From assembly GCA_050010755.1 (NCBI GenBank), contig JBEKKK010000001.1, positions 256,001 to 320,000 of the forward strand: a stretch of DNA of 64,000 nt, written 5' to 3'. The stretch comes from Candidatus Bathyarchaeia archaeon. GTDB lineage: Archaea; Thermoproteota; Bathyarchaeia; Bathyarchaeales; Bathycorpusculaceae. How positions within the stretch are numbered: position 1 is the first letter of the stretch; the number at the start of each line of letters is the position of its first letter. The notes beneath the pieces were generated by a model. The model saw nothing but the letters and a program-made list of their open reading frames with translations. It was not told the DNA's origin and searched no databases. Shown piece by piece: positions 1 through 64,000 of the stretch. A program made the position numbers and the translations under genes.

Positions 1-403
1 TGGATACGACCTAGGTAATGGTACGCAGACGGGCCCGATACAAATAACCATATCCCAGCCAATCTGATGCCCTTAGGAACCTGTCTCAAACCTCTGATGC
101 TGACTTGTCTTCTTGATCAGAGAAATCCATTTGCTTCATCAGACTCGATATTCGCCTTTTGTGAAGGAGTTTTTCCGTTTAGTGCTGTAGACGCGCGCGA
201 GCAAGTTTTTAGAAAGTCTTTTTCATCCACCTGTGCTTCCAGTTCCTTCCCAAGATAGGCCCCCCAGTCAAATCCAATACTAAGTTATTCGTTTAGAGTC
301 TTACGTATTCTGAACCCTGACCCACCGTCTCAGTGGCGTAAAATCAGTACCGATAAGCGTAAATATGCCTTGAAATAGTAAAAGAGGCTACTGAGGACTC
401 TTT

Positions 404-625
404 ATGGTAGAATTAGAGTTGGCCGTAGCTCCAATGCATAGACTGTGCAAAAAGGCTGGAGCTGACAGAGTTAGCGAGGCTGCAGCGAAAGAACTGGCAA
501 AAGCCCTAGAGGAAATTGGGGTAAAAATCGCCAAAGAAGCTCTGGACTTCGCAATGCATGCTGGAAGGAAGACCATAAAATCTGAAGATATTGAAATCGC
601 AGCCAGAAAAGTCATGGGCAAATAG
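404..625 (+). CDS. Archaeal histone (HMf-like)
   Basis: 73 aa; [16 protein letters not shown]...[14 protein letters not shown] histone-fold signature. Confidence 0.95.
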
Positions 626-626
626 A

Positions 627-657
627 CTTTTTTTCCCAGTTTCTCCTTTCTTTTTAT
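627..657 (+). terminator. Pyrimidine/poly-T tract after the histone gene
   Basis: ctttttttcccagtttctcctttctttttatt immediately after the stop; typical archaeal intrinsic terminator. Confidence 0.5.
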
Positions 658-750
658 TGAAATGATGCAGACTAGTACAATCGAATACCTGCATTAACGC
701 GAAAACGCTTAAGAACTGCGAACAGACTTCAATATTCGAAGTTGGTAAAC

Positions 751-1074
751 ATGGGTGGAAAGAAAAAGCTCAACCTGAAACAAATGGAACGGATGCAAGA
801 CAAGAAGGATGAAGAAGACAAAGAAAAGAAGAAGAAAGAGAAAGGTGGAGCTCCCAAAGAAAAGAGAGCTTCGGCAGTGGTTCCGCCTGACGCTAAAAAC
901 GACAAAATAATTGGAGAGCTCAAGAAGATGCACGTTCTAACACCTTACGCCGTGGCAACCCGATACAACATAAGAATTAGCGCAGCCAAAAGTTTCCTTG
1001 AAGAACTGAAAGAAAACGGCACGATCCAAGTCGTTTCAGGAAGCCACAACCTCAAAATATACAAGGCAGACTGA
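751..1074 (+). CDS. rps25e: 30S ribosomal protein S25e
   Basis: MGGKKK N-terminus, lysine-rich linker, VLTPYAVATRYNIRISAAKSFL...IY winged-helix core; start moved to ATG 751. Confidence 0.88.
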   Translation: MGGKKKLNLKQMERMQDKKDEEDKEKKKKEKGGAPKEKRASAVVPPDAKNDKIIGELKKMHVLTPYAVATRYNIRISAAKSFLEELKENGTIQVVSGSHNLKIYKAD

Positions 1075-1138
1075 ATTTTCCCATTTCAGAAATTCATTCG
1101 TCCACGCAAGTGGTAGATTATCAGAGGTTAGAACCTGT

Positions 1139-1618
1139 TTGGATTTTCCCAGGAGAATCTATACAGATGAAGAAGTCATCAGGGCAAGAGGACTGGTTGA
1201 GAATGGATACAAACACATTTTGACATCCGAAGGCAGTCCAGCCTTCAAGCAGAAGGTGGGCAGAGCAATCGATCTCGTCAAAGTTGCGGGTTACTACGAT
1301 TTCTTGAGAACTTACATTCGTGAAATCAAGGAGATTGACGGCTTGACCCAGCTTCGACAAGCTGAGGCTGCAATATGGGCGAACATGTACGCCGTGGAGA
1401 ATCCCGTCGACGCGGCCAGTCTTTTTGTGCAAAAGGCTAACAGCATGAAGGAATACCTGGAGGGCAAGCTTTACTACGGCGGACTAGCGGAGAGACGTTC
1501 CGACGAAAAACGGATTGAATTTCTCAAAGTGTTAGAGTCCAAGAGTCAGGAAAAGCAGGTTAGAGAAGAGTGTGAGAGAATCCTGAAGCTGTGGCGAGAG
1601 GCTTATTGGGTGTATTAG
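1139..1618 (+). CDS. Hypothetical protein (159 aa)
   Basis: Protein-like composition, fills the gap, stop overlaps the convergent gene; no motif recognised. Confidence 0.7.
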   Translation: MDFPRRIYTDEEVIRARGLVENGYKHILTSEGSPAFKQKVGRAIDLVKVAGYYDFLRTYIREIKEIDGLTQLRQAEAAIWANMYAVENPVDAASLFVQKANSMKEYLEGKLYYGGLAERRSDEKRIEFLKVLESKSQEKQVREECERILKLWREAYWVY

Positions 1619-1998
1619 ACGCTTTCAACCCTAATTTTTGTTCCGCTCTTCACCCTTTTAAATAGTTCAAGGTTCGAAGTGACTTTGCCCACGATGCTCA
1701 CGGGGCTGTAAGGTTGTGAGCTACCATAGAAGATGCATATGGCGCTTCCCATCGGCCAAAACGCGATTGTGCCGGTTTCGACCGTGCCCTTGGCTTTTTC
1801 TTCTCCCATCTTAATGGGTGTTTCGAAGTACACCTCTTCTTTCCACATCGCCGCTCTACCCTCTATCGGCAGTTTCCTAACTATCAAATCCACTGTCCTG
1901 GGCGCGAGAAACCGAACCAGTTCTCCTTCTGCCTCGCCCAGCCCTTCGACTATAAACTTCACTTTTACGCGAGATATCTCTGCTTGTTCTTCACTCAT
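1615..1998 (-). CDS. Cyclophilin-like fold protein (DUF369/TM1367-like)
   Basis: APRTVD..LP.EGRA..WKEEVYFETP, GTIAFWPMGSAICIFYG, PYSPV..VGKV. Confidence 0.85.
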   Translation of the reverse strand: MSEEQAEISRVKVKFIVEGLGEAEGELVRFLAPRTVDLIVRKLPIEGRAAMWKEEVYFETPIKMGEEKAKGTVETGTIAFWPMGSAICIFYGSSQPYSPVSIVGKVTSNLELFKRVKSGTKIRVESV

Positions 1999-3329
1999 TT
2001 TTCTTTCCGGCTTCTTTGAATGACCTCGTCCAGAATCTGCTCAAGAGAAACTGGCCCCAAAACTTCGAGCTCATACTTTACTCTTACGGTGGGCTTGCTA
2101 ATAGATATGACCCTTCTGAGGTCGATGGGCGTCCCGATGACTACAACATCGCAGGGCGTCCGATCGATTGTCTCCTTCAGCTCCTGCACCTGTTTTTCAC
2201 CATAACCCAACGCAGGAAGAACCGCCCCCAGATGCGCATACTTTCTGAACGCATCCCTTATCGACCCCACTGCGTATGGTCTCGGATCAACCAACTCAGC
2301 CGCTCCAAATCTCTTCGCGAAGACCACGCCGGCCCCGAAGGACATGCCACCATGCGTCACGGTTGGTCCATCCTCAATCACCAGAACCTTCTTTCCGCGG
2401 ACAGCTTCCGGATTGTCGGCGGTTATGGGTGAAGCTGCCTCCAGCACTTTAGCGTTCGGATTGACTGATTTGATGTTTTCCCTTACTTCGTGGACCTTTT
2501 GTGGATCTGCTGTGTCAACCTTGTTTATTATGATGACATCCGCCATTCGCAGGTTGGTTTCGCCAGGGTAGTATGTCAACTCGTTTCCTGCCCTGTGCGG
2601 GTCGGCCACGACGATGTTTAGATCAGGCCTGTAGAAGGACATGTCGTTGTTGCCCCCATCCCACACTATCACGTCAGCTTCGTCCTCAGCTTCTCTCAAA
2701 ATCTTTTCATAGTCTACTCCTGCGTAAACGATTATTCCGTTGTCAATGTGAGGCTCATACTCTTCTCTCTCTTCAATTGTGCACTCATACTTGTCCAAAT
2801 CCGCCAAAGAAGCGAAGCGTTCGCACACCTGTCTTCTCAAATTTCCGTAGGGCATCGGATGCCTGACGACTGCAACGTTCAGACCTTTATTCTTCAAGAT
2901 CTTTGCAACCTGCCTGGAGGTTTGGCTCTTGCCTGATCCTGTTCTGACAGCGCACACGGAGACAATGGGGACCTCTGCCTTCAGCATTGTTGTCTTGGGG
3001 CCCATCAGACGAAAATCTGGACCGTTCGCCAACACCTGAGAAGCCTTGTGCATCAGGTACTCATGGGAAACGTCGCTGTAAGCGAAAACGACCTGGTCAA
3101 CATCATGTTCTCTTATCAGCTTGGGAAGCTCTTCTTCTGAGCATATTGGTATTCCGTTCGGATACTTTGAGCCGGCAAGCTCAGCAGGATAGCAGCGCCC
3201 TTCAATTCCAGGTATCTGGGTGGCTGTGAAGGCCACTACGTCATAAGCGTCGTTGTCTCGGAAGAACACGTTGAAGTTATGGAAGTCCCTTCCAGCCGCG
3301 CCCATTATTACAACTTTGATTTGCTTCAT
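1995..3329 (-). CDS. COG2403 P-loop protein (cyclic 2,3-diphosphoglycerate synthetase-like; candidate arginine synthetase ArcE)
   Basis: IMGAAGRDFHNFN N-terminus, AVRTGSGKSQT P-loop, RHPMPYG, CTIEEREEYEPH, WDGGNND, EDGPTVTHGGM. Confidence 0.8.
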   Translation of the reverse strand: MKQIKVVIMGAAGRDFHNFNVFFRDNDAYDVVAFTATQIPGIEGRCYPAELAGSKYPNGIPICSEEELPKLIREHDVDQVVFAYSDVSHEYLMHKASQVLANGPDFRLMGPKTTMLKAEVPIVSVCAVRTGSGKSQTSRQVAKILKNKGLNVAVVRHPMPYGNLRRQVCERFASLADLDKYECTIEEREEYEPHIDNGIIVYAGVDYEKILREAEDEADVIVWDGGNNDMSFYRPDLNIVVADPHRAGNELTYYPGETNLRMADVIIINKVDTADPQKVHEVRENIKSVNPNAKVLEAASPITADNPEAVRGKKVLVIEDGPTVTHGGMSFGAGVVFAKRFGAAELVDPRPYAVGSIRDAFRKYAHLGAVLPALGYGEKQVQELKETIDRTPCDVVVIGTPIDLRRVISISKPTVRVKYELEVLGPVSLEQILDEVIQRSRKEK

Positions 3330-3410
3330 TGCAAAATCCTCCAGCAAAACCCCAAATCTGGGGGTTGAATACTAGCGCGCGCATTCCATATAAACCTTGA
3401 CGTCGGAGCA

Positions 3411-4514
3411 CTATTCTGTCAATTGGAGCACATTGTCGCTTATGTAGTCTATTTGTTTCGCCGTGACCCCAGGATGGACGGGCAGTGAAAACACACGTTC
3501 TGCCGCCTTTTCTGTCTCTGGAAGCCTATATATGCCGAACTTGCGATAGTACGGCATGAGATGTATCGGGTTCACGTAGCAGATGAACGCATCTATTCCC
3601 TTCTGCTTCAGCTTCTCAACGATGCTGTCCCTCTCTTTCTCCTTTGCTCTCTTCAATTGGACAGTGTACAGGTACCAAGAGCACTTGAAACCCTCCGGTT
3701 CGCTTGGCAGTTTAAGATTCTTTGCCTTCGCTAGGTTTTCTGTCAGTCTCTTCGCGTTCTGGCGCCTTCTGGCCACAAACTTTGGCAGTTTTTTGAGCTG
3801 TTCGACGCCTATGGCGGCAGCTATTTCCGGCATGTGGTAATTGTGTCCAAGCATCAGGGATTGATACTTCTTCTTCTCTCCGTGACTTCGAATGTACCGC
3901 GGCGTTTCCGCAATCTCGTCACTGTTCGTTGTTATCATGCCGCCTTCGCCCGTTGTCATGTTCTTGCTTCCGTAAAAGCTCCAGCAGGCAGCGTCGGCAA
4001 AGGTTCCTGGAGGTTTTCCCTTGTACGTTGCTCCATGCGCTTGAGCCGCGTCTTCTATGATTTTGAGCTCATGCTTGTCAGCTACTTCTCTTATGGGCTG
4101 CACGTCAGCAGGCATGCCATAGAGGTCAACCGGCATTATCGCTTTGGTCTTCCCCGTCACAGCCTTCCGAGCTGCTTCTGGAGAAATGGTGTACGTGTCA
4201 GGATTTATGTCAACAAAAACTGGTCTCGCTCTGTTGAACAATATGACCTCGGCTGTTGCAACAAACGTGAAGCTGGGTAGAATCACCTCGTCGCCGGCCT
4301 TCACACCAGCTGCTGTTAGAGCCGAGTGAAGAGCGGCGGTCCCGGAGTTCGTGGCTATTCCATGCTTCGCCTTAACAAACTTGGCAAAGGCTTTCTCGAA
4401 TTCCGTGACCTTCGGGCCTGCACCCAAGCCTGATGTTAAAATACCGCTTTTCAAGACTTTGACGACGGCTTCGATCTCTTCCTCGCCAATCTGAGGAGCA
4501 TTGATCGATATCAT
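3411..4514 (-). CDS. DegT/DnrJ/EryC1/StrS PLP aminotransferase
   Basis: NSGTAALH, GDEVILPSFTFVAT, IIEDAAQAHG, SFYGSKNMTTGEGG, SLPVHP. Confidence 0.93.
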   Translation of the reverse strand: MISINAPQIGEEEIEAVVKVLKSGILTSGLGAGPKVTEFEKAFAKFVKAKHGIATNSGTAALHSALTAAGVKAGDEVILPSFTFVATAEVILFNRARPVFVDINPDTYTISPEAARKAVTGKTKAIMPVDLYGMPADVQPIREVADKHELKIIEDAAQAHGATYKGKPPGTFADAACWSFYGSKNMTTGEGGMITTNSDEIAETPRYIRSHGEKKKYQSLMLGHNYHMPEIAAAIGVEQLKKLPKFVARRRQNAKRLTENLAKAKNLKLPSEPEGFKCSWYLYTVQLKRAKEKERDSIVEKLKQKGIDAFICYVNPIHLMPYYRKFGIYRLPETEKAAERVFSLPVHPGVTAKQIDYISDNVLQLTE

Positions 4515-4602
4515 CACAACGCCTTCCCAACTAGTGTAGAGATCTATGTTAATAACCTCTACGTTAGCATTTCGGATACGTTTCTGCACGCCGACAGAGG
4601 AA

Positions 4603-5235
4603 TTAGAATTTGTTGGCTAAGCCTTTCACCCTATTGAGGAACTCTTCCCTTTCTTTTTCAACCTCTTCCTTTCTTCTCAACAGAAACTCCAGCTCTTCGG
4701 ATATTTCCTCCAGCCACTGTTCCAAAGCCGCATTGCTCTCTTTGGTGGTCAGTTTTGCGATGTATCTTGACACGTCTTGAGCTGCGTTCTTCTTCAGCGA
4801 GCGCAAGGGGAAGTTGATTTCCTGAAACTTCGAGAAAGGAAAGAAATGCCTAGTTGAACGCGGTTCCATCAGACGGCCACTGACGCCTGCTGCTATGACT
4901 TTCTCGACGGTTATTTCGTTGTCGACCCCGTCCGTGTATCGATGTATTCTTCTTTTTCCGACATGTATCTTGCCCTTGAATACATCTGTGAGAATGACAG
5001 GTATGAGTTCATAGCCGAGGCTTTTCAATGCGAGCCAGCGGTGCATGCCATCCAAGATGACATGGGTTTTCTCGTCGACCACGATTGGATACTTCAGCAC
5101 TCCGTCGTTGATAATTTCTTTTCGCAGGAGCTCAAGGTAAAAGGGGGAGCCCTTTTCATGGGGCTTGAGCTGATCAACCCGTAATAAGGTCACTTTGGCA
5201 GCGACGCTGTCGACTCTTTGCACAGTAGTCGTCAC
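4603..5235 (-). CDS. ParB/Srx-fold protein, SerK/SbnI-like (candidate free serine kinase) with C-terminal coiled coil
   Basis: LKPHE, PIVVD, ILDGMHRWLAL and PRSTRH motifs; E/K-rich helical tail. Confidence 0.7.
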   Translation of the reverse strand: MTTTVQRVDSVAAKVTLLRVDQLKPHEKGSPFYLELLRKEIINDGVLKYPIVVDEKTHVILDGMHRWLALKSLGYELIPVILTDVFKGKIHVGKRRIHRYTDGVDNEITVEKVIAAGVSGRLMEPRSTRHFFPFSKFQEINFPLRSLKKNAAQDVSRYIAKLTTKESNAALEQWLEEISEELEFLLRRKEEVEKEREEFLNRVKGLANKF

Positions 5236-5247
5236 ATTATTCGCCTG

Positions 5248-6609
5248 TCAGCTGCTGAAAATGGGAACTTCGATTTTTTGAGGCTCGTATTCCACGAGTT
5301 TACCTGCGAGATACTGCTCGTACGCTGAGAGATCGAGAAGCCCATGTCCGCTGTAATTCATTGCAATGACTTTCTTTTCCCCTGTTTTCCTGCAATTCAG
5401 AGCCTCATCCATCACGAACTTCAGGCTATGGGCGGTTTCGGGAGCCGCTATCATGCCCTCCGTTTGAGCCAGAAGCCTAGCCGCCTCGAAAACCTCGGTT
5501 TGATCGTAGGCAACTGAACGGGCATATCCTTTGTGGATGAGGTATGAGATGAGCGGTGACATGCCGTGATACCTTAGGCCTCCAGCGTGGACTGGCGGAC
5601 ATGCGTAGTCGTGTCCTATCGTCAGCATTTTGATTAGCGGAGTCATCTTGGCGGTGTCTCCATAGTCGTACGTGTAGACTCCCCTAGTCGTGTGCGGAAC
5701 GGCTTTCGATTCGCAAGCAACGAATTCTGTCTCGGTCCTCCCTTTGAGCTTGTCCATCATGAAAGGAAAGCAGAAGCCGCCGTAGTTAGAGCCTCCTCCT
5801 ATGCAGCCGCAAACGAGATTCGGGTTCACGTCTATGCTTTCGAATTGTTTCTTCGCTTCCAATCCTATTATAGTCTGATGCATCAGAACATGGTTTAGGA
5901 CAGAGCCGAGAGAATACCGCGTGTCTTCGTGTGCAAGCGTGTCTTCGATGGCTTCGCTTATAGCAATGCCGAGCGTTCCGGGATGATTGGGATTTTCTTT
6001 CAGCAGTTTCCGGCCAAATTCTGTTCGGTCGCTTGGTGAAGGGCACATTTCAGCTCCGTACAGCTGAGCCATCGTCCTTCTGCCGGGCTTGTTTTGATAA
6101 CTCACGCGAACCATGTATATTTGGCATTTGAGTCCGAAGAGCACGGTGGCCAAAGCTAAGGCTGTTCCCCATTGTCCAGCCCCAGTTTCAGTGGCTAATC
6201 TTTGGATTCCCTGCTTCCTGTTGTAGTACGCCTGTGCAATAGCTGTGTTGGTCTTGTGACTGCCTGCTGGGCTGAAGTTTTCACATTTGAAGTAGATTTC
6301 GGCGGGCGTCTTGAGGAACCTCTCGAATCTTTTGGCGCGGTACAGAGGTGTCGGGCGGGGGAGTCTCAAATAAGCATCAAGCACTTCATCTGGTATCTTT
6401 ACGAACCGTTCCGTTGATACTTCTTGTGCGACGAGTTCTTTTGCGAATATTCTTTCAAGAACTTTTGGGTTTATCGGTTTCAACGTTGTTGGATCCAGTG
6501 GGGGCGACAGGGGCTCAGGAAGATCTGCTTGTATGTTGTACCAGGATGATGGCATTTCTTCGGGTTCCAGTTGAATCACATACTCTTTGTTCTTGCTTGT
6601 TTGCGTCAT
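5248..6609 (-). CDS. trpB2: Tryptophan synthase beta chain, type 2 (TrpB2)
   Basis: SPAGSHKTNTA (PLP lysine), TETGAGQWG, GSLGIAISEA-like GTLGIAISEA, LGSVLNHV, HAGGLRYHG, APETAH, SGHGLLDL. Confidence 0.95.
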   Translation of the reverse strand: MTQTSKNKEYVIQLEPEEMPSSWYNIQADLPEPLSPPLDPTTLKPINPKVLERIFAKELVAQEVSTERFVKIPDEVLDAYLRLPRPTPLYRAKRFERFLKTPAEIYFKCENFSPAGSHKTNTAIAQAYYNRKQGIQRLATETGAGQWGTALALATVLFGLKCQIYMVRVSYQNKPGRRTMAQLYGAEMCPSPSDRTEFGRKLLKENPNHPGTLGIAISEAIEDTLAHEDTRYSLGSVLNHVLMHQTIIGLEAKKQFESIDVNPNLVCGCIGGGSNYGGFCFPFMMDKLKGRTETEFVACESKAVPHTTRGVYTYDYGDTAKMTPLIKMLTIGHDYACPPVHAGGLRYHGMSPLISYLIHKGYARSVAYDQTEVFEAARLLAQTEGMIAAPETAHSLKFVMDEALNCRKTGEKKVIAMNYSGHGLLDLSAYEQYLAGKLVEYEPQKIEVPIFSS

Positions 6610-6723
6610 TCTACCTTCTCCTATGTACATTTATGTTCGTTCATGTACTTTATTGCTCAGACTGTTACGCAGGAACATATTTATACTTTCTTGCACAGAA
6701 ATGTGCATTAAGGAAACCGTAAC

Positions 6724-7227
6724 ATGTGGAACAGCGCAAAGAAATACTTTGAGGGGCAGCCAGAAAGGCTCAAGGTGGCACGAGTGCTGATAGAAAATGG
6801 TCTGGCCGTAAGAAACGGAAAAATCTACCTTAACGAGATTGAAGTTCCCCCTGTTAGAATTGCGCGGGCGGCCGGAGTGGACAGACGGACAGTCGTAGAA
6901 ACGTTGAAAGCAATTGGATCCGACCGAGGACTTCGACTAATATTCCAAGACATTAAATCTGCAGGTCTTTCGCTGAGAGAAATTGCCAAGGATCTAAACC
7001 TTGGCGTGGTTGAAATAACGCCCGTGGATGCGAAGATCCCGGGCATATTAGCAGGATCAGCCATGATTCTTGCAAAGAATGGCCTAAGCATAAGACAGGC
7101 AATCGTAGATGACCCAGAGCTTTCACCAGAACCCAAACTCACGTTGATTGTGGAGAGAAAAATCCCCGGAGAAATCATCCCGGAGCTGCTCAACGTAAAA
7201 GGAGTAGCAAAGGTTTCAATCTACTAG
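6724..7227 (+). CDS. HTH + ACT-domain regulator of amino acid metabolism (COG2150-like)
   Basis: IARAAGVDRRTVVET helix-turn-helix; PGILA...ISIRQA-like LSIRQAIVDDP ACT domain; divergent from trpB2. Confidence 0.85.
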   Translation: MWNSAKKYFEGQPERLKVARVLIENGLAVRNGKIYLNEIEVPPVRIARAAGVDRRTVVETLKAIGSDRGLRLIFQDIKSAGLSLREIAKDLNLGVVEITPVDAKIPGILAGSAMILAKNGLSIRQAIVDDPELSPEPKLTLIVERKIPGEIIPELLNVKGVAKVSIY

Positions 7228-7379
7228 ATGATGAAGGGTATAATTTTTAAACCAATAATTGAAGTACATCCGCCAAGTTTTCAGGAGTTTTGATACATCA
7301 AAAAAGCACATTCATGACAGAAAGAATAATAGCGAACTTCTACCGCAATTTGTTCATTCTAACCATGGACGTCTACCTG

Positions 7380-9380
7380 ATGACCAAGATTGGCGTGTAC
7401 GTTTGTCACTGCGGCATCAACATCGCTGGAGTGGTTGATGTGCAAAAGGTTGCCGAATACGCCAAAACTTTGCCCGACGTCGTGGTATCCAAGCATTACA
7501 TGTACATGTGCAGTGAACCAGGACAACGCATGATTCAAGAAGACATAAGGAACAAAGAGCTCGATAGAGTCGTCATCGCAACGTGCTCTCCTCGAATGCA
7601 CGAAGAAACCTTCCGAAGAGCAGTTGCTGAAGCTGGGCTCAATCCATACCTGACGGAAATAGTCAATCTACGGGAGCAGGTTTCTTGGGCGCACACTCAC
7701 GAGCCTGAAAAGGCGACTGAAAAAGCTAAGGCGCTCGTCAGGATGGGAATCGCGCGGTCCCGGCTCCTAGAACCTCTTGAAAAACACAGAGTGAGCGTTG
7801 AAAAAAGCATTTTGGTTGTGGGCGGAGGAATCGCGGGCATACAGACCTCGTTAGATCTTGCTAACGCAGGTTTTCCAGTCTATCTCGTGGAGAAAACTCC
7901 AAGCATCGGCGGGCGCATGGCACAACTGGACAAAACCTTCCCAACTCTCGACTGCAGCGCATGCATATTGACGCCTAAAATGGTTGACGTAGTCAAACAT
8001 CCTAACATCACAACGCTCACAAATGCCGAGGTCACCGATGTCAAGGGCTTCGTTGGGAACTACGAAGTTACAATCCTCAAAAAACCGCGATACGTTGACG
8101 AAAAAAAATGCGTCGGTTGTGGAATATGCGCGCAAGTATGCCCGGTCAAGGTTCCAGACGAGTTTAACGAAAATCTGACGCAAAAACGCGCCATATCCAT
8201 CTACTCAACACACGCGGTTCCTAACGTCGCCATAATCAACTCGAACTACTGCCTCAGACTGAAGCATGGCAAGGGCGTTTGCGGCAAGTGCCAAGAAGCA
8301 TGCGAAGCCAAGGCTGTAGAATTCGAGGAGCGCCCTGAAACAATTCATGCTAAAGTGGGCGGCATCGTACTGGCCGTGGGTTCCGAGGTTTTCAACGCGT
8401 CGCAGATGGGAGAACTCGGATACGGACGCTTCAAGAACGTGATTTCAAACATCGAGTTCGAAAGGATATCAGATGCGTCTGGACCGACAGGAGGCAAAAT
8501 ACTCTCGCCGAAGAACGGAGAAACGCCTAAGACAATTGCTTTCATCCAGTGTGTGGGCTCTCGAGACAAGCGTTTCCATGAGTACTGTTGCCGAGTGGGC
8601 TGCATGGTAACCCTGAAACAGGCGATTCTGGCCAGAGAGAAAATTCGGGAAAACGTGAAGATATACATCTGCTACATCGACATGCGGGCCTTCGGCAAGG
8701 GCTACGACGAGTTCTACACACGTGCAAGGGACATGGACATAGATTTTGTAGCAGGCCTGCCCTCTGAGATTCACGAGTCGTCAGACGGTTCACTCTACTT
8801 CGACGTCTACGACAAAGGAACGAACAAACTCTTGCAGATACGCGCAGACCTAGTCGTGCTCGGGACAGGACTCGTTCCAAACAAAGATCTAGCAGACATC
8901 AGCGCACTAATCCATGCTTCAAGGAGCGCGGACGGTTTTCTGTTAGAAGCGCACCCGAAACTCAGACCGCTCGAAACTGCCGCGGCCGGTATCTTTCTCG
9001 CAGGCGCATGTCAGGGACCTAAAGATATACCGGACACCGTGGCGCAGGCAAGCGGAGCCGCGGCGAAGGCCTTGGACCTGCTCTCCCGTGGTGAGATCGA
9101 GCTTGAACCCTTGAAAGCCACGGTTGAAGAAGATTTGTGCAGCGGATGCAAAATCTGCGCGTCCATCTGTCCGTTCCTAGCGATAGAGATGACAACTGAT
9201 GTCATTGACGGAAAAGAGAGGACCAAAGCAGGGGTCATCGAGGCCATGTGCCAAGGGTGCGGTCTTTGCGGTTCGGCATGCCCGACTGGCGCTATCAAAA
9301 TACAACAATACACTAGCACTCAGGTCATAACTCAAGTCGACGCAGCCTTTGCTGAACGCTGCGTCAAAGGGGGAAAATGA
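7380..9380 (+). CDS. hdrA: Heterodisulfide reductase subunit A
   Basis: IGVYVCHCG, YMCS..GQ, CSPRMHE.TFR, GGGIAG FAD motif, DKTFPTLDCSAC, IQCVGSRD..CCRVGC, EAHPKLRP, GACQGPKDIP, inserted and C-terminal ferredoxin motifs; start moved to ATG 7380. Confidence 0.96.
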   Translation: MTKIGVYVCHCGINIAGVVDVQKVAEYAKTLPDVVVSKHYMYMCSEPGQRMIQEDIRNKELDRVVIATCSPRMHEETFRRAVAEAGLNPYLTEIVNLREQVSWAHTHEPEKATEKAKALVRMGIARSRLLEPLEKHRVSVEKSILVVGGGIAGIQTSLDLANAGFPVYLVEKTPSIGGRMAQLDKTFPTLDCSACILTPKMVDVVKHPNITTLTNAEVTDVKGFVGNYEVTILKKPRYVDEKKCVGCGICAQVCPVKVPDEFNENLTQKRAISIYSTHAVPNVAIINSNYCLRLKHGKGVCGKCQEACEAKAVEFEERPETIHAKVGGIVLAVGSEVFNASQMGELGYGRFKNVISNIEFERISDASGPTGGKILSPKNGETPKTIAFIQCVGSRDKRFHEYCCRVGCMVTLKQAILAREKIRENVKIYICYIDMRAFGKGYDEFYTRARDMDIDFVAGLPSEIHESSDGSLYFDVYDKGTNKLLQIRADLVVLGTGLVPNKDLADISALIHASRSADGFLLEAHPKLRPLETAAAGIFLAGACQGPKDIPDTVAQASGAAAKALDLLSRGEIELEPLKATVEEDLCSGCKICASICPFLAIEMTTDVIDGKERTKAGVIEAMCQGCGLCGSACPTGAIKIQQYTSTQVITQVDAAFAERCVKGGK

Positions 9381-9399
9381 TTTGGGCCTCTGTGATTTG

Positions 9400-9897
9400 A
9401 TGTCGATGGCCAAGCCCAACATCGAAGTCCGAGACAAGATTCTAGCCAGAATCGGCGGAAAAGAGTTGGCGAACTGCTTTCAGTGTGGAAAATGCACGAG
9501 CGGATGCACCGCCTTGAAGCTTCTGGAGCTGAAGCCACACGAAATAATAAAACTCGTGAACTTAGGCTTCGTAGACGAACTGCCCTCTTCGGACATAATC
9601 TGGACGTGTGTAACCTGCTTGAAATGTGTGCAAAGATGCCCCCAGAAAGCCTCGCCCTACCACGTAATAATAGCCCTGAGAAATCTTGCCGTTGAAAGAG
9701 AAGCAAAAGTGCCAGAGAGCTACATGAAGGCAGTTTCCCAGATACTAGAAACCGGACAGATAGACACTTACCAGAAAATCGTCACCAGAAATATGGAGAC
9801 AGTTGACCGTGAACGCTTGAAACTTCCTAAGATATGCCAGCCGAAAGAAAGCTTTCAAATCGTTTTCATGAAGACGATGGAGGAAAAGACAGTTTGA
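9400..9897 (+). CDS. hdrC: Heterodisulfide reductase subunit C
   Basis: CFQCGKCTSGC and WTCVTCLKCVQRCP two [4Fe-4S] motifs; lies between hdrA and hdrB. Confidence 0.92.
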   Translation: MSMAKPNIEVRDKILARIGGKELANCFQCGKCTSGCTALKLLELKPHEIIKLVNLGFVDELPSSDIIWTCVTCLKCVQRCPQKASPYHVIIALRNLAVEREAKVPESYMKAVSQILETGQIDTYQKIVTRNMETVDRERLKLPKICQPKESFQIVFMKTMEEKTV

Positions 9898-10769
9898 AGA
9901 TGGCGGTTTTCTGGGGTTGCTGCATACTCACGAGCCAGTATGCCTATGAAATGTCCATCCGTCAGGTTCTGCCGCATTTCGACATCGAGCTAGTTGACCT
10001 GTCCGAGGCTATTTGCTGCGGCGACCCTATCAAGAGCGTAAATAACTTCTCGGCCGGCTATCTGGCGGCAAGGGCTCTCAGCTTGGCAAGCTCGACTGGG
10101 TTGGGAGATCTACTGGTTCCATGCAACCGCTGCCACTTCACACTCTCAGAAACGAAGAAAACAATACAGGACAACACTACGACTGGTCAAAAGATGTTGG
10201 GTTTGCTGGGAGAGGAAGGCTTGAAGTATGACGCGAACATCAAGATGTGGCACATCATCGATCTCTTGCACGATTATGTTGGACTCAAAAGAATCGAACA
10301 AGCCGTGACAAAACCCCTCAAAGGTTTGAAGGTGGCGACTCATGCCGGCTGCCAAATCATCCGGTACACTGACGTCGGAAGGGTTGACGATGCCGAAAAC
10401 CCGACGAAACTGGACGAGCTGATAAAGGCCTTGGGCGCTGAGGTCGTCGAATACCCCGAGAAACTGGATTGTTGTGGAGCAGCTCTGCTCCGCAGCCATG
10501 CTGACACCGCACTTTCGCTTGCGGGCTCAAAGCTGAAAGCCGTGCAGAATCTCCAAGCGGACGGAATGGTCGTCTCCTGCCCAGAATGCCAGTTGATGTT
10601 TGACGCAAAACAGAAGGACGCTGGAACAACCGTCGGAGCAAAGCTGCACGTTCCAGTGGTCTATTACACCCAACTGCTCGGTTTGGCCATGGGCATCGAC
10701 GAGAAGAAGCTCGGCCTCGATTTGAACCAGAGTCCAGTAGACCAACTTCAAGCGAAGATTTGCGCTTAG
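9894..10769 (+). CDS. hdrB: Heterodisulfide reductase subunit B
   Basis: Two CCG domains (WGC...CCG...CNRC and HAGC...CCG...CPEC), PVVYYTQLLGLAMG; TTG overlaps the hdrC stop. Confidence 0.93.
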   Translation: MKMAVFWGCCILTSQYAYEMSIRQVLPHFDIELVDLSEAICCGDPIKSVNNFSAGYLAARALSLASSTGLGDLLVPCNRCHFTLSETKKTIQDNTTTGQKMLGLLGEEGLKYDANIKMWHIIDLLHDYVGLKRIEQAVTKPLKGLKVATHAGCQIIRYTDVGRVDDAENPTKLDELIKALGAEVVEYPEKLDCCGAALLRSHADTALSLAGSKLKAVQNLQADGMVVSCPECQLMFDAKQKDAGTTVGAKLHVPVVYYTQLLGLAMGIDEKKLGLDLNQSPVDQLQAKICA

Positions 10770-10829
10770 ACCGCCCGAACAACTTTTATGCATGTTACTC
10801 CAAACTCGTTTCCAAAAGGTGAACACATA

Positions 10830-12044
10830 TTGGATTTCAGTTTCACAGAGGAACAGGAGCTTTTCCGCAAAGCAGTTCGAGAATGGTGCGAGAAGAATCT
10901 GCCGATGGAAAAAATAAGGGAAATGGACACTCGGGGCTCGATCCCGCAGGAACTGCTTCGGAGCATGGGCGAAATGGGTTTGCTCATAATGACCGCTCCG
11001 CAAGAACACGGCGGAACCGGCGCCGACTGGGTCACAGCATGCATCGCCGCCGAGGAACTGGGCTATGCAGACGTGAGCATCGCTTTACCCGTGCTTTGGC
11101 TCGTGGAATCATCGTGGGGCTACGTCGTCGACAGGTACGCCAGTGAACAAGTGCGCGAAGCAGTAATTCGGAAAGCGATAAAAGGAGATGCATTCATCGG
11201 AATAGGCTCGACAGAAGCTGGAGGAGGCTCAGACGTCGCCGCCTTCAAGACGACGGCGAAAAAACAGGGCAACGACTGGATTCTCAACGGCGAAAAAGCT
11301 TACATAAGCGGTACCGAAGAAGCGAGGAAGATGGGCGGAGGCTACTTTGTAATTGCCAGAAGCTCACCCGCACCCCCAGAGGCTTCACATCGCGGAATGA
11401 CAGGCTTCTACGTCCCGATGAATGCGCCAGGAGTTGAAATCAACAAACGCTACGAAGACATGGGAAGAATGGCAATCTCGACCGGCGGCTTCCTGATGAA
11501 AAATGTCAAGGTGCCAGACTCGAATCGGCTCGGAGAGGTGGACAGGGGCTTCTACCTTACAATGGAAGGGTTCGACACAGCCCGCATACTCATATCAGCC
11601 GTCTGCACAGGGGCAGCCAGACGCGCTCTGGACACTGGAATTGAATATGTAAAAGAACGAAAAGCCTTCGGAAGACCAATCGGCAAATTCCAAAGCATAC
11701 AGTTTGAGATAGCAGACGACTGGGCCCATCTGGAGGCCTTGCGGTCGCTAACATTCCGCACGGCATGGATGATGGACATGCGCTACAAAGAGAACAAGTT
11801 CGCGCCGCTCGAAGTTACCAAGATTATCGCCGCCTGCAAACTCCTCGCGCCTCACCTAGCATTTGACATCTACAAACACGCGATGATATGGCTCGGCGCT
11901 TACGGATACACGAAAGAATGCCCGTTAGAGATGGGACTGCGAGGCATCATGTCTTACTGCGTCGGCGCTGAGGGCGCAACCAACATTCAAAGAACTGTCA
12001 TAGCCAGAGAACTCTTGGGCAGGGATTTCGTAGCCTACAAATAG
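10830..12044 (+). CDS. Acyl-CoA dehydrogenase
   Basis: DFSFTEEQELFR, TEAGGGSD, LNGEKAYIS, ERKAFGRPIGKFQ, GAYGY, AEGATNIQR; TTG 10830 preceded by aaggtga. Confidence 0.93.
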   Translation: MDFSFTEEQELFRKAVREWCEKNLPMEKIREMDTRGSIPQELLRSMGEMGLLIMTAPQEHGGTGADWVTACIAAEELGYADVSIALPVLWLVESSWGYVVDRYASEQVREAVIRKAIKGDAFIGIGSTEAGGGSDVAAFKTTAKKQGNDWILNGEKAYISGTEEARKMGGGYFVIARSSPAPPEASHRGMTGFYVPMNAPGVEINKRYEDMGRMAISTGGFLMKNVKVPDSNRLGEVDRGFYLTMEGFDTARILISAVCTGAARRALDTGIEYVKERKAFGRPIGKFQSIQFEIADDWAHLEALRSLTFRTAWMMDMRYKENKFAPLEVTKIIAACKLLAPHLAFDIYKHAMIWLGAYGYTKECPLEMGLRGIMSYCVGAEGATNIQRTVIARELLGRDFVAYK

Positions 12045-12086
12045 CTACTTCCCGCTTTTTTGTCCCATTTACAACGGGATAGGATT

Positions 12087-13061
12087 TTACTGGAGTTGTT
12101 TTTTCAAGGCGTCTTTCAGCGCCGGCAGAACCTGGTACAGATCGCCTACCACTCCGTAGTCCGCGATTTCGAATATCGGTGCCTCGGGGTCTTTGTTGAT
12201 GGCCACAATTATCTTGGCATCGCGTATTCCAGCCACGTGCTGGATGACTCCTGAAACTCCAGACGCTATGTACAGTTTGGGTTTGACCTTGTGCCCTGAG
12301 AGGCCAATCCACTCTGAGAACCACTTTCGGTCTTCCACGAGCGGTCTGGAGCAGCCCACTTGGCCGCCGATAACGTCTGCGACCTGCTTCAGCAATGCGA
12401 CATCATCTTTCTTTTCTAAACCCCTTCCGCAGCTGACAATCACTTCAGCTTCTTCAACCCTTTCACTAGAGGTTTCAAGAGGTTTTCTCTCGACAACCTC
12501 AACCCTCGACGGTTCGACCTTGACATCCAGCCGGGCAACTTCTCCCTTGCGCTCCTGTGGAACACGCTTTTCAAATGCCCTGGCCGGCACGGTCACTATC
12601 TGCGGCTTCGACCTAAAAGCCACCCTTGCCAAGGCGTTTCCACCATAGGTTATTCTCTCGCCGATCAGCCTCCCGCTCCCATCTACCTCAACCGCAATGC
12701 AGTCGGGGACACATCCCGCGTCAAGACGCGTCGCGAGTTTGGCTGCGAGAGGCTTCCCGTTCCTCGTAGATCCAATCATCATGATTTCTGGGCGATCCTT
12801 TGCAGCGATGTCGTGGAGGACCCTTAGGTAGGCTTCGTCCTGAAAAATCGTTAATGCGGGGTTATCGACCGCGTAGACCTTGTCCGCCCCGTATCTTACC
12901 AGCTCGTTCGCTTTTTCCTGCGCGTTTTTTCCAAACTGTACAGCCGCAAGCCTGATGTGCAAATTGTCTGCTAGCTCCCTTGCTTTTCCGAGCAGTTCTA
13001 AAGTGAGGTCGTTAGCCTCTGAGAAAACGCAGATTCCGCCCTGCTCGTTCATACCGCTCAC
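12087..13061 (-). CDS. etfA: Electron transfer flavoprotein alpha subunit
   Basis: VIVSCGRG, GCSRP, IGLSG.KVKPKLYIASGVSG.IQH.AG, AINKDPEAPIF. Confidence 0.95.
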   Translation of the reverse strand: MSGMNEQGGICVFSEANDLTLELLGKARELADNLHIRLAAVQFGKNAQEKANELVRYGADKVYAVDNPALTIFQDEAYLRVLHDIAAKDRPEIMMIGSTRNGKPLAAKLATRLDAGCVPDCIAVEVDGSGRLIGERITYGGNALARVAFRSKPQIVTVPARAFEKRVPQERKGEVARLDVKVEPSRVEVVERKPLETSSERVEEAEVIVSCGRGLEKKDDVALLKQVADVIGGQVGCSRPLVEDRKWFSEWIGLSGHKVKPKLYIASGVSGVIQHVAGIRDAKIIVAINKDPEAPIFEIADYGVVGDLYQVLPALKDALKKQLQ

Positions 13062-13846
13062 TTCCCGATGACTCCTTCTTGAATTAACGCTTTAGCCAGT
13101 TTTTCAGCTATTTCCTGCACTGTGTCGCCCTTGATGATTATTTTTTTTCTCTCCATTTTAGGTGCTAAAGCCTCCAAGACTTCCACCTTAGAAACGATTT
13201 TCTCCTTTTGTGTGTCAATGTCTGCAAGCGTCCACTTGACTATTTCTTTCTTAGAGGCTTTCATTATCATCATAAGGGATGGGATTCTCGGCTGATTTAT
13301 CTCTCTCGTCACTGTTACCACGGCAGGAATCTTCGTCTTCACCACCTCGCTTGAGTCTTCAAGTGCTCTTTCTGCAACTATCGTGTCACCGTCCACAGTG
13401 AGTTTCCTGACCGAGCTTACCTGGGGCAAACCCAGAAGTTCTGAGAGCCTAGAGCCTACCAGTCCAGAAAAACTGTCCAGAGAAGATTCACCGCCCAGAA
13501 TCAGGTCAAATTCTCCGATTTTCCTCACCATTTGAGCAAGAATGTAAGCAGTGCCCAGAGTGTCTACCGCCTGAACCGCAGGATCATTCACAAAGTATGC
13601 CTTGTCGGCTCCCATCGCCAGCGCTTCCCGCAGAATCGCCTTGGCATCTTCTGAGTCGATGGTCAAAGTGAATATTTCGATTCCGCCAAGTTTCTCCTTG
13701 ATTCTTAGGGCCTCTTCCAGGGCGTTCTTGTCGAAATCGCTGATTTTTCTAGGCGCTCCAGCGGTTATCAACTGTCTCGTCGCAGGATCGATCTTCAACT
13801 GTGAGACATCAACCGCCTGTTTTAGACAGACGATTATGCGTTTCAT
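13058..13846 (-). CDS. etfB: Electron transfer flavoprotein beta subunit
   Basis: IIVCLKQAVD, DKNALEEALRIKE, ALAMGAD, DTLGTA, NQPRIPSL. Confidence 0.95.
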   Translation of the reverse strand: MKRIIVCLKQAVDVSQLKIDPATRQLITAGAPRKISDFDKNALEEALRIKEKLGGIEIFTLTIDSEDAKAILREALAMGADKAYFVNDPAVQAVDTLGTAYILAQMVRKIGEFDLILGGESSLDSFSGLVGSRLSELLGLPQVSSVRKLTVDGDTIVAERALEDSSEVVKTKIPAVVTVTREINQPRIPSLMMIMKASKKEIVKWTLADIDTQKEKIVSKVEVLEALAPKMERKKIIIKGDTVQEIAEKLAKALIQEGVIGK

Positions 13847-14044
13847 ACAGTTTTACCTCTTGCAGTCAGTTTAAATCGGGAAACTAGGAACTTGACATTT
13901 GTAATAAAAGAGTTTCGCCTCGCCTGTTATAATTCAACAAGGCTCGCTCGCAAGGATGAAGAACGCTAGTCCCTAGTACACGCGGGTGAATTCCAATCTG
14001 ACCTCGGGCACGCTTACTCTCTAGGCGAAGTTTTCAAAGGTCGT

Positions 14045-15196
14045 TTAAAGCGCTGCAAGTTTCTTCTGAGCTGCTGCCAATCCAACGCCAAGTCCGCACA
14101 TGCAACCCAGACGCGTCAAAGTAGTCTCTACGGCTCCTATGGTTGAAAGAATATCATTTTCGCCAACATTCCCCATGTGGCCCACTCTGAAGCCTTTGCC
14201 CTTTATCGGTCCGATGGTCGAAGCGACGATTATTCCAAGCTTTCGCATTTCACTCCTGAATGATCCGTCTTCGATTTTCTCAGGGTAATAGGCTGCTGTG
14301 AGAGTGTCTGCCCTACATTTTTCTTGTGCCACGATTTCGATTTTCAGGGCGTCCATTGCGGCTCGGAAAGCTTCAGCTATTATGTGATGCCTCTTGAACC
14401 TGGTTTCCAAACCTTCTGCGAGAATTGATCTCAAGGATTCGGAAAGAGCATATATCATGTTAACAGGCGGAGTGGCAAAATACTTCGAAGGATCCATCAT
14501 TATGGGCAACCAATTCCTTATGTCACCATACCACATTCCAACAGGAGTCTTTCTGTCTTCCAGAAGACTCAGGACTCGGTCATTCATCGAAAACAGAGCC
14601 AAGCCCGGCGGAAGCCCTATGCACTTTTGAGATCCGCTCACACAGGCGTCTATTTCCCAGTCGTCGACCCGAACCTCTATTCCCCCTAGAGAACACACGG
14701 TATCAACAATGTAGAATGCATCGCTGTTGTCTTTCACAGCCCGACCAATTTCTTTTATTGGGTTGACAACACCTGTTGAAGTATCCACGTGAGTAACAGT
14801 GACCGCTTTGTAGTCGTCTTCCTTCAAAGCTTTTTTGACCTGATGCGATTCCACACATTTGCCCCATGGTATCTCCAAGGTTTTTTGCACGGCTCCGTGA
14901 GCCTTCGAGATTTTTGCGAAATAATCGCCGAAATATCCGTTGACAACGTTAAGAACTTTGTCGCCCGGCTCTATTATGTTCGCGATTCCAATTTCTAAGG
15001 CCAATGTTCCGGATCCGGCGAGAGCAAAAACCTGATGTTTGGTCATGAATACGCGTCTCAGGTTCTCGAGCGCTTCTTTGAAGGTTTCGACAAACTGCGG
15101 ATCCGTATGTGCAAGAGTTGGTTTACACAATGCACGCAGAACTGCTGGATCCACATTCGTCGGACCAGGAATCATCAGAAGCTTTCTTTCGCTCAT
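14045..15196 (-). CDS. Class V PLP aminotransferase (alanine-glyoxylate/serine-pyruvate type)
   Basis: LLMIPGPT, GSGT, HVDTSTG, VDTVCSLGG, SGSQKC...PPGL, FRVGHMG. Confidence 0.92.
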   Translation of the reverse strand: MSERKLLMIPGPTNVDPAVLRALCKPTLAHTDPQFVETFKEALENLRRVFMTKHQVFALAGSGTLALEIGIANIIEPGDKVLNVVNGYFGDYFAKISKAHGAVQKTLEIPWGKCVESHQVKKALKEDDYKAVTVTHVDTSTGVVNPIKEIGRAVKDNSDAFYIVDTVCSLGGIEVRVDDWEIDACVSGSQKCIGLPPGLALFSMNDRVLSLLEDRKTPVGMWYGDIRNWLPIMMDPSKYFATPPVNMIYALSESLRSILAEGLETRFKRHHIIAEAFRAAMDALKIEIVAQEKCRADTLTAAYYPEKIEDGSFRSEMRKLGIIVASTIGPIKGKGFRVGHMGNVGENDILSTIGAVETTLTRLGCMCGLGVGLAAAQKKLAAL

Positions 15197-15399
15197 AAGG
15201 ACTCACAAACCAGTTGATGTTTGGACAGAATATTCTTTCACCTTCTTTATAATGATTATGTGCGGGTTAGACGGACAAGTTCTACCGTGAGCTGAGTGTT
15301 TCGACTATCAAACGCTGCATGATTGAAAGAAAGTCAGAAACCATTAGATATTGAAATGATCCTGCAGTGACATTCGATACAGCATCATGGACGTGTAGG

Positions 15400-16509
15400 C
15401 TAAATGATCAGCCGCTCTGTTGACATGTTGCTGAGCATTTTGCTGTTCCTTCGGGTGACAGTTACGTTGTCCTCAATTCTGACCCCAAACTTCCCGAAGA
15501 AGTATATTCCAGGCTCAATCGTGAACGCCATGCCCGGTGCCAATTCCATTCTGTTGCCTTGAACGATGTACGGTTCCTCGTGCACGTCTAACCCCAGCCC
15601 ATGACCAGTCCGATGAGTGAAGTACTCGCTATATCCTGCCTTTTCTATAACGTTCCTTGCTGCAGAGTCAACTTCTTCAGCGGTGATACCTGATTTCACG
15701 CTTTTTACAGCTTCGTCGTGGGCGTTGGAGACGATATCATAAATGTTTTTTTCCTTTTCAGTAGATCCTCCGACGAAAACGGTTCGTGTGAGGTCGCCAC
15801 AGTATCCTTCGCACACGGCCCCCACATCCATTAGCACGATATCTTTTTCGCCAACTTTTCGGTTTGATGTTTCGCCGTGGGGAAGAGCAGAATTCGCCCC
15901 GGAAAGGACGATGCAGAAGGGAACGCTTTCGCCGCCGCTCTCTTTAATGGTGCGCTCTATTTGACAGGAAATTGCCAGTTCGGTGACGCCTGGTTTTATG
16001 AAATCTATTCCCGCCTTTATCCCGTCTCCCACAAAACCTGCAGCTTTCTCTATCAATTTAAGTTCGTTTTCCGACTTTATCCGTCTGAGCTGACTGAAAA
16101 AGGGTGAAGCGTCAATGGCCTTTGTTTTTAATGACTTAGCAGTCAGCATATTGCAGAATTTAAATGGCAGGGTGCCCTCAACTCCGAAAGTAGCCTTCTC
16201 CAGCTTAAGCTCTTTTATCACCTTGTTGAGCAAAGACGCAGGAGACTCTGAATCGGAATAGCTTCTTATTTCGTTAAAAGCGGATTTCTCCTCCGCCTTC
16301 GTCTTCTCCAGCCTCGGAACTATAACTACAGGAGTGCCAGTCGCGACTGGGATAACTATTCCAGCGAACCTTTCCATGGACAAGGTTGAAAAGCCAGCTA
16401 AATATCGCATGTTCTTTTCGGAGACGACCAAGAAAGCATTTATTCCTGCCTTCTTGCCAAGAGTTTTTAACCCCTGTATTCTGGTTTCAAATGCCGACAT
16501 GCTTTTCAT
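15400..16509 (-). CDS. Xaa-Pro peptidase / prolidase (M24B)
   Basis: Creatinase-like N-domain; metal ligands in MDVG, GDLTRT, HRTGHGLGLDVHE, TIEPG, RIED. Confidence 0.93.
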   Translation of the reverse strand: MKSMSAFETRIQGLKTLGKKAGINAFLVVSEKNMRYLAGFSTLSMERFAGIVIPVATGTPVVIVPRLEKTKAEEKSAFNEIRSYSDSESPASLLNKVIKELKLEKATFGVEGTLPFKFCNMLTAKSLKTKAIDASPFFSQLRRIKSENELKLIEKAAGFVGDGIKAGIDFIKPGVTELAISCQIERTIKESGGESVPFCIVLSGANSALPHGETSNRKVGEKDIVLMDVGAVCEGYCGDLTRTVFVGGSTEKEKNIYDIVSNAHDEAVKSVKSGITAEEVDSAARNVIEKAGYSEYFTHRTGHGLGLDVHEEPYIVQGNRMELAPGMAFTIEPGIYFFGKFGVRIEDNVTVTRRNSKMLSNMSTERLII

Positions 16510-16601
16510 CTTCGTGATGCTTGAGATTATCCTTGGCCTGGATATATTAACTCGCTGCAAAAGAAGGGGGAACGTCAACCATAAATAAGTCGGAACCCGA
16601 G

Positions 16602-17222
16602 GTGAGTTTTGGAGACCGCAGGTTGAAGACGATTAGAAACGAGAACTTGTGGATACGGCTGGGCAGCATGTGGACGGTTGGCTTCGCGATTCTTTTCTTG
16701 ACCTGGGCCTTGAGCTTTAGATCTCTCCCAGAAGGTGTCATACGGGGAAGTTCGGGCGCTTATTATGTGCCGGTGAAGGCACAAGACACCACTATGACTT
16801 TCGTACGATTTTTTTTGTGGAACATTTTCGTGGGCTGCATCCCAGTGGCGATTGGCAGCTTGGTCCGGGTGAAAGGCATTCCACTGGGCTATCTTTTGAC
16901 ATTTTATCACTGGGGCATTTACGGAGTTCTCCTCGGGACCAACTCCTTTGTGATTCCAGGAGCAGGCAAATTTATCCCATCCCTCACAACGCTGTTCTAT
17001 GGAAGCGGAATCTATGAGATTACAGCCTACACTCTTATTTCCTCAGCCACCTTCGCTCTGTATAACCGAATTGGAAATCCCAGTGGCAATTTAGATTCAG
17101 CCAGAAAGCAGAAGACGTTCGCTCTGAGGCTTTCAAAAACTGAGTTGACCACCATTGCGTTTGCTATTCTGATCCTGGCCGTAGCTAACTACTATGAGGC
17201 ATGGTCCATCTTTCACATCTGA
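16602..17222 (+). CDS. Membrane protein, possibly SpoIIM-like
   Basis: About 5 hydrophobic segments; FF.WN, GIYE and ANYYE motifs resemble SpoIIM-type proteins. Confidence 0.55.
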   Translation: MSFGDRRLKTIRNENLWIRLGSMWTVGFAILFLTWALSFRSLPEGVIRGSSGAYYVPVKAQDTTMTFVRFFLWNIFVGCIPVAIGSLVRVKGIPLGYLLTFYHWGIYGVLLGTNSFVIPGAGKFIPSLTTLFYGSGIYEITAYTLISSATFALYNRIGNPSGNLDSARKQKTFALRLSKTELTTIAFAILILAVANYYEAWSIFHI

Positions 17223-17465
17223 AGGAAAGGACAAAACGATCTATTTTTCCAGACGCTTCAATCATGTCTTCAATCGACCTGAACCCGATGTCAAAACCAA
17301 AGCGTCCTAATGACAACAGTCCGAGCAGGGTGCACACAAGTAGAGTCTTGGACGCTCTAGAGCTTGAGCTCCAGCGTCTAAAAGTGGTTTATTCTAACAA
17401 TTTTGCATGTCTCCCAAAAGCAATAAATAACTTGAAATTTAATGGTTGAATAAACGTGATGGTAA

Positions 17466-17915
17466 GTGTCGAAAACTGAGAAACGCGTGGCTATAATAAT
17501 TTGTGATCGTTACCACACATGCGCAGGCGGCAAGTGCTTGAGAGCCTTGAAGAACAGGGAGGGAGCCTTCAGCTTATACAAGGACCAAGACGTTGAGCTA
17601 GTAGGTTATACCACTTGCGGAGGGTGCCCTGGCGGAAACATCGAGTACTGCGTCGAAGAAATGAAGAAAAACGGAGCTGACGTCGTTCATTTCGCGACAG
17701 GAATGGTTGTAGGCTATCCACCATGTGCCTACATCGACGACCTTCGAAAGTTTGTCAAGCAAAAGTACGAAATAGAGGTAGTTGTGGGCACGCATCCGAT
17801 TCCACAGAAGTATTACTTGACCCATCAGGCTTTAGGAACTTGGAACTCGCCCAGCTGGAAAGAAAAAATCAAGTACGTAGTCACAGACGAGCAAACACGA
17901 TTAAAATACAATTGA
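17466..17915 (+). CDS. CGGC-domain protein
   Basis: IIIC...CAGGKC, TCGGCPG, VHFATG, PPC, VVVGTH. Confidence 0.9.
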   Translation: MSKTEKRVAIIICDRYHTCAGGKCLRALKNREGAFSLYKDQDVELVGYTTCGGCPGGNIEYCVEEMKKNGADVVHFATGMVVGYPPCAYIDDLRKFVKQKYEIEVVVGTHPIPQKYYLTHQALGTWNSPSWKEKIKYVVTDEQTRLKYN

Positions 17916-18007
17916 TTCTAATTTCCTCCGTTTTTTACTGAGATGCACCACATTTCCAGTTAGCTTTAGGACAAAATTTTTATTCATTTTGATACACTGT
18001 CGAAGAG

Positions 18008-19057
18008 GTGAAAAATTTGTCTTGGTACATGGAACTGGGAAAAGCCGCAGACACTTTGGTGAACTATGTCCTAAGAGTGAAAAAGAACGAGGACGTCCTG
18101 ATATATGGAGACGACATCGTTGACTTCGAAGTGATGAAGGCCACTGCCGCCGCCGTGAAAACGGCTGGAGCAACACCGACCATAGTTGTTCATGAAACGC
18201 GAGAGATATCATTCACTGAACCCCCGAAGCCGCTCGCCGCTGCAATGATGGATTCAGATGTCACAGTGGAATTCTCGGCAAGAGCAATTCTCTACACCAC
18301 AGGTCAAACAAACGCTTTGAAGAGAAACCGGGCTTACATCTGCCTAACTTCTCTTGACCGCGAGGCAATGGTCAGAACTTTGGGCTGGGTGAACTACCCG
18401 AAAATGGTTGAGCTGGGAGACAAACTTGCCGAAATGACGACGAAGGCCAAAGAGATCAAAGTAACGAGCCCTTCTGGGACAAACTTCTCAGCCCAGATAG
18501 GCGGACGAAAGTTTGAGAACTTCGGTGGCACAGCTGACAAAAGAAAAGTCATAATGTTAGGCGGCCAGACCGGTGGCGCTCCGATAGAGGAAACAGAAAA
18601 TGGTATCCTTGCTTTTGACGGAAACGTTTGGCCTCCAGATGAAATCAAGGCGAACATAAAAACTCCCATAAAATGCAAGGTTGAAAAAGGAGTCATAACA
18701 GAAATCTCTGGAGGTATCGAGGCTGACGTACTACGAAGGTACATGGCAAGCCTCAACGACAAGAACCTGTATCGCATAGCCCACGTCTGCTACGGATACC
18801 ATCCAAAGGCGAGAGTCACAGGCGACATATCTGAAGTCGAAAGAGTCTGGGGCTGCTTCCAAGTCGGATGGGGGTCTCAAGGACCACTCCTCAGACCAGA
18901 CCTAAAGGGCCAATTTGGATGGAGAGCTGCATCACATGACGACGGCATTATACTGAAAGCGTCAATATACCTCGACGGCGAAGCCATCCAAAAAGATGGG
19001 AAATTCGTCCATCCAGACTTGATCCCGCTAGTAAAGGCAATGGGCGTAGTGCAATAG
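18008..19057 (+). CDS. M29-fold metalloenzyme, NicX-like variant (paralog 1)
   Basis: AmpT-like fold (VTSPSGT, FDG..WPP, ISGG.EA) with GGQ, AHVCYG, EVERVWG and SHDDGI site motifs. Confidence 0.8.
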   Translation: MKNLSWYMELGKAADTLVNYVLRVKKNEDVLIYGDDIVDFEVMKATAAAVKTAGATPTIVVHETREISFTEPPKPLAAAMMDSDVTVEFSARAILYTTGQTNALKRNRAYICLTSLDREAMVRTLGWVNYPKMVELGDKLAEMTTKAKEIKVTSPSGTNFSAQIGGRKFENFGGTADKRKVIMLGGQTGGAPIEETENGILAFDGNVWPPDEIKANIKTPIKCKVEKGVITEISGGIEADVLRRYMASLNDKNLYRIAHVCYGYHPKARVTGDISEVERVWGCFQVGWGSQGPLLRPDLKGQFGWRAASHDDGIILKASIYLDGEAIQKDGKFVHPDLIPLVKAMGVVQ

Positions 19058-19264
19058 ATCACTGGAAAACTCTACCGCCCACCACTTTCCTTTTTTCTGG
19101 AAACCTCGTCAAAGGGTTCTCAGGCTTCTTAGCCTTTAAAATTATCTTCTTCAGATGAACTTGGCAGGTCGCGGCAGTTCACTCACGATAAGAAGAATCT
19201 TCGTCCTTTGGAGATTCTTATTTTACAATAAACACGAAAAAAAGACATGAAAAAAGAGGTCTTT

Positions 19265-20305
19265 CTATGCGAGCAGTTTTCCGTCTTTCATTACGGTTTT
19301 TCCGTCGAGCATCCACGTCGGTTTTGGAACGACGAAGTCTTGATGCAGGTCGGTCGACACTTTCCCGCCCATGTGTGAGTTGTCGCCTATAGCCAAGTGC
19401 ACTGTTCCTCTTATCTTCTCGCATTCGAGAAGGTTATCTGGCCGCTTTGCGTTTGGGTTTGTCCCTATCCCAAGTTCGGCTAGGTTTCTTCGCGAAAGAT
19501 ACGGTTCCTCTTTTTTGCTGAAGTCAAGCAATTTCCGGAATTCGTCGCCAACCTTTCCTCCGCCAATTATTCCAGTGACTTTTCCATCCTTAAAGACCAA
19601 GGTCATTTTCTCTTTGAGGTCTGCGCACCAGTTTGGCTCCACCACGAGGTTGCCGCCAGCCGTGCCTTCTACTGGTGTGGTGTATGCTTCTCCTGCCGGC
19701 AGGTTGCCCCAAGAGCCTTTCTCGTTGAATATTCCCGTGTCGACCTTACCGTTTCTGTCTTTCACGCTGAAAACGATGTTTGTGCCTCCTGGCGAGGTTA
19801 CCTTAGCTTCGCTGGCTTTTGTAATCCAATCTGCAATTCTTTTAGTTTCTTTTTCTATGAGTTGATAGTCAGCAGCCATGGGTCCGCCCTTGGAAAACAT
19901 TTCTGCCACGAAGGTTGGCATGCTCGCGACTCTTCCTCCAGCTTTGCACGCGTTGACGCGTGCATCGGTGTGAGTGAGCGAATAGGTTGTTATTGCAATA
20001 GTCACGTCTGCGTTCTTCATTTTCTCTTCGACTTCCTTTCCCGGATGAGTTCCATGTTGACCAACCGAAGGATAAGTGTAGAACTCGACAGGGTTTTTGG
20101 GGAATTTTTCTGCCGCGATTTCGCTGACCATCTTTGCCAAGATAGACCGTTCGGCTGCTTCTGCCAATTTTTCGCTAGTCTTGGTTTTCCATTCTGCGGC
20201 TGTTGGAACATCGTTGACAACCAGCACTTTCTCGCCATCTTTCAGTGCCATGTTCACTTTCAACATGTTCACGACGCCGTTCACAATTTTGTCCTTCTCG
20301 ATCAT
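19265..20305 (-). CDS. Aminopeptidase M29 (AmpT/AmpS-like, canonical dimetal site)
   Basis: NLPAGE, NLAELGIGTN, ECEKIRGTVHLAIG, LHQD; start moved to ATG 20305. Confidence 0.9.
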   Translation of the reverse strand: MIEKDKIVNGVVNMLKVNMALKDGEKVLVVNDVPTAAEWKTKTSEKLAEAAERSILAKMVSEIAAEKFPKNPVEFYTYPSVGQHGTHPGKEVEEKMKNADVTIAITTYSLTHTDARVNACKAGGRVASMPTFVAEMFSKGGPMAADYQLIEKETKRIADWITKASEAKVTSPGGTNIVFSVKDRNGKVDTGIFNEKGSWGNLPAGEAYTTPVEGTAGGNLVVEPNWCADLKEKMTLVFKDGKVTGIIGGGKVGDEFRKLLDFSKKEEPYLSRRNLAELGIGTNPNAKRPDNLLECEKIRGTVHLAIGDNSHMGGKVSTDLHQDFVVPKPTWMLDGKTVMKDGKLLA

Positions 20306-20363
20306 AAACATCACAACAGTGTCGATTTTTCGAGCAAATCGTAAACTAGCTGTGCTCAAAAGA

Positions 20364-20371
20364 CTTATAAG
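20364..20371. promoter_or_regulatory. Palindromic TATA element (CTTATAAG) in a divergent promoter
   Basis: 8-bp perfect palindrome between the divergent M29 and nitroreductase genes. Confidence 0.45.
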
Positions 20372-20414
20372 ATTTCTGTTTTGTGATTCTAGCAGAAACT
20401 TGGAAGGATCGATT

Positions 20415-20912
20415 ATGGAAGACCGAATAATTGAAGTTATCAAGAAGCGGAGAAGTGTGCGCCGATACAAGAAAGAATCCTTTCCGATGGAAAAACTTGT
20501 CCATATTATCGAGGCGGCCCGTTGGGCACCTTCAGCCGGCAATTCGCAACCTTGGATGTTTTTGCTGATAAACGACGAAAACATGGTGAAGGCACTGAAG
20601 TCAGTGTCCCCAGGATGGTTGAGAGATGCTCCTGCAGCGATAGTAATGTGTCTCAACAGAGAAAGTGAAACGAATTGGAGTTACATGGATATCGGTGCCG
20701 CGATGCAGAACATGCTGTTGTATGCCCATTCGATGGGGTACGGATGCTGCCCGATTGGCAGTTTCGTCGTTGACGCCATTAAGGGACTCTTAGAATTGCC
20801 AACAAAGCTCGAACCGGTTTTGTTGCTGACGGTGGGCTACCCTGATGAGAAGCCGCCAGCCACAACTCGTTTGTCAACGGGCGAACTTATTTTCAAGAAG
20901 GTTGGAAACTAA
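20415..20912 (+). CDS. Nitroreductase-family flavoprotein, cyclodipeptide oxidase subunit A (AlbA)-like, copy 1
   Basis: RRSVRRY, APSAGNSQPW, VSPGW, DIGAAMQN, GCCPIGSF, LEPVLLLTVGYP; translationally coupled (TAATG) to an AlbB-like gene. Confidence 0.8.
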   Translation: MEDRIIEVIKKRRSVRRYKKESFPMEKLVHIIEAARWAPSAGNSQPWMFLLINDENMVKALKSVSPGWLRDAPAAIVMCLNRESETNWSYMDIGAAMQNMLLYAHSMGYGCCPIGSFVVDAIKGLLELPTKLEPVLLLTVGYPDEKPPATTRLSTGELIFKKVGN

Positions 20913-21211
20913 TGACGAAAAAGGCGGATGACTACCTTTTTGAGATAACCTGCTTCGTGACATCAAGTGCCGAGAGAGCTCTCGGACCCGAACGACAATA
21001 CGGAGCGTGCCGCCTCCTCCAAACGCTCTACATGCTCTCTTTCCTTCCAGACTACGTCGACGTGAAGGGAAACGAGTTGCTGGCGAAAGTCAGAGCATAT
21101 GTGGACGCAGATCCTCAGAACTTCTGGCGTGAACCTCAACTGAAACAGTTTTTCAGTGAGCTCAGTCGACAACTCGCGACAGAGATAAAGAGTCGACAAA
21201 ACTTGAAGTGA
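20912..21211 (+). CDS. Small helical protein, AlbB/DUF6092-like, copy 1
   Basis: 99 aa; YLFEITCFVTSSAE...P..YGACRLL motif shared with 38358..38684. Confidence 0.72.
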   Translation: MTKKADDYLFEITCFVTSSAERALGPERQYGACRLLQTLYMLSFLPDYVDVKGNELLAKVRAYVDADPQNFWREPQLKQFFSELSRQLATEIKSRQNLK

Positions 21212-21266
21212 TAGTACAAGTCAAGTTTTAAATACATCATTCTCTCAGAGACGCGTGGGGATAGTT

Positions 21267-21980
21267 TTGCTCAAAATACTATTCATAAACCCGATGGGCA
21301 CCGACATTTACGATAGACACATGTTGGACACGATAAACGCAGTCAAGAGAAGTGACGTGAAAGCTAAGGTAGTCCATCTGCACAAAGGTCCAGTCCACTT
21401 GGAGTATCACTACTATGAACACTTGAATCTTGACGAAACTCTAAATTGGGTGAGGCGAGCGGAAAAAGATGGTTATGACGCAGTGGTCATAGGCTGTTTC
21501 TACGACCCCGGAGTAAGGGAAGCCAGGGAACTAGTTTCCATTCCAGTTATCGTTCCTGCAGAAGCAACATTACACGTCGCCGCGACGCTCGGACACAAGT
21601 TCTCGATAATCGTGGGTAGACGAAAGTGGATTCCGAAGATGGAAAGCAACCTGTACGTTTACGGACTAGAGAGGAAGCTTGCCTCATTCCGAGCTTTAGA
21701 CTTCACCGTCCCTAAGATGTTTTCTGACCCTGAGAAGCTTGAAAAGGCTATTTTGACCGAGGCCAAGAAGGCACTGAAAGAGGACGGCGCAGAAGTCATA
21801 GTCCTTGGATGCACGATGGAGTCAGGATTTGCGAAAGATTTGACAGAAAAGCTGAAAGTGCCTGTTCTGGACGCTGTTGTGACCTCGTGGAAATATGCTG
21901 AAATGATGGCTGACTTATACCGCAAAGTGGGCTTAACGCACTCCAAACTTTACGGATACGAAGCTCCTCCCGATGCGTAG
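21267..21980 (+). CDS. Asp/Glu/hydantoin racemase family protein (copy 1)
   Basis: ILFINP, IGCFYDPG and VLGCT catalytic cysteine pair; TTG start chosen. Confidence 0.9.
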   Translation: MLKILFINPMGTDIYDRHMLDTINAVKRSDVKAKVVHLHKGPVHLEYHYYEHLNLDETLNWVRRAEKDGYDAVVIGCFYDPGVREARELVSIPVIVPAEATLHVAATLGHKFSIIVGRRKWIPKMESNLYVYGLERKLASFRALDFTVPKMFSDPEKLEKAILTEAKKALKEDGAEVIVLGCTMESGFAKDLTEKLKVPVLDAVVTSWKYAEMMADLYRKVGLTHSKLYGYEAPPDA

Positions 21981-22144
21981 CTCTTCACAGTGTGACTTGC
22001 CATAGCGTTGGAAAGGCATGTAAAAAGACAACTGAATCTGACTGAAGGAATGTTAAGAAAGTCGAAAAACCGCGAGTATGGTTGCCTGCTTTTCCAGGAA
22101 TGTCAAAATAGGTGTTTGAGTGTCCCGTTTAAAAAAGAAGAGGG

Positions 22145-22855
22145 TTAAGGCGTTCTCTTTTTCTTATAAGGATCCATGAACGCTTTTTTGCTGTTCGAGA
22201 GGTTTAATTTCACCAAGTCCTCAGCAATCTTCAGCGCAGCTAAGCCGGGATCGACAACGGGCACTTTGAGTTTTTTCTGCATTATTTCTGCTATGTTGAG
22301 TAGACTTCCGCATCCCATGACTAAGACTTCAGCTCCGTCTTCTTCTATGGCTTTTTTGCCTGCGGCAAGCAGTTCCTTGCAGAGTTCATCAAAGTCTTTC
22401 TTGATGTCAAGAACTTTCGTTTCGATTATCCTGGCTGATGCCAGCTTGTGCTTCAATCCGTAAACCGTTATCTTGTCCTCGAACAGTGATGCAGCACCGC
22501 AACCGCCAACACCTATGACTGAGAATTTCCTCCCCAAAATGGACGCTAGATGAATTGCTGGTTCGTTTATCCCAACTACGGGTATGTTTAACGCTTCTTT
22601 CATTGCTTCAAGCGCCGGATCGCCGAAACAATAGTCTATGACAGCGTCGTAACCTTCCTTCTCAGCTTTTTCGGCTTCAAGTAACGCTGGCAGAGCGGCC
22701 CAAGCTTCGTCGTAGAGTTGCTCGATGGAGTCAGGACCTCTCTTCAAGTTTACCACGGTCAGCTTAGTGTCAGGATCTTTGTATTTTTCGAACGCTTCTC
22801 TTATCATGTCAGTCCAAAGATCTGTCGTGACTGGTACGATGACTTTTATTCGCAT
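22145..22855 (-). CDS. Asp/Glu/hydantoin racemase family protein (copy 2)
   Basis: GPDSIE, YCFGDPA and VMGCG catalytic cysteine pair, PVVDP. Confidence 0.9.
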   Translation of the reverse strand: MRIKVIVPVTTDLWTDMIREAFEKYKDPDTKLTVVNLKRGPDSIEQLYDEAWAALPALLEAEKAEKEGYDAVIDYCFGDPALEAMKEALNIPVVGINEPAIHLASILGRKFSVIGVGGCGAASLFEDKITVYGLKHKLASARIIETKVLDIKKDFDELCKELLAAGKKAIEEDGAEVLVMGCGSLLNIAEIMQKKLKVPVVDPGLAALKIAEDLVKLNLSNSKKAFMDPYKKKRTP

Positions 22856-23047
22856 GTTGAAACCCTGAATTAGTGTAGATATATGAGGCGATTTAAGTCT
22901 TTCTAGCAGAGACCAAACAAGGGACAATTAACGAGCTAAAACCGATGCTAATTGATGCGTTTGATTCGGGCAATGAGCTCCAACAAGGTTACGAGAGGAA
23001 AATTCTTTTAAACTATGCAACATTATGGTATTCACAGGCGGTATCCC

Positions 23048-24094
23048 TTGACGGAGTATTACGAATATGAGTTAGGCAAGGCTGCCAAGATTCTGATTAA
23101 TGAACTTGTAAAAGTCAAGCCAGGAGAAATAATTGCAATCACAGCTGACACAGGATCGGACAGAAGAGTGGTGAACGCAACGGCTGCTGCCGCCTTCGCC
23201 GCTGGCGGACTGCCCTTAGTTATGACGATTGCATCGCCGTTAGGAGTTGGCAAGGATTCTGACGCATTGACCCCTGTAAAAGCACTAGGAGCGGCTCTGA
23301 AAGAAGCTGACGTTTGGATAGAATACAACCAGCAATGGCTGCAGTACTCAACAACATATGAGATTGCTACCAAGGGAAATAGCAGACTGAGATACCTGTG
23401 CTATGTTACAATGGATGCAGATATGATGACGAGAGTGATAGGCCGAATTGATTACGTTGCACAGAAGGCCTTTCAGATAAAGTTACACGACATGACAGAA
23501 AAGTCTAGGCATATGCGAATTACAACCCCAGCTGGCACACACGTAGAGTTTGACAACCCGCGAAAGGTGTGCATGACAAATTCGTACGGTTATGCGGACG
23601 TCCCTGGTCAGCATTTGTTGGCAGGGCAGATAGGCTGGAGGCCGGTTGTTGAATCTATCAACGGGACAATAGTCTTTGACGGATCTATAGTTCCCCCCAT
23701 CGGCTTGGTTAAAACCCCTGTGAAGCTTTCCGTTAAGGGGGGAAAGGTCGTGAAGTTCGAGGGCGGCGATGAAGCCTTGAAGTATGAGTCTTGGTTGAAA
23801 AGCTTCAAAGATCCGCTTATGTTGACCTTGGCTCACGCATGCTATGGAGTAAACCCGGGGGCGAACCTAACCGGAAACATTCTTGAGGACGAAAGAGTTT
23901 GGGCCTGTACAGAATGGGGATTAGGATACGTAGGTCCATTTTTTGCCCCACCGGACGGCATACCAGCGTCAACCCACACGGACGGAATATGCCTCAACTC
24001 TTCAGTGTGGCTCGATGAAGAACAAATTCTCGACAAAGGAAAATTCATACATCCTGAGTTAGCGAAGTTAGCCAAAAGACTCGGAAAGACGTAG
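23048..24094 (+). CDS. M29-fold metalloenzyme, NicX-like variant (paralog 2)
   Basis: YYEYELGKAA, AGQIGW, FDGS..PP, AHACYG.NPGA, LEDERVW, THTDGI; TTG start. Confidence 0.82.
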   Translation: MTEYYEYELGKAAKILINELVKVKPGEIIAITADTGSDRRVVNATAAAAFAAGGLPLVMTIASPLGVGKDSDALTPVKALGAALKEADVWIEYNQQWLQYSTTYEIATKGNSRLRYLCYVTMDADMMTRVIGRIDYVAQKAFQIKLHDMTEKSRHMRITTPAGTHVEFDNPRKVCMTNSYGYADVPGQHLLAGQIGWRPVVESINGTIVFDGSIVPPIGLVKTPVKLSVKGGKVVKFEGGDEALKYESWLKSFKDPLMLTLAHACYGVNPGANLTGNILEDERVWACTEWGLGYVGPFFAPPDGIPASTHTDGICLNSSVWLDEEQILDKGKFIHPELAKLAKRLGKT

Positions 24095-24141
24095 CCATTA
24101 TTTGCAAACAGCTAGTTTCCTGCCAGACTGGAACAGTAGTG

Positions 24142-25113
24142 CTATTTAGCCGCTAGGTGACAGGCTACCTGATGGTCTGGTTCCACGGTGACGAACGATG
24201 GTTGTTTGGTCTTGCATATTCCGGTTGCGAAGGGGCATCTGGTGTGGAAGCGGCAACCCGGTGGCGGGTTTATGGCGCTCGGAACTTCGCCTCTTGATGT
24301 TACCTCTTTGGGTTTAAGCTTCTCCTCGTCGTCCGTCAACACGGGTATTGATGAGAGTAGCATCTGCGTGTATGGATGCACAGGATTTCGGAAGAAAATC
24401 GGTGTGGGAGCAAACTCCACGATTTGTGCCAGATACATTATCGCCACCCTTGAAGACACGTTTCTCATGAGGCTCAGATCATGGGTTATGAACAAGTATG
24501 ACAAGTTGAGTTCTTGTTGCAGCTTCATGAGCACTTTCATTATTTTTGCCTGGATAGAAACGTCTAGAGCTGATGTGGGCTCATCTAGTACTATGAAAGA
24601 GGGGTTTGTTGCGATGGCCCTTGCGATAGCGACAGCCTGTCTTTCACCTCCACCCAAGTCTTTTGGTCGTCTCTCTTTGAAATCCTGAGAGGGCAACTCG
24701 ACGGCATCAAGCAGTTCAGATACTCTTTTGTCTCGTTCTTCACGAGTTTTAGCCAGCCCCTGAATTCTCAACGGTTGCCCTATTACGTCTTTGACCGTTT
24801 TTGTCGGATTCAGAGAAGAAGCAGGATCTTGGAAGACGATTGCAAGATTCTTCTTCAAACCTTTTGGACGTTTCTTGGCGTGCATGGACAAGTCGTTGCC
24901 TTTGAAGAGTATTCTTCCCGAGGTGGGCGTGTAGATGCCCATAACTACATAGCCGGTTGTGCTCTTGCCAGAACCTGATTCGCCTACTAAGCCGAAGGTT
25001 TCACCTGATTTGACTGTAAAGTTTATGTCGTCTATTGCTCTGACTACTCCGAAACTGGTTTTGAAATGTTTTGTAAGATTTTCCACTACTAGTAAATCCT
25101 CATTCTTTTCCAT
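24142..25113 (-). CDS. Peptide ABC transporter ATP-binding subunit (OppF/DppF-like)
   Basis: GESGSGKST, LGGGERQ signature, VLDEPTSALD, HPYT..L, PPGCRFHTRC...C...VAC. Confidence 0.95.
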   Translation of the reverse strand: MEKNEDLLVVENLTKHFKTSFGVVRAIDDINFTVKSGETFGLVGESGSGKSTTGYVVMGIYTPTSGRILFKGNDLSMHAKKRPKGLKKNLAIVFQDPASSLNPTKTVKDVIGQPLRIQGLAKTREERDKRVSELLDAVELPSQDFKERRPKDLGGGERQAVAIARAIATNPSFIVLDEPTSALDVSIQAKIMKVLMKLQQELNLSYLFITHDLSLMRNVSSRVAIMYLAQIVEFAPTPIFFRNPVHPYTQMLLSSIPVLTDDEEKLKPKEVTSRGEVPSAINPPPGCRFHTRCPFATGICKTKQPSFVTVEPDHQVACHLAAK

Positions 25114-25119
25114 TAGTGC

Positions 25120-26103
25120 TCATCTCTTGTTATACAACCAACAAGCAACTTTGTGGTTTTCCCCATTCACTTCCAGAAGACTGGGCCTTTCCTTTCTGCA
25201 TATCTCCATTGCATGCTGACAACGTGGATTGAACCTGCAACCGGGTGGAGGGTTAATGTAGTCTGGAATTCTTCCTGGAATACCTTCAGAAAATCCTTCC
25301 CCACTCAACTTGGGAACAGACTTAAGCAGTCCTTGCGTATAAGGATGCAGAGGGTTCGAGAACAATTTCTGTGTTTCTGAAGACTCAATCATGTTTCCCG
25401 CGTACATGACATACACTGTGTCTACTGTGTTTTTTACGGTTCCCAGTGCATGAGATATCAGGATGATTGACAGGTTTCTCTTGTCTACTAGGTCCTTCAT
25501 AAGACGCAAAACTTGGTCTTGAATTGTGACGTCAAGACTGGTGGTGGGCTCGTCAGCAATCAGAAGATCCTTCGCTGTGGCCAGCGACATTGCTATGCAA
25601 ACTCTTTGACGCATGCCACCGCTTAACTGAAAGGGGTAGCTGTCAAGCACTCTTTCAGGATCTGGAAGCGAAACTTCCTTGAGAGCTGCTATGGATTTTC
25701 CCCGAAGGATTTTTTTCGTGGCTTTTTCGTGGTCAAAGTCGCCTGAGTATTTTATTACATCTCCAAGCAGTTCTTCGATCTTGAATACCGGATTGAGGGC
25801 GGCAGTTGGATCCTGAAATATCATGGTAAGGTTTTTTCTTCTTATCTGGTTCAATTGCTTCTTGCGGATTTTCAGCATGTCCTGTCCTCGAAAACTTACT
25901 TCTCCACCCTCGATTACGGCGTTTGACGCTAGGATCCCAAGTATTGCCTTCATCGTACTGGTCTTACCGCAACCAGATTCGCCGATGATTCCGACTTTCT
26001 CGCTCTCACGCAGAGTGAAGTCTACCCCGTTTAAGACATTCAGCTTGCCCAAGTACGTTTTGAAGCCTACAAAAAGGTTTCTCACTTCCAAGAAAGGCTC
26101 CAT
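25120..26103 (-). CDS. Peptide ABC transporter ATP-binding subunit (OppD/DppD-like)
   Basis: GESGCGKT, LSGGMRQR, IADEPTT.LD, HPYTQGL, PPGCRF.PRC. Confidence 0.95.
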   Translation of the reverse strand: MEPFLEVRNLFVGFKTYLGKLNVLNGVDFTLRESEKVGIIGESGCGKTSTMKAILGILASNAVIEGGEVSFRGQDMLKIRKKQLNQIRRKNLTMIFQDPTAALNPVFKIEELLGDVIKYSGDFDHEKATKKILRGKSIAALKEVSLPDPERVLDSYPFQLSGGMRQRVCIAMSLATAKDLLIADEPTTSLDVTIQDQVLRLMKDLVDKRNLSIILISHALGTVKNTVDTVYVMYAGNMIESSETQKLFSNPLHPYTQGLLKSVPKLSGEGFSEGIPGRIPDYINPPPGCRFNPRCQHAMEICRKERPSLLEVNGENHKVACWLYNKR

Positions 26104-26988
26104 TTATCTCGTCTCCTCAACGAAAATGTCTCGAATTCCATCTCCTAAGAGATTGAAGCCCAGAATCACAACGACGATTGCCATAGCCGGGAACATGCTT
26201 ATCCACCACTGGCCGGGCAGAAAAATAGAACCACCAGCGACCATTGTACCGAGATCCGGTGTTGGAGGCTGAGCACCTAATCCCACAAAGCTCAGTGCTG
26301 AGCCTAACAGTATCACCCAGCCCACATCTAACGTGATCTTTGTCAGAATTGAGCCTAGACAGTTTGGAAGGATTTCGCTGAACATTATTCGGAAGGAGTT
26401 TTCGCCCATTACTTCGGAGGCTTGAACAAAGTATTCATTTCTCACGCTTGATGTAGCGTTGTATGTTAGCCTCGTGTACCAAGGCCACCACATCAGCGAG
26501 ACTGCCATCATCGCGTTGAATGCGCTTGGAGTGAGCACGGACGCTATCGACAAAGCCAGTACGAGCGGGGGGACAGCTATGAACACGTCTGATATTCTCA
26601 TTACCGCCATATCGACCCATCCGCCTCTGTAATACCCAGCGATCAAACCCAGAACCACCCCAGGTGGAACTACGAGCAACAACACTACCCCCGCCATCAT
26701 AAGCGAGTATTGAAACCCAAAGATAGTTCTGGTAAACACGTCCCTTCCCAGCTGATCTGTTCCAAACAGGTTTTTCGAACTAGGAGGCAGGAACCTGTCC
26801 CGAAGGTTCGTTTGCAAGCCAGCCTGGCGCGGATAAGGAGTTATAAAAGGAGCTGCTAAGGCCAGAAAAATGACCACTGCAACTACAATGAGGCCCACTA
26901 CAGACAGAGGGCTTCTGGAGAATCTGAACCATTTTCTCTTAATATCGTACCTCTTGGCGATTGTCCTGATTTTTTCCATTACTTGCAC
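26104..26988 (-). CDS. Peptide ABC transporter permease (OppC/DppC-like)
   Basis: FGTDQLGRDVF.R, LSFVGLGAQPPTPDLG, FNLLGDGIRD. Confidence 0.95.
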   Translation of the reverse strand: MQVMEKIRTIAKRYDIKRKWFRFSRSPLSVVGLIVVAVVIFLALAAPFITPYPRQAGLQTNLRDRFLPPSSKNLFGTDQLGRDVFTRTIFGFQYSLMMAGVVLLLVVPPGVVLGLIAGYYRGGWVDMAVMRISDVFIAVPPLVLALSIASVLTPSAFNAMMAVSLMWWPWYTRLTYNATSSVRNEYFVQASEVMGENSFRIMFSEILPNCLGSILTKITLDVGWVILLGSALSFVGLGAQPPTPDLGTMVAGGSIFLPGQWWISMFPAMAIVVVILGFNLLGDGIRDIFVEETR

Positions 26989-28013
26989 TATTGACCTCTC
27001 TCCATGAGTCTTATTCTCGGATCAAGATATGCGACCATAACATCGACAATTATGTTTGCAAGTGCATACATAATCCCTATAATCAAAACTAGCGCGACTA
27101 TACCGTTCAGATCTTTGTTTATCATAAAATTGAGACCAAGGTTGGCAAAGCCTGGCCAGTTAAAAATATCTTCTACAAGAAAAGCGTTGGCCATCAACGC
27201 GGCTATGTCCAATCCCATAACTGTTACTGCAGGAATCATGGATGGTTTGAGCAGATATTTAAGTGTCACAGTTCTATCAGGCAAGCCTTGAGACTTTGCC
27301 ATCGATATGTAATCCTTATCTTTGTTTTCAACCATGCCGGATCTTATTATTCTTGCATCCTGACACATTGCTCCCGTACACAATGCCGCAGCTGGCAGAA
27401 CCATGTGCCACAAAGCGTTTCCGAACACGTTAAACTTGCCAGCTATGAGAGAGTCAATCGTGACGAATCCAGTCACCGTATGTGGACCTGCGATTCCTGA
27501 TGAAAGCTCTCCAGTAGTCGGAAAAATTTTGAAATAGTAAGAAAACACGAGTTGCAGGATTATGGCCAGGACGAAGGCTGGAATTGATATTCCAATATAG
27601 GAGACCAATCTGACGAGGTTGTCAGGTGCTTTATAGGAATATCTGCCCGCTATGATGCCAAGTATAAAGGCTCCGGCTATTTGAAACAGGGCTGCCAACA
27701 CTATCAGTTCGATGCTCGCAGGAAGATACTTTACGACAAGACTCGATATGTCAACTCTTGTTGTTGTTGAATAGCCCAAGTTGAGGTGAAAGACGTCGTT
27801 AAGCCACACGAAATACTGTATGTATAGGGGCTTGTCCAATCCCAGTTGCTTTCTGAGTTGCTCCACGGCCCATGCTGGTGCATTGTTTCCTGCTGCCAAT
27901 CGCGCCGGGTCACCGGGCAGCACTCTGGCCAGAACGAAAACAAGTATCGATAGCCCAAACAAAGAAAAGACTATGTAGAAAGTTCTCCTAAGTATGAATG
28001 TCGACATCCTCAT
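26988..28013 (-). CDS. Peptide ABC transporter permease (OppB/DppB-like)
   Basis: LPGDPA, GLDKPLYIQY, FNWPG, YLDPRI. Confidence 0.95.
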   Translation of the reverse strand: MRMSTFILRRTFYIVFSLFGLSILVFVLARVLPGDPARLAAGNNAPAWAVEQLRKQLGLDKPLYIQYFVWLNDVFHLNLGYSTTTRVDISSLVVKYLPASIELIVLAALFQIAGAFILGIIAGRYSYKAPDNLVRLVSYIGISIPAFVLAIILQLVFSYYFKIFPTTGELSSGIAGPHTVTGFVTIDSLIAGKFNVFGNALWHMVLPAAALCTGAMCQDARIIRSGMVENKDKDYISMAKSQGLPDRTVTLKYLLKPSMIPAVTVMGLDIAALMANAFLVEDIFNWPGFANLGLNFMINKDLNGIVALVLIIGIMYALANIIVDVMVAYLDPRIRLMERGQ

Positions 28014-28172
28014 TGCGCATCGACACCTTTAATATCTATAAATGCTAGAGCGACTCTAAAAAGTCTTTTCGTATCAGACGAAACTTTGGCTCAAGTGAAT
28101 TGTCGAGGAGAACCTTCCATTATTGCATAGGTTGCAAAATGGTTGCTTGTTACTACGTGTCAAACATTCCTT

Positions 28173-28225
28173 TTCATCTCGACACGGCGCACAGTGCACT
28201 ATGAGATGAACATAAACCTTTAATA
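28173..28225 (+). promoter_or_regulatory. Inverted repeat plus BRE/TATA-like element upstream of the substrate-binding protein gene
   Basis: TTCATCTC (28173-28180) and GAGATGAA (28203-28210) enclose the palindrome AGTGCACT; followed by aaacctttaata. Confidence 0.35.
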
Positions 28226-28274
28226 GTACATAGGAAAAACAGTACAAAAGAAAATAAAATCTGGAGGAAGAACT

Positions 28275-30005
28275 TTGAAACGTTTTCTAAATAGTTCTGC
28301 AATTTCAAAGATGTACGCTGCAGTCATAGCCATTATCATAATCGTAGCCGCAATTATTGGTGCTGTCTACTACGTGACCCTTCCGGGCCCGAGCCCATCT
28401 CCTTCCGCATCTCCTACAGCATCGCCTTCAGCATCTCCTTCCCCGTCGTCTTCTGCCAACATCACTGCTACGAGACTTGTTAGAAGAGGAGAATCATTTC
28501 CCTGCACCATTGATCCCGCTGTTGGATCAGACTTCTGTAGCCAAGACGGACAAACCAATCTTTACGATCCTCTTGTCTGGCCACAGCCTGGAGGAGGCGT
28601 AATTCCGTGGATTGCCACAAACTGGACAATCAGCAGTGACAGTTTGAACTACACATTCACGATCAGGCAGGGTGTGAAGTTCCATGACGGCGGAAGTTTG
28701 ACGGCGAATGATGTTGCCTTTACGATGCAAAGACTGCTAACGATAGGTCAAGGGTATTCGTGGATTTACTCGAATTATATAAACCCCACCACAGGCATCA
28801 TCGTGCTCGATGACTACACGATAATGTTCCACATCAACGCCCCAGAAGGAGCTTTTCTTGATTCGCTCGTCAGGTTGTACATAGTTGAAAAGTCATTGGT
28901 GATGGCCAACCTAGCCTCTTCTGGACCGTATGGCAATTTCGCAGACTACGGCACAACATGGTTAGCAACACACGATGCAGGCTCTGGTCCTTACTACCTC
29001 ACGGCAATAAGCGTGGACTCCTATGTCTACATGAAGCAGTTCTCTGGTTACTGGAACCCGACAAGCTTTGACCCACTTGCTCCAACCGAGGTAGATTTAG
29101 TGGCCACAGCCGCCAGCTCGGCAACGGAAAAGACTTTGATGCTGAACAAGCAGTTGGAAGTTTCCGACGAGTGGCAAGGTGACTCGTTCCTTGACCCACT
29201 AAACGCAACGAGCTACATCACTATAGAGTCTCACTCAGATGCGGGGGAATACTACTACATGATGAACACTCAGAAAGCACCAACAGACGATGTGTATGTT
29301 AGGCAAGCCCTCGCGTACGCCTTCGACTATCCGACGACGTCGACCCAGATATACTCAAGGTTCGAATCGTCAATATCATGCATACCCGCGGTCCTACCTG
29401 GAGCCATAAACTGCACGCCATATTACTTCAATCTCACCATGGCTGCCGCCCTGCTCAAGCAATCTAAGTATTACCCAAACATACCAGCGATTACATTCCA
29501 AGTGATGAATGAGGTCCCAGAGAGAATGAGTGACGCTTTGCACTTCGCCGAAACGTGTGGAGAGATCAATTTGACCGTAACAGTGACCAGCGTTCCATGG
29601 GGCACCATGGCTTCGGAGATGGCTAACAATGCCACAAGTCCAAACATTGTGCCAATAGTCGTAGACCCTCTATTCCTTGACGCAGGTTCAATGCTCGCCG
29701 AGAGATTTTCGATAGCATCTGAAGGCTCGTTCGACAATGGTGTTTGGCTACACAATGCTACGCTCGATGCGGAGATAAATGCCGCTGAAAGCACTATGGA
29801 CACGACTTCTAGAATGTCACAGTATGCACACATTCAACAAGAAATAATGAGCATATGCCCTGACATCTATGTCTATGACTTCAAAGTTGTAGAGACAGTC
29901 CAAAACTACGTTTACATACCACAAATGCACAACGCATCAACAGTCATCGGCATCCAAGGTTACAACTGCGTTTTCAGAACTTGGCAAGTCAGCCCATCAT
30001 CCTGA
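28275..30005 (+). CDS. Peptide ABC transporter substrate-binding protein (family 5), N-terminal membrane anchor
   Basis: Hydrophobic N-terminal helix, P/S/A/T linker, IDPA, LYDPLV, FTIRQGVKFHDG..LTANDVAFT, GSGPY, VRQALAYAFD. Confidence 0.95.
   Translation: MKRFLNSSAISKMYAAVIAIIIIVAAIIGAVYYVTLPGPSPSPSASPTASPSASPSPSSSANITATRLVRRGESFPCTIDPAVGSDFCSQDGQTNLYDPLVWPQPGGGVIPWIATNWTISSDSLNYTFTIRQGVKFHDGGSLTANDVAFTMQRLLTIGQGYSWIYSNYINPTTGIIVLDDYTIMFHINAPEGAFLDSLVRLYIVEKSLVMANLASSGPYGNFADYGTTWLATHDAGSGPYYLTAISVDSYVYMKQFSGYWNPTSFDPLAPTEVDLVATAASSATEKTLMLNKQLEVSDEWQGDSFLDPLNATSYITIESHSDAGEYYYMMNTQKAPTDDVYVRQALAYAFDYPTTSTQIYSRFESSISCIPAVLPGAINCTPYYFNLTMAAALLKQSKYYPNIPAITFQVMNEVPERMSDALHFAETCGEINLTVTVTSVPWGTMASEMANNATSPNIVPIVVDPLFLDAGSMLAERFSIASEGSFDNGVWLHNATLDAEINAAESTMDTTSRMSQYAHIQQEIMSICPDIYVYDFKVVETVQNYVYIPQMHNASTVIGIQGYNCVFRTWQVSPSS
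28395..28442 (+). repeat. Four imperfect 12-nt tandem repeats encoding the PSPS-ASPT-ASPS-ASPS linker
   Basis: ccatctccttcc / gcatctcctaca / gcatcgccttca / gcatctccttcc. Confidence 0.85.
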
Positions 30006-30017
30006 CAAAAACGAAAC

Positions 30018-30038
30018 ACTTCCCCCCTTCTTTTTTTG
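30018..30038 (+). terminator. Pyrimidine/poly-T terminator after the SBP gene
   Basis: cacttccccccttctttttt tract just after the stop codon. Confidence 0.5.
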
Positions 30039-30191
30039 CAAGATGCATATTCCCCACTTGAAAGTTAACAACGGCAGCTTTCAGGTTCGCAACCGCATGG
30101 AAGTTCAAAACACTTTTATTTCGAACAAACCTGTTTAAGATTTGAGGGAGAAATCATAGGTTTTTCTTTCCCCAGAAGCGACGTTGGTGTC

Positions 30192-31457
30192 GTGCTTTAC
30201 GTTCTGCTTGGTTCACTAGTCGCAAGAATCCTCCTGTTTCCTGTACAGGGGTGTTCAGGCGACTTAGCAGCATTCGCATTGTGGTTTAACGCCGCTGCAG
30301 CTCATGGACCAGTCGTCTTTTATCACGTTGTGAACTGTGATTATCCCCCGCTCAACGTCTACATTTTTTGGGTCTTCGGATCTCTTGCAAAACTGCTTTC
30401 GGTTTCTGTCTCGCAGCCCCTAGGAGCGCATGCGCTCTACTTGTTGAAGCTGCCTTCAACCCTTTTTGACACGGCGACAGCAGGTCTGATATTCGTTTTT
30501 CTCAGAAAAAGACTCAGTCTTAATCTCTCCCTCTTGGCAACTTCTTTCTACGCGTTTAATCCTGCAACAATTTTCAACGGGTCCATCTGGGGGCAGTTTG
30601 ACGCGATATACACTTTTTTTCTTGTGGCCTCACTGATACTAATTATCAACTCAAAACCAACGTTGTCAGTAGCAGCCTTCACAGTCGCAGTCCTGGCCAA
30701 GCCGCAAAGCATCGCCTTGGCACCCCTGATAGTCTTTATGCTAATAAAAGAGAAAAGCTGGCAGACTGTGGTGACTTCTGTTGCTACGTCAATAGCTCTG
30801 ATTTTCGTGGTCTCGGTTCCTGTGAGCCTTAACAACCTAGCGAATTTCCTAGTGAACATTTATCTCAAGGGATACACGAGTTACAGCGTTACTTCTGCCA
30901 ACGCTTTCAACCTCTGGGCAGTAGTTGGCCTTTGGAAACCAGACTCCCAAGCGTTTCTGTCGTTGAATTTTTTCGATATCGGCTGGATCATGTTCGGTGC
31001 GCTGACGGCTCTCTCACTGTTTTGCTTGTATAAGGCATCCCACCGCTCGGACAGGAATAGTCACACTTTTGAAGTCTCAGTGCTTTTCACTGCTTTTGTA
31101 CTCTTGTTCGGTTTCTTCATGCTTCCAACCAGGATTCATGAAAGATATTTATTCCCAGTCTTCAGCGTCTTAGCAATGATGCTCCCCCTCGCAAAAGAAG
31201 CGAAACCACTCTACGGGATTCTGACCTTCACCTATCTTGCCAATTTGGCATATGTTCTTCCCTTCCTCAACGCCGGCGAAAGCAACATACCCAACGGGAA
31301 TCCTTTCATCTATGCCGTAACCACGATTAATCTGGCCGCTTTTGCATACGCGCTGGCGGTAATCATCAGGAAGCCAAAATTGACGAGTTCGATCTCCAGC
31401 CAAGTATTCGAGAACTCCAGACAATCAGTTAAAGGAGACTGTGAACCTCGATGCTGA
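30192..31457 (+). CDS. Multi-TM GT-C fold glycosyltransferase (mannosyltransferase-like)
   Basis: CDYPP, LKLP, FNPA....S.WGQFD, KPQ, SANAFNLW, IHERY; true start may be slightly upstream. Confidence 0.8.
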   Translation: MLYVLLGSLVARILLFPVQGCSGDLAAFALWFNAAAAHGPVVFYHVVNCDYPPLNVYIFWVFGSLAKLLSVSVSQPLGAHALYLLKLPSTLFDTATAGLIFVFLRKRLSLNLSLLATSFYAFNPATIFNGSIWGQFDAIYTFFLVASLILIINSKPTLSVAAFTVAVLAKPQSIALAPLIVFMLIKEKSWQTVVTSVATSIALIFVVSVPVSLNNLANFLVNIYLKGYTSYSVTSANAFNLWAVVGLWKPDSQAFLSLNFFDIGWIMFGALTALSLFCLYKASHRSDRNSHTFEVSVLFTAFVLLFGFFMLPTRIHERYLFPVFSVLAMMLPLAKEAKPLYGILTFTYLANLAYVLPFLNAGESNIPNGNPFIYAVTTINLAAFAYALAVIIRKPKLTSSISSQVFENSRQSVKGDCEPRC

Positions 31458-33145
31458 TTACCAAGCGCGACACAGTCACGATTGTCATACTGACTCTTGT
31501 CTTTCTTGCGATAGGGACGTGGGCATTAGGCATGTACAGTGTCCCCACCACCACTTGGCAATCTTACGGCATAGAAACCTTCTATGTTGATTTGGGAAGC
31601 GTGAGGAATGTAAGTTCTGCATACGTCTTAGTAGCGCAGGGAAGCGTGAGCTTTTCGGTCTACACTGGCCAGCCTGGAAACTGGACACTCGTTACGCAGA
31701 CTTCGATGGAAAACTACTACTATCAGTGGGGTCAAGTTCGCATAGATGAGGAAACCCGTTTCATACGGTTCGCTTTCGCGCCTTCGGACGGCGAGGTTGC
31801 AGAATTATCAGCCCTTGATGGAAATAACAACCAAAAAATCGTTATCAAAGCAATACAGGGTGAGAACACTGACGACAAAGGATTGGCAAATCTCACAGAT
31901 GAGCAGAACAAGGTCGAATGCCCCCCGACGTACATGTCTGAAACCTACTTCGACGAGATATATTACGTTCCAACCGCTAAGGACTACCTAAACCTCAAAG
32001 AACCTGCTGTTATAGCTGACATCAAAACGCTACAGTACGAGTGGACCCAACCGCCTCTCGGAAAGTTGATAATCGCCGCCAGCATATCCCTCTTCGGCGA
32101 CAACCCCTTTGGCTGGCGAATGTTGGGAGTCCTTTTCGCTGCCTTAATGATACCAATAATTTATTTGCTCGGAAAGAAAATGTTCGGAACATGGATCGGC
32201 GCTTTCTTACCAGCTTTTCTTCTCACGTTTGATTTCATGCACTTCACGATGGCAAGAATCGCCACCGTTGACACTTACCTTGTTTTCTTTTCATTGTTGT
32301 CGCAACTTTTCTTCTTCATTTACCTAAAGAACGTTCTTAGCCAAGGTTGGAAAACGCCGATTTGGCCCCTCCTCCTGTCAACAATCTTCTTTGCACTCGC
32401 ACTCTCAACGAAATGGTACGCATTACCAGGCTTTGTGGGTGATATTACTATACTCCTCTTTCTTGGCCTTCACGGACTGCCTAAATCTAAAGGATTTGTC
32501 CAAGGAGTTGGAACCTTTCTCAAACCCCTTCTCTTCCTAGTAATCTTCCTGCTCATGGCAGTTGGAATATACGTACTGACTTACGTTCCCAACATGCTGG
32601 CTGGGAGCACATTACTGGACATTTATCATTTACAGTGGTCTATGCTTCATTATCACGAGTTTCTCACGGCCCCGCATCCATTTTCTTCTCCATGGTGGAG
32701 TTGGCCATTGATGACGAGACCTGTCTGGCTCTACGTCTCAAACCTGCCGAACGGCATCGTTTCAACGATAGCAGATATGGGAAACCCCGCAATCTGGTGG
32801 ATAGGTTTCGCTTCCGTCATCATAGCCGCTTGGGAAGGTTTTCGAACAAAAAGCTATCTTTGCCTTTTCATCGTGACCATATTCCTCTTTCAGTGGGTAC
32901 CATACGTCTTAATTTCAAGAGTCCTTTTCCTCTACGCCTTCTACTCTAACGTTCCAATCATGATTTTAGCGACCACCTATTTCATCAACAAGTCTTGGAA
33001 AACGCGTCAAGGAAAAATTCTCGTGCTAACATACCTGATTGTCGTAGCGCTTTTGTTTGCGGTCTTCTACCCTGTCATTTCAGGAGTGCCAGCGCCAGAT
33101 TATTGGAGAGAAGGGCTTAAGTGGCTGAGAAGCTGGGTGTTCTAA
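31451..33145 (+). CDS. Dolichyl-phosphate-mannose:protein O-mannosyltransferase family (PMT/GT39)
   Basis: YFDEIYY acidic motif, PPLGK, FGWR, RIATVD, STKW, HPFSSPWWSWP...RPVW, MGNPAIWW. Confidence 0.88.
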   Translation: MLITKRDTVTIVILTLVFLAIGTWALGMYSVPTTTWQSYGIETFYVDLGSVRNVSSAYVLVAQGSVSFSVYTGQPGNWTLVTQTSMENYYYQWGQVRIDEETRFIRFAFAPSDGEVAELSALDGNNNQKIVIKAIQGENTDDKGLANLTDEQNKVECPPTYMSETYFDEIYYVPTAKDYLNLKEPAVIADIKTLQYEWTQPPLGKLIIAASISLFGDNPFGWRMLGVLFAALMIPIIYLLGKKMFGTWIGAFLPAFLLTFDFMHFTMARIATVDTYLVFFSLLSQLFFFIYLKNVLSQGWKTPIWPLLLSTIFFALALSTKWYALPGFVGDITILLFLGLHGLPKSKGFVQGVGTFLKPLLFLVIFLLMAVGIYVLTYVPNMLAGSTLLDIYHLQWSMLHYHEFLTAPHPFSSPWWSWPLMTRPVWLYVSNLPNGIVSTIADMGNPAIWWIGFASVIIAAWEGFRTKSYLCLFIVTIFLFQWVPYVLISRVLFLYAFYSNVPIMILATTYFINKSWKTRQGKILVLTYLIVVALLFAVFYPVISGVPAPDYWREGLKWLRSWVF

Positions 33146-33147
33146 GG

Positions 33148-33897
33148 ATGAAAACAAAGCTTGAAGACAAGAAGAAGGTTGAGGTCTCATTAGTTTTCCC
33201 AGCTTGCAACGAAAGAGAAAACCTGGAGAATGCAGTCAGAAAAACAACCCAAGCTCTAGGAAAGATTACTAATTCTTATGAAATAATAATTGCCGAGGAT
33301 GGAAGCACCGACGGGACGGACAGAATTGCAGCCACACTTTCAACTGAGTATCCGTCCGTGCAGCACATACACAGAGACAAGCGCCAAGGAAGAGGGCTCG
33401 CGTTGAAAAACGCTTTTGCAGAGTCCAAAGGAAGAATTCTGGTTTACATGGACGTGGACCTCGCTACAGACATTGGACACTTGAGAGCGCTTATAGAAGC
33501 GGTGCAAGGCGATTGTGACTTTGCAACGGGTTCAAGGATGCTGCCAGAGAGCAGAGTCAGCAGAAGCATATCGAGACAAGTTGCCTCAAAGAGTTACAAC
33601 TTCATGGTAAGATCATTCCTGGGCTCAAAGATATCAGATCACCAGTGCGGTTTCAAGGCGGCAAGAAGAGAGGCGCTTTTGGAAACCCTCGACGAAGTGA
33701 AGGCAACACACTGGTTCTGGGATACTGAGCTGCTCGTCAGAGCCTCACGTAAAGGATACAAAATAAAAGAGATCCCCGTAGAATGGACTCACAGGGGCCA
33801 GACGAAAGTGAGATTTATAAAAGACACTATCGAGATGGGCAGTCAAGTTGTCAACCTTTGGCGGCAACTAAGGATCGGCCAAGCTAGAAAAACTTGA
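33148..33897 (+). CDS. GT2 dolichol-phosphate mannosyltransferase-like protein (AglD/DPM-type)
   Basis: EDGSTDGT, GRG.A, YMDVDL (DxD), GSR, DHQCGFKA, WFWDTE, EIPVEW. Confidence 0.9.
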   Translation: MKTKLEDKKKVEVSLVFPACNERENLENAVRKTTQALGKITNSYEIIIAEDGSTDGTDRIAATLSTEYPSVQHIHRDKRQGRGLALKNAFAESKGRILVYMDVDLATDIGHLRALIEAVQGDCDFATGSRMLPESRVSRSISRQVASKSYNFMVRSFLGSKISDHQCGFKAARREALLETLDEVKATHWFWDTELLVRASRKGYKIKEIPVEWTHRGQTKVRFIKDTIEMGSQVVNLWRQLRIGQARKT

Positions 33898-34018
33898 GAT
33901 AATACATCGCCAAGCGAGCAAGTTGGACTTTTTCTGTTCTTCATGCTTCTTCCAGTTGTTGGGAGCGGCTCAGCCCAGAAGGTTTCAATTGCAGCCCGTG
34001 AAAGCTTGAATGTTTGGG

Positions 34019-35221
34019 CTATTGCCGCGAACAAGTTTCTTTTACCAGTAGACCGCAGATGGCTTCGACGACTGTGAAGGCGGTGCACATAACGATGGCT
34101 GGCATAAAGGATCCTGTTGCTGTGGAGAAATAGCCGGCCAACCAGGGAGCAATCATAGCTCCTACGTATCCTCCAACGAGTGTCAAACCGCCCGCCGTTG
34201 CCGAGTATGACGGTCCCATAAGTTCAACAGGCATCGCAAGTATTATGGGAGCCATGCTTCCGATGAGAAAACCGTAGAAAAGGGCAGATGTCCATAAAGG
34301 TACCCCGAGAGTTGTTCCCGTAAAGTAGAGAGCTACTGCCGCAGCGATGGACGTAGCCCAAATGAAGGGCTTCCTCTTGCCGACGCGATCAGATATCATA
34401 GGTGTGATGAAGCTGCCTGGAATCATGAACAGTATTATCGTAGATGTCAAGAGACCAGCAGTAGTCGAATCCATTCCCTTCTGGGTCAATATAGTTTGAA
34501 GAAATCCGAACAAACCAATTTGAGGTGCGAGAAGAAACAGACAGGTAATCATAACCATCCACATCTGCTTTTTTCTGAGCACAACAGAAAGAGATTTTCT
34601 GAACGGTACCCCCCGCGTTTCAGCAGGGGAACGGCTTTCACCGTTCTTGAGATTTGCGGGTCTTTCCTTTGCCAACAATATCCAAATCAAGGTCATTGCT
34701 AAGGCAAGAATGCCAACAGTTATGAAAACCCCTCGTGGAGACCCCGTTAGAGGAAGCAGGACTATCGGAGTCAAAATGAAGGAAGAGGCCATGCCGACTT
34801 CCATTCCTGTAAACATTATGCCGCTTGCCAACGCGTATTGTTTAGAAGGAAACCACACGCCCGTCACTTTGGGCATGTTCGGGTAGGCAATGGCGTAGCC
34901 TGCTCCGCACAGAAACATCGTTGTCGCTAGTAGGGTGAAATTCGGCGCGAATCCTCTGAGAAGCCCGAAAATGCCCATGAGCAGACCACCAATCAAAACA
35001 GTCTGCTTGACGCCGAATCGGTCTGCAAGCAAGCCTCCGGGAATGCAGAGGATCACAAGTGCTAGTGGAACTAGCGCCACTAGGAACCCAAATTGGGCGT
35101 AGGTCACCCCCAACTTTGTCTCCATTGGCGTTACGGAGAACCATGATAAGCCCATCGAGAACATCATTAACCATGTTACGGCAACCATAACCCAACGGTA
35201 GGGCGAAGCTTCTTCACTCAA
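34019..35221 (-). CDS. MFS transporter
   Basis: About 12 TM segments; GLLADRFGVK and SDRVGKRK MFS loop motifs. Confidence 0.92.
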   Translation of the reverse strand: MSEEASPYRWVMVAVTWLMMFSMGLSWFSVTPMETKLGVTYAQFGFLVALVPLALVILCIPGGLLADRFGVKQTVLIGGLLMGIFGLLRGFAPNFTLLATTMFLCGAGYAIAYPNMPKVTGVWFPSKQYALASGIMFTGMEVGMASSFILTPIVLLPLTGSPRGVFITVGILALAMTLIWILLAKERPANLKNGESRSPAETRGVPFRKSLSVVLRKKQMWMVMITCLFLLAPQIGLFGFLQTILTQKGMDSTTAGLLTSTIILFMIPGSFITPMISDRVGKRKPFIWATSIAAAVALYFTGTTLGVPLWTSALFYGFLIGSMAPIILAMPVELMGPSYSATAGGLTLVGGYVGAMIAPWLAGYFSTATGSFMPAIVMCTAFTVVEAICGLLVKETCSRQ

Positions 35222-35483
35222 CCTGCAGCCTTCCTGCATGCATCATCATGGTCGTCGCATAATAGTTTTTGCTTTGAAACATTATTTCAACTCATGCCGA
35301 ACGTTAGAGCGGGTACTGCACTGAGCCGTTTTCTTGAAACAAGTTACAACTTGGCAAACTCGAAATTGTCGATAAAGGTTGACTTGGAAGCCGAGATTTG
35401 ATGACCAATCGCAGGCAGCCGATTCCCAATCTTTTATACCTAGGAACCCCAAATGTGGTTTAGAATCCTTGGAGTTCTCGCAC

Positions 35484-36431
35484 ATGGTCAAGTTTGGGAT
35501 ACATTTGCCCCAGATTGGTGTTGATTATCGCACGGTTAAGGACGTGGCCTTGACGTGTGAACGCGTCGGGTTTCACACTGTTTGGGCGACGGATCATCTC
35601 CTGCCGATTGAAGGCTCCGGGCAAGAATCCTATCTGGAGTGTTGGACAACCCTCTCCGCGTTGGCAGAAGCAACAAGTACTGTGAGAATAGGGACTATGG
35701 TGCTTTGCAACCTGTACAGGCACCCACCTATTCTGGCCAAGATGGCGGCAACCCTCGATGTCGTCAGCGGGGGCAGGCTTGATTTCGGTCTCGGAGCGGG
35801 ATGGTTCAAACCAGAAGCCGAAGCTTTCGGCGTGCCGTTTCCAAAAGCTCCTGTCAGGATAGAAATGCTCAATGAAGCCCTGGAAGTGCTTGAGAAGATG
35901 TGGTCAGAAGAAAAACCTGTTTTCAACGGCAAGTATTACAGGATAAACGAGTCATCATGCAACCCGAAGCCCCTCCAGAAACCACATCCCCCAGTGTGGA
36001 TAGGCACTCAGACGGGAGGCAAACTGATGTATAAAACGGTTGCCAAGCATGCCGACGGATGGGCGGTCGGAGCTTGGTATTTGCCGTCAGTCGATGAATA
36101 CAAGCAGATGACGGACCAAGTTAAGCTCTTCTGCTCAGAGGCTGGAAGAGATTTCGAAAGACTGGAGAAAGGGCTAGGAGTTGTGTGTGTTCTGGCTGAG
36201 AACAAGACAATTCTTGAAGAAAAAACCAGGAGGTACAGACCCTCGAGAAGCCCACTTGACGAGTACGGGGCAACGAAAATGCAGATATATGGAACCCCAG
36301 AAGCGTGCGTGGACATTCTGAAAACATACGCCAAAGCAGGCGTGGATCATTTCATGATGGTATTTCCAGACGGAACGGATCTCAAAACGATTCGCCTCTT
36401 CGGCGAGCAGGTTATACCATTCGTTAAGTGA
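35484..36431 (+). CDS. LLM-class (luciferase-like) oxidoreductase, probably F420-dependent
   Basis: WATDHL, LE.WTTLSALA, YRHP..LAKMAATLDVVSGGR...GLGAGW, PKPLQKPHPP. Confidence 0.9.
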   Translation: MVKFGIHLPQIGVDYRTVKDVALTCERVGFHTVWATDHLLPIEGSGQESYLECWTTLSALAEATSTVRIGTMVLCNLYRHPPILAKMAATLDVVSGGRLDFGLGAGWFKPEAEAFGVPFPKAPVRIEMLNEALEVLEKMWSEEKPVFNGKYYRINESSCNPKPLQKPHPPVWIGTQTGGKLMYKTVAKHADGWAVGAWYLPSVDEYKQMTDQVKLFCSEAGRDFERLEKGLGVVCVLAENKTILEEKTRRYRPSRSPLDEYGATKMQIYGTPEACVDILKTYAKAGVDHFMMVFPDGTDLKTIRLFGEQVIPFVK

Positions 36432-36650
36432 ACCCAGAACTTATTCGCGCGCGACCTTGCACGACACAAACTTGGAAAGGCAAATCGGAATTTCGCGAAA
36501 AGTTAAGAAACCTGTTTCGAGATATGATTGTTCTAGATTGATGCGCTTTGAGCACTCGAAGCGGCAAGAATGAGTGGCACAAGTCGAGAAAAAGAAAAAA
36601 GATGGGAAGGCTCTGTAGCTTCGGAGCTTCCGTTTCGAGCCTTGATTGTT

Positions 36651-37697
36651 CTAAGATTTGCCGAGTTTCTTTGCAAGCTTTGCAAGTTCAGGAATGGTTG
36701 CCTGACCCTTGTCCCACACTTGTTTTCCGTCCAGCCACACGGATGTGTTCATGCAGATTCCATCGCTGTGGGAGGGTGCCGGTATCGGCTTGCCGCCTGT
36801 CAGTATCTGACCAACATACCCAATTCCCCATTCGCTAGCGCCCCAAACTCTCTCGTCCTCCAGGACGTTTCCAGTCAGTTTGGCGCCTGGGTTGCATCCG
36901 TAGCAAACATGTGCCATGCTTCGCATTAGAGGGTGGTTGAAACTCTTGAGCCAAGCATCGAAAACCTCGGCATCTTGGCCGCCTTCAATTTTCTGTATTT
37001 TTCCTGCCTTGACGTGAAGTTTGACAGGTGACTTGCATAAGCCCAGCGGCGGGTTTATTGAACCATCGAAAACAATCGTGCCGTGGATCGACTCGAAAAC
37101 TGGGGACCAGCCTATCTGTCCTCCAAGCATATGGGAGCCGGGTGTGTCTGCATAGCCGGTTTCTATAGTTATTGGTCGTTTGCGTTCGTTGTCGAATTCA
37201 ATATCTGTTCCTGCGGGCGTGGTCATCTTTACGTGCTTAGCTGCTTTAGTCATTTCCGCCAGTTTTTCTTCGTAGGCGGCCAGTGTCTTTACGTCGACTC
37301 TGGCGATAGTTCTGACCATCATGTCCACGTTCATTCCGACATAGCATGCATGCCTGAGTTTTTTGTTTGCTTCCATAGCATTTGCGTACGGTGTCGAATA
37401 GAAAATCCACTCATTGTTGAACTCGCACCAAGCATCTGCACACTTCAGGAGTGCCTCTATCGCCTCTGCCGGCAAATCGGCATCTGCCGCTTTACCTACT
37501 CCACGGGGTGAGGCGTTCCATATCACAAGAGGTTTCGCTCCAATCGTAAAGGCAGCTGCTGCCGTGGCTTCGACCACGCGAGGATCGGATTCGGTGTCTC
37601 CAGAAACGACGAAGGTTTCTCCGGGCTTCAGCTTGAACCATTCTGAAACAAGTCTGTGCGCTGCTTTAGCTAGCTCGTACTCGTAGTATTGAGGCAT
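36651..37697 (-). CDS. M29-fold metalloenzyme, NicX-like variant (paralog 3)
   Basis: YYEYELAKAA, GGQIGW, FDGS.NPP, AHVCYG.NPGA, LEDERVWG, SHSDGI; visibly close to 23048..24094. Confidence 0.82.
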   Translation of the reverse strand: MPQYYEYELAKAAHRLVSEWFKLKPGETFVVSGDTESDPRVVEATAAAAFTIGAKPLVIWNASPRGVGKAADADLPAEAIEALLKCADAWCEFNNEWIFYSTPYANAMEANKKLRHACYVGMNVDMMVRTIARVDVKTLAAYEEKLAEMTKAAKHVKMTTPAGTDIEFDNERKRPITIETGYADTPGSHMLGGQIGWSPVFESIHGTIVFDGSINPPLGLCKSPVKLHVKAGKIQKIEGGQDAEVFDAWLKSFNHPLMRSMAHVCYGCNPGAKLTGNVLEDERVWGASEWGIGYVGQILTGGKPIPAPSHSDGICMNTSVWLDGKQVWDKGQATIPELAKLAKKLGKS

Positions 37698-37802
37698 TTT
37701 TGTCACTTCCTGAAAAAAGCTATCTTGGCCGTTCAGCTTATAAAACTTCTCAAAAACCCTTTTAGGCTCGCTGGCGAATCATCTAACAGCTGTCTCTAAA
37801 AA

Positions 37803-38354
37803 GTGAGTGACATGGACGTTTTTGAGGCAATAAAGGGACGCAGGAGCGTCAGAAAATTCAAGCCGAAACAGGTTGAGCGGGAATTAACTGAGAAACTGTT
37901 GACCGCCGCTTGCTGGGCACCTACGGGTGGAAATATTCAACCCTGGCAATTCATAGTGGTAGAGGATCCTACTTTATTGGACATGGTTCGCAAGATTTCC
38001 CCGGGATATTTCGGTGAGACCCCGCTGGCGATCCTTGTCTGTTCAGACAAAACGAAAGCGCACAAAGTCGGAGGCACGATGGGACGCGATTACCTTTCAG
38101 TCGCAGATTGCGCAATGGCCACCGAGAATCTTGCCTTGGCCGCGTATGCGGCGGGATTAGGATCTTGTATCGTGAAATCCTTCTCGCATGCTGCTATAAA
38201 AGAGATACTGGAAATCCCGCAAGGCATCGAACCCGAGCTTCTCATCGTAGTCGGATATCCAGACGTGACCCCTGCCCCCCCGAAGAGAATCCCGCTCAAA
38301 GAAAATACATACCTGAACAAGTTCGGCCAGAGTTTTCCCCACATGGAGGCATAG
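37803..38354 (+). CDS. Nitroreductase-family flavoprotein, cyclodipeptide oxidase subunit A (AlbA)-like, copy 2
   Basis: RRSVRKF, APTGGNIQPW, ISPGYFG, DCAMATENLALAA, GLGSCIVKSF, IEPELLIVVGYP; 3 nt upstream of an AlbB-like gene. Confidence 0.82.
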   Translation: MSDMDVFEAIKGRRSVRKFKPKQVERELTEKLLTAACWAPTGGNIQPWQFIVVEDPTLLDMVRKISPGYFGETPLAILVCSDKTKAHKVGGTMGRDYLSVADCAMATENLALAAYAAGLGSCIVKSFSHAAIKEILEIPQGIEPELLIVVGYPDVTPAPPKRIPLKENTYLNKFGQSFPHMEA

Positions 38355-38357
38355 ATT

Positions 38358-38684
38358 TTGAATCAACCACGAAACACGGGTAACGAATATCTTTTCGAAC
38401 TCGCAATTTTTCTGGTTACGAGTGCACGGAACTGCATCGACGAGCCGCCGCTTTATGGGCCCTTCCGGCTGCTGGACGCACTGAGCAGACTCGCAGACTT
38501 TCCAGAACACGACGAGAGTTTGGATAAGGATCCGTTTCTTAAAGAAGTCAAAGCCTTCGTGGACGAGAAAAAATTCCTCGTAACGACAGACGTGGAGGGA
38601 TTCACGCGGGCTGCAGATGAACTTGTTGAGAGGTTTGCGAAGGAACTTAAAAGAAGGTCTGCAGAGAACAGAAACAAGGAATAG
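38358..38684 (+). CDS. Small helical protein, AlbB/DUF6092-like, copy 2
   Basis: 108 aa; ELAIFLVTSARNCIDEPPLYGPFRLLDALSRL. Confidence 0.78.
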   Translation: MNQPRNTGNEYLFELAIFLVTSARNCIDEPPLYGPFRLLDALSRLADFPEHDESLDKDPFLKEVKAFVDEKKFLVTTDVEGFTRAADELVERFAKELKRRSAENRNKE

Positions 38685-38784
38685 AAAGGTTCATCGCAAG
38701 CGAAAATGGTTGAGAGCTGAGTTTCTTTGAGTTGTATCTTGGAAGAATTCGCGCGGGTCTGAACGTTGATTCTGGAGGTCGGTT

Positions 38785-39804
38785 TTGATGAAACTATCCA
38801 CTTTTCTTACGGTTGCAGATCTTCACACCGCAGGGGAACCATTCAGAATAGTGACTAGCGGGTTTCCGACCATTCAAGGCGGGACGATTCGAGAAAAGAA
38901 TGTGTTCGTAGAAAGGAACCTTGAACACCTGAGAAGAGTGATCCTCTATGAACCCAGAGGCCGCAGCACGATGTGCGGAGCGTTTCTCGTGGAACCCACC
39001 GTTCCGGAGGCTGATGCCGGGGTCGTATTCATGGAGCCAATAGGTCTCGTTCCCATGTGCGGCCACGGATCAATTGCGATAGCCAAATACTTGGTTGAAA
39101 CTGGAAGAGTAAAGGTAACCGAGCCCGTAACCAAAGTCAAGCTAGACACTCATGCGGGACTGGTGAGCCTATCAGTTAGCGTCAAAGACGGAAAAGTCGG
39201 AGAGATAACACTGAGAAATGTCGAATCTTTTTCTTACCTCCGCGACGCCGTAGTCCGCACTGAAAGATTCGGAAAAACCAAAGTTGACATTGCCTACGGT
39301 GGCAGCCTCTACGCGATAGTCTCTGCCAAAGACGTAGGACTCAAGATTGAACCTGATGAAGCTGCAAAAATGCTAGAGTACAGCGAAATCCTCAGGAAAT
39401 CTATACAAGAACAAATAGAGATGAAACACCCCAAAGACGCCAGCTTGGTGAAAGTCCTGTACATCCAATTCACAGGGCCTCCAACGCATCCGAAAGCAGA
39501 CATGAAGAACGCCGTAGTCGTGGCCCCAACGGGCTTAGATCGCTCCCCCTGCGGCACTGGAACGTCTGCGAGAATGGCAGACCTCTTCGCCAAGGGAAAA
39601 ATGAAAGTTGGAGATGAGTTCGTCCACGAAAGTATTATCGGCACCTTGTTCCGGGGCAAAATTGTTGCTAAAACCAGCGTCGGGGACTACCCAGCGATAA
39701 TCCCAGAAGTCACGGGCGACGCCTACATAACAGGCTTTCAGCAACTCGTAGTCGAGCCAGACGATCCCCTGAAAAAAGGCTTCTTGCTATCAGAAACTAC
39801 GTAG
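38785..39804 (+). CDS. Proline racemase / hydroxyproline 2-epimerase family (Cys/Cys type)
   Basis: DLHTAGEPFR, EPRG, MCGHG and DRSPCGTGTSAR catalytic cysteines, HESIIGT, DDP...GF. Confidence 0.95.
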   Translation: MMKLSTFLTVADLHTAGEPFRIVTSGFPTIQGGTIREKNVFVERNLEHLRRVILYEPRGRSTMCGAFLVEPTVPEADAGVVFMEPIGLVPMCGHGSIAIAKYLVETGRVKVTEPVTKVKLDTHAGLVSLSVSVKDGKVGEITLRNVESFSYLRDAVVRTERFGKTKVDIAYGGSLYAIVSAKDVGLKIEPDEAAKMLEYSEILRKSIQEQIEMKHPKDASLVKVLYIQFTGPPTHPKADMKNAVVVAPTGLDRSPCGTGTSARMADLFAKGKMKVGDEFVHESIIGTLFRGKIVAKTSVGDYPAIIPEVTGDAYITGFQQLVVEPDDPLKKGFLLSETT

Positions 39805-39894
39805 TTTGGAACATTCTAACAAGAAAGATTGAAACCGACCAAGGTTAAGTAGTGCCTTTGGTAAGATCAATTGTGAGTTCGAGGTTGAGGTAAC

Positions 39895-41133
39895 ACGTTC
39901 CTTACGCGCGAGGAAGAGGCGATGCTTGATGGCGAGTTTGGAGAAGCATGCGAAATCGCTATGTCCGTTTTAGTCAAGCTTGGAGAAATTTATGGCGCCG
40001 ACAGGATGCAGAACGTGGAAAACGTTCACATTGACGGCTCCGCCTACGGCTGGATTAACGACGCAGGTTTGGAAGTGATTCGGAAGTTGGCCAGCTCAGG
40101 GGGACGTTTTCGGGTTCCTGCGACGCTTAACCCGTCTTCCATAGACTTTGACATGTGGCAAGAGCTGAAGATAGCTCCTGAGGTCTCAAAGAAACAGTTG
40201 AGGCTTGCAAAGGCCTTGCTGAGTATGGGAGGAACACCAACATGGACTTGTGCCCCGTATCAATACGGCGCCTATCTTAGGTTTGGCCAGAAAGTAGCGT
40301 GGGGAGAATCAAACGCCGTCAGTTTTGCAAACACAGTTATCGGGGCAAGAACTGAAAGATTGGGAGATCTTGCAGATGTCTGTGCTGCAATTGCTGGAAA
40401 ATACCCAAGATTCGGACTGTATCTAGACGAGAACAGGCGGGGACAAATCCTTTTCGAAGCTAACAGACTCGACTCGGATGCCTTCGACTCTTCAGATTAT
40501 GGCGTCCTAGGTTTCCTGATCGGATCCATGGCCAAGGCAAGAGTGCCGGTGGTTTCAGGAATGCCAGAAAAAGCGACATTTGACCAGCTGAAATCGTTCT
40601 GTGCGGCTGCCGCAGTTGGCGGTTCAGTAGCCCTTTGCCACCTATGCGGAATCACGCCCGAGGCAAAGACAGTGCCAGAGGCTTTTCACGGTTCGAAACC
40701 TGAAGAAGAAATAGACATTGAAGCCGGTGACCTTGAAAAAACAAGACAGAAGCTGAGCACTGTCAACGACGTGCCGCCTGAAGTCATCTGCATCGGATGT
40801 CCGCACTGCTCCGTTCAGGAGCTTGTAAAGATCGCGCGTCTTATTAAGAACAAAAAAGTGGAAGAGAGCGCAAGGTTCCTAGTTTTTTCGAGCAGAGCCG
40901 CAAAAACGTTGGCAGAGGAAATGGGAGCAATTGAGACAATCGAGTCGGCGGGTGGCAGAGTGATTGCTGACACGTGCTGGAACTTCATCCCCTCCAAAGC
41001 TAGAACCGTGATGACTGATTCTGTGAAAATGGCCTGGACATCTCTGGGCAAGTTCACAAACGTCACATTGGGCAATATGGAAACGTGCGTCGACGTTGCG
41101 GTTGGAGCAAAGCCCAGAGGAGGACCTCCGTGA
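39895..41133 (+). CDS. Aconitase X large (Fe-S) subunit; candidate cis-3-hydroxy-L-proline dehydratase
   Basis: FLTREEEAMLDGE.GEA, TLNP, TWTCAPY, AWGESNA..FANTV.GART, IGCPH, DTC; conserved N-terminus begins at ACG 39895, first ATG at 39922. Confidence 0.88.
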   Translation, partial: TFLTREEEAMLDGEFGEACEIAMSVLVKLGEIYGADRMQNVENVHIDGSAYGWINDAGLEVIRKLASSGGRFRVPATLNPSSIDFDMWQELKIAPEVSKKQLRLAKALLSMGGTPTWTCAPYQYGAYLRFGQKVAWGESNAVSFANTVIGARTERLGDLADVCAAIAGKYPRFGLYLDENRRGQILFEANRLDSDAFDSSDYGVLGFLIGSMAKARVPVVSGMPEKATFDQLKSFCAAAAVGGSVALCHLCGITPEAKTVPEAFHGSKPEEEIDIEAGDLEKTRQKLSTVNDVPPEVICIGCPHCSVQELVKIARLIKNKKVEESARFLVFSSRAAKTLAEEMGAIETIESAGGRVIADTCWNFIPSKARTVMTDSVKMAWTSLGKFTNVTLGNMETCVDVAVGAKPRGGPP

Positions 41134-41561
41134 AAAAAACAGTGATAAGATGCGTCCCTGTGTCGGGAGGTGCGTCGAAAGGAGAAGCTCTAGTTACTAA
41201 CCAGCCGATATGTCTGTACGACTCGTTGGATCCCAAGACTGGTCGTATCGTGAATAGAAGACATGAACTTTATGGGCAATGTGTTTCTGGCAGGGTTTTC
41301 TTCTTTCCATACGGAATTGGTTCAAGCACGAGCGCCGCCACGCTTCTTGAGACTTCAAGATGCAAAAAGGCTCCTGCCGCGATAATTAATCTGGAAACTG
41401 AGCCGATAATAGCTGTTGGCGCATTGTTGGCAGAGAGATTTTATGGTATGAAAATTCCGATTGTTCACAGGCCCGAGCTAGACCCGGCAGAAGCGATTAG
41501 ACACCATTCGGTAAGGGTTGACGGCGATCTGGGCCTGATTGAAGTACTAAGACACAGTTGA
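41130..41561 (+). CDS. Aconitase X small (swivel, DUF126) subunit
   Basis: G...GEALV, DPKTG.I...HEL.G, GIGSST, APAAII, VDG..G; GTG overlaps the upstream TGA. Confidence 0.88.
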   Translation: MKKTVIRCVPVSGGASKGEALVTNQPICLYDSLDPKTGRIVNRRHELYGQCVSGRVFFFPYGIGSSTSAATLLETSRCKKAPAAIINLETEPIIAVGALLAERFYGMKIPIVHRPELDPAEAIRHHSVRVDGDLGLIEVLRHS

Positions 41562-41663
41562 TGCACACCACATATTAAAGCAAGCAACGAATGAAACGCA
41601 AAAATTAGCGCACAATGTTTTTAGGTCTCGGGCTAGTCTTAACTAATAAGCGTTCTGGAAAAG

Positions 41664-42581
41664 GTGGAGAATACCATCCAAAAAGGTCTTATTTTCGATA
41701 TCAAAAGGTATGCCACGGACGATGGACCAGGCATACGTACGACCGTATTCTTCAAGGGATGCCCCCTACGCTGCTTGTGGTGCCACAACCCCGAGAGTCA
41801 AAATCCGAAACCCGAGTTAATGTACAAACGGAACAGATGCAAAGGCTCCGGCGAATGTGTCGAAAGCTGTCCGAAGAGTGCAATCTCGAAAGGCGCTCAG
41901 TACGTGTCTATAAACAGGAAACTCTGCAATTCATGCGGAAAATGCGCCTATGCCTGTCCAAGTGATGCTCTCGTGCAGGTCGGCAGAGCAGTAGGAGTCG
42001 ACGAGCTGCTGAAGGAAATAGAGAAGGACGTTATCTTTTACGATGAGTCAGGCGGAGGCGTCACCTTCTCGGGTGGAGAGCCACTCATGCAACCCGATTT
42101 CCTAGAAGCTCTGCTCGAAGGTTGCAAGGAGAGAAACATTCGCACGACGTTGGACACGTGTGGATACGCATCATGGGAAACGATGGAGAGAATAAAGGAC
42201 AAGGTTGATCTTTTTCTTTATGACCTCAAGAGCATGGACGACCGGACGCATAGAAAGTACACAGGAGTGTCAAACATACTCATCGTTCAGAATTTCAAGA
42301 GGTTGGCGGAGAATGGAAGCATCATTTCAGTTCGCTTCCCCGTCATCCCTGGCGTCAATGACAACGCCGAAAACGTCGCAAGAACAGGCGAGTTTGCACT
42401 GTCAAGTGGAGTGAGGCAGATCTGTCTACTTCCTTATCACAGAGCGGGGATTGAAAAGTACAGAAGCCTAGACAAGACTTGCAGACTCGAGGATCTACAA
42501 TCTCCTTCAGATGAAGAAATGCAAATGATAAAAGAAAAACTTATCACACTTGGGTCAGACGTGAGAATAGGAGGAGGGTAA
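41664..42581 (+). CDS. Glycyl-radical enzyme activating protein (radical SAM with ferredoxin insert)
   Basis: [25 protein letters not shown], ferredoxin insert, [15 protein letters not shown]. Confidence 0.96.
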
Positions 42582-42582
42582 C

Positions 42583-44949
42583 ATGAAAGAAAGAGTTAGA
42601 AAACTCCGAGAACGTAGCGTCAGCACTAAACCATACATCACACCGGAAAGAGCCGTCCTAATAACGGAATTCTACGCGGGCGGAGAGGCCAGCCAGTCAG
42701 CATCCACACCCGTGAAAAGAGCCCTCGCCCTGAAATACTTGCTTGAAAACAAGCAGATATCCATTGATGAAGGTGAACTAATCGTCGGCGAGAGAGGACC
42801 CGCTCCGAAAGCCGTTCCCACCTACCCAGAGATATGCTGCCACAGCCTCCAAGACCTCGAAATTCTGAATTCGCGGAAGAAAACACCGTTTGCGGTGGAT
42901 AGAGAAACGAGGAGAGCATACGAAAACAAGATCATACCTTTCTGGAAGGACAAATCAATACGGGAAATGATTTTTGATCAAATGTCCAAAGAATGGAAAG
43001 CCGCCTACGAGGCCGGCGTGTTCACAGAGTTTCTGGAACAGAGAGCCCCAGGCCACACGGTTCTCGACGACAAAATCTACTCGAAAGGCATGCTTGACTT
43101 CATTGAGAATATCAAGAAGAGCATACAAAGTCTCGATTTTCTAAATGATCCCGAAGCTCTCAAAAAGATGGAAGAACTCAAAGCCATGCAAATCGCTGCC
43201 GGCGCGTTGATATGCTACGCAGAGCGACATGCTGAAAAAGCCAGAGAGATGGCAAAGAAAGAAAAAAACTCGACAAGAAGAAAAGAGCTCGAAAAGATAG
43301 CAGATGTCTGCTCTCACGTTCCCGCTAACGCACCTCGCGACTTTTGGGAGGCTCTGCAGTGCTACTGGTTTGTCCATTTAGGAGTAATCTCGGAACTCAA
43401 CCCATGGGATTCATTCAACCCCGGCAGGCTTGATCAGCACCTGTATCCGTTCTATAAAAGAGGTTTGGAGCAGAACACTTTAACGAAGGAAAAAGCCAAA
43501 GAACTACTGGAACTGTTCTGGATAAAATTCAACAATCAACCCGCGCCACCTAAGGTCGGCGTTACAGCAGAAGAGAGCAGTACCTACAACGATTTTGCCC
43601 TCATAAACGCTGGCGGCGTGAAAGCCGACGGCTCAGACGGCGTCAACGAGCTCTCGTACCTGATACTGGATGTTGTTGAGGAAATGAGGTTGATCCAGCC
43701 TAGCTCCATGGTCCAAATTAGCAAGAAAACTCCGGATAGTTTTGTGAAGAAGACCGTTGAGGTCATAAAAGAAGGGTTCGGACAACCCTCCGTCTTCAAC
43801 ACAGACGCAATAATTCAAGAACTCCTGCGACAGGGAAAATCGATAGAGGACGCGAGAAACGGAGGAGCGAGCGGATGCGTTGAAACAGGGGCGTTCGGAA
43901 AAGAAAGCTACATTCTCACGGGATACTTCAACCTCAGCAAGATATTGGAAATCACTTTGAACAACGGCATAGACCCGAGGACAAAGAAAAAAATAGGCCT
44001 TGAAACCGGAGATCCTTCAGAATTCAGTTCCTTCAATGACCTCATCACCGCATTTGAGAAGCAGTTAAACTATTTTGTGGACGTCAAAATCAGGGGTAAC
44101 AACATAATTGAAAGACTCTACGCCGAACATCTACCCACCCCCTTCTTGTCACTACTAATAAGCGATTGCATAAAGAAAGGAAAAGACTACAGCGACGGCG
44201 GCGCCAAGTACAACACGAATTACATCCAAGGCGTAGGTCTCGGAACGATAACTGATTCTCTCACGGCAATTAAACACCAAGTCTTTGACGAGAAAAACGT
44301 CAAGATGAAAGAACTGCTCAAGGCTCTACACGCCAACTTTGAAGAGCATGAGAACCTTCGCCAACAGCTCCTGAACAAGACCCCCAAGTACGGCAACGAC
44401 GACGATTACGCAGACGACATCATGAGAACCGTGTTTGAGATTTACTATTGCGCAGTGGAAGGAAGACCCAACACCAAGGGAGGCTACCACAGAATAAATC
44501 TCCTGCCGACGACGGTTCACATCTACTTCGGAAAAGTTCTAGGCGCAACACCTGACGGAAGAAAATCAGGAGAACCCGTCTCCGAGGGCGTTTCACCCGT
44601 CCAAGGAGCCGACAGAAAAGGCCCGACAGCAGTGATAAAATCCGTTTCAAAGATAGATCACATCAGAACAGGCGGAACCCTTCTCAACCAGAAATTCGCG
44701 CCCGAACTGCTCGAAGACGAGCAGGGAAGAGACAAGCTCGGCCATCTCATACGCACGTACTTCAAGCTTGACGGACACCATATCCAGTTTAACGTCATAA
44801 ACGCAGAGACCCTGCGAGATGCACAGAAACACCCCGAAAAATACACAGACCTCCTAGTGAGGGTTGCAGGTTACAGCGACTACTTCGTCGACTTGAGCAC
44901 CGAACTCCAGAACGAAATCATCAAGAGAACAGAACACAAATCGTTCTAG
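42583..44949 (+). CDS. hypD: trans-4-hydroxy-L-proline dehydratase (glycyl radical enzyme)
   Basis: HypD-specific motifs TYPEICCH, FTEFLEQRAPGHTV, ELNPWD, KFNNQPAPPKVG, ESSTYNDF, SGCVE, LTGY, LPTT.H.YFG, RVAGY. Confidence 0.93.
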   Translation: MKERVRKLRERSVSTKPYITPERAVLITEFYAGGEASQSASTPVKRALALKYLLENKQISIDEGELIVGERGPAPKAVPTYPEICCHSLQDLEILNSRKKTPFAVDRETRRAYENKIIPFWKDKSIREMIFDQMSKEWKAAYEAGVFTEFLEQRAPGHTVLDDKIYSKGMLDFIENIKKSIQSLDFLNDPEALKKMEELKAMQIAAGALICYAERHAEKAREMAKKEKNSTRRKELEKIADVCSHVPANAPRDFWEALQCYWFVHLGVISELNPWDSFNPGRLDQHLYPFYKRGLEQNTLTKEKAKELLELFWIKFNNQPAPPKVGVTAEESSTYNDFALINAGGVKADGSDGVNELSYLILDVVEEMRLIQPSSMVQISKKTPDSFVKKTVEVIKEGFGQPSVFNTDAIIQELLRQGKSIEDARNGGASGCVETGAFGKESYILTGYFNLSKILEITLNNGIDPRTKKKIGLETGDPSEFSSFNDLITAFEKQLNYFVDVKIRGNNIIERLYAEHLPTPFLSLLISDCIKKGKDYSDGGAKYNTNYIQGVGLGTITDSLTAIKHQVFDEKNVKMKELLKALHANFEEHENLRQQLLNKTPKYGNDDDYADDIMRTVFEIYYCAVEGRPNTKGGYHRINLLPTTVHIYFGKVLGATPDGRKSGEPVSEGVSPVQGADRKGPTAVIKSVSKIDHIRTGGTLLNQKFAPELLEDEQGRDKLGHLIRTYFKLDGHHIQFNVINAETLRDAQKHPEKYTDLLVRVAGYSDYFVDLSTELQNEIIKRTEHKSF

Positions 44950-44989
44950 GCGAGAAGCAAAAACAGCTAGGACCCATTTTGTGGAACGT

Positions 44990-45973
44990 TCAAATCTCCA
45001 TTTGTTTTCCGATTCCCTCTTCTTTTGCCTTGTCATACACCATCTTTGCCACGGCAGCATCCTCAAGGGCTAAGCCCACGGCTTTCCAGCACGTCGTTTC
45101 GGTTTGAGACGTTCGTCCAGGCTTTTCTCCGCCCACTATCTCATGAAGTTCCGCGTATATGCCATCCTTTGAGATTATTCCGTTCTTCATCGGGATGGCG
45201 AGGTCCCCAGTCTCGGCAAGTGCGCCCTCTAATGTGTCGACGACGATTTTTGCCCTCTTGATTGTTTTGTCATCCAGTTCTCTTCCTTCAGGGCCGACCA
45301 CTCCTATGGAGTTTATATGGGTCCCGGCTGATATCCAGTCTCCGTCCAACACTGGAACCCTCGACGTAGTGGCCAGAACTATTAAGTCAGAGTTTTCCAC
45401 GCATTGCCTGCTGGTTTCCACAGGTTCCACAGTTAAACTCAGTTCTCGCGAGATACCGTCTGCGAATTCACCAGCCCTCTTGGGCAGAATGTCATACACC
45501 TTTATTCTTGTCAGGTTTTTGAGAACCTCCCGCAATCCCCGAACCTGAGCTCTAGCCTGGCCACCCGTGCCCAAGACGCCAACAACATGAGAACTCTTTC
45601 GAGCAAGATATTCCGTCGCAACGGCGCTTGCGGCTCCTGTTCTCGTGGCGGTCAGGTACGTGGCATCCATGAGGGCGAGAGGTCTGCCCGTTTCTGGATC
45701 GTTTAGGAGAATTGAAGCTAATATCGTGGGCAAACCTTGCTTCAAGTTTCTCTCGAATTGAGTGACTATCTTGATTGCTAACGACCCCGTCTTGCTGAGG
45801 TAGGCGGGCATATAATAAGCGAAGCCTTCGTGTTCGTCAACGCTTATGATCGATCGCTTGGGACATGCCACATTTCCTTCATGTTGCTCGAGAAAGGCCG
45901 CTTCTACGACTTGGATAGCTTCCCTCATCGTAACCAATGACTCGACATCGGCTCTACTGAGGAACAAGACCAT
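44990..45973 (-). CDS. Ornithine cyclodeaminase/mu-crystallin family (candidate pyrroline-2-carboxylate reductase or alanine dehydrogenase)
   Basis: MPAY, KIV...N...GLP, LTATRTGAAS, GTGGQA Rossmann motif, HINSIG, ELD, KAVGLALED. Confidence 0.9.
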   Translation of the reverse strand: MVLFLSRADVESLVTMREAIQVVEAAFLEQHEGNVACPKRSIISVDEHEGFAYYMPAYLSKTGSLAIKIVTQFERNLKQGLPTILASILLNDPETGRPLALMDATYLTATRTGAASAVATEYLARKSSHVVGVLGTGGQARAQVRGLREVLKNLTRIKVYDILPKRAGEFADGISRELSLTVEPVETSRQCVENSDLIVLATTSRVPVLDGDWISAGTHINSIGVVGPEGRELDDKTIKRAKIVVDTLEGALAETGDLAIPMKNGIISKDGIYAELHEIVGGEKPGRTSQTETTCWKAVGLALEDAAVAKMVYDKAKEEGIGKQMEI

Positions 45974-46179
45974 TGGGGAAACCTCAAATCTAAGGCGTGG
46001 CAATTCGCACTTAACTTTTTCTTGTTTCTCAAAACGACACGCATCTGTCGCTGAAATATCGGTTTCTTGCTCATCAGAACAGGACCTGGCTACAAAGCCG
46101 AGTCACAATTAGAATCGACCTTCACACAAAACATTTATACGACTTTCAATCGGCGTTGAGGTTGACGCTGTGAAGACTA

Positions 46180-47472
46180 ATGGCCGATTACGACGTAGTT
46201 ATTGTGGGGGGCGGAATTCTTGGTTTATCGACCGCGTACCATGTCAAAACCGTGCATCCTGACGCAGCCATTTTGGTCATAGACAAATTAGGCTCAGCAG
46301 GTCAGGGGAACACAGCTCGGAGCGCGGCCGCCTTTCGCTGCATATTCTCGTCCCAGACGAATTACGCTCTTGCCGATTCTTCCCTTGAATTCTATAGGCA
46401 TTTGGAGCAAGATTTGGGCGTGGATATTAAGCTGCAATGGCTCGGCTACCTCTGGCTCCTGACCGAAAAGGACTACGACGAAACTTCTACCGTTTTCAAG
46501 GATTTAGCACTCAAGAGCGATTTGAAATACACCGAGTACGACTGCAAAGAACTGACCAGGAGATTGTGCGTACGAACAAACTTGGAGAAAGACGAAGAAG
46601 CACAATCTATGGGTTTGGAGGATATTTTCGGAGGCATCCTGATTCCCAAAGCAGGCGTCATAAACGATGTCAGCTCTTTGATCAACTTCTACGAAACCGA
46701 GTTCCTGAGACTCGGCGGAAAAATCCAATACAATGTAGAGGCCAAGAGTTTGATTGCTGAACCTCTCCAACCTTGGGGCATTTCGGGCGAACCCTATTTT
46801 TGGCAGACCGCAAGAGCCGCAGGGGTGAGCACTAATAAAGGCGTCATCAGGGCGAAAAAGACAGTCTTGGCGGCTGGTGCTTGGATTTCACGATTATTAG
46901 ATCCGGTGGGCGTTGAGTGCTACATCAAACCGAAGAAAAGACAGTTCTTCGCCATTGAGGCCAAGAGCAGTGACTTGCAGAAGCTGCTGTTCACCAAAGG
47001 GTTCAATTCACTTGGCTGTTTACCTTTCACCATTCTACCAAGTTTCAGAGTGTACATTCGTCCATTTTCCAAAGAAGGAACCTATTGGGTTGGCTACGCT
47101 GACGATTTCCCAAGGGCCTTTAAACTTGAGGAAGACCCGCAAGCGGAGAAAAATTTCTATGAATATGGCATCTATCAAGTTTTGACGAAGTATTTTCCAC
47201 AGTTTAGGGATGTTCGCGCGTCTTCAGCTTTTGCAGGATTGTACGAGATCAACACCCTTGATGGACACCCTGTGATTTTTGAACAAAATGATTTGATGGT
47301 GGTGGGTGGTGCCAGTGGAAGCGGAATCACAAAAGCAGACGCGATTGGAAGAATCGCTGAGGCTTTGTACAGTGAAAAAGAGTATGCGAGTTTTTACGGT
47401 CACAAGAAGTTCAAAGTCAGTGACCTGGGCCTCGAAAAAAGATATGTGGAACCCGAGAAACTAGTACTCTAG
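46180..47472 (+). CDS. FAD-dependent amino acid oxidoreductase (DAO/sarcosine oxidase beta/proline dehydrogenase-like)
   Basis: VVIVGGGILG, GQGNTARSAA, LAAGAW, AGLYE...DG.P, GASGSGI.KAD.IG. Confidence 0.85.
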   Translation: MADYDVVIVGGGILGLSTAYHVKTVHPDAAILVIDKLGSAGQGNTARSAAAFRCIFSSQTNYALADSSLEFYRHLEQDLGVDIKLQWLGYLWLLTEKDYDETSTVFKDLALKSDLKYTEYDCKELTRRLCVRTNLEKDEEAQSMGLEDIFGGILIPKAGVINDVSSLINFYETEFLRLGGKIQYNVEAKSLIAEPLQPWGISGEPYFWQTARAAGVSTNKGVIRAKKTVLAAGAWISRLLDPVGVECYIKPKKRQFFAIEAKSSDLQKLLFTKGFNSLGCLPFTILPSFRVYIRPFSKEGTYWVGYADDFPRAFKLEEDPQAEKNFYEYGIYQVLTKYFPQFRDVRASSAFAGLYEINTLDGHPVIFEQNDLMVVGGASGSGITKADAIGRIAEALYSEKEYASFYGHKKFKVSDLGLEKRYVEPEKLVL

Positions 47473-47519
47473 CGCATGCATGCGCTTAGTGGAAAATGAA
47501 CAGGGAGAAAAGTGAAAAG

Positions 47520-48656
47520 ATGAAAACGAAAAAAACGACAACTTACTTTTGGTCAGGAAACGAAGCTTGCGTTGAAGCGGCGATAATTGCGGGTTGCCGA
47601 TTCTTCGCGGGTTACCCGATATCGCCTTCGAACGAGATACCTGAAGGTCTTTCAGAACGCCTGCCAAAGGTTGATGGAATATTTATGCAGATGGAAGACG
47701 AGCTGGCTTCTATAGGCGCGGTTATGGGTGCGAGCTGGGCGGGAAAGAAGGCCATGACGGCCACTTCGGGACCCGGTTTCAGCCTAATGCAGGAAACCAT
47801 AGGCTGGGGATTCATGACTGAAACACCCTGCGTAATAGTTGACGTTCAAAGAGTGGGGCCTGGCACGGGACAAGCAACCAAATGCGCACAGGGAGACGTT
47901 ATGCAGACTCGCTGGGGAACGCACGGTGACTACGCGGCCATTGCGTTATCTCCAAACTCGGTTCAGGAAATGTTTGACCTCACAATTAGAGCATTCAACC
48001 TCGCCGAAAAATATCGTACGCCAGTCGTTCTTCTGGCAGACGAGACTATAGCCCATGTCAGAGAGCAAATAGCGGTTCCGCCACCTGAGAGCATAGAGAT
48101 AGTTAACCGCAAGAAACCAAAGACGGGAGAAACCGAGTTTTTTGGCATGAAAGAAGTTGCGCCAATGCCGGCCGTCGGCGAAGGCTTCAACGTTGCTGTG
48201 ACGGCTTCAACACACGATGAACGTGGAGTCCGATTCACGCAGGACGCAGCGGTGCACAGAAGAATGCTTGAAAGCCTCAATGCCAAGATAGATGGTCACG
48301 CGGACGACATCGCCGAGGTGGAGAGCCACAACATTGACGACTGTAGGGTAGGTGTAGTATCTTTCGGCTGCACGTCCCGTGCGGTCTACGAGGCGGTTGA
48401 AATGGCAGAAGCGTTGGGAACCAAGACGGGTTACGTTCGCCTGAAGACGGTATGGCCTTTCCCAGAGAAAGCCGTCCGAAGGCTAGCCAAATCTGCTGAG
48501 AGAATTATCGTTCCTGAGATGAATCTGGGACAGGTTGCCAGAGAAGTTCAGAGAGTCGCATGCAAAACAGAAATTGTGAAGTTGAATAAGATAGGAGGGG
48601 GCGAGCTCATCACGCCTGAGGAAGTGTTCAACAAAATCGTTGAAGGGGGAAAATGA
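47520..48656 (+). CDS. korA: 2-oxoacid:ferredoxin oxidoreductase alpha subunit (2-oxoglutarate type)
   Basis: SGNEAC, FFAGYPISPS, QMEDE, TATSGPGFSLMQE, QR.GPGTG, RWGTHGD, PEMNLGQ. Confidence 0.9.
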   Translation: MKTKKTTTYFWSGNEACVEAAIIAGCRFFAGYPISPSNEIPEGLSERLPKVDGIFMQMEDELASIGAVMGASWAGKKAMTATSGPGFSLMQETIGWGFMTETPCVIVDVQRVGPGTGQATKCAQGDVMQTRWGTHGDYAAIALSPNSVQEMFDLTIRAFNLAEKYRTPVVLLADETIAHVREQIAVPPPESIEIVNRKKPKTGETEFFGMKEVAPMPAVGEGFNVAVTASTHDERGVRFTQDAAVHRRMLESLNAKIDGHADDIAEVESHNIDDCRVGVVSFGCTSRAVYEAVEMAEALGTKTGYVRLKTVWPFPEKAVRRLAKSAERIIVPEMNLGQVAREVQRVACKTEIVKLNKIGGGELITPEEVFNKIVEGGK

Positions 48657-48657
48657 A

Positions 48658-49491
48658 GTGTCCGGGGAGTATTCGTCTCGAAAGTACATGAGGGATTTGA
48701 AGTTACCGTTCTGTCCAGGCTGTGGGTTGTTTTCATTAGGCGCCACCTTCCTAAAGGCTGTGCACGAGCTCGGCCATGAAAACTTGAACGGATTCTGTTT
48801 CGCCAGCGGAATAGGCTGTTCTTCGTGGATTCCTTCACCGTATTTTTTCGCCGATTCAGTTCACACTCTTCACGGCCGAAGTATACCGGTTGCGACCAGC
48901 ATTAAACTCGTGCGCCCAGACCTGAGCGTGGTCGTGTTCGGCGGGGACGGAGACATCGTTGGGATCGGTCTTAGCCACTTCGTACACGCTGCAAGACGCA
49001 ACACAGACATACTGGTCGTTATGGGCAACAACATGGTTTACGGAATGACAGGGGGGCAAGTAGCACCCACAACACCCTTCAAGACCCAGACAACAACCAC
49101 TCCATATGGAAGCTTTGAACATCCACTGGACGCCGCAAGACTCGCCGTCGCCGCTGGAGCAGCATATTCTGCACGTTGGACTACCGCACATCTGAAAGAA
49201 CTGAAGGAATCGATGAAAACCGCGCTACAGATGCCCGGCTTCAAGTTCATAGAAGTTGTAACCCAATGTTTTACAGCGTACGGCAGAAGAGCCGGCTTCA
49301 AGGACGTAGGAGGGATGCTGAAGTATTTCAGAGAAAACGCTGTTGGGGTACAGCAAGCTGAGAAAATGAGCGAAGAAGAACTTGAATCGAAAATCGTTGT
49401 GGGAGAATTTGTTAAGAGAAAGCGTCCGACACTCGTGGAGACAGTTTACGCAATAATCAAGGAGGCAAAGACAAGTGGTGAACAAGACTGA
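48658..49491 (+). CDS. korB: 2-oxoacid:ferredoxin oxidoreductase beta subunit
   Basis: FCPGCG, SGIGCS, HTLHGR, GGDGD...NN TPP motif, YGMTGGQ.APTTP. Confidence 0.92.
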   Translation: MSGEYSSRKYMRDLKLPFCPGCGLFSLGATFLKAVHELGHENLNGFCFASGIGCSSWIPSPYFFADSVHTLHGRSIPVATSIKLVRPDLSVVVFGGDGDIVGIGLSHFVHAARRNTDILVVMGNNMVYGMTGGQVAPTTPFKTQTTTTPYGSFEHPLDAARLAVAAGAAYSARWTTAHLKELKESMKTALQMPGFKFIEVVTQCFTAYGRRAGFKDVGGMLKYFRENAVGVQQAEKMSEEELESKIVVGEFVKRKRPTLVETVYAIIKEAKTSGEQD

Positions 49492-50008
49492 AATAAGATT
49501 CGGCGGAAGCGGTGGACAGGGCGTGGTCCTAGCTGCACAGATACTTGGAAAAGCGGCAGTTCTGGAAGGAAGAAACGCTCTGCAGACACAAGCATACGGA
49601 GCCGAGGCCAGAGGAAGCATGGCCAAGAGCGAAGTCATCATATCAGACAGCAAAATAGGCTTCCCCGCCGTCAGGAAGTGCGACATACTCGTGGCGATGA
49701 ATCAAGAATCACTCAACACATTAATCAGGGATATGAAAGAAGACGGAATGCTCATAGTTGATAGCACCAACGTAACAGAATTTCCTGAAACAAAAGCTCA
49801 AGTCTACAAGATTCCAATCACGGAAACTGCAAAAAAAGAATTCGGAGAAGCATTCTACGCAAACATGATCATGTTAGGTGCCTTCACAAAACTAACTCAC
49901 CTAGTGAGCAGAGAAGCGATGGAAAAAACAATAAGAGAAAACGTCTCGAAAGAAACCATCGAAAACAACATCAAGGCTTTCCAGAAAGGCTTAGAACTAG
50001 ACCATTAG
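49475..50008 (+). CDS. 2-oxoacid:ferredoxin oxidoreductase gamma subunit
   Basis: EIRFGGSGGQG, QAYGAEARG, NMIMLGA, N.KAF.KG. Confidence 0.92.
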   Translation: MVNKTEIRFGGSGGQGVVLAAQILGKAAVLEGRNALQTQAYGAEARGSMAKSEVIISDSKIGFPAVRKCDILVAMNQESLNTLIRDMKEDGMLIVDSTNVTEFPETKAQVYKIPITETAKKEFGEAFYANMIMLGAFTKLTHLVSREAMEKTIRENVSKETIENNIKAFQKGLELDH

Positions 50009-50089
50009 AGAACGAAAATTCTCGAAGAAGGACTCGCAAAGAAGACAACGACATTGCGACATCTGAAAGCATTCTTGCGAGTGCGTTCC

Positions 50090-51304
50090 CTAGATTTTTG
50101 AAAAAGCAGCTTTCCATGTTGCTGATGAACGAGAATAGGGGTTCAGATACAAGGTTCTGAAGAATTCGTTTAGTTTGCCTTTTCGTTCAGCTTTCTTGAA
50201 AGTGGGTAGCACGTAGTCTCTTCTTCCGAAGTAATATGTGTAGACGTAGGGTTTGAACAGGTTAGGTTTCCCGTTGGGATTGACTGGTCTGCTGAAATTG
50301 AGAGACTGTTTAGCGTCCTCGATTGGAATGAAACCTTCCGAGGAGACGTATTCTGCAGCCTTCTCAATATCGATGCTCTCCACGTTTAGCATGTAGGCAA
50401 CGTTCAATCCTATCATGCTTTGTAGGGTGCCGAGCGACTCCAACAATTCGCCGCATTCAGTTGGCATTAGATTCAGGAATTCTCTCGCGCAGTCGGCTGT
50501 CCCTTCATTGATGATGCTGCGTTTCGTGTGCAGTAGTGCAACGCACATGTCGAGCGCCTTGGTCTCGCGGTAGTAGTGTTCGGTAAAAACGTTGGCGATG
50601 TGATGCTCGTATTCGTGGCAGAGCATGCCGATAAATCTATATTTGTTGAAAGTTCGGTCCAAGTTTACCGCGTTAACGCTCGTGTAGTCTCCTTGATAGT
50701 AATTGTACGCGCCCCACGGTTCGCCGCTGACGGCTCTGTAAACAACTCCTTTGTTCTTAACTCTTAAAGAAATATTGGTGAACACTTTTTTCTCAAACAA
50801 CTCTTCGATTTCTTTAGTGCGACGAACAACTTCTGTCACCATCATTTTTTTCAGTGCCTTCCCTGAGACTTTGCTCTCTTCCCTCCATCTAGAAATTTTT
50901 TCGGAAACATCTGAGCCCGGGAGACCCGTGCTAGCAGCTTCAACTCGCTCTTGCGCCTTTCGAATCTCATTTTGGCTGAATTTCGAAGGAGTTATTCCGA
51001 AAATCCCTTTCACTAGCTGCGGGTACGGAATGGTGTCTCCCGAAAGCCATCTTACGACGATTTTCATGGATTGGAGGTCAGTTAGTATGACGATTCTCCT
51101 TAGTTTGTCGTCTATCTCTTTGTCTCGATCAATCAGCGTCTCTAAGTTCAATATTAGCTTCTCAGAAGAGAGAACCTGTTCCGTTTTTCTGGGCAAGAAT
51201 TTTTTTGGTCCAAAATACGCATCGACGATGCTGATTCCAGTTGCTTCCTTTGTGAAGGTGCCAATATGTAAGAGCAGTTTCAGGTAGTCTTCGTCCAGAG
51301 CCAT
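50090..51304 (-). CDS. Putative zinc metallopeptidase (DUF885-like)
   Basis: DAYFGP, WGAYNYY.G, CHEYEHH, INEG.A, YVYTYY.G. Confidence 0.6.
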   Translation of the reverse strand: MALDEDYLKLLLHIGTFTKEATGISIVDAYFGPKKFLPRKTEQVLSSEKLILNLETLIDRDKEIDDKLRRIVILTDLQSMKIVVRWLSGDTIPYPQLVKGIFGITPSKFSQNEIRKAQERVEAASTGLPGSDVSEKISRWREESKVSGKALKKMMVTEVVRRTKEIEELFEKKVFTNISLRVKNKGVVYRAVSGEPWGAYNYYQGDYTSVNAVNLDRTFNKYRFIGMLCHEYEHHIANVFTEHYYRETKALDMCVALLHTKRSIINEGTADCAREFLNLMPTECGELLESLGTLQSMIGLNVAYMLNVESIDIEKAAEYVSSEGFIPIEDAKQSLNFSRPVNPNGKPNLFKPYVYTYYFGRRDYVLPTFKKAERKGKLNEFFRTLYLNPYSRSSATWKAAFSKI

Positions 51305-51478
51305 GGCGGTTCCTCGACCATGTTAAATTATCGATTAATATAAATTAGTTTAGCGGATTCGAATAATGCCTTGTTCTGCTTACACTCACCATTCTTTCCA
51401 TCCTCCGCCATCTTTTTGTATTGCACGGGCTACTTGTACAAGCATCAGTCAAATGCGAAGAGGGTTAAGTGCGTCTCT

Positions 51479-52588
51479 ATGAAGTATGAAATCAGATGTT
51501 CAGTTTGTAATAAGTCTCCATCCAGCTTGCTTGCGTTCAAGTGTCCGTCATGCAGCGAGCCATTAGACGTAAAACTGGATTTTAATTTTGAACCTGATAA
51601 GATACGCACAGGTAATTACAGTCTGTGGAGATACGAGCAGTTCTTCCCATATGCTCAAGAGAGGGAGAAAATCACCCTTTCTGAAGGCTGGACTCCGCTG
51701 GTAAGGTTCTCGGACAATGTTTATGTCAAACTTGAGAGTGCGAATCCCACAGGCTCTTTCAAGGACAGAGGCTCAACAGTTCTGTTTTCAGCTTTGCACG
51801 AACTGATAAGGGAGGCCGGGGGTTACATTTCTGAAGATTCTTCGGGCAACGCTGGAGCTTCGATGGCGGCCTATGCTGCACGCGCAGGGCTGAACGCCAG
51901 GATCTACGTTCCAGAAAGCGTTGCAGGCCCGAAGTTTAATCAAATTCAGTTTTACGGGGCACAAGTAACCAAAGTTTCAGGCGGCCGCGCTCGAGTTACT
52001 GAGGAAGCACAAAAAATGGAGAAGCGAAAATTCTATGTAGGCCATATACTTCACCCGCTGTTCAGAGACGGAATGAGAAGTCTTGCCTACGAATTGCTTG
52101 AACAGTTCGGATGGAGTGTTCCAGAACGCATTTACCTTCCAGTCTCCGCAGGAACATTGCTTCTGGGCCTGATAAGCGGCTTCAAACATTTGTCAGATTC
52201 TGGGGGTATAGACTCCCTTCCAAATATCGTAGCATGCCAGACACAGCAGGTCTCACCACTTTATCATCTATTCAAGGGCTTAAAGTACAATCCGCCAGAA
52301 ACTGTTACGTCCATTGCTGATGCTCTCGTGAGCGTCAAACCTCCTCTGTTAGATATGATGGTCAATAGGTTGAAAGAGGTTAAGGGCGATGCAGTAATGG
52401 TTGGAGAGGATGAAATAATTGAAGCATTCCTAGAACTTGCGAGGAGCGGCTTCTTTGTTGAACCTAGCTCGGCCGTTGCCTTCGCAGGTTACAAAAAACA
52501 ACTCAGGACTAACGTGATATCAAAAGAGAACAAAGTTGTGATAGTTTTGACTGGCAACGGTTTGAAAACGACGGTTAAGCCAGTTTGA
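51479..52588 (+). CDS. Threonine synthase-like PLP enzyme
   Basis: N-terminal CxxC/CxxC, LWRY, L.EGWTPL, NPTGSFKDRG, SSGNAG, EPSSA, LTGNGLK. Confidence 0.88.
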   Translation: MKYEIRCSVCNKSPSSLLAFKCPSCSEPLDVKLDFNFEPDKIRTGNYSLWRYEQFFPYAQEREKITLSEGWTPLVRFSDNVYVKLESANPTGSFKDRGSTVLFSALHELIREAGGYISEDSSGNAGASMAAYAARAGLNARIYVPESVAGPKFNQIQFYGAQVTKVSGGRARVTEEAQKMEKRKFYVGHILHPLFRDGMRSLAYELLEQFGWSVPERIYLPVSAGTLLLGLISGFKHLSDSGGIDSLPNIVACQTQQVSPLYHLFKGLKYNPPETVTSIADALVSVKPPLLDMMVNRLKEVKGDAVMVGEDEIIEAFLELARSGFFVEPSSAVAFAGYKKQLRTNVISKENKVVIVLTGNGLKTTVKPV

Positions 52589-52698
52589 TTTCGAGTCTCA
52601 AGGGCTGATGGTCAAAAGTCTTGCTTTCGGCCGAATATTTTAGAAAAACTTATATGGTGAAGCTGTTTCTGTTTGTGACGCATTAAGGAGGTTATGAT

Positions 52699-54366
52699 TT
52701 GTCATCGCAACAATCAGCTGGCGGTGTTCCAGTTTTAGTGCTGAAGGAAGGTTCAAGCCGTTCAAGAGGTAAAGAGGCGCAAAACACAAACATCGAAGCA
52801 GCAAAGATAGTAGCTGAGGCGGTCAAGAGTTCCCTCGGCCCTAAGGGCATGGATAAGATGCTCGTTGACAGTTTCGGCGACGTCACGATTACGAGTGACG
52901 GCCGCACAATCTTGGATGAGATGGACATTCAGCATCCAGCAGCGAAGATGATGGTGGAAGTTGCCAAAACACAGGACAACGAAGCTGGAGACGGAACGAC
53001 AACAGCCGTGATAATATCTGGTGAGCTTCTCAACAAGGCTCAGGAACTGATTGAGAAGAACGTTCATCCAACGATTATAATCGACGGATACAGAAAAGCC
53101 GCAGAAAAGGCACTGGAAATCTTGGAAAAAATCGCGATACCTGTAGACCTGAACTCTCAGGATTACTTGAAGAAAGCCGCAATGACATCGATGGCCAGCA
53201 AACTGGTCGCCGAACACAAGGAATACCTTGCGGACTTGGCTGTAAAATCGATTCTTGCGGTTGCAGAGAAGGAAGGCGAGAAGTACAAGGCAGACGTGGA
53301 CGATGTGAAGGTTGAGAAGAAACCCGGCGAATCCGTGAAGGACACGAAGCTGATCCAGGGCATAGTGTTGGACAAGGACGTCGCGCATTCTGGAATGCCT
53401 AAACGCGTGGAGAAAGCAAAAATTCTCTTGCTGGACGCGGTGCTTGAGATTGAAAAGACCGAGTTCGACGCTAAAATCAACATCGAAAGCCCTGAGCAGA
53501 TGGAGGCGTTCATAAAACAGGAAGAAGATATGCTGCGCGATATGGTTGACAAGGTTGTCAAGACAGGCGCAAACGTCGTTCTCACGGAGAAAGGTATCGA
53601 CGACATGGCCCAGCACTTCATGGCGAGAAAAGGAATACTTGCAGTTAGACGAAACAAGAAGTCGGACATGGAGAAACTTGCAAAGGCCACTGGAGGAAAA
53701 ATAGTTTCTAACTTGGATTCCATGACTTCGGAAGATTTGGGTTATGCGGCTCTGGTGGAAGAACGCAAGATAGGCGACGACAAGATGACTTTCATAGAAG
53801 GCTGCAAGCACCCGAAGGCCGTCACGATTCTTATCAGAGGTGGAACACAACGCATAGTAGACGAAGCTGAAAGATCATTGCACGACGCTCTATGCGTTGT
53901 CAGAGACATAGTTCAGGAACCCAAAGTACTTGCCGGTGGCGGCTCGCCTGAACTGGAAGTTTCTCGCGGACTGAAGAAGTATGCTGAGACGCTTCCCGGA
54001 AGGGAGCAGCTTGCAGTAGTCGCTTTTGCAGAGGCCCTTGAAGCGATCCCGACGACGCTGACAGAAAACGCTGGCCTCGACCCGATTGACATACTCTCGG
54101 ATCTGAGGTCAAGACACGAGAAAGGCGAAGTGTGGGCAGGAATAGAAGTTAACACTGGAAAAACACAGGACATGAGCAAGGCCGGAGTTATAGAACCGAT
54201 TTCCGTCAAGAAACAGATAATCAAATCGGCAACTGAAGCCTCGACGATGCTTCTAAAAATCGACGATGTGATAGCTTCTGGAAAGATGAGAACTCCTCCA
54301 GGACCCCCAGGGGGCGGAGGCCCAGGCGGGATGGGCGGCGGTTACCCTGGCATGGGGGAGTACTAG
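52699..54366 (+). CDS. ths: Thermosome (group II chaperonin) subunit
   Basis: [35 protein letters not shown]-type tail. Confidence 0.97.
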
Positions 54367-54624
54367 AACTACGTCAGAGAAACAGAAAATCACGATTGGA
54401 CCGCCAAAAATCACCCGGTTCGAAAAGGCAAGGATAGTAGGGGCTAGAGCCCTTCAGATATCCATGGGAGCCCCCATACTTGTCGAAGTGTCGGAAGGCT
54501 TTACAGGACCTATACAAATAGCGTTGAAAGAGTTCGCAGCCGACATACTGCCCATGACCGTTAGAAGGACATTGCCAGACGGCAGCTTTCAAGACATTCC
54601 ATTGAAATGGCTTCTTGCGGGGAG

Positions 54625-55113
54625 CTAAACGCTCTCCTTTTTTAGTTTCTGCAGATTCGATGAAATCTCCAGGGTTTCTCTGATTTTCGTCCAGTGCGCG
54701 CCTTGCCAGTAAACTTGACCGCAATTGGGACATTCCCAGAAATTGGTGTTATGTTCAAGAGTGTTTTTCTCAACTCGGTCTGCGACTTTTTCTATTGGAA
54801 CGGGATTGACCGGGGTGTTGCACTTAGGGCATCTGGACGTTGCCATGTCTATTTTAAGGTTGATGCCGAACCTGGCGGCGAGCTCGGCCAGTTTCTCCTG
54901 TTCGGTTTGTCCTTCAACGTAGAATGCTTCGATTTCTCTGGCAACGGCATGTTGGTAGAGTGCGAAATCTCTTGTGAGCAGAATTCTATGCTCTTTCTTG
55001 GCGATTGTCAACAGCATAGAATCATCCATGCTGTTCGAGTATTCTACGTCGTGTCCCATCATTCGAAGCCAGCGAGCCAGTTTGCCTAGCATCCCGTCGA
55101 TGACAAACTTCAA
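54625..55113 (-). CDS. Mut7-C RNase (PIN) domain protein
   Basis: [44 protein letters not shown]. Confidence 0.92.
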
Positions 55114-55117
55114 GAGG

Positions 55118-56458
55118 TCACTCTCTCCGGATTACTCTTCCGCTTCCAGGTTTCGCCACGATCTCGCCGTCTTCCATGATCAGTCGACCAGCAACGATGG
55201 TCTTGACCGGTTGCCCCTGAACCTCGCGGCCTTCGAAGGGTGAGAACCTTGCTTTTGAATGGAACTTTGACGCTTCAATCTTGTATTTCCTGTTGAGATC
55301 GACAACTGTGAGGTCAGCATCGTTTCCTTCTTTCAACCGGCCCTTGCCTTTCAGTTCGAAGATATCCGCTGGTTTTTCGGACATGAGTCTAACCACGTCG
55401 CCGATTGACATTCGACCACGCTTAACCTCGGTGAGAAGAAGCGGAAGCGTCGTCTCTAAGCCTGGTATTCCAACTTTGACGTCCCAAACAGACTCTGCTT
55501 CCTTTTCCTTCAGAGTGTGCGGTGCATGATCAGATCCTATCACGTCAACCCAGCCGTCTTTGACAGCCTCCCACAAACCGTCAACGTCACGCCTATCACG
55601 TAAAGGCGGCATAGTCACGCCCAAATTTCCAACCCGTTTCAACTCCTTAACGGCCAGTAGGAGATGATGAGGCGTTACTTCACAGGTTACCTTCAGCCCG
55701 GACTTCTTGGCCTCGATTATTTTCATCATTCCTGCTTCTGTGCTAACGTGACAAAAATGCAAATGCGTCCCAGTTTGCCTTATGAGGTTTAACAAACGTT
55801 CGATAGCCTTCACTTCGACATCTTCAGAATGCGCCATCAAGAAAGCGTTCATGTCGTTTCGACCGATTATCTTGAACTTGGATTCGTTTCTTTTCAAAAT
55901 CTGCTCGTCTTCAGCGTGACTTGCTGTTACGATCCCTGAGTTGCCCGCAACTTTGAACGCTTCCGTAATAGCCTGGTCGTTGTGAATGTCCAGCCCACCG
56001 ACTTGTTCAGCCATGTAAAGTTTGAAGCCGACTGCACCCATTCTTGACAGCGTTAGGATTTCCGAAACGTCTCTCGGAAATTCAGAATAAAATCCGACGT
56101 TCACCAAAATTTTCCTCTCAGCAAGTCCAATTCTGTTTCTCAGAGTTTCAACACTCATGGTCACTGGATTGTTGTTGGGCATGTCGAGAACGGTTGTCAT
56201 TCCACCGGCGGATGCCGCCGCTGTGCCGGTGTGAAAATCCTCTTTATAGGCCTTGCCTTCATCTCGAAGATGCACGTGAGCATCTATCAAACCAGGTAAC
56301 AAGAGGAAACTCTTCAAATCTAATCTGGCGTCTGAATTTGGCATGTTAGTTTCCCTGCCTATTTTGAGAATCTTGCCATCTTCAATTGCCAGGCTACAAT
56401 CTACTATCGCCTTGTTCATGTAGGCCTTTGCATTGACCAAAACCATGTCAACGATCAA
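55118..56458 (-). CDS. pyrC: Dihydroorotase (cyclic amidohydrolase)
   Basis: PGLIDAHVHLR, DMPN, HAED, CHVST, EVTPHHL, PPLR, SDHAPH, G.PGLET. Confidence 0.82.
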   Translation of the reverse strand: MIVDMVLVNAKAYMNKAIVDCSLAIEDGKILKIGRETNMPNSDARLDLKSFLLLPGLIDAHVHLRDEGKAYKEDFHTGTAAASAGGMTTVLDMPNNNPVTMSVETLRNRIGLAERKILVNVGFYSEFPRDVSEILTLSRMGAVGFKLYMAEQVGGLDIHNDQAITEAFKVAGNSGIVTASHAEDEQILKRNESKFKIIGRNDMNAFLMAHSEDVEVKAIERLLNLIRQTGTHLHFCHVSTEAGMMKIIEAKKSGLKVTCEVTPHHLLLAVKELKRVGNLGVTMPPLRDRRDVDGLWEAVKDGWVDVIGSDHAPHTLKEKEAESVWDVKVGIPGLETTLPLLLTEVKRGRMSIGDVVRLMSEKPADIFELKGKGRLKEGNDADLTVVDLNRKYKIEASKFHSKARFSPFEGREVQGQPVKTIVAGRLIMEDGEIVAKPGSGRVIRRE

Positions 56459-56880
56459 ATTGACACCGCCTTTCTTGCTTTATCAACATCATTACAATAC
56501 GTTAAAAGTTTGCCTTATCAGCACACGAAGAAGCAACGGATCCTAGGAACGCCGGTGGCTGTGAGAGCGCACAGTCTCTTTCTAAAGTGGTTGCTTGAAC
56601 GAGGCAGAATCAAATTGAATGCTCGACGCACGAGTTTGCTGTTTTGCTTTCACACATCCGCGACATCGTAGCTAGGTGAAATTGAGAGAGAGGTTGAAAG
56701 AATGGGACAAATGCACGTTTTCTTCGAAATCATATTTGGATCATATCGTCGACCGAGGGGGGAGGCCGTTGGCGCACACTAGAGCCCGCATCCTCCTATG
56801 AGCAAACTCAAAAAAACCCATCGCGCTGTATCGGTCAGAAATCTAGTTTAGGAACATTATGCACGCGATTCTGGGATGTT

Positions 56881-57789
56881 TTATTCAATTATTTTGAAGA
56901 AGTCTCTTTCCGTTATCATGCCGACAAGCTTCTCATTCTTCACGACAGGCATGGCGCCGATGTTCTTCTCCTGCATGATCTTAGCCGCCTGTCCCACATC
57001 CACGTCCGGCTCGATCGTCGTCACGGTTTTCGAAGCTATCTCCAAAGCAGGATTATTCAAAACTTGGATTATCGTTCCGGACCGTAAATACGAAAACGCC
57101 TCCCCACACCCGAAGAACCGGATGATATCCATAGCCGTAATTATGCCTACAACCCTCCCGTCCGACACGATTGGCAGCCTCCTGAAACCCTCCGTAGCCA
57201 TCGTCTTCTCAGCCTCGAAAATCGTCGTCTTCGGCAAAGCTGTTATCACCTTCTCCGACATAAGCTGGGAGACTTTCACTCCGCTGGTTCTGTCAGCGAA
57301 AAGGTTTGCAATGTCCCTTTCAGTGATTATCGCTTTCACGCTGTCTTTTTCGTCGACAACCGGCAGACCCCCGAGGTTTGACTCCTTCATTTTTCCTATA
57401 GCTTCACTTATTTTCGCAGACGTTTTCACAGATACGACGTTCTGCGTCATCACCAGTTTTATCGGCTCGTTAATCGCCTTGAAAAAGTTCCCATCAAACC
57501 TTTGCCGGACAATTTCAAACTTCTCGCCTCCGCCCAAATAGTCAACCACGTCCGTTGCCGTCACTATCCCTTCCAGATGCTTGGTTCCAGCGTTGACGAT
57601 GGGAAGTCGGCGAAAACCCTTGTCAGCCATCAAGTGAATGGCATCGTAAATCGGCGTGGTAGGAGCCACCATGACAACCGGACTCTTCGCCACGGTCAAG
57701 ATTTCACCGTCGCGCTTCTTCGCGCCATGAACCTTAAAGTCAACGGGACCCCTTCCCCTGATTCTCCTCCTGAAACCTTCTTTGCTCAA
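56881..57789 (-). CDS. Tandem CBS-domain protein (4 CBS)
   Basis: Repeated FRRLPIV / GGLPVV / G.IT..D motifs. Confidence 0.9.
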   Translation of the reverse strand: MSKEGFRRRIRGRGPVDFKVHGAKKRDGEILTVAKSPVVMVAPTTPIYDAIHLMADKGFRRLPIVNAGTKHLEGIVTATDVVDYLGGGEKFEIVRQRFDGNFFKAINEPIKLVMTQNVVSVKTSAKISEAIGKMKESNLGGLPVVDEKDSVKAIITERDIANLFADRTSGVKVSQLMSEKVITALPKTTIFEAEKTMATEGFRRLPIVSDGRVVGIITAMDIIRFFGCGEAFSYLRSGTIIQVLNNPALEIASKTVTTIEPDVDVGQAAKIMQEKNIGAMPVVKNEKLVGMITERDFFKIIE

Positions 57790-57799
57790 CTGCTTTCCC

Positions 57800-58594
57800 T
57801 CACTTCACTATCAGTCTGACGATGTCTTCGCGGTCAACTATGCCAATGAGCCTGCCATCTTTGTCCTTAACCGGAACCCTGCCAATGTCCTTTGAAACCA
57901 TGACCTTGGCTACTCTGATGGCCTTTACCGAAGGCTCCACGGCCACGATCTCCGTTTTCATCACAGAAGAGATCTTGGGCGAACCTCGAATCTTTTGAGA
58001 CTCAAAAGTCGGCAGAAAGGCGCCGCTCTGCAGCAGATCCTTATGCGTAACGATGCCCACAAGTTTACCATTCTTAACCACTGGAAGGCCTGCAAAACGC
58101 CTCTCCTGCATCAAACGCCAAATGTGTTCAACCTCATCATCCGGCGAACACGTAACGACATTCTCAGTCATTATCTCCGAGACATCTTTAGCGAATTTTT
58201 CAGGGTTGGTTTCAATTTGCTGCTCTATAAACGCTTCCAGACCTAAAACCCCGTGGTAGGTTCTATCTTGAGATGACATGACAACCGGCGCGCACCACAC
58301 GTCCACTTTGAGCATGGTTCTAACGGTTGACGTCAAATCATCGTCGACCGCTGCAACATGCTTTGCGGGGGTCATTATGCCCTTGACAAGAATCGAAGAC
58401 TTCGACGACGATATAGCCATAATGTCGCGTCTGGATACTTTTCCCAGAAGTTTTTTGTTCCCATCCGTTACGGGCAGAATTCTAAGGTTGAAGTCCCGTA
58501 TCATTGCACGAGCTTTTGTAGCAAGCTCATCCAAGTAGATGGACGGATGCTTTCCATCCATGATTTCTTTGACACGCAAGCAAGCCCCTCTCAC
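57800..58594 (-). CDS. Tandem CBS-domain protein (4 CBS)
   Basis: V.EIMT, GLPVV, GIVT..DL, GRVPV, GIVDREDI. Confidence 0.9.
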   Translation of the reverse strand: MRGACLRVKEIMDGKHPSIYLDELATKARAMIRDFNLRILPVTDGNKKLLGKVSRRDIMAISSSKSSILVKGIMTPAKHVAAVDDDLTSTVRTMLKVDVWCAPVVMSSQDRTYHGVLGLEAFIEQQIETNPEKFAKDVSEIMTENVVTCSPDDEVEHIWRLMQERRFAGLPVVKNGKLVGIVTHKDLLQSGAFLPTFESQKIRGSPKISSVMKTEIVAVEPSVKAIRVAKVMVSKDIGRVPVKDKDGRLIGIVDREDIVRLIVK

Positions 58595-59178
58595 TCTTCG
58601 GTTTCTTCCAGCTCAACCCTGCAGTCTTCACAGTGATATTCGCCGTTGACTTCTGTCAGAGTGTCAGACCAAACACCACAATGGTCGCAGTAGCCTGCCA
58701 GCGGAGCCCGGTCTTCCTGCTCCTCCTCAGCCATGTTTTCGCCTTCAATCATGGCTTTTTCCTGTATTATTTCGAGCAGTTCAGGCATGACACCGAGAAC
58801 GTCTTTGCTCGAGATTATGCCGACGAGTCGCCCCTTATAGACAACACCGAGTCTTCTTATGTTCAACCTGCTCATCCGTCTAGCAGTATCCGTGATCGTC
58901 GCATCTGGCTCTATGGTGATAAGCGGTGATGTCATAACTTCTTCGGCCTTAAGCGTATCTGGCTTGATGTTCTTGGCCAACACTCTCAGGACAAGGTCTC
59001 TTTCGGTTATAACGCCGATTGGTTTTTCCTCTTTAGTCGTAACTATAACGCAACCCACGCCGTGCTTGTCCATGAGCTCCGCAACACAATTCGCGGGCGC
59101 GCTTTCCTCCACAGTAATGGCTGGGCTACTCATGACATCCTTGACCAGCATTTTAGGCCTTAACCCAAGATCAGACAT
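58591..59178 (-). CDS. CBS-domain protein with C-terminal zinc ribbon
   Basis: VKDVMSSP, GVITERD; C-terminal GYCDHCG...CEDC. Confidence 0.9.
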   Translation of the reverse strand: MSDLGLRPKMLVKDVMSSPAITVEESAPANCVAELMDKHGVGCVIVTTKEEKPIGVITERDLVLRVLAKNIKPDTLKAEEVMTSPLITIEPDATITDTARRMSRLNIRRLGVVYKGRLVGIISSKDVLGVMPELLEIIQEKAMIEGENMAEEEQEDRAPLAGYCDHCGVWSDTLTEVNGEYHCEDCRVELEETEE

Positions 59179-59348
59179 ATTGTTCAGCCACACACGCAAT
59201 TGCTTCGAAACGTTTTAACTTTACTCAAGTGAAAAGATACAGTGTCATTTAAGACTTGCTAACGCAGAATTAGGAACCCCCGAAACCCTTTTTCATGCCT
59301 GTGCCAACTTTTATATTCCCGCATTGATAGAAACAGTTCCTTAAGGGA

Positions 59349-60254
59349 ATGTTCATGCTGAGGACCAATGTTGACAAGTTAGTTCGGCTTTCTGTGGTCG
59401 GGGAGGCCGTTAGCCCAGTTTTCGGAAGGGGCGTTTACAGGATTTCAGCACAAGGCAACCCTATGGTTTTGCCCGGCGTGGGCGGCGTCACTTACAATGT
59501 CAGAGTTGGCGATCTGGCTTGCGGGTGGGAGGCTGATCACGTGGAGCCAGGCGTGAGTGTTGAGAACAAGGAGAATGACGTTCGGTTTGGGCAGGGCGCC
59601 AATGCCGCGTTCAACGTACTCTCATGCGTCGGAAACGAGGCCATTGTTGTTACTGGCGAGGCAAAGGGTGCGAAGGGCGTTGTCACTGGCAAACACGGCG
59701 GAATAGAACATGTTCTGGTGGACGTCCAGCCAGAGATCATGGAGAAGCTCATGCTCGGCGACAAGTTCCTCGTGAAAGCCTTCGGCGTTGGCTTGAAACT
59801 CCTAGATTTTCCAGAGATAATCGTAATGAACATGGACCCAAGATTTCTTGGAGCGCTCAACCCAAGGATAAAGGGCGAAAAGCTCGAAATACCCGTGACG
59901 CACGTGATTCCGGCTGGCATAATGGGTTCAGGACTAGGTTCAGACAACACGTACTCCGGAGATTATGACATCCAGCTCTTCGACGAGAGAGCAAGAAAGC
60001 AATACAAACTTGACAACCTGAAGCTCGGCGATCTCGTCGCCATAACCGATGCGGATCACTCCTTTGGAAGGATATACAGACAGGGCGCGATTTCGGTCGG
60101 CATCGTCGTGCACACGAACTGTGTGTCAGCTGGCCACGGACCGGGAGTAACAACTCTTTTCACATCTCGCACTGGAAAAATCAACCCGAAGATAGATACG
60201 AAAGCAAACATTGCAACCATCCTGAAGTTGAGGACTGCCAAACCAAAAAGTTGA
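59349..60254 (+). CDS. DUF4438-family protein
   Basis: LPGVGG.TYN, DHVEPGVS, GKHGG.EHV, MGSGLG, GDYDI, AGHGPGVT. Confidence 0.8.
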   Translation: MFMLRTNVDKLVRLSVVGEAVSPVFGRGVYRISAQGNPMVLPGVGGVTYNVRVGDLACGWEADHVEPGVSVENKENDVRFGQGANAAFNVLSCVGNEAIVVTGEAKGAKGVVTGKHGGIEHVLVDVQPEIMEKLMLGDKFLVKAFGVGLKLLDFPEIIVMNMDPRFLGALNPRIKGEKLEIPVTHVIPAGIMGSGLGSDNTYSGDYDIQLFDERARKQYKLDNLKLGDLVAITDADHSFGRIYRQGAISVGIVVHTNCVSAGHGPGVTTLFTSRTGKINPKIDTKANIATILKLRTAKPKS

Positions 60255-60517
60255 ACACGCAGCCCAAGATTCGAACCCCTGCGCGCGAGCAGATAATTTC
60301 GGCCCGCTCTTTATTGTGGCGAAAAATCGTCTATGCCATTCACAAATGTGCGGCAAATCAGAGTTGGTGACAGAAGAATCAGACTACAGCGGCCTCAATT
60401 CTCTTTTCTCCATTATCCGATTTCGACGAAAAACAAGCAAACAGCACTGGCGTTAGAATAGATATATAAACCCACATGTTCATTTCTTTGTTGAAGAATA
60501 ATTCAGGAGTAATTAGG

Positions 60518-60814
60518 TTGCCGTTTAAGCGTAAGAGCCGTGGTAGATCCAAAGGCGGCAAGGGCAGCAGCGGTTCTGTTCAATGCGCCAGCTGCGGAGC
60601 CATGGTGCCGAGGGACAAGGCCAAAAAGGTTACAAAGAGACTTTCTTTCGTCGATTACGCCTTGGCAAAAGAGCTTCGACAAAAGGGCACGTACATTGCC
60701 GTACCGTCAGACACGAAGTACTACTGCGTTTCGTGCGCGGTCCATCGCGGGGTCGTAAAGGTAAGAGCGGAAAATGAGCGTCACACACGCACGCGACCGG
60801 GAAGAAGATACTAG
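60518..60814 (+). CDS. rps26e: 30S ribosomal protein S26e
   Basis: P.KRKSRGR.KG, VQC..CG..VPRDKA, YCVSCAVH.G.VKVR; TTG start. Confidence 0.95.
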   Translation: MPFKRKSRGRSKGGKGSSGSVQCASCGAMVPRDKAKKVTKRLSFVDYALAKELRQKGTYIAVPSDTKYYCVSCAVHRGVVKVRAENERHTRTRPGRRY

Positions 60815-60816
60815 GT

Positions 60817-61440
60817 TCAGACAGTTTCCTTTTTCTTTGATTTTCCATAGACGTACAGGCTTCTCTGCAGCACTGTTAGGTTTGAGATTATCGCCAAAAA
60901 GATGACTGCGACGTTCATCACCGTCGTCGGCTGCCAAAAAACCGCTATCAGCGTTGTCCCGAGCAGTACGATCATCCGTTCAGCTCTCTCTGCCAGGCCG
61001 ACGGATTCCATCTTGATTCCTGCCGCTTCGGCCCTTGCCCGACTGTAACTCACGAGTAGGGAGCCAGCCATGGCAATTAAGCCCCACAGAACATTGCACA
61101 GACCGCCCACGATTATGCCGATGTAAACGGCAGCGTCAGCGTACCTGTCTAGCACTGAATCTAGGAACCCGCCGAAAACTGTTGTCTGCCCGTGAAGGCG
61201 CGCGACTATTCCATCCAACGCGTCGCAAAAACCCGAAAGCAAGAGCAGAACAAAGGCGAGCAAAAGAAAAAATGCGCGCCATGCCAAATTCTGTCCCCAT
61301 TCACCATAAGCGAATGCACACAGAAAGGCCAACAGCCCGCCTATCCCAGTTATCATGTTGGGCGTCAAGCCGATTCTGTGAGCCGCTTTGGCCTCAGCCG
61401 TAAGCATCTGCTGGATTTTCTGCTTCAGTCTCGTAAGCAC
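60817..61440 (-). CDS. CDP-alcohol phosphatidyltransferase (archaetidylinositol phosphate synthase-like)
   Basis: TPN.IT, DALDG.VAR......FG.FLDSVLDRYAD, SYSRARAE, G.AERAER. Confidence 0.92.
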   Translation of the reverse strand: MLTRLKQKIQQMLTAEAKAAHRIGLTPNMITGIGGLLAFLCAFAYGEWGQNLAWRAFFLLLAFVLLLLSGFCDALDGIVARLHGQTTVFGGFLDSVLDRYADAAVYIGIIVGGLCNVLWGLIAMAGSLLVSYSRARAEAAGIKMESVGLAERAERMIVLLGTTLIAVFWQPTTVMNVAVIFLAIISNLTVLQRSLYVYGKSKKKETV

Positions 61441-61513
61441 TTGCTGTTGTCTCTCCAACGATTTTTATTTAAGCTTGGATATGTAAAGAGCTTTGATTAA
61501 AAGGTGTTTGGAA

Positions 61514-61807
61514 ATGATTAACGTCACCGCTGTTAAGGTTGACGACAAAACTTTCACAGGCCTTAGAGTTGATTTGCCCGAAAGCCCGCCCCTGCTTCTT
61601 ATTGTAGCGGACAAAGGCTTCGTAATGTGCGGTTTCCTCAACATTGACGCAGCTGAAAAACTATGCGTGAATGCAGCCATGGTCAGCGGAGTGAAAACTT
61701 TCGAGGATGTACTTAACGCACAGGTCAAGGCGACTACGACGAAAGCCAGAAACTCGGGCGTGGAACCTGGAATGAAAGGCTCTGAAGCGTTGAAGCGCAT
61801 GTCCTAG
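61514..61807 (+). CDS. YunC/DUF1805-family protein
   Basis: LP..PPLL, KGFVMCG.L, A.V.GV, GM.G.EAL. Confidence 0.85.
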   Translation: MINVTAVKVDDKTFTGLRVDLPESPPLLLIVADKGFVMCGFLNIDAAEKLCVNAAMVSGVKTFEDVLNAQVKATTTKARNSGVEPGMKGSEALKRMS

Positions 61808-62389
61808 GATTTGGCCTCAACAGCGTTCCACGCACGAAAGGGCAACTCCATATTTCTGGTTCTTGCATGCATTCCAAACTTCCAGCTCGTGCGTCATGTT
61901 CTTATAGCTGCACGCGCGGGTGAATTAAATAATTGGGAAAGTGTTGCATGAACTTTTTTGAAATTGGGACGTGGAGTAGCATGGAGTGTTTGAGGCGGTC
62001 TGCTGGTGTTTACCGCAATCATCTTCTCGGCTCCTGTGCGCAGGTTGATAAGTCTGGAGGGTTTTAGCAGTTCTGAGCCCAGGCTGGACTGAAGCCGTTA
62101 CTGCGTCTTCGCATCGTTATGCCGGTTAATCCTGAATTCTTCCTGGGGCAACGGTACAGTGAGTTTACATGATACTATGAGTGAGTTTTGAGTCTGAACA
62201 GAGCCCGCTGGGAGCTTCATTCACAAAACACAGTCTCCGTCAAGCTTAATTCTGAAAAACTTTTTTTCTCACATTAAAGACCCGCGTCCAAACTCAACGC
62301 TTCTCTTCTCTAATCTTCTCAGCATCCTAAACCACGCGCTCCCAAATTATTTAACTAGTCTGCACACTTTAGCCTCATGGTGTTAGAAG

Positions 62390-63361
62390 TTGGCGGGGCT
62401 TCGTGATACTCTCGAAGTGAAAGGCCTGATCCTCAGAAACCGCATTGTTATGCCTCCGATGCAAACGGGAAGGGCCACGGTTGAAGGCGACGTCACTAAC
62501 AGGCTGCTAAGCTTCTACGTGCGGCGCGCAGCAGCCTTAGGCTTGTTGATCGTTGAGCATGCTTATGTTTCTCCGGTTGGAAAGTTGAGTCCAAAACAGT
62601 TGGGAATCTATCACGACAAATCGATCAGCGGGTTGGAAAAGCTTGCGAGCAAGGTTCACGCCTTAAGTACTCCTGTCGTCGTGCAGATTACGCATGCAGG
62701 AGGCGTTGCGAACAGCAAATTAATAGGGGGTAACCCTGTTGGTCCTTCCGCGACTGGAAAAACTCATGCACTGTCAGAAAGCGAGATTGAAGCCCTGGTA
62801 GAAGAGTTCGCAATGGCTGCCGACCGTGCAGTTAAAGCAGGCTTTGACGGAGTTGAACTTCACGGCGCGCATGGCTTCCTGCTTAACCAATTCTTTTCTC
62901 CACTGCTAAACAAACGCGCAGACGAATATGGCGGATCCTTGGATAACAGGATGCGTTTCCCCCTCATGGTGGTCAAAAAAGTTCGGGAAATTGTAGGCGG
63001 AAGACTTTTGCTCTACAGGCTGGGCGCGGATGATTTAGCCGCAAACGGCACTCACATAGAGGACTCGACCGTTTTTGCTGCGAGGCTTGAGCATGCCGGT
63101 GTCGACGTCATCGACGTATCGGGCGGCTTGTGCGGAAGCGAGCCTAAGCAGCTTAGAGACGTCAAAGGTTACTTTATCCCCCAAGCTTATGAGATAAAGA
63201 AGGCTGTCGAAGTTCCCGTTATCGGTGTTGGAGGAGTCACTGAGGCCGAGTATGCTGATAAACTGATTCGAGAAGGAAAGGTTGACCTGGTAGCCGTGGG
63301 CAGAGCGCTCTGGAAGGATTCCCAATGGGCTGAAAAAGCCGTTGAAACATTGAAAGCCTAA
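62390..63361 (+). CDS. NADH:flavin oxidoreductase (old yellow enzyme family)
   Basis: LRNRIVMPPM, Q..HAG, AGFDGVELHGAHGFLLNQF.SP..N.R.DEYGGS..NR.RF, VAVGR. Confidence 0.95.
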   Translation: MAGLRDTLEVKGLILRNRIVMPPMQTGRATVEGDVTNRLLSFYVRRAAALGLLIVEHAYVSPVGKLSPKQLGIYHDKSISGLEKLASKVHALSTPVVVQITHAGGVANSKLIGGNPVGPSATGKTHALSESEIEALVEEFAMAADRAVKAGFDGVELHGAHGFLLNQFFSPLLNKRADEYGGSLDNRMRFPLMVVKKVREIVGGRLLLYRLGADDLAANGTHIEDSTVFAARLEHAGVDVIDVSGGLCGSEPKQLRDVKGYFIPQAYEIKKAVEVPVIGVGGVTEAEYADKLIREGKVDLVAVGRALWKDSQWAEKAVETLKA

Positions 63362-63462
63362 CGACCCTGCAGAATACTCATCGAGATTCTAATGATACAG
63401 TGCACTGTCGAAAGAGGGCCAATGTATAAGAACAGCGCACGCGCTGCACGACCGTCCAAGTT

Positions 63463-63927
63463 CTATCCTGAAAGCACTTTGGCGACTTCTTGCGCCCAAT
63501 TCTTGGTTTTCTCCAGCTCTCCCGCTTTCAGTTGCATTGCATTCATCTTGCCCTCCACATAGGCGACGAGCGGAGGCGCGATCACCTCAAAACCCAGTTT
63601 CTTTAGTTTCTTTTCTATGCCTTCGGCCCCGTTACCACTCATCCTACCTTGAAGTTGCGTGTCAAAAGCAGCTCCCCGCTTTCCCGAAAACTCCTTATCG
63701 GAGAAACTGTTGAGGAACTGCATCATTCCACGCGACGCCCTAAAATACATCGTGGGAGAACCAACAATCAGACAATCGAAGTTCTTGACGGTTGCCCTGT
63801 CAACATCATTGACAAACAAGGAGTCAACCTCAATTCCTTTTTCCTTCAGGACTGCACCAATGGTTTCGGCGACGTTCGCCGTCACTTTCAAAGGGGAAAC
63901 AGTGTCATAAACGATCAGAACTTTCAT
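63463..63927 (-). CDS. Flavodoxin-domain protein
   Basis: VLIVYD, LIVGSPT, GAAFDT, GELE...WA. Confidence 0.85.
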   Translation of the reverse strand: MKVLIVYDTVSPLKVTANVAETIGAVLKEKGIEVDSLFVNDVDRATVKNFDCLIVGSPTMYFRASRGMMQFLNSFSDKEFSGKRGAAFDTQLQGRMSGNGAEGIEKKLKKLGFEVIAPPLVAYVEGKMNAMQLKAGELEKTKNWAQEVAKVLSG

Positions 63928-64000
63928 TCATTGATGCTCCATGCAATCTAGCGAGTTTAGCTTGTTTGTTACAGGTCTTTAAAGCTTTGCGTAAACGGGT

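Follow-up and report, generated by a model that had tools for sequence, protein, structure and literature searches.

Positions 15400-50008 of the window (the whole 64,000-nucleotide stretch analysed) appear to be a composite island of catabolic genes from an anaerobic archaeon resembling Bathyarchaeia, in which a hydroxyproline/proline (Hyp/Pro) gene set on the right would be joined by a feeder module supplied with small Pro/Hyp-rich peptide derivatives. We give this reading about an even chance of being right. The two-copy module probably degrades small peptides rich in proline, or cyclic versions of them. Diketopiperazines (DKPs) are the leading candidate substrate, closely followed by hydantoin-like compounds and linear Pro/Hyp peptides.

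A Pfam profile search of the region found all gene families named beforehand at or near their positions and, with matches to PDB and NCBIfam, the listed gene inventory proved real (Table 1). The genome examined is 2.19 Mb in size and 93.5% complete, and about 33 kb of it holds two of two DUF6092 matches, two of two PF01177 matches, the only HypD and four of five NicX-like genes. The genome search for NicX-like genes gave four matches, of which one lies beyond the window, and the canonical-M29 copy was added from its match to PDB 7cn3. This clustering is not due to chance. Neither a cyclodipeptide synthase (CDPS, PF16715) nor an NRPS condensation domain (PF00668) was found in the 2.19-Mb, 93.5% complete genome, and the absence noted in the sequence-only reading extends to this assembly. 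With importers, peptidases and enzymes of Hyp/Pro breakdown also brought together in the region, the locus looks catabolic and not biosynthetic, as had been proposed.

Table 1. Features of the region, with positions in the window, strand and supporting match.
Feature	Positions	Strand	Match
M24 Xaa-Pro dipeptidase-like peptidase (Creatinase_N + Peptidase_M24)	15400..16578	-	Pfam E 3.3e-67
CGGC-domain protein, upstream of NicX1	17466..17915	+	Pfam PF08821 E 3.1e-30
NicX1, NicX-type M29-fold	18008..19057	+	PDB 7cn3 E 2.5e-11; ligands His, Glu, Glu, Val, His, Asp
NicX2, canonical M29 aminopeptidase-like	19265..20314	-	Pfam M29 E 1.5e-4; PDB 7cn3 E 2.6e-7
NTR1, divergent AlbA-like nitroreductase-fold subunit, pair 1	20415..20912	+	PF00881 E 5.1e-35; Pfam-matched ORF 20097-20912 before start revision
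CDOB1, divergent AlbB-like (DUF6092) subunit, pair 1	20912..21211	+	Pfam 24.5 bits, under 28.7 cut-off
Rac1, hydantoin-racemase-like two-thiol racemase	21255..21980	+	PF01177 (Asp_Glu_race) E 4.9e-40
Rac2, second hydantoin-racemase-like racemase	22145..22927	-	Pfam Asp_Glu_race E 1.1e-44; PDB 3qvj E 8.5e-31
NicX3, NicX4-type paralogue	23015..24094	+	PDB 7cn3 E 1.5e-13; ligands His, Glu, Glu, Trp, His, Asp
OppF, OppD, OppC, OppB, peptide-type ABC importer	24142..28013	-	ABC_tran+oligo_HPY twice, BPD_transp_1+OppC_N, BPD_transp_1+BPD_transp_1_N
Family-5 solute-binding protein	28275..30005	+	Pfam SBP_bac_5 E 6.6e-54
421-aa membrane protein, PMT-type mannosyltransferase, GT2	30192..33897	+	Pfam
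MFS transporter	34019..35239	-	Pfam MFS_1 E 2.8e-53
Luciferase-like oxidoreductase	35379..36431	+	Pfam Bac_luciferase E 3.1e-56; TIGR03619 176.3 vs cut-off 166.9
NicX4, NicX-type M29-fold, divergent from AlbAB-like pair	36651..37706	-	PDB 7cn3 E 1.6e-15
NTR2, AlbA-like subunit, pair 2	37803..38354	+	Pfam Nitroreductase; top PDB match AlbA 8uc3_A, E 2e-26
CDOB2, AlbB-like (DUF6092) subunit, pair 2	38358..38684	+	Pfam 80.6 bits
Proline-racemase-superfamily enzyme, Cys-Cys type (racemase or epimerase)	38785..39804	+	Pfam Pro_racemase E 6.2e-120
AcnX large + small subunits (cis-3-hydroxy-L-proline dehydratase-like)	39922..41561	+	AcnX E 1.4e-132; swivel domain 2.1e-23
Glycyl-radical-enzyme activase (radical-SAM)	41664..42581	+	TIGR02494 363.6 vs cut-off 174
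HypD, trans-4-hydroxy-L-proline dehydratase, glycyl radical enzyme	42583..44949	+	PFL-like + Gly_radical; NF043068 1332 bits vs cut-off 1100
OCD/mu-crystallin family, pyrroline-2-carboxylate reductase-like	44990..46003	-	Pfam E 6.5e-83; no equivalog cut-off met
DAO-family FAD dehydrogenase, candidate proline/hydroxyproline dehydrogenase	46180..47472	+	Pfam E 1.4e-45
2-oxoacid:ferredoxin oxidoreductase alpha, beta, gamma subunits	47496..50008	+	Pfam POR_N, TPP_enzyme_C, POR

The right half of the region (~38.8-50 kb) can be recognised from its profile matches as a gene set for anaerobic use of hydroxyproline and proline. HypD and its activase, which scored 397 against the T4HPD activase model (cut-off 425), would convert trans-4-Hyp to P5C. 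The proline-racemase-superfamily enzyme contains both catalytic Cys motifs, scores under every equivalog cut-off and may interconvert L and D imino acids. AcnX, one of four copies in the genome, reached 319 bits with NF051439 (cut-off 700); with the OCD-family reductase it could carry 3-Hyp through pyrroline-2-carboxylate to proline. The DAO-family dehydrogenase, homologues of which (44-46% identity) flank NicX4-type genes in loci L046, L048 and L049, and the 2-oxoacid:ferredoxin oxidoreductase, whose alpha subunit scored 532 bits with NF006412 (cut-off 411), would oxidise the products. No member of the aldehyde dehydrogenase family (PF00171) was found in this genome, so the route from P5C through glutamate to 2-oxoglutarate lacks its canonical enzyme. 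The proposed fermentation of Pro/Hyp via 2-oxoglutarate is supported by the Hyp/Pro genes, including a HypD above its cut-off, but the missing aldehyde dehydrogenase counts against the step from P5C to 2-oxoglutarate.

Four proteins of ~350 aa, with a weak Pfam match or none, all matched PDB 7cn3 (NicX, M29 fold). In alignment A2, NicX2 keeps the complete binuclear ligand set Glu...Glu-x-Glu...His...His-x-Asp, while NicX1, NicX3 and NicX4 carry His...Glu-x-Glu...Trp/Val...His-x-Asp, matching the three altered metal sites first noticed from the sequence. The pattern His, Glu, Glu, Trp, His, Asp was kept in 36/36 aligned NicX4/NicX3-type sequences, so this site is under selection and has not decayed. 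NicX3 and NicX4 are 58% identical, and inspection of the NicX4 N-terminus revealed no signal peptide. Records labelled Atrimonas thermophila, Atribacteria, Coprothermobacterota and Aerophobetes contain NicX4-type homologues (62-65% identity); these groups are anaerobes, which disfavours a dioxygenase role. A catalytic role is itself weakened by the example of CgnE, since M29-derived proteins may be non-catalytic peptide binders (PMC10070186). The M24 peptidase scored 239 bits with the NCBIfam archaeal PepQ model (cut-off 630) and was therefore assigned at family level only. The most likely starts of NicX2 and NTR1 were revised, leaving a 100-bp divergent intergenic region comparable with the 96 bp that separate 37706 from 37803. 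Nine NicX2 orthologues (75-79% identity) stand in tandem with a NicX4-type gene; those of NicX1 (88-91%, in L022, L025 and L032) lie at the end of the conserved module, and a homologue of the CGGC protein adjoins a Rac/NicX-type/fused CDO-like group in L057.

The DUF6092 profile matched AlbB itself (9exv_C at 1.5e-7, 8uc3_D at 1.3e-4). The Glu-Pro-x-x-Tyr-x-x-x-Arg motif of CDOB2 corresponds to AlbB E33/P34/Y37/R41, with the catalytic Tyr kept, and CDOB1 shares the Tyr and Arg that are invariant in alignment A1. NTR2 keeps the FMN-phosphate arginines but has Gly at the position of AlbA Ser54; as the S54A mutant of AlbA showed a ~62-fold loss of activity (PMC11055893), this difference counts against the main reading. 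Both subunits of pair 1 have orthologues in L015 (66% identity for NTR1, 67% for CDOB1), where NTR1 has the same divergent NicX-type neighbour. The AlbB-like gene was absent from 23 of 34 NicX4-like-positive genomes, so the flavoenzyme is an accessory. In Methanomethylicia-type loci (n=7) the AlbAB-like pair adjoins an unknown 230-aa protein, in 4/7 also a radical-SAM protein, and no peptide genes were found near it, a setting that weighs against the main reading.

The two racemase genes belong to the hydantoin-racemase family, as had been suggested. Rac1 (top PDB matches 3qvj and 5lfd) conserves Cys81 and Cys186, and Rac2 Cys100 and Cys206. Among solved structures they come closest to hydantoin/allantoin racemases and to OpaE, an epimerase, not to amino-acid racemases: E values were 4e-25 and 8.5e-31 against hydantoin racemase versus 2.8e-7 and 3.7e-9 against aspartate racemase. 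Orthologues of Rac1 (75-86% identity) are present in L022, L025, L028, L032 and L035. Opp orthologues (65-80%) lie within the conserved module of relatives. The binding protein has an N-terminal membrane anchor and a Ser/Pro-rich linker and met no NCBIfam equivalog cut-off, its top models being nickel and glutathione binders far below cut-off; family-5 binding proteins are not peptide-specific, which counts against a peptide substrate. MFS homologues (64-81%) directly follow the AlbB-like gene in L022, L025 and L032 and lie upstream of LLM and NicX4 in L016. The luciferase-like oxidoreductase is probably F420-dependent and, among the retrieved loci, is confined to L016 and L017, the closest relatives. 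The membrane protein/PMT/GT2 trio, which also adjoins NicX-type genes in L016, L020 and L047, is probably accessory and involved in surface-protein glycosylation.

The AlbB-like profile retrieved 28 loci, with a NicX-type gene in 12, a racemase in 8, orthologous Opp genes in 8 and a HypD homologue in 5; where record titles gave Bathyarchaeia or Bathyarchaeota, a NicX-type gene was present in 11/15. The neighbourhood check proposed earlier thus found DUF6092/nitroreductase genes co-occurring with hydantoin racemases, NicX-like M29 proteins and family-5 SBPs, and one order recurs in several Bathyarchaeia: M29 (-), NicX-type (-), divergent AlbA-like (+) and AlbB-like (+), MFS or HypD with activase, OppFDCB-SBP5 (-), racemase (-) and NicX-type. 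In the reverse check, 20 NicX4-anchored regions, hand-chosen from NicX4-like genome matches, contained Opp in 10, a racemase in 10, HyuA/B in 5, DUF917 in 5 and a CDO-like gene in 7, while Cys-Cys ProR and DAO flanked NicX4 in 2; further neighbours were M19 dipeptidase, M20-like peptidase and MFS transporters. In other lineages the guild takes in ATP-dependent hydantoinase/oxoprolinase, DUF917 and peptidases of families M19 and M20, which suggests that cyclic amides derived from peptides are catabolised. A strong NicX4-like gene was present in 11/20 DUF6092-positive versus 23/380 DUF6092-negative genomes, related genomes not being independent.

HypD is linked to the module in three arrangements: that of the window and L016, that of L027, L028 and L035, where it directly follows the AlbB-like gene, and that of L032, where it adjoins the racemase. 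The HypD-linked relative loci scored 1171, 1165 and 1239 with NF043068 (cut-off 1100), the first two values identifying true HypD in L028 and L035. The Hyp/Pro genes and the NicX/AlbAB-like/racemase/Opp module might nevertheless be independent and merely share a variable genomic island. HypD exceeded the cut-off in 23/400 class genomes but in only 2 of the 20 DUF6092-positive and 2 of the 34 NicX4-like-positive ones, so the two are not coupled at genome level and the linkage appears lineage-specific; DUF6092 is moreover patchy (9/100 other genomes of the family, none in G068, the one same-genus genome shown). Mere adjacency is nonetheless very unlikely in view of the three gene orders, one with HypD on the same strand immediately 3' of the AlbB-like gene, and of ProR and DAO flanking NicX4-type genes in other families.

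The substrate of the module is harder to assign. Linear Pro/Hyp-rich or partly racemised oligopeptides might be the only substrates, with NicX-type and M29 proteins as specialised di-/aminopeptidases (e.g. for resistant X-Hyp bonds), racemases acting on released amino acids and the AlbAB-like pair carrying out unrelated redox chemistry on an imino-acid intermediate. Several features agree with this: the Opp importer, the folds of the M24 and M29 proteins, M19 and M20 peptidases as neighbours, the ProR, DAO and HypD genes adjoining NicX4-type genes, the lack of the flavoenzyme from most NicX-type loci, and the poor hydrolysis of Pro-Hyp by host peptidases (PMC6219649). We consider it unlikely, because the racemases match hydantoin racemase far better than aspartate racemase, the predicted cyclic-amide hydrolases HyuAB and DUF917 recur in the guild, and the flavoenzyme keeps the catalytic Tyr motif of the DKP-acting AlbB. 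Those racemases would also suit degradation of hydantoin- or allantoin-like compounds (imidazolidinediones, purine-derived or other) beside a separate Hyp/Pro pathway. HyuA/HyuB accompany AlbAB-like or NicX-type genes in L021, L043, L047, L050, L051, L054 and L055, DUF917 occurs in L039, L042, L051, L053 and L059-L061, an NCS1 permease in L042, and M20 peptidases are present. This explanation is unlikely, however: the genome profile search found neither Hydantoinase_A nor DUF917 in this genome, the transporter is of Opp/Dpp type, peptidases acting at the dipeptide level (M24, M29, M19, M20) abound in the guild, and imino-acid enzymes (HypD, Cys-Cys ProR, DAO) repeatedly flank NicX4-type genes.

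The sequence-only reading was aware of no such archaeal pathway, a statement that needs qualifying. Andreas & Giessen 2024 (PMC11055893) report CDPS-free CDO operons in 9 archaeal phyla, including anaerobes; hydantoin racemases, ABC transporters for dipeptides/oligopeptides and peptidases are enriched in them, and hydantoin/allantoin-like substrates are proposed. The present locus resembles those clusters in its racemases, peptide transporter, peptidases and lack of CDPS, and it also stands beside HypD and Hyp/Pro genes. The same article raises a biosynthetic role, and characterised CDOs are all tailoring enzymes; a cluster making a secondary metabolite, whether a modified cyclic peptide or one of hydantoin type, is extremely unlikely here, given a genome without CDPS or NRPS condensation domain, importer-type transporters with a binding protein, and the degradative neighbours HypD, 2-oxoacid:ferredoxin oxidoreductase and peptidases.

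For the catabolic island, we infer the following course. The left and middle part (17.5-38.7 kb) comprises two paralogous copies of a proposed feeder module conserved in Bathyarchaeia, each with a transporter (Opp ABC with family-5 binding protein, or MFS), a putatively cytoplasmic M29-fold enzyme of NicX4 type, its site a mononuclear His/His/Asp one, and, divergent from its gene, an AlbA/AlbB-like pair; the first copy also includes the canonical M29 peptidase, another NicX-type enzyme and both racemases. The imported substrates would be small peptide derivatives rich in Pro/Hyp that carry an acidic alpha-hydrogen, DKPs foremost, and the two-thiol racemases would invert their stereocentres. 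The NicX-type, M29 and M24 metalloenzymes would open and cleave the substrates, and the Hyp and Pro set free may then feed HypD and the remaining imino-acid enzymes. The AlbAB-like flavoenzyme may dehydrogenate, or in reverse reduce, a C-alpha/C-beta bond of the ring; characterised CDOs use O2 (PMC11055893), and here the acceptor would be another.

Pfam and NCBIfam scans were run on all sizeable ORFs between 12 and 52.6 kb of the window, and the gene inventory that had been drawn up in the sequence-only reading was borne out. The source genome is 2.19 Mb in 8 contigs and 93.5% complete. Both of its DUF6092 (PF19585, AlbB-like) matches, both of its PF01177 matches, its single HypD and four of its five NicX-like genes were located inside the island. 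For the NicX-like count, a profile listing gave four matches, one of them outside the window, and the copy with the canonical M29 site was added from the PDB comparison. Since these families are so concentrated in the island, their clustering is not a matter of chance. Neither a cyclodipeptide synthase (CDPS, PF16715) nor an NRPS condensation domain was matched in the whole genome at this completeness, and therefore a biosynthetic reading of the locus was dropped. The genes directly upstream of the island look like an electron-bifurcating acyl-CoA dehydrogenase/ETF/Hdr module, which could supply electrons to the flavoenzymes of the island or take them up.

Features of the island and its flanks (window positions)
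Feature	Position	Strand	Content
Hdr/acyl-CoA dehydrogenase/ETF genes	7290-13846		HdrA-, HdrC- and HdrB-like (CCG) genes; acyl-CoA dehydrogenase; ETF beta and alpha, both encoded on the other strand
ORF, 111 aa	16575-16910	-	no Pfam match even at relaxed thresholds
Module copy A	17.5-30 kb		CGGC, NicX1, M29, pair 1, Rac1, Rac2, NicX3, Opp, binding protein
NicX1	18008-19057	+	NicX/M29-fold protein
NicX2	19265-20314	-	NicX/M29-fold protein
Pair 1 (nitroreductase/DUF6092)	20415-21211		PF00881 match in NTR1; DUF6092 below cut-off in CDOB1
Rac1	21255-21980	+	hydantoin-racemase-like
Rac2	22145-22927	-	hydantoin-racemase-like
NicX3	23015-24094	+	NicX/M29-fold protein
Opp	24142-28013	-	OppF/D/C/B
Binding-protein stretch	28275-33897		includes family-5 binding protein
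Module copy B	34-38.7 kb		MFS, LLM, NicX4, pair 2
NicX4	36651-37706	-	NicX/M29-fold protein
Pair 2 (nitroreductase/DUF6092)	37803-38684		PF00881 match in NTR2; DUF6092 (PF19585, Pfam) 80.6 bits in CDOB2
HypD	42583-44949	+	glycyl radical enzyme
ORF, 404 aa	50090-51304	-	no Pfam match at relaxed thresholds, no NCBIfam match

A profile search of genome contigs with the AlbB-like alignment gave 28 loci, which were compared with the window proteins by tblastn and blastp. Of these, 27 had an AlbA-like gene and 12 a NicX-type gene (13 if one partial weak match is included). Racemases, orthologous Opp systems (at least 39% identity) and family-5 binding proteins were each found in 8 loci, and HypD homologues in 5. 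ProR together with OCD was found in three loci, which are the closest relatives. Among the 15 loci titled Bathyarchaeia or Bathyarchaeota, 11 had a NicX-type gene, and the AlbB-like and NicX-type homologues that carry an organism name were mostly from 'Candidatus Bathyarchaeia' MAGs. The closest locus, L016, was syntenic with 28-47 kb of the window, with protein identities of 76-93%. One gene order was common to L022, L025, L028, L032 and L035, and partly to L027: M29(-), NicX4-type(-), AlbA-like(+), AlbB-like(+), then MFS or HypD with its activase, followed by OppF-D-C-B with the binding protein(-), a racemase(-) and, in contigs that extend far enough, a NicX1-type gene. Hence the co-occurrence of AlbAB-like, NicX-type, racemase and Opp genes, for which a comparison of gene neighbourhoods had been proposed, does recur in other genomes. 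The window carries the module as two diverged copies, A and B.

HypD was found beside the module in three different gene orders, i.e., that of the window and L016, one with HypD adjacent to the AlbB-like gene, and that of L032. The gene after the AlbB-like gene in L028 and L035 encodes a glycyl radical enzyme (1171 and 1165 bits with the HypD equivalog model), and a partial glycyl radical enzyme adjoins the racemase in L032 (1239 bits). At L027 3555-5997, the HypD homologue 3' of the AlbB-like gene is broken into two ORFs with 60% and 57% identity to the HypD of the window, perhaps by a frameshift or through faulty assembly. Cys-Cys ProR and DAO homologues flank NicX4-type genes in L046 and L048, which are from other Bathyarchaeia families and have no flavoenzyme.

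In the family-5 binding protein of the window, a membrane anchor precedes a long linker rich in Ser, Pro, Ala and Thr. The protein's gene is adjoined by those for a 421-aa membrane protein, a PMT-type mannosyltransferase and a GT2, and this trio recurs beside NicX-type genes in L016, L020 and L047. The three proteins may glycosylate the linker.

A further sample was anchored on NicX4 and comprised 20 regions hand-chosen, not at random, from 89 listed places, about half from genomes with DUF6092 and about half from genomes without. Opp was found in 10 of these regions, a racemase in 10, HyuA/HyuB (the ATP-dependent hydantoinase/oxoprolinase) in 5, DUF917 in 5 and split or fused AlbAB-like genes in 7. 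Other neighbours were an M19 dipeptidase, an M20-like peptidase, MFS transporters and a beta-propeller protein. Fused AlbA-AlbB-like genes with open frames of 300-329 aa were seen in the class sample, e.g., at G342:C14, G285:C1, G329:C11 and G342:C16 (L056, L057, L060 and L061), adjoining NicX4-type genes, racemases, DUF917 and Opp genes; fused CDO forms are likewise mentioned in PMC11055893.

In more distant lineages the AlbAB-like pair was found with HyuB-HyuA-HyuB, a racemase and Opp (L021, Heimdallarchaeota), with a HyuA/B fusion (L043, Bipolaricaulota), and with HyuA, DUF917, an NCS1 permease and M20 (L042, Spirochaetota). The context differs from these in the Methanomethylicia-type loci (L024, L026, L029, L031, L033, L034 and L040), where a conserved protein of 230 aa that Pfam assigns to no family comes after the pair in all seven, a radical-SAM protein is present in four of the seven and complex-I-like genes are nearby. 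No peptide link was found among these Methanomethylicia-type neighbours. The common thread in most contexts is a transporter, a racemase and at least one amide- or peptide-cleaving enzyme, with an optional flavoenzyme.

The distribution of DUF6092 was patchy. Of 100 other genomes in the GTDB family of the source genome, 9 had it, and the one same-genus genome listed did not; in the class sample it was present in 20 of 400 genomes. Three class searches had equal per-family denominators and were taken to cover the same 400 genomes. A strong NicX4-like match (E <= 1e-80) was found in 34 of the 400, and 11 genomes had both, two of these with sub-threshold DUF6092 only. Since NicX4-like matches were present in 11 of the 20 DUF6092-positive genomes and in 23 of the 380 DUF6092-negative ones, NicX-type and AlbAB-like genes travel together above expectation, as counted over related genomes that are not independent. 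HypD was above its cut-off in 23 of the 400, and only 2 of these were DUF6092-positive and only 2 NicX4-positive. A general functional coupling of HypD and CDO was therefore unsupported at the genome level. The physical linkage of HypD to the module is real and is confined to certain lineages.

The best structural relatives of both AlbAB-like subunits are AlbAB and Ndas CDO (PDB 8uc3, 9exv), the DKP alpha,beta-dehydrogenases of albonoursin-type biosynthesis. The best PDB match of NTR2, the AlbA-like subunit of pair 2, was AlbA (8uc3_A, E 2e-26), followed by 9exv_A, and the B-subunit profile matched AlbB (9exv_C, 1.5e-7; 8uc3_D, 1.3e-4). CDOB1, the AlbB-like subunit of pair 1, scored 24.5 bits with DUF6092 against a cut-off of 28.7, and it aligned with the invariant Tyr and Arg of the family. 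A decayed pseudo-pair was ruled out for pair 1, because locus L015 of another genome contains its orthologue at 66-67% identity (67% for CDOB1) with the same neighbour. The spacing of Glu-Pro-x-x-Tyr-x-x-x-Arg (E33, P34, Y37 and R41 of AlbB) was identical in CDOB2 and 13 other NTR2-type sequences of the AlbB-like alignment; CDOB1 retains the Tyr and Arg, with Glu and Pro in exchanged order. Mutation of this Tyr (Y37) in AlbB is reported to abolish AlbAB activity (PMC11055893).

The three FMN-phosphate arginines of AlbA are retained in NTR2. Unlike in AlbAB and Ndas CDO, the residue corresponding to Ser54 of AlbA, which assists the catalytic Tyr, is a Gly in NTR2, there is no partner CDPS, the host is anaerobic and Cys115, the site of covalent FMN, is not clearly aligned. 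HMMER placed a Cys of NTR2 at that position only by opening gaps, and without gaps this Cys is one residue off. It lies in a conserved Asp-Cys-(Ala/Ser)-Met-Ala stretch and was present in 27 of 35 aligned AlbA-like sequences (homologues from L016-L043 and L058), namely in all NTR2-type rows but one (L043); NTR1, the fused forms, L052 and L059 do not have it. According to PMC11055893, Cys115 is confined to CDPS-linked CDOAs. Since the host is anaerobic, O2 is not a possible acceptor for the AlbAB-like enzyme here.

The four proteins of about 350 aa that were missed or barely detected by Pfam are homologues of NicX (PDB 7cn3), an M29-fold 2,5-dihydroxypyridine 5,6-dioxygenase, over most of their length. 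The E-values are 2.5e-11, 2.6e-7, 1.5e-13 and 1.6e-15 for NicX1, NicX2, NicX3 and NicX4, respectively. In the M29/NicX alignment, NicX2 has the full canonical M29 binuclear ligand set (Glu, Glu, His, His, Asp), like the M29 aminopeptidases AmpS, PepS and AmpT. In NicX1, NicX3 and NicX4 the bridging first Glu is replaced by His and one His by Trp or Val, and Glu-x-Glu and His-x-Asp are retained. These ligand columns match the earlier description of four M29-fold genes, three of them with an altered metal site. The residues His, Glu, Glu, Trp, His and Asp were identical in 36 of 36 aligned NicX4/NicX3-type sequences, and the NicX1 type differs only at the Trp; the altered site is therefore conserved and not decayed. 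The His...His-x-Asp positions align with those of NicX, which we take to be its iron ligands, and they were conserved in 47 of 47 aligned NicX1- and NicX4/3-type sequences. Whereas NicX has no M29 Glu-x-Glu in the pairwise alignment, the archaeal NicX-type proteins retain it, and their site combines the NicX-aligned His...His-x-Asp with the Glu-x-Glu of M29.

Of the neighbouring genes in the window that Pfam annotated, none belonged to the nicotinate pathway. The NicX-type proteins are unlikely to be true dioxygenases, because the same island encodes an oxygen-sensitive glycyl radical enzyme and the groups carrying close NicX4-type homologues are, we presume, anaerobes. We infer instead that they are hydrolytic. 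A simple replacement of the HyuAB/DUF917 ring-openers by NicX-type proteins was also considered, and this idea is weakened by their co-occurrence with both HyuAB and DUF917 at some loci. A CgnB/CgnE lead amounted to 17% of one Atlas cluster; its value is as a caveat that such proteins can, like CgnE, be non-catalytic peptide binders. A NicX4-type protein of 64% identity is labelled Atrimonas thermophila (P0207), which has been cultured and for which a 2.24-Mb contig is recorded, and may be an experimental handle for the protein family.

Both racemases have the PF01177 fold with two Cys, which were conserved in 25/25 and 24/25 homologues. The Cys-Cys spacing of about 105 residues is presumably that of hydantoin racemase. 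The closest solved relatives of Rac1 and Rac2 are hydantoin/allantoin racemases and the epimerase OpaE, and aspartate racemase is much farther. By these features Rac1 and Rac2 appear closest to the hydantoin/allantoin-racemase-like enzymes of PF01177.

HypD scored 1332 bits with NF043068, exceeding the equivalog cut-off of 1100, and contains the glycyl-radical domain PF01228. The adjacent activase scored 363.6 with TIGR02494 (cut-off 174) and 397 with the HypD-activase model, below its cut-off of 425. HypD and its activase are shared with the HypD pathway of gut Clostridia, and archaeal HypD was noted earlier (PMC6219649). Both Cys motifs of the ProR-family protein were read, and it is of the Cys-Cys type (racemase/epimerase) and not the Cys-Thr type (dehydratase); since no equivalog cut-off was reached, it is indistinguishable from a Hyp epimerase. 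The Hyp/Pro gene set described from the sequence is thus present, but the canonical enzyme of the proposed route from P5C, the HypD product, to 2-oxoglutarate is missing. The aldehyde dehydrogenase family PF00171 was absent from the 93.5%-complete genome and present in 14 of 14 control genomes. A conversion of P5C to glutamate by the canonical P5C dehydrogenase was rejected on this ground. Among the families found in the window there was no proC-like gene; hypD is reported to be colocalized with proC in Clostridiales-type loci (PMC6219649). Thermococcales such as Thermococcus litoralis are known to have gene clusters for ProR, OCD and proline dehydrogenase (PMC4364671). The Hyp/Pro half of the island is a known kind of pathway. 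In contrast to Clostridia and Thermococcus, however, the window joins HypD with AcnX, OCD, DAO, a 2-oxoacid:ferredoxin oxidoreductase and the NicX/AlbAB-like feeder module. There are four AcnX copies in the genome, at least one of which is presumably the archaeal mevalonate-pathway dehydratase. A second locus of the genome (G000:C1:611000-631000, L070) encodes both AcnX subunits, with 37% (large) and 32% (small) identity to those of the window, together with the fifth NicX-type gene (39%) and ABC ATPase genes.

Andreas & Giessen (2024) listed 274 operons in their work on CDPS-independent CDO-like gene pairs (CDOA/CDOB, PF00881 and PF19585; PMC11055893). The majority of CDO-like operons, 88%, are CDPS-free, as in the window. 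These operons and the window have in common an adjacent or overlapping AlbA/AlbB-like gene pair, PF01177 racemases, dipeptide/oligopeptide ABC transporters, peptidases and occurrence in anaerobic archaea. The paper reports enrichment for PF01177 racemases, DUF917, AroM, dipeptide/oligopeptide ABC transporters and peptidases, and occurrence in anaerobes including Thermococcus. The window differs in having two diverged pairs within one island. In the main-text passages of PMC11055893, as distinct from its supplement, no mention was found of a NicX-type/M29 association, HypD adjacency, further Hyp/Pro enzymes or a two-copy architecture; within the literature searched, this paper was the only one to mention PF19585.

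In our reading, the module supplies small molecules of peptide origin, with stereocentres that a cofactor-free, two-thiol racemase could invert. Racemization of this kind favours cyclic amides as the substrate. DKPs are plausibly the best-fitting ones, since the module and its surroundings combine an Opp-type importer, dipeptide-level peptidases, an AlbAB-like enzyme and Pro/Hyp enzymes. Pro-containing peptides are also known to cyclise readily. Linear Pro/Hyp peptides would fit the peptidases, but they do not fit the racemase type. Hydantoin-like substrates would fit the racemase type as well as the HyuAB, DUF917, NCS1 and M20 neighbours in other lineages, and hydantoin/allantoin-related compounds were the substrates favoured by Andreas & Giessen, next to unknown secondary metabolites (PMC11055893). 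The hyu systems (racemase, hydantoinase, carbamoylase, permease) follow the same logic of a racemase, a ring-opening hydrolase and an amidase with a transporter, and HyuAB, DUF917, NCS1 and M20 are present in related loci. The genome, however, had no match to HyuA (PF01968) or DUF917 (PF06032) the two hydantoinase types that the search covered. In addition, the importer is of the peptide type and the genes are linked to imino-acid catabolism.

Of the DKP catabolism that the sequence-only reading had put forward, a catabolic feeder-plus-Hyp island is thus likely from the gene content, and DKP specificity is plausible but unproven. DKPs, especially those containing proline, are abundant and resist ordinary peptidases. 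Their degradation is described as little known (Perzborn et al. 2013), and some genes annotated as 5-oxoprolinase have been speculated to be cyclic dipeptide hydrolases (Otzen et al. 2018). No identified gene for a DKP hydrolase was found in the literature searched.

It is a tentative and, in our judgement, rather unlikely proposal that the island is the first genetically defined DKP catabolic pathway, both anaerobic and archaeal. The NicX-type M29 proteins would then form a new class of O2-independent hydrolases of cyclic dipeptides or X-Hyp, the hydantoin-racemase-like proteins DKP epimerases and the AlbAB-like enzyme an O2-free DKP dehydrogenase/reductase, which together would feed a HypD-based fermentation of Pro/Hyp DKPs from plant and animal necromass in Bathyarchaeia. 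If the substrate were ordinary linear peptides or hydantoins, the finding would shrink to the annotation of a known kind of cluster. The diet of Bathyarchaeia is largely inferred. They are reported to predominate among the archaea in cold anoxic sediments of the sea (PMC9534799), and a defined, transferable module linking the uptake of cyclic amides to Hyp fermentation would, if true, provide a testable substrate hypothesis for them. It would likewise give a function to the CDPS-free majority of CDO-like operons and to the many proteins of anaerobes that bear the annotation NicX or aminopeptidase, a large family with 1726 matches at E <= 1e-10.

Follow-up and report, generated by a model that had tools for sequence, protein, structure and literature searches.

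The closest described relatives of the proteins considered here are NicX and Hpo (7CN3; PF26233), which are Fe(II) 2,5-dihydroxypyridine 5,6-dioxygenases of about 350 amino acids with the same two-domain architecture. NicX binds its metal through His265, His318 and Asp320, with Ser302 as a fourth ligand (PMC7910607), and neither Hpo nor NicX showed Leu-pNA activity (PMC3831237). The fold is shared at the clan level with the M29 aminopeptidases (AmpT 2AYI, AmpS 1ZJC and PepS 4ICQ; PF02073), whose motif is EEHYHD (PMC7023490), and with CgnB and CgnE (6ZSV, 6ZSU), peptide-binding proteins of the RiPP pathway for crocagin biosynthesis. The ligands of CgnB are Glu161, Glu252, Glu274, His280, His291 and Asp293 (PMC10070186), whereas CgnE binds no metal.

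Gene clusters for cyclodipeptide oxidases provide a second point of comparison. In a set of 274 such clusters, 88% lack a cyclodipeptide synthase (CDPS), and in these synthase-less clusters PF01177 racemases, DUF917, ABC transporters for dipeptides and peptidases left unnamed are overrepresented (PMC11055893). The same source identifies PF19585 as CDOB.

Four NicX-like paralogs in one archaeal locus

The window, a stretch of 64,000 nucleotides from a Candidatus Bathyarchaeia archaeon, encodes four proteins of this fold. Paralog A (18008..19057, forward strand, 349 amino acids) begins with a GTG codon at 18008, and paralog B (19265..20305, reverse strand) has 346 amino acids. Paralogs C (23048..24094, forward) and D (36651..37697, reverse) each have 348 amino acids. 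For C, the most likely start is the TTG at 23048, given that homologues have 348 amino acids and that an Atlas record opens at residue 12 of our translation. The ORF of D extends to 37706, but the ATG at 37697 is its most likely start because homologues open with MPQYYEYEL. D is 58% identical to C, and A is 36-37% identical to both.

B is of the Glu type (E194/E263/H289 in the numbering of C, which is used throughout) and carries the full dimetal ligand set in the motifs NLPAGE, NLAELG, LLECEKIRGTVH and LHQD. The initial annotation stated that the copies at 18008, 23048 and 36651 all alter these motifs in the same way, and each change is seen in a four-way alignment. A reads LGGQ, IAHVCYG, SEVERVWGCFQ and SHDDG; C reads LAGQ, LAHACYG, LEDERVWACTE and THTDG; and D reads LGGQ, MAHVCYG, LEDERVWGASE and SHSDG. 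The pattern common to these His-type copies is GQ / AHxCYG / ExERVW..(E/Q) / SHxDG, with Q194/H263/Q289 (QHQ) in A and QHE in C and D. Relative to M29 peptidases, the first Glu has become Gln, the bridging Glu has become His, and the His has become Glu or Gln, whereas the C-terminal His-x-Asp and the Glu preceding the His position are common to both groups. In B, Glu, Glu, His, His and Asp are all retained, and its six ligand positions follow the order of those in CgnB, a correspondence by order along the sequence only.

In a PDB sequence search, NicX is the closest match to all four copies (7cn3 at 2.5e-11 for A and 1.5e-13 for C). The AF2 model of C (pLDDT 94.7, pTM 0.91) matches NicX with a Foldseek E value of 1.6e-27 and a TM score of 0.77, ahead of PepS, AmpT and AmpS (0.59-0.68) and of CgnB and CgnE (0.50-0.52). 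The best fold match for the model of B (pLDDT 92.3) is likewise NicX, with a TM score of 0.75 versus 0.57-0.65 for PepS, AmpT and AmpS. The proposed fold is borne out, with NicX nearer than AmpT for both models.

B had been taken for a canonical M29 peptidase. Its ligand set is indeed intact, but we reject this assignment because its M29 Pfam score (22.2 bits) is under the cut-off of 27 and NicX is nearest by both sequence and fold. No M29 peptidase is present among its PDB sequence matches at E≤10, and a database protein identical to B (P0271) carries PF26233. B is therefore a protein of NicX architecture with a dimetal ligand set. A, C and D gave no PF02073 matches in a Pfam search, and the proteins are about 60 residues shorter than M29 peptidases (397-413 amino acids).

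Conservation of the altered metal site

His265, His318 and Asp320 of NicX align with H263, H310 and D312 of A, C and D, and the earlier description of a NicX-like His...HxD site holds for this triad. However, the surroundings of the triad differ from those in NicX. Ser302, the fourth ligand, aligns with an invariant Gly, and a Glu-x-Glu-Arg segment (Glu280, Glu282, Arg283) is kept where NicX, having lost the Glu residues, has Met, Ala292 and Arg293. The position of Glu289 is Leu in NicX, which also has an 8-residue insert, and the NicX substrate residues His105 and Phe194 are replaced by Tyr (in 91 of 93 proteins) and Gln. Given the replacement of Ala292 by E282 and of Ser302 by Gly, the site in A, C and D is predicted to consist of the triad plus carboxylates. 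Such a combination is found in many metallohydrolases.

We assessed conservation among 93 His-type proteins (89 from 78 related loci, plus A, C and D). H263, E280, E282 and R283 are each present in all 93, followed by H310 and D312 (92 each), Q194 (90) and E289 (89). The near-constant Glu289 may mark a second metal site with altered ligands. The AHxCYG motif is present in A, C and D as described, but its Cys is no family constant, as it occurs in 65 of the 93 proteins and in only 18 of 110 when 50%-identity representatives and the four window copies are compared.

In a 105-row tree, only two changes are needed to account for His or Glu at position 263, and none of 500 label shuffles gave a number as low. 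Judged from these counts and this tree, the changes common to A, C and D are inherited and not due to chance, and the three proteins are members of an old all-His clade. A lies in a 21-row clade within it, where the nearest row (P0121) is 64% identical. A total of 1570 homologues of C were found at E≤1e-3 among 8000 scored candidates. The clade is a large, anaerobe-wide and uncharacterized branch of the NicX/M29 fold that falls under PF26233. The suspicion of misannotation proved correct, since homologues are named in their sources as "aminopeptidase", "leucyl aminopeptidase (aminopeptidase T)" or "2,5-dihydroxypyridine 5,6-dioxygenase".

Gene neighborhood in the window and in related loci

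Two AlbA/AlbB-like gene pairs are present in the window. In the first, a gene for an AlbA-like nitroreductase-fold flavoprotein (CDOA-like; 20415..20912, forward; PF00881; best PDB match AlbA 8uc3_A at 1.3e-21), whose ATG is the third codon of the translated stretch, has a stop codon that overlaps the start of a gene for a 99-amino-acid AlbB-like protein (CDOB/DUF6092-like; 20912..21211, forward). This small protein covers positions 3-85 of the 86 in the PF19585 model at 24.5 bits, under the cut-off of 28.7. It gave no match in a PDB sequence search, and is 29% identical to its DUF6092 counterpart in the second pair (pairwise E of 3e-10). The second pair comprises an AlbA-like flavoprotein gene divergent from D (CDOA-like; 37803..38354, forward; PF00881; best PDB match AlbA 8uc3_A at 2e-26) and an AlbB-like DUF6092 gene (CDOB; 38358..38684, forward; PF19585 at 80.6 bits against the same cut-off) whose product best matches AlbB in the PDB (9exv_C at 4.2e-5 and 8uc3_D at 0.008).

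Two genes code for PF01177 racemase-type proteins. Rac1 (21255..21980, forward; 138 bits; best PDB matches 3qvj, 5lfd and OpaE 9qbx) is of the hydantoin/allantoin-racemase type, and Rac2 (22145..22927, reverse; 153 bits; 3qvj at 8.5e-31 and 5lfd at 7.7e-30) is divergent from C. Both are nearest to hydantoin and allantoin racemases and then to OpaE, which epimerizes nonribosomal peptide derivatives. Pfam matches also reveal a Dpp/Opp-type ABC importer (24142..30005, mixed strands), with two ATPases and two permeases on the reverse strand and a family-5 binding protein (28275-30005) on the forward strand. Downstream of the second AlbA/AlbB-like pair is a hydroxyproline block (38785..44949, forward; Pfam) that carries genes for a proline-racemase-family protein, the large and small subunits of AcnX, a glycyl-radical activase (NF043069 at 397 bits, under the cut-off of 425) and HypD, the glycyl radical enzyme trans-4-hydroxy-L-proline dehydratase (NF043068 at 1332 bits, cut-off 1100). 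An M24 Xaa-Pro dipeptidase-like gene (15400..16578, reverse; PF00557 and Creatinase_N) is located upstream of A and scores 239 bits against the archaeal PepQ model, under the cut-off of 630. It recurs in only 1 of the 78 related loci, and so is no conserved partner.

The related loci were selected for their similarity to C and D, and some of them (L017 and L020, for example) are near-duplicates. All 78 are titled with lineages that we take to be anaerobes. Among the 40 well-flanked loci, which have at least 5 kb to either side, 33 contain Dpp-type transporter genes, and the counts for the other neighbors are the B-type paralog in 19, the hydantoin-type PF01177 racemase in 17, the AlbA-like nitroreductase in 16, the AlbB-like DUF6092 gene in 12 and HypD in 6, all as raw counts uncorrected for background frequency. 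At least one of the Dpp, racemase, nitroreductase and DUF6092 genes is present in 38 of the 40, the exceptions being L009 and L039. HypD is near a His-type gene in 9 of all 78 loci, and clustering of the 1194 ORFs from these loci placed M20 peptidases and DUF917/S-Me-THD proteins in 10 each, hydantoinase A (HyuA) in 7 and hydantoinase B (HyuB) in 4.

Gene order is also conserved. The central gene of L029 codes for a protein 93% identical to D and has the same gene order around it. A tight, divergent arrangement (DUF6092 <- nitroreductase <- | -> His-type) is shared by the window and many Bathyarchaeia loci, among them L003, L004, L014, L021, L029, L045, L060 and L070. Furthermore, archaea and bacteria yielded 23 cases in which a His-type and a Glu-type gene are paired in the same direction, 12-87 nucleotides apart. 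The window and many related loci thus match the non-CDPS clusters (CDOA, PF19585 CDOB, PF01177, dipeptide ABC transporter and "peptidases", with DUF917 in the related loci; PMC11055893). In section 6 and seven supplementary files of that source, the recurrent "peptidase" is not identified with NicX/M29-like proteins, and no catabolic ring-opening step is proposed, whereas here the NicX/M29-like family anchors the module.

Candidate functions of the His-type proteins

Because A, C and D lie next to importers of peptides, ring racemases and look-alikes of cyclic-dipeptide oxidases, these proteins are good candidates for enzymes that open cyclic dipeptides. Our tentatively preferred explanation is that they are cytoplasmic, O2-independent metal amidohydrolases acting on 2,5-diketopiperazines. 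The co-catalytic two-metal site of M29 enzymes would be reduced to one metal on His263, His310 and Asp312, and Glu282, with Glu280, Arg283 and usually Glu289, would serve as the general base/acid for a metal-bound water. Loss of the second metal site would fit a substrate that has no free N-terminus. Peptide-derived cyclic amides, most likely 2,5-diketopiperazines, might enter via the adjacent Dpp-type ABC system. The hydantoin-type PF01177 racemases would epimerize their C-alpha, and the AlbA/AlbB-like flavoproteins would sometimes dehydrogenate them beforehand. Once the ring is opened, the resulting linear dipeptide or dehydro-dipeptide would be cut by B, the Glu-type dimetal paralog, or by a different peptidase, and the released Pro and Hyp could in part feed the adjoining HypD route in this genome. 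The analysis establishes the fold, the pattern of ligands, the structure of the clade and the conservation of the neighborhood, whereas the number of metals, the hydrolytic chemistry, the substrate and the sequence of steps are inferred. The initial idea that these may be cyclic-amide hydrolases gains real support from context that it did not draw on (two AlbA/AlbB-like pairs, hydantoin/allantoin-type racemases, and HyuA/HyuB and DUF917 in related loci). Counting against this explanation, fewer than half of the well-flanked loci have the nitroreductase gene, with the same true of the DUF6092 gene and of the racemase gene, and characterized cyclodipeptide oxidases use O2 (PMC11055893).

Transport by Dpp systems, the strongest association, would suit an ordinary dipeptidase equally well. 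There is an appreciable but smaller chance that A, C and D are exopeptidases or dipeptidases with an unusual metal site, acting on linear substrates such as Xaa-Pro, Xaa-Hyp, Pro-Hyp or D-residue dipeptides beside the importer and feeding amino-acid fermentation. The founders of the superfamily are aminopeptidases, as reflected in the fold matches to PepS, AmpT and AmpS, both HypD and the M24 prolidase-like gene are nearby, and the racemases could serve D-residue peptides. However, two M29-type ligands are changed in a fixed manner (Q194 and H263), and 23 loci keep an intact-ligand Glu-type paralog adjoining the His-type gene, a pairing that speaks for separate roles. In addition, the racemases are of the cyclic-ureide and not the amino-acid type, the AlbA/AlbB-like pairs have no obvious role on linear peptides, and the M24 gene is not conserved.

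The racemase, HyuA/HyuB, M20 and DUF917 neighbors suit a route for hydantoins just as well as one for diketopiperazines. Nevertheless, we consider it improbable that the His-type proteins are a new hydantoinase, N-carbamoyl-amino-acid amidohydrolase or oxoproline-type lactamase in a pathway for hydantoins or other cyclic ureides or lactams. Classical hydantoin clusters carry a nucleobase-cation permease, whereas the transporter here is of the dipeptide/oligopeptide ABC type, and 5-substituted hydantoins are rare natural substrates. Non-CDPS oxidase clusters have been interpreted as modifying hydantoin or allantoin, but the only characterized enzymes related to the flavoprotein pair have cyclic dipeptides as substrates (PMC11055893).

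More doubtful still is a non-hydrolytic, O2-independent reaction on the product of the AlbA/AlbB-like pair, such as hydration, tautomerization, or cleavage of an enamide or hydroxypyrazinone ring, in which the pocket instead of the chemistry would be common with NicX. The tight divergent arrangement described above is consistent with this proposal, as is the planar six-membered lactam that serves as the NicX substrate (PMC7910607). However, a nitroreductase neighbor was absent by tblastn from at least 52 of the 78 loci, many of which are short, and we found no precedent in the fold.

It is very unlikely that the His-type proteins serve the Glu-type paralog as binding or scaffolding partners with no catalytic activity of their own. 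Pairs of one intact and one altered paralog of this fold have been described (PMC10070186), with the metal-site-degraded CgnE working with the metal-binding CgnB, and the window and the 23 adjacent co-directional pairs repeat this theme. In contrast to the varied "deleterious" changes in CgnE-like proteins, the altered residues are strictly conserved (H263, H310 and D312), the His-type copy often stands alone, and there is neither a precursor peptide nor a biosynthetic context here. No Glu-type neighbor was found by tblastn in 45 of the 78 loci, some of which are short.

The least credible alternative, despite the best PDB match, the retained triad and the dioxygenase names of some homologues, is that A, C and D are genuine Fe(II) dioxygenases of the NicX type, using O2 to cleave hydroxypyridines, because Ser302, His105 and Phe194 are replaced, Glu177 aligns with S in C, E in D and F in A, and the neighbors are peptide and cyclic-amide genes, with nicD/nicF-like families absent from the 45 ORF clusters that are most widespread among the 78 loci (Pfam on 18) and no nicC/D/F-type genes alongside A, C and D. 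By comparison, the NicX signature (F194, SHIGWG, S291) is present in a Variovorax protein whose gene adjoins NicD/NicF-like genes, and this protein sits outside the 55-row clade on a long branch of unsure placement. The adjoining HypD gene and the presumably anaerobic lineages of all 78 loci likewise uphold the earlier judgment that O2 chemistry is unlikely here.

If the diketopiperazine explanation is true, the family of A, C and D would supply the still-missing enzymes that open the rings of cyclic dipeptides.

Sequence family and ancestry of the four paralogs

Four related proteins of about 350 amino acids are encoded in the window: paralogs A (18008-19057, + strand), B (19265-20305, - strand), C (23048-24094, + strand) and D (36651-37697, - strand). 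The initial annotation set B apart from the other three by its metal-ligand motifs, and a four-way alignment matches every motif it described. Paralog B carries PAGE, LAELG, ECEK..VH and HQD; A, C and D carry GQ, AHxCYG, E(V/D)ERVW followed by Q (A) or E (C and D), and SHxDG. We refer to these forms as Glu-type and His-type, respectively, after the residue at position 263 (numbering of C throughout).

Pfam and NCBIfam scans gave no family match for A, C or D, the M29 peptidase model PF02073 included, and this model scores B at 22.2 bits, below its gathering cut-off of 27. The best solved relative by sequence is the Fe(II) enzyme NicX (7cn3), matched at 2.5e-11 by A, 1.7e-7 by B, 1.5e-13 by C and 8.1e-39 by a 36-row profile. 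AlphaFold models of C and B are confident (pLDDT 94.7 and 92.3), and in Foldseek searches of the PDB the top match of each is NicX (TM 0.77 and 0.75), followed by PepS, AmpT and AmpS at TM 0.57-0.68 and by CgnB and CgnE at about 0.5. Because NicX ranks first by sequence and fold and the M29 score falls below the cut-off, B is not the canonical M29 peptidase that had been proposed, but is a NicX-architecture protein that retains the dimetal ligand set. Complex prediction for the D-B pair, from alignments A6 and A5, gave a score of 0.00, which speaks neither for nor against a heteromer.

Precomputed annotations place the Pfam label PF26233 ('NicX') on all 120 listed homologues of C, on all 120 listed homologues of B, on P0271 (a protein 100% identical to B), and on 98-100% of the members of the nearest Atlas clusters. 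The label comes only from such annotations, as a direct Pfam scan of A-D, with a model set that apparently does not include PF26233, gave no match to it. Homologues of the B type are usually labelled PF02073 in addition. Source names for the homologues include 'aminopeptidase', 'leucyl aminopeptidase (aminopeptidase T)' and '2,5-dihydroxypyridine 5,6-dioxygenase'.

A profile searched against 1.84 billion representatives found 3327 clusters (50% identity) at E<=1e-3, of which 300 reach E<=1e-30. In an alignment of 106 full-length representatives plus the four window paralogs, 71 of the 110 rows have His at position 263 and 34 have Glu. Two changes suffice to explain the His/Glu state on trees of 105 and 108 rows, a count that none of 500 shuffles reached and that a quick IQ-TREE run reproduced. 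The FastTree phylogeny places A in a clade of 21 rows and both C and D in one of 28, and the 55-row all-His clade that encloses the two has a local support of 99%. Since two changes are enough and all three proteins sit in the all-His clade, A, C and D are old paralogs of one clade rather than products of parallel change. Paralogs C and D are 58% identical, and A is 24% identical to B. Recent duplication as the source of the shared motifs was rejected, given that A shares only 36-37% identity with C and D and occupies a separate clade.

A tblastn search with C against plasmids returned 10 records, none of them close, and yielded one comparator from a NicX context. This Variovorax plasmid protein adjoins NicD-like and NicF-like genes and carries a NicX signature (F194, SHIGWG and Ser at 291, without E280 and E282) that A, C and D lack. 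It falls outside the all-His clade on a long branch whose placement is unsure. At 16812-19005 of the plasmid record (L080), a 'leucyl aminopeptidase' gene lies beside alpha/beta hydrolase and isochorismatase-family genes. Because this arrangement resembles nicX-nicD-nicF, the gene looks like a NicX-type gene bearing a peptidase name.

The metal site

The Fe(II) ligands of NicX are His265, Ser302, His318 and Asp320, and the S302A variant is inactive (PMC7910607). Neither Hpo nor NicX acts on Leu-pNA (PMC3831237). We took residue correspondences from the profile alignment, in which NicX carries 8 extra residues, and read the site geometry from alignments only. Among 93 His-type proteins from the window and related loci, the triad of His265, His318 and Asp320 is matched by H263, H310 and D312, which are kept in 93, 92 and 92 proteins. 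However, the fourth ligand is not matched. Ser302 aligns to G291, which is invariant in the 36-row alignment A3 and is Gly in A, C and D alike.

Other parts of the site also differ. NicX Met290, Ala292 and Leu300 align to E280 and E282, each present in all 93 His-type proteins, and to E289, present in 89; Arg293 corresponds to R283, which is likewise universal. The substrate contacts of NicX are Leu104, His105, Glu177 and His189 (PMC7910607). Of these, His105 is replaced by Tyr (Y100, 91 of 93), Glu177 aligns to a variable position (S in C, E in D, F in A), and His189 is His in C, D and 69 of the 93 proteins but Ile in A. NicX Phe194 aligns to the Gln of the GQ motif (Q194, 90 of 93).

When compared with the M29 dimetal motif EEHYHD, A, C and D have one E replaced by Q, the other E by H, and an H by either E or Q, whereas B retains E, E, H, H and D. 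All 28 Glu-type proteins carry H100, D179, N189, E194, E263, G265, E280, E282, K283, H289, H310 and D312. The two Zn ions of CgnB are bound by Glu161, Glu252 (bridging), Glu274, His280, His291 and Asp293 (PMC10070186), and these ligands come in the same sequence order as those of B. In our interpretation, the metal-2 half of the M29 site would survive in the His-type proteins as a 2-His-1-Asp triad, and the bridging carboxylate would have been lost. Glu282, and usually also Glu289, would be retained as catalytic or second-sphere carboxylates, and the resulting site seems hydrolase-like, unlike that of NicX. A role for the Cys of AHxCYG as nucleophile or ligand was set aside because this residue (C265) is present in only 65 of the 93 proteins and 18 of the 110 representatives.

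Gene neighborhoods in the window and related loci

Two gene pairs resemble AlbA/AlbB, the CDOA and CDOB subunits of cyclodipeptide oxidase. CDOA has the nitroreductase fold and CDOB corresponds to DUF6092 (PF19585) (PMC11055893). Both window pairs have the layout of a nitroreductase-fold CDOA gene followed by an adjacent or overlapping CDOB gene (PF19585, sub-threshold in pair 1). In pair 2, the CDOA protein (37803-38354) matches PF00881 and has AlbA as its best PDB match (2e-26), and the CDOB protein (38358-38684) scores 80.6 bits against PF19585 with AlbB as its best match (4.2e-5). In pair 1, the CDOA protein (20415-20912) again has AlbA as its best match (1.3e-21). The CDOB-like ORF (20912-21211, 99 aa), which overlaps the CDOA gene at 20912, covers the full length of the PF19585 model but scores 24.5 bits against a cut-off of 28.7. 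It is 29% identical to the DUF6092 protein of pair 2 and has no PDB sequence match.

The two PF01177 proteins, Rac1 (21255-21980, +) and Rac2 (22145-22927, -), clear the family cut-off of 31 bits with scores of 138 and 153. Their top PDB matches are the hydantoin/allantoin racemases 3qvj, 3qvk and 5lfd, followed by OpaE, a family member described as epimerising nonribosomal peptide derivatives; Asp/Glu racemases are far weaker matches. By score and closest solved relatives, both proteins fall in the hydantoin/allantoin racemase subgroup of PF01177.

Related loci were collected with a 13-row alignment (A4) from one genome per species, giving 78 loci. The window has an archaeal look, as it carries a thermosome gene and the loci closest to it are from Bathyarchaeia genomes. 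Other loci come from Atribacterota, Aerophobetes, Coprothermobacterota, Thermotogae, Bacillota, Bipolaricaulota, Thermoplasmatota, Heimdallarchaeota, Hadarchaeota, Caldarchaeales-like Nitrososphaeria, Synergistota and further groups. We take these lineages to be anaerobes, largely peptide fermenters. Neighbors were counted by tblastn with the window proteins, as raw frequencies in loci picked by similarity to C and D: genes for the dipeptide/oligopeptide importer Dpp are present at 51 of the 78 loci (33 of the 40 with at least 5 kb on both sides), a PF01177 racemase at 30 (17 of 40), a nitroreductase at 26 (16 of 40), DUF6092 at 19 (12 of 40), a B-type paralog at 33 (19 of 40) and the glycyl radical enzyme HypD at 9 (6 of 40). 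Two of the 40 well-flanked loci lack Dpp, racemase, nitroreductase and DUF6092 genes altogether. Clustering of 1194 ORFs from the 78 loci added M20 peptidase (10 loci), DUF917/S-Me-THD (10 loci; a search for literature on it found nothing useful), hydantoinase A (7 loci) and hydantoinase B (4 loci).

In 23 cases a His-type and a Glu-type gene lie side by side on the same strand, separated by 12-87 nucleotides. The His-type gene comes first in archaea and Atribacterota, and the Glu-type gene comes first in Desulfurococcales and Bacillota. Downstream of D, the usual Bathyarchaeia place of the Glu-type paralog is occupied by genes for an F420-dependent luciferase-like oxidoreductase (35379-36431, +) and an MFS transporter (34019-35239, -), a replacement shared with related loci L029 and L070. 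The tightest linkage of His-type genes to HypD is seen in three Thermoplasmatota loci (L062, L076 and L077), where HypD and its activase are flanked by two His-type genes, with a PF01177 racemase adjoining and no Dpp genes detected.

Several other features of the window deserve mention. A hydroxyproline/proline block (38785-49491) carries a proline-racemase-family gene, large and small AcnX subunits resembling cis-3-hydroxy-L-proline dehydratase, a glycyl-radical activase and HypD (above the NCBIfam cut-off), together with an ornithine-cyclodeaminase-family reductase, a DAO-family flavoprotein and a 2-oxoacid:ferredoxin oxidoreductase. Locus L029 retains most of this gene order at 77-93% identity. 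A 404-aa ORF (50090-51304, -) with an HExxH-type motif (HEYEH) and no Pfam or NCBIfam match may encode an unclassified metallopeptidase. In the family-5 binding protein (28275-30005, +), a membrane segment at the N terminus leads into a linker rich in Ser, Pro and Ala, PSPSPSASPTASPSASPSPSSS, and PMT-type and GT2 glycosyltransferase genes (30192-33897) lie directly downstream; these enzymes may glycosylate such linkers. A CGGC-domain protein gene (17466-17915, +) is located 92 nucleotides upstream of A on the same strand, preceded by a gene for a 206-aa membrane protein of no family (16602-17222, +), and neither gene is found near the homologues at any of the 78 loci. Genes for an HdrA-like protein, HdrC/B-like proteins, acyl-CoA dehydrogenase and EtfAB (7290-13846) may form an electron-bifurcating set, which in an anaerobe could accept electrons from the flavoprotein pairs or supply them. 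Long ORFs antisense to the thermosome gene (52699-54366), at 52762-53850 (-) and 53163-53723 (-), are almost certainly not genes.

A candidate role in cyclic amide catabolism

Cyclic dipeptides, which arise spontaneously from peptides, withstand ordinary peptidases. Characterised cyclodipeptide oxidases are known for O2-dependent C-alpha/C-beta dehydrogenation of these compounds and for covalent FMN. Such oxidases also occur in anaerobes, where other acceptors may serve, and a cyclodipeptide synthase is missing from 88% of 274 oxidase clusters (PMC11055893). The clusters without a synthase are enriched in PF01177 racemases, DUF917, dipeptide ABC transporters and unnamed 'peptidases', and the NicX/M29-like family is not named in section 6 or in seven supplementary files of that study (PMC11055893).

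On the most economical reading, which we favor tentatively, these genes make up a module that breaks down cyclic amides derived from peptides, diketopiperazines being the likeliest. The substrate would be taken up via the Dpp-type system (24142-30005), ring racemases would epimerise C-alpha, the AlbA/AlbB-like pair might then dehydrogenate the ring as an optional step, the His-type enzyme would open it, and the Glu-type paralog or another peptidase would cleave the linear product. In this genome, proline and hydroxyproline would pass to the products of the adjacent HypD, AcnX and proline-racemase-family genes. A broader proposal is possible but rather doubtful: the His-type proteins would be the missing amidohydrolases with which anaerobic, peptide-fermenting microbes open diketopiperazines, within a widespread module for cyclic dipeptide catabolism with a Dpp importer, ring racemases, an O2-independent AlbA/AlbB-like dehydrogenase and a dimetal paralog, and NicX would be a later offshoot of a cyclic-amide-binding scaffold.

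An unusual dipeptidase for linear substrates would suit the Dpp importer, whereas the intact-site Glu-type paralog kept beside the His-type gene speaks for separate functions; we consider this reading unlikely, though worth keeping in mind. A hydantoin-type or other lactam pathway would agree with the closest solved relatives of the racemases and with the hydantoinase genes at some of the loci; this reading seems improbable. Non-hydrolytic handling of the oxidase product is consistent with the AlbA/AlbB-like pairs, and we give it little credence. It is very unlikely that the His-type protein is a non-catalytic partner like CgnE, a distant match by fold, as its site residues are so widely kept. 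True dioxygenase activity, which the shared triad might suggest, is extremely unlikely given the lack of the Ser ligand, and nic-type neighbors (N-formylmaleamate deformylase and maleamate amidohydrolase) are absent from the window, and none is evident in the 45 ORF clusters with the widest spread over the 78 loci (Pfam run on 18 of these clusters).

The fold, the Pfam family and the general make-up of oxidase clusters without a synthase are already known. What appears to be new is the strictly conserved site variant Gln / His / Glu-x-Glu-Arg / Glu / His-x-Asp, without a Ser ligand, that marks an anaerobe-wide clade. The operonic pairing of the His-type gene with a dimetal paralog, and the His-type family as the anchor 'peptidase' of these modules, also appear to be new. 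A search of the open-access literature for diketopiperazine hydrolases by name found nothing relevant.

With a conserved candidate family that is easy to clone and defined partner genes, the question of a diketopiperazine hydrolase becomes directly testable. If the proposed role is true, it would supply a function for the 88% of cyclodipeptide-oxidase clusters that carry no synthase (PMC11055893). It would also correct two misleading labels, 'leucyl aminopeptidase' and '2,5-dihydroxypyridine dioxygenase', across a family of 3327 clusters, and would reveal the remodelling of a co-catalytic peptidase site in the direction of the mononuclear one with which NicX carries out its O2 chemistry.

Follow-up and report, generated by a model that had tools for sequence, protein, structure and literature searches.

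The coupled genes A1 and B1, which lie in a window of 64,000 nucleotides (the whole stretch of DNA analyzed), are a real archaeal relative of the AlbA/AlbB pair and belong to a class of cyclodipeptide oxidase (CDO)-like systems that has been published but whose function is unsolved; since this class is already in print, the pair is sound but does not represent a new kind of system. The host is a Bathyarchaeia MAG (2.19 Mb, 93.5% complete) of an oxygen-avoiding peat archaeon. What the present analysis adds is a tight linkage of the clade to a divergent NicX/M29-like gene, a two-Cys racemase and an Opp/Dpp importer, as well as a set of residue changes relative to AlbA and AlbB. With moderate confidence, we favor the reading that A1/B1 forms a two-subunit, FMN-dependent enzyme of the CDO-like type in a conserved module that processes imported peptide-derived small amides, its substrates most plausibly being cyclic amides such as diketopiperazines.

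Homology and coupling of A1 and B1

The A1 gene (20415..20912, + strand) encodes a CDOA-like FMN subunit of 165 aa with the nitroreductase fold. A1 matched PF00881 with an E-value of 9.9e-36 (123.9 bits, for a cut-off of 23.5 bits), which places it in the nitroreductase superfamily as expected of CDOA, and no NCBIfam model reached its cut-off. Among solved structures, AlbA (8uc3_A) was the best relative (E 1.3e-21, 80.4 bits), the alignment spanning 150 of the 165 A1 residues, and 9exv_A came second; ordinary nitroreductases were close behind, with 3e10_A at 75.1 bits. Immediately downstream, the B1 gene (20912..21211, + strand) encodes a divergent CDOB/DUF6092 (AlbB-like) helical subunit of 99 aa. 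The TAA stop of A1 (20910-20912) and the ATG of B1 (20912-20914) share one base, giving TAATG, so that A and B are adjacent, co-oriented and overlapping, as is characteristic of CDO-like pairs. A preliminary description of this DNA, made from the letters alone, had reported a nitroreductase translationally coupled to a 99-aa helical ORF in an AlbA/AlbB-like (CDOA/CDOB) pair, and this was borne out: the quoted motifs are present (SVSPGWL and GCCPIGSF in A1, TSSAERALGPERQYGACRL in B1), and the motifs that it had given for AlbA and AlbB agree with the respective solved sequences, which show SPG, LCVAMAVEN and GGCPVGSF in AlbA and LLSSGRGLLEEPADYGIYR in AlbB.

The assignment of B1 required profile-level evidence. 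B1 aligned with nearly the whole PF19585 (DUF6092) model (positions 3-85 of 86, E 3.3e-5), but its score of 24.5 bits, or 24.0 when the whole genome was scanned, did not reach the gathering score of 28.7 bits, and an NCBIfam scan gave no match. The check proposed earlier, a DUF6092 HMM search of the small ORF, therefore fell short at the Pfam cut-off, while alignment of the B1-clade profile with canonical DUF6092 by hhalign gave 99.5% probability (E 4.2e-23, 100 columns). When the same clade profile was run against 1.84e9 representatives, 29 matches were obtained; of the 24 that were scanned, 23 proved to be PF19585, and 20 of these exceeded the cut-off. B1 also matched B2, the small subunit of a second pair in the window, by BLASTP (E 3e-10), and B2 in turn matched the AlbB-type chains 9exv_C (4.2e-5) and 8uc3_D (8e-3). 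B1 is thus homologous over its full length to DUF6092/AlbB, the link to AlbB itself being transitive, via B2. PDB sequences searched with B1 alone and then with the B1-clade profile yielded no AlbB match and no solved chain. Likewise, Foldseek of the AF2 monomer model of B1 (pLDDT 87.8) against the PDB gave no match at E ≤ 0.001, with AlbB absent among the matches listed, and VIA-align of the model returned generic helical bundles only, both from 48,161 representatives (best Z 7.9) and from Foldseek's 350 chains (best Z 7.6). However, the model of B2 (pLDDT 90.9), a certified DUF6092 member used as a control, recovered 9exv_C no higher than rank 22 (E 0.62, TM 0.48/0.52). Since the fold search misses even a true family member, its negative result for B1 is uninformative.

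The nearly equal scores of A1 against ordinary nitroreductases and AlbA, together with the sub-threshold Pfam score of B1, would also fit an ordinary NAD(P)H nitroreductase followed by an unrelated small helical ORF. We consider this very improbable, as the hhalign result and the conservation of the pair both argue against it. A search recovered 84 protein clusters that are 61-99% identical to B1, 60 of them with a precomputed PF19585.5 match, and an A gene adjoined B in 40/40 loci with upstream sequence present; the alignment ends were 0-21 nt apart in 39 of these loci, and in the remaining one, which is cut by a contig end, 112 nt lay between them. On these sequences, A1/B1 is a genuine gene pair and no chance pair of ORFs. 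Judging by 23 invariant columns across 25 sequences (66-85% identity to B1), the B clade is also under clear purifying selection. In 200 other genomes of the class, B1 had a match at E ≤ 1e-3 in five, none above 33% identity, and none of 27 genomes of the same family had one. Close B1 orthologs were reached solely through metagenome and MAG contigs. At least 18 DNA sequencing datasets, from peat, wetland, soil and sediment, carry sequence of the locus, and no RNA dataset with it was found among the sequencing datasets listed.

The residues named as conserved in the published survey (Andreas & Giessen, Nat Commun 2024, PMC11055893) are R24, R28, S54, N55 and S139 of AlbA and E33, P34, Y37 and R41 of AlbB. 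In the alignment, A1 keeps AlbA R24, R28, N55 and S139 as R12, R16, N43 and S116, and in chained alignments from AlbB through B2 to B1 the AlbB residues Y37 and R41 are kept as Y30 and R34. Two of the named elements are changed: S54 (Ser58 in NdasCDO) is replaced by G42 in A1, and the nearly invariant E33-P34 of AlbB aligns to P26-E27 in B1, so that the EP motif, as had been noted, is lacking in register. Within the B1 clade, G25, P26, Y30, G31 and R34 do not vary at all, and at least 90% of members retain E27, A32 and C33. The Cys that carries 8-alpha-S-cysteinyl FMN in the known enzymes (AlbA C115, Ndas C121) is Asp92 in A1 in both PDB alignments (8uc3 and 9exv), an Asp that at least 90% of the clade shares, and this replacement suggests that FMN is probably bound non-covalently. 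In addition, the E2 loop, which holds Ndas Glu117, is deleted in A1, and the shorter loop before the D..N helix that had been described corresponds to a gap of 11 residues relative to AlbA and 9 relative to pair 2. With these residues proposed for CDO catalysis missing (S54/S58, Glu117 and E33-P34), the chemistry of A1/B1 may differ from that of known CDOs.

In other respects the pair resembles AlbAB and NdasCDO: the genes run in the order A then B and are coupled, albeit with one shared base compared with a reported overlap of 20-30 nt, B1 belongs to the same four-to-five-helix size class, and it keeps the Tyr and Arg that lie over the flavin. By analogy with AlbAB, Tyr30 and Arg34 of B1 would cap the flavin site of a putative A1/B1 heteromer. 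Predictions of a complex of two A1, two B1 and two FMN, made without controls, scored 0.03 and 0.02, where the mark is 0.32, and speak neither for nor against binding.

A conserved neighborhood

Gene context was counted in 42 loci carrying B at 60% identity or more, of which many are near-duplicates of one another, so that the counts overstate independent support; 18 loci of at least 14 kb are referred to as long. A NicX/M29-like gene lay immediately upstream of the pair, and divergent from it, in 34/35 clade loci. In the window this gene is X359a (19265..20344, - strand), separated from A1 by 70 bp. The encoded metalloprotein matched NicX (7cn3) with an E-value of 1.8e-7 and PF02073 weakly, and its atlas neighbors carry PF26233 NicX and PF02073. 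Two paralogs lie close by, namely X349 (18008..19057, + strand; NicX E 2.5e-11), which most long loci also have in the vicinity of the pair, and X359b (23015..24094, + strand), which is 38% identical to X349 and of the same family as X351, the NicX-like gene of pair 2. None of the NicX-like genes reached the threshold of an NCBIfam or Pfam model. The NicX ligands His265, His318 and Asp320 are all kept in X351, while X359a has Glu, His and Asp at these positions; the NicX-like genes have no counterpart to the NicX insertion that holds the ligand Ser302, and Arg293 is not kept. NicX itself is a 2,5-dihydroxypyridine dioxygenase that cleaves an N-heterocycle, but such a dioxygenase role is unlikely here given that no oxidases were found in the host.

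The near-obligate adjacency of this gene can also be read as a sign that the pair modifies linear peptides, with the NicX/M29-like protein serving as a peptide-binding or -presenting partner. The precedent is crocagin biosynthesis, in which the M29-derived CgnB and CgnE are described as binding the peptide and recruiting it to a dioxygenase, with an elimination via the Zn ions of CgnB also proposed (PMC10070186), and the atlas neighbors of X359a include clusters with PF26231 CgnE_B on 17% of members. Against this analogy, the context resembles uptake and catabolism and not a RiPP cluster, and Glu/His/Asp at the ligand positions of X359a would suit a catalytic metal site. We regard this reading as quite unlikely.

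On the other side of the pair, 43 bp downstream of B1, Rac1 (21255..21980, + strand) encodes a hydantoin/allantoin-racemase-like two-Cys racemase/epimerase (PF01177, E 4.9e-40). Its closest solved structures include 3qvj, a 'putative hydantoin racemase' (4.3e-25), the allantoin racemase 5lfd and, as fourth-best match, the epimerase OpaE (9qbx, 1.5e-15), which is reported to epimerize residues in nonribosomal peptide derivatives (PMC12661438). The positions that are Cys in 3qvj and Ser in 3qvk both align to Cys in Rac1, and by this alignment both catalytic Cys are kept. A racemase was the next gene downstream of B in 20/37 loci, and all 18 long loci hold both a NicX-like gene and a racemase. 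A second PF01177 racemase-like gene, Rac2 (22145..22927, - strand; E 1.1e-44), follows in the window.

Further downstream, an Opp/Dpp-type ABC transporter with two ATPases (PF00005 and PF08352) and two permeases (PF00528) occupies 24142..28013 (- strand), next to a family-5 solute-binding protein of a peptide importer (28275..30005, + strand; PF00496, E 6.6e-54). Binding-protein-dependent ABC systems of the Opp/Dpp type are importers, and such an importer was present in 16/18 long loci. An M24 Xaa-Pro dipeptidase-like (prolidase-like) gene (15400..16578, - strand; PF00557 and PF01321) was found in 13/18 long loci, and in 7/37 loci it directly follows B. Alongside A/B, the module thus comprises a NicX/M29-like metalloprotein, a peptide ABC importer and a two-Cys racemase/epimerase, often joined by a prolidase. 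None of these neighbors (NicX-like gene, racemase, importer or M24 gene) was shared by eight loci with B at 47-54% identity. The ETF alpha/beta genes (12087..13846) were weighed as a possible redox partner and set aside: their synteny extends to five loci (L013, L014, L017, L026 and the window), of which L013 and L014 come from one organism or from two almost identical ones, and is too weak to support a claim.

Much of this arrangement has precedent in PMC11055893. According to that survey, 88% of 274 CDO-like operons are without a CDPS, and these operons share with A1/B1 a nitroreductase-fold A and a PF19585-type B that are adjacent and coupled. They are reported to be enriched in the same neighbors as found here (PF01177 hydantoin-racemase-like genes, dipeptide/oligopeptide peptide ABC transporters and peptidases) and to occur, as here, in anaerobes and archaea. 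A Nitrososphaeria archaeon pair in row 200 of its Supplementary Data 1 carries the clade motifs VGPERAYGACRL and NFWREPQLK, and the A sequence in that row matches P0138, which is 62% identical to A1. In the survey's text and searchable supplements, however, this locus and its Bathyarchaeia clade are not individually described; its text makes no mention of a NicX/M29-like neighbor, and 'M29' and 'aminopeptidase' had 0 matches in those supplements. Most of the B1 clade lies at or under the Pfam threshold given there for retrieval.

Candidate reaction and substrate

We do not see A1/B1 as a tailoring oxidase acting in a cyclodipeptide-synthase pathway. No match to CDPS (PF16715) was found in the 93.5% complete genome or among the 29 window proteins scanned, and neither COX1 nor cytochrome bd was found in that genome, whereas AlbAB and NdasCDO come from CDPS gene clusters and need O2. 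Together with the importer-type ABC system and the replacement of AlbA Cys115 by Asp92, these absences argue that the pair is neither biosynthetic nor O2-linked, and its redox partner is probably not O2; anaerobic archaeal CDO-like pairs cannot be oxidases in the usual sense. The earlier remark that the pair has no synthase partner therefore stands for both window and genome, although the absence is unremarkable in view of the 88% of CDO-like operons that likewise have none. The pair might still tailor a secondary metabolite, for example a dehydro-peptide made by a non-CDPS route, in keeping with the statement in PMC11055893 that every characterized CDO is biosynthetic. Such a role is improbable in a small genome of an anaerobe without a detectable CDPS, with an importer-type transporter and with no NRPS, PKS or RiPP-type family among the 29 window proteins scanned.

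In the favored reading, the Opp/Dpp importer would bring in peptide-derived small amides, and A1/B1 would dehydrogenate a C-alpha/C-beta bond or, in reverse, reduce it. The racemase would equalize the stereochemistry at the C-alpha of that bond, and the NicX/M29-like metalloprotein would hydrolyze or open the product.

A different substrate is suggested by the best solved relatives of Rac1, the 'putative hydantoin racemase' and allantoin racemases. The pair could act on a 5-substituted hydantoin or an allantoin-like ureide, either dehydrogenating or reducing it, and Rac1 would then be the hydantoin/allantoin racemase; the cleavage of an N-heterocycle by NicX would agree with this. Hydantoin/allantoin-like substrates are favored for non-CDPS CDO-like enzymes by Andreas & Giessen, who report an enrichment of hydantoin- and allantoin-related genes around these operons (PMC11055893). 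Yet Hydantoinase_A was not found in the genome, no hydantoinase, carbamoylase or allantoinase family was found among the 29 window proteins scanned, and the neighbors are peptide-specific (an Opp/Dpp importer with oligo_HPY, a binding protein of family 5 and a prolidase-like gene of the M24 type). N-heterocycle metabolism of this type is thus unlikely for this locus.

Bathyarchaeia are abundant in peat and sediments, where they degrade detrital protein. It is possible, at a low probability, that the processing of peptide-derived amides by A1/B1 and the rest of the module amounts to an O2-independent route by which Bathyarchaeia break down diketopiperazines and racemized small peptides in these settings. 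In such a route the epimerase would funnel D/L stereoisomers, A1/B1 would desaturate the C-alpha/C-beta bond, turning the otherwise very stable ring into an activated enamide or imine, and the NicX-like metalloenzyme would open the activated ring hydrolytically. If true, this would provide a catabolic function for the 88% of 'orphan' CDO-like systems and a non-oxygenase role for the NicX fold and, given how Bathyarchaeia live, it would bear on the recycling of aged organic nitrogen.

Most CDO-like A/B systems (88% in the PMC11055893 survey) have no known substrate, reaction or electron acceptor. Among the matches listed for 'cyclodipeptide oxidase' literature since 2024, there was no biochemistry of non-CDPS CDO-like enzymes; a search on DUF6092 found no paper, and one on Bathyarchaeia with nitroreductase, peptide and hydantoin gave nothing relevant beyond Andreas & Giessen 2024. 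The compact, strongly conserved partner set of the present clade (NicX/M29-like protein, racemase and peptide importer) narrows the question to a few bench-testable reactions.

A second pair in the same window

Pair 2 (36651..38684) has the same architecture as pair 1, with the divergent NicX-like gene X351 (36651..37706, - strand; NicX E 1.5e-15) followed by A2 (37803..38354, + strand) and B2 (38358..38684, + strand), and then by a proline-racemase-family gene. B2 is 32% identical to NdasCDO-B and scored 80.6 bits on PF19585 compared with 24.5 bits for B1, in agreement with the earlier view of pair 1 as the more divergent of the two. Since the two pairs are only 36% and 29% identical and their neighbors differ, a distinct substrate range for pair 1 is plausible from these comparisons. 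In none of three other Bathyarchaeia genomes with pair-2-type genes was a NicX-like gene found within ~8 kb of them, which suggests that the NicX-like linkage is clade-specific and not general for the CDO-like family. In the breakdown route considered above, the pair 2 module would do the same for substrates containing Pro or Hyp. Hydroxyproline-catabolism genes lie next to the pair 2 module, and the window also encodes a glycyl-radical enzyme.

A1 and B1 as a divergent AlbA/AlbB-type pair

The source genome, in which the window spans G000:C1:256001-320000, comprises 2.19 Mb in 8 contigs and is 93.5% complete; close homologues carry the source label "Candidatus Bathyarchaeia archaeon." Within it, two co-oriented forward-strand ORFs, A1 (20415..20912; 165 aa, nitroreductase fold) and B1 (20912..21211; 99 aa), share one base between the stop of the former and the start of the latter (TAATG at 20910-20914). 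The preliminary description of these two ORFs was confirmed, with every quoted A1/B1 motif found in place and the AlbA/AlbB reference motifs matching the solved chains, while its interpretation was partly supported.

To assign the pair, we searched both proteins against family models and solved structures. A1 matched PF00881 in a Pfam scan (E 9.9e-36), and its top solved relative among PDB sequences was AlbA (8uc3_A, E 1.3e-21, 80.4 bits), followed by the NdasCDO A subunit (9exv_A). Since ordinary nitroreductases scored close behind AlbA (3e10_A, 75.1 bits), A1 on its own is insufficient for the assignment. As had been expected, B1 matched PF19585 (DUF6092, the family of AlbB) over its full length, although its score of 24.5 bits fell below the 28.7-bit cut-off; no solved chain among PDB sequences was matched by B1, either as a single sequence or as a clade profile. 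B2, the small subunit of the second pair in the window, scored 80.6 bits on PF19585, was related to B1 by BLASTP (3e-10), and matched AlbB-type PDB chains (9exv_C, 4.2e-5; 8uc3_D, 8e-3). When a profile of 25 B1-clade sequences was compared with one of 20 canonical DUF6092 proteins, the two aligned over 100 columns with 99.5% probability (E 4.2e-23). Searching 1.84 billion representatives with the B1-clade profile returned only 29 proteins at E <= 1e-3, and PF19585 was present in 23 of the 24 that were scanned (20 above cut-off, 3 below); the remaining protein, of 700 aa, matched eleven unrelated families, PF19585 not among them. Together, the chain from B1 through B2 to AlbB, the profile–profile match, and the profile search show that B1 is a divergent yet genuine DUF6092/CDOB protein. 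With AlbA as the best solved match of A1 and B1 placed in DUF6092 by profiles, the proposal of an AlbA/AlbB-like pair stands.

We then compared residues through alignments of A1 and B2 with the solved chains and of B1 with B2, taking residue roles from PMC11055893 and PMC11760959. AlbA R24, R28, N55, and S139 are retained in A1 as R12, R16, N43, and S116, whereas the covalent-FMN cysteine (AlbA Cys115/Ndas Cys121) is Asp92, with Asp also in pair 2, and AlbA Ser54/Ndas Ser58 is Gly42. PMC11055893 reports this cysteine only in CDPS-linked CDOAs. The E2 loop, an active-site cap that holds Ndas Glu117, is deleted in A1, leaving 11 residues fewer than in AlbA and 9 fewer than in A2, as the shorter loop described earlier implied. 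B1 retains AlbB Tyr37 and Arg41 as Tyr30 and Arg34, whereas the nearly invariant Glu33-Pro34 of AlbB is Pro26-Glu27, so the EP motif is indeed missing. Because the pattern GPE..YG..R is fixed across the clade (G25, P26, Y30, G31, and R34 invariant; E27 in at least 90%), it is a selected variant rather than decay.

Distribution and conserved neighborhood

B1-related proteins formed 84 clusters (61-99% identity), nearly all metagenomic, and B1-type loci numbered 3 in species-representative genomes and 47 in metagenomes. Since B1 matches occurred in only 5 of 200 sampled other genomes of the class, each at <= 33% identity, and in none of 27 same-family genomes, the distribution of the clade is patchy. 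Supplementary Data 1 of PMC11055893 includes 8 Bathyarchaeota operons (the word appears 16 times, in two columns) and, in row 200, a Nitrososphaeria-labeled pair with pair-1 motifs.

Upstream of A1 in the window lie genes for an M24 prolidase-like protein (15400..16578, -), a membrane-like protein of 206 aa that matched no family (16602..17222), a CGGC-domain protein (17466..17915, +), and the NicX/M29-like proteins X349 (18008..19057, +) and X359a (19265..20344, -, divergent from A1). Downstream of B1 are the PF01177 racemase-like genes Rac1 (21255..21980, +) and Rac2 (22145..22927, -), a third NicX/M29-like gene, X359b (23015..24094, +), and an Opp/Dpp ABC importer (24142..30005, mixed strands). 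We tallied neighbors in 42 loci with B >= 60% identical to B1, many of them near-duplicates (e.g., L011/L022, L012/L023/L027, L028-L030) and two, L013 and L014, derived from the organism of the window itself or from one almost identical to it. An A gene adjoined B in 40/40 loci with upstream sequence, and a NicX/M29-like gene was directly upstream and divergent in 34/35, the exception being L050, where it was co-oriented and ~770 bp upstream. The next downstream gene, scored in 37 loci, was a racemase in 20, M24 in 7, NicX-like in 3, a convergent pair-2-type A/B in 2, and MFS in 2, with none within 400 bp in 3. A NicX-like gene occurred together with a racemase in all 18 loci of at least 14 kb; the importer was present in 16 of these and M24 in 13.

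The NicX-like/racemase/importer linkage does not reach beyond the clade. In eight out-clade loci (B 47-54% identity), A was adjacent in seven, and NicX-like, racemase, importer, and M24 neighbors were found in none; near pair-2-type genes of three other Bathyarchaeia genomes, a NicX-like gene was found within ~8 kb in none and a racemase in one. Two of the eight out-clade loci are bacterial-looking and carry an M15_4 peptidase gene close upstream. The out-clade relatives nearest to B1 (47-54%), at L052:6043-7880 and L057:5026-6871, lie on bacterial-looking contigs with OmpA, MnmA, and Rrf2, and an M15_4 D-Ala-D-Ala-carboxypeptidase-like gene there directly precedes the A gene.

In many loci, synteny with the module includes the genes for the 206-aa membrane-like and CGGC-domain proteins. 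In L040:1594-3454 and L049:2-1336, pair-1-type and pair-2-type A/B genes are convergent, ~275 bp apart, and followed by a Rac2-like gene. The tblastn match to the X359b orthologue at L012:12158-13167 (likewise in L023) is split into two pieces that abut but differ in frame (12158-12640 and 12640-13167), which suggests a frameshift or assembly error in the L012 MAG.

Partner proteins and the pair 2 module

Among solved structures, Rac1 is closest to 3qvj (annotated as a "putative hydantoin racemase"), allantoin racemase 5lfd, and OpaE, a peptide epimerase from a fungus; Rac1 has Cys at both positions where 3qvj (Cys) and 3qvk (Ser) differ. Six NicX/M29-like paralogues occur in the 2.19-Mb genome of this anaerobe, four in the window within 20 kb (X349, X359a, X359b, and X351 at 36651..37706) and two outside it (G000:C1:624130-625137 and G000:C1:346026-346904). 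None matched a Pfam-A model at threshold in the Pfam version used; their atlas neighbors bear the newer PF26233 "NicX." X351 matched NicX (E 1.5e-15) and retains His265, His318, and Asp320, three of its four named Fe ligands (PMC7910607), whereas X359a has Glu/His/Asp there; NicX Ser302 falls inside an insertion relative to X351.

Pair 2 shows the same architecture, running from divergent X351 through A2 (37803..38354) and B2 (38358..38684) to a gene of the proline-racemase/4-Hyp-epimerase/3-Hyp-dehydratase family (38785..39804). Beyond it lie the genes for both AcnX subunits, large and small (39922..41561), and for a glycyl-radical enzyme and its radical-SAM activase (41664..44949). The set at 35379..44949, which includes an F420-type luciferase-like oxidoreductase beside pair 2, looks like anaerobic (hydroxy)proline catabolism.

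Proposed role of A1B1

Using searches whose controls on named genomes behaved as expected, we found in the genome no CDPS (PF16715), in line with the reported lack of a synthase partner, and no haem-copper oxidase, cytochrome bd, or Hydantoinase_A, absences that in a 93.5%-complete genome fall short of proof. PMC11055893 finds no CDPS in 88% of 274 CDO-like operons, places CDO-like systems in anaerobes, and reports PF01177 hydantoin racemases, dipeptide/oligopeptide ABC transporters, and peptidases as enriched near non-CDPS CDO-like operons; its further supplementary neighborhood details may bear on the NicX-like link. We found no treatment of the function of non-CDPS systems in the later literature searched. 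Pair 1 belongs to an already published class of functionally unsolved systems, to which it brings a clade-specific, testable set of partner genes.

The analysis shows that both subunits are homologous to CDO-like proteins, that their genes are translationally coupled, that the residues listed above are substituted, and that the module is conserved. On this basis, A1 and B1 would assemble into a heteromer whose flavin site is closed by Tyr30 and Arg34 of B1, with FMN probably bound noncovalently and an electron acceptor or donor other than O2. By further inference, the substrate would be an imported peptide-derived amide (candidates being a diketopiperazine, a hydantoin-like compound, or a linear peptide), dehydrogenated or reduced by A1B1, with racemase and flavoenzyme acting at the same C-alpha center and the NicX/M29-like protein hydrolyzing or presenting the substrate. 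ETF alpha and beta genes (12087..13846), 6.5 kb upstream of A1, could encode a redox partner, but too little supports this role for it to be asserted; they are syntenic in L013, L014, L017, and L026.
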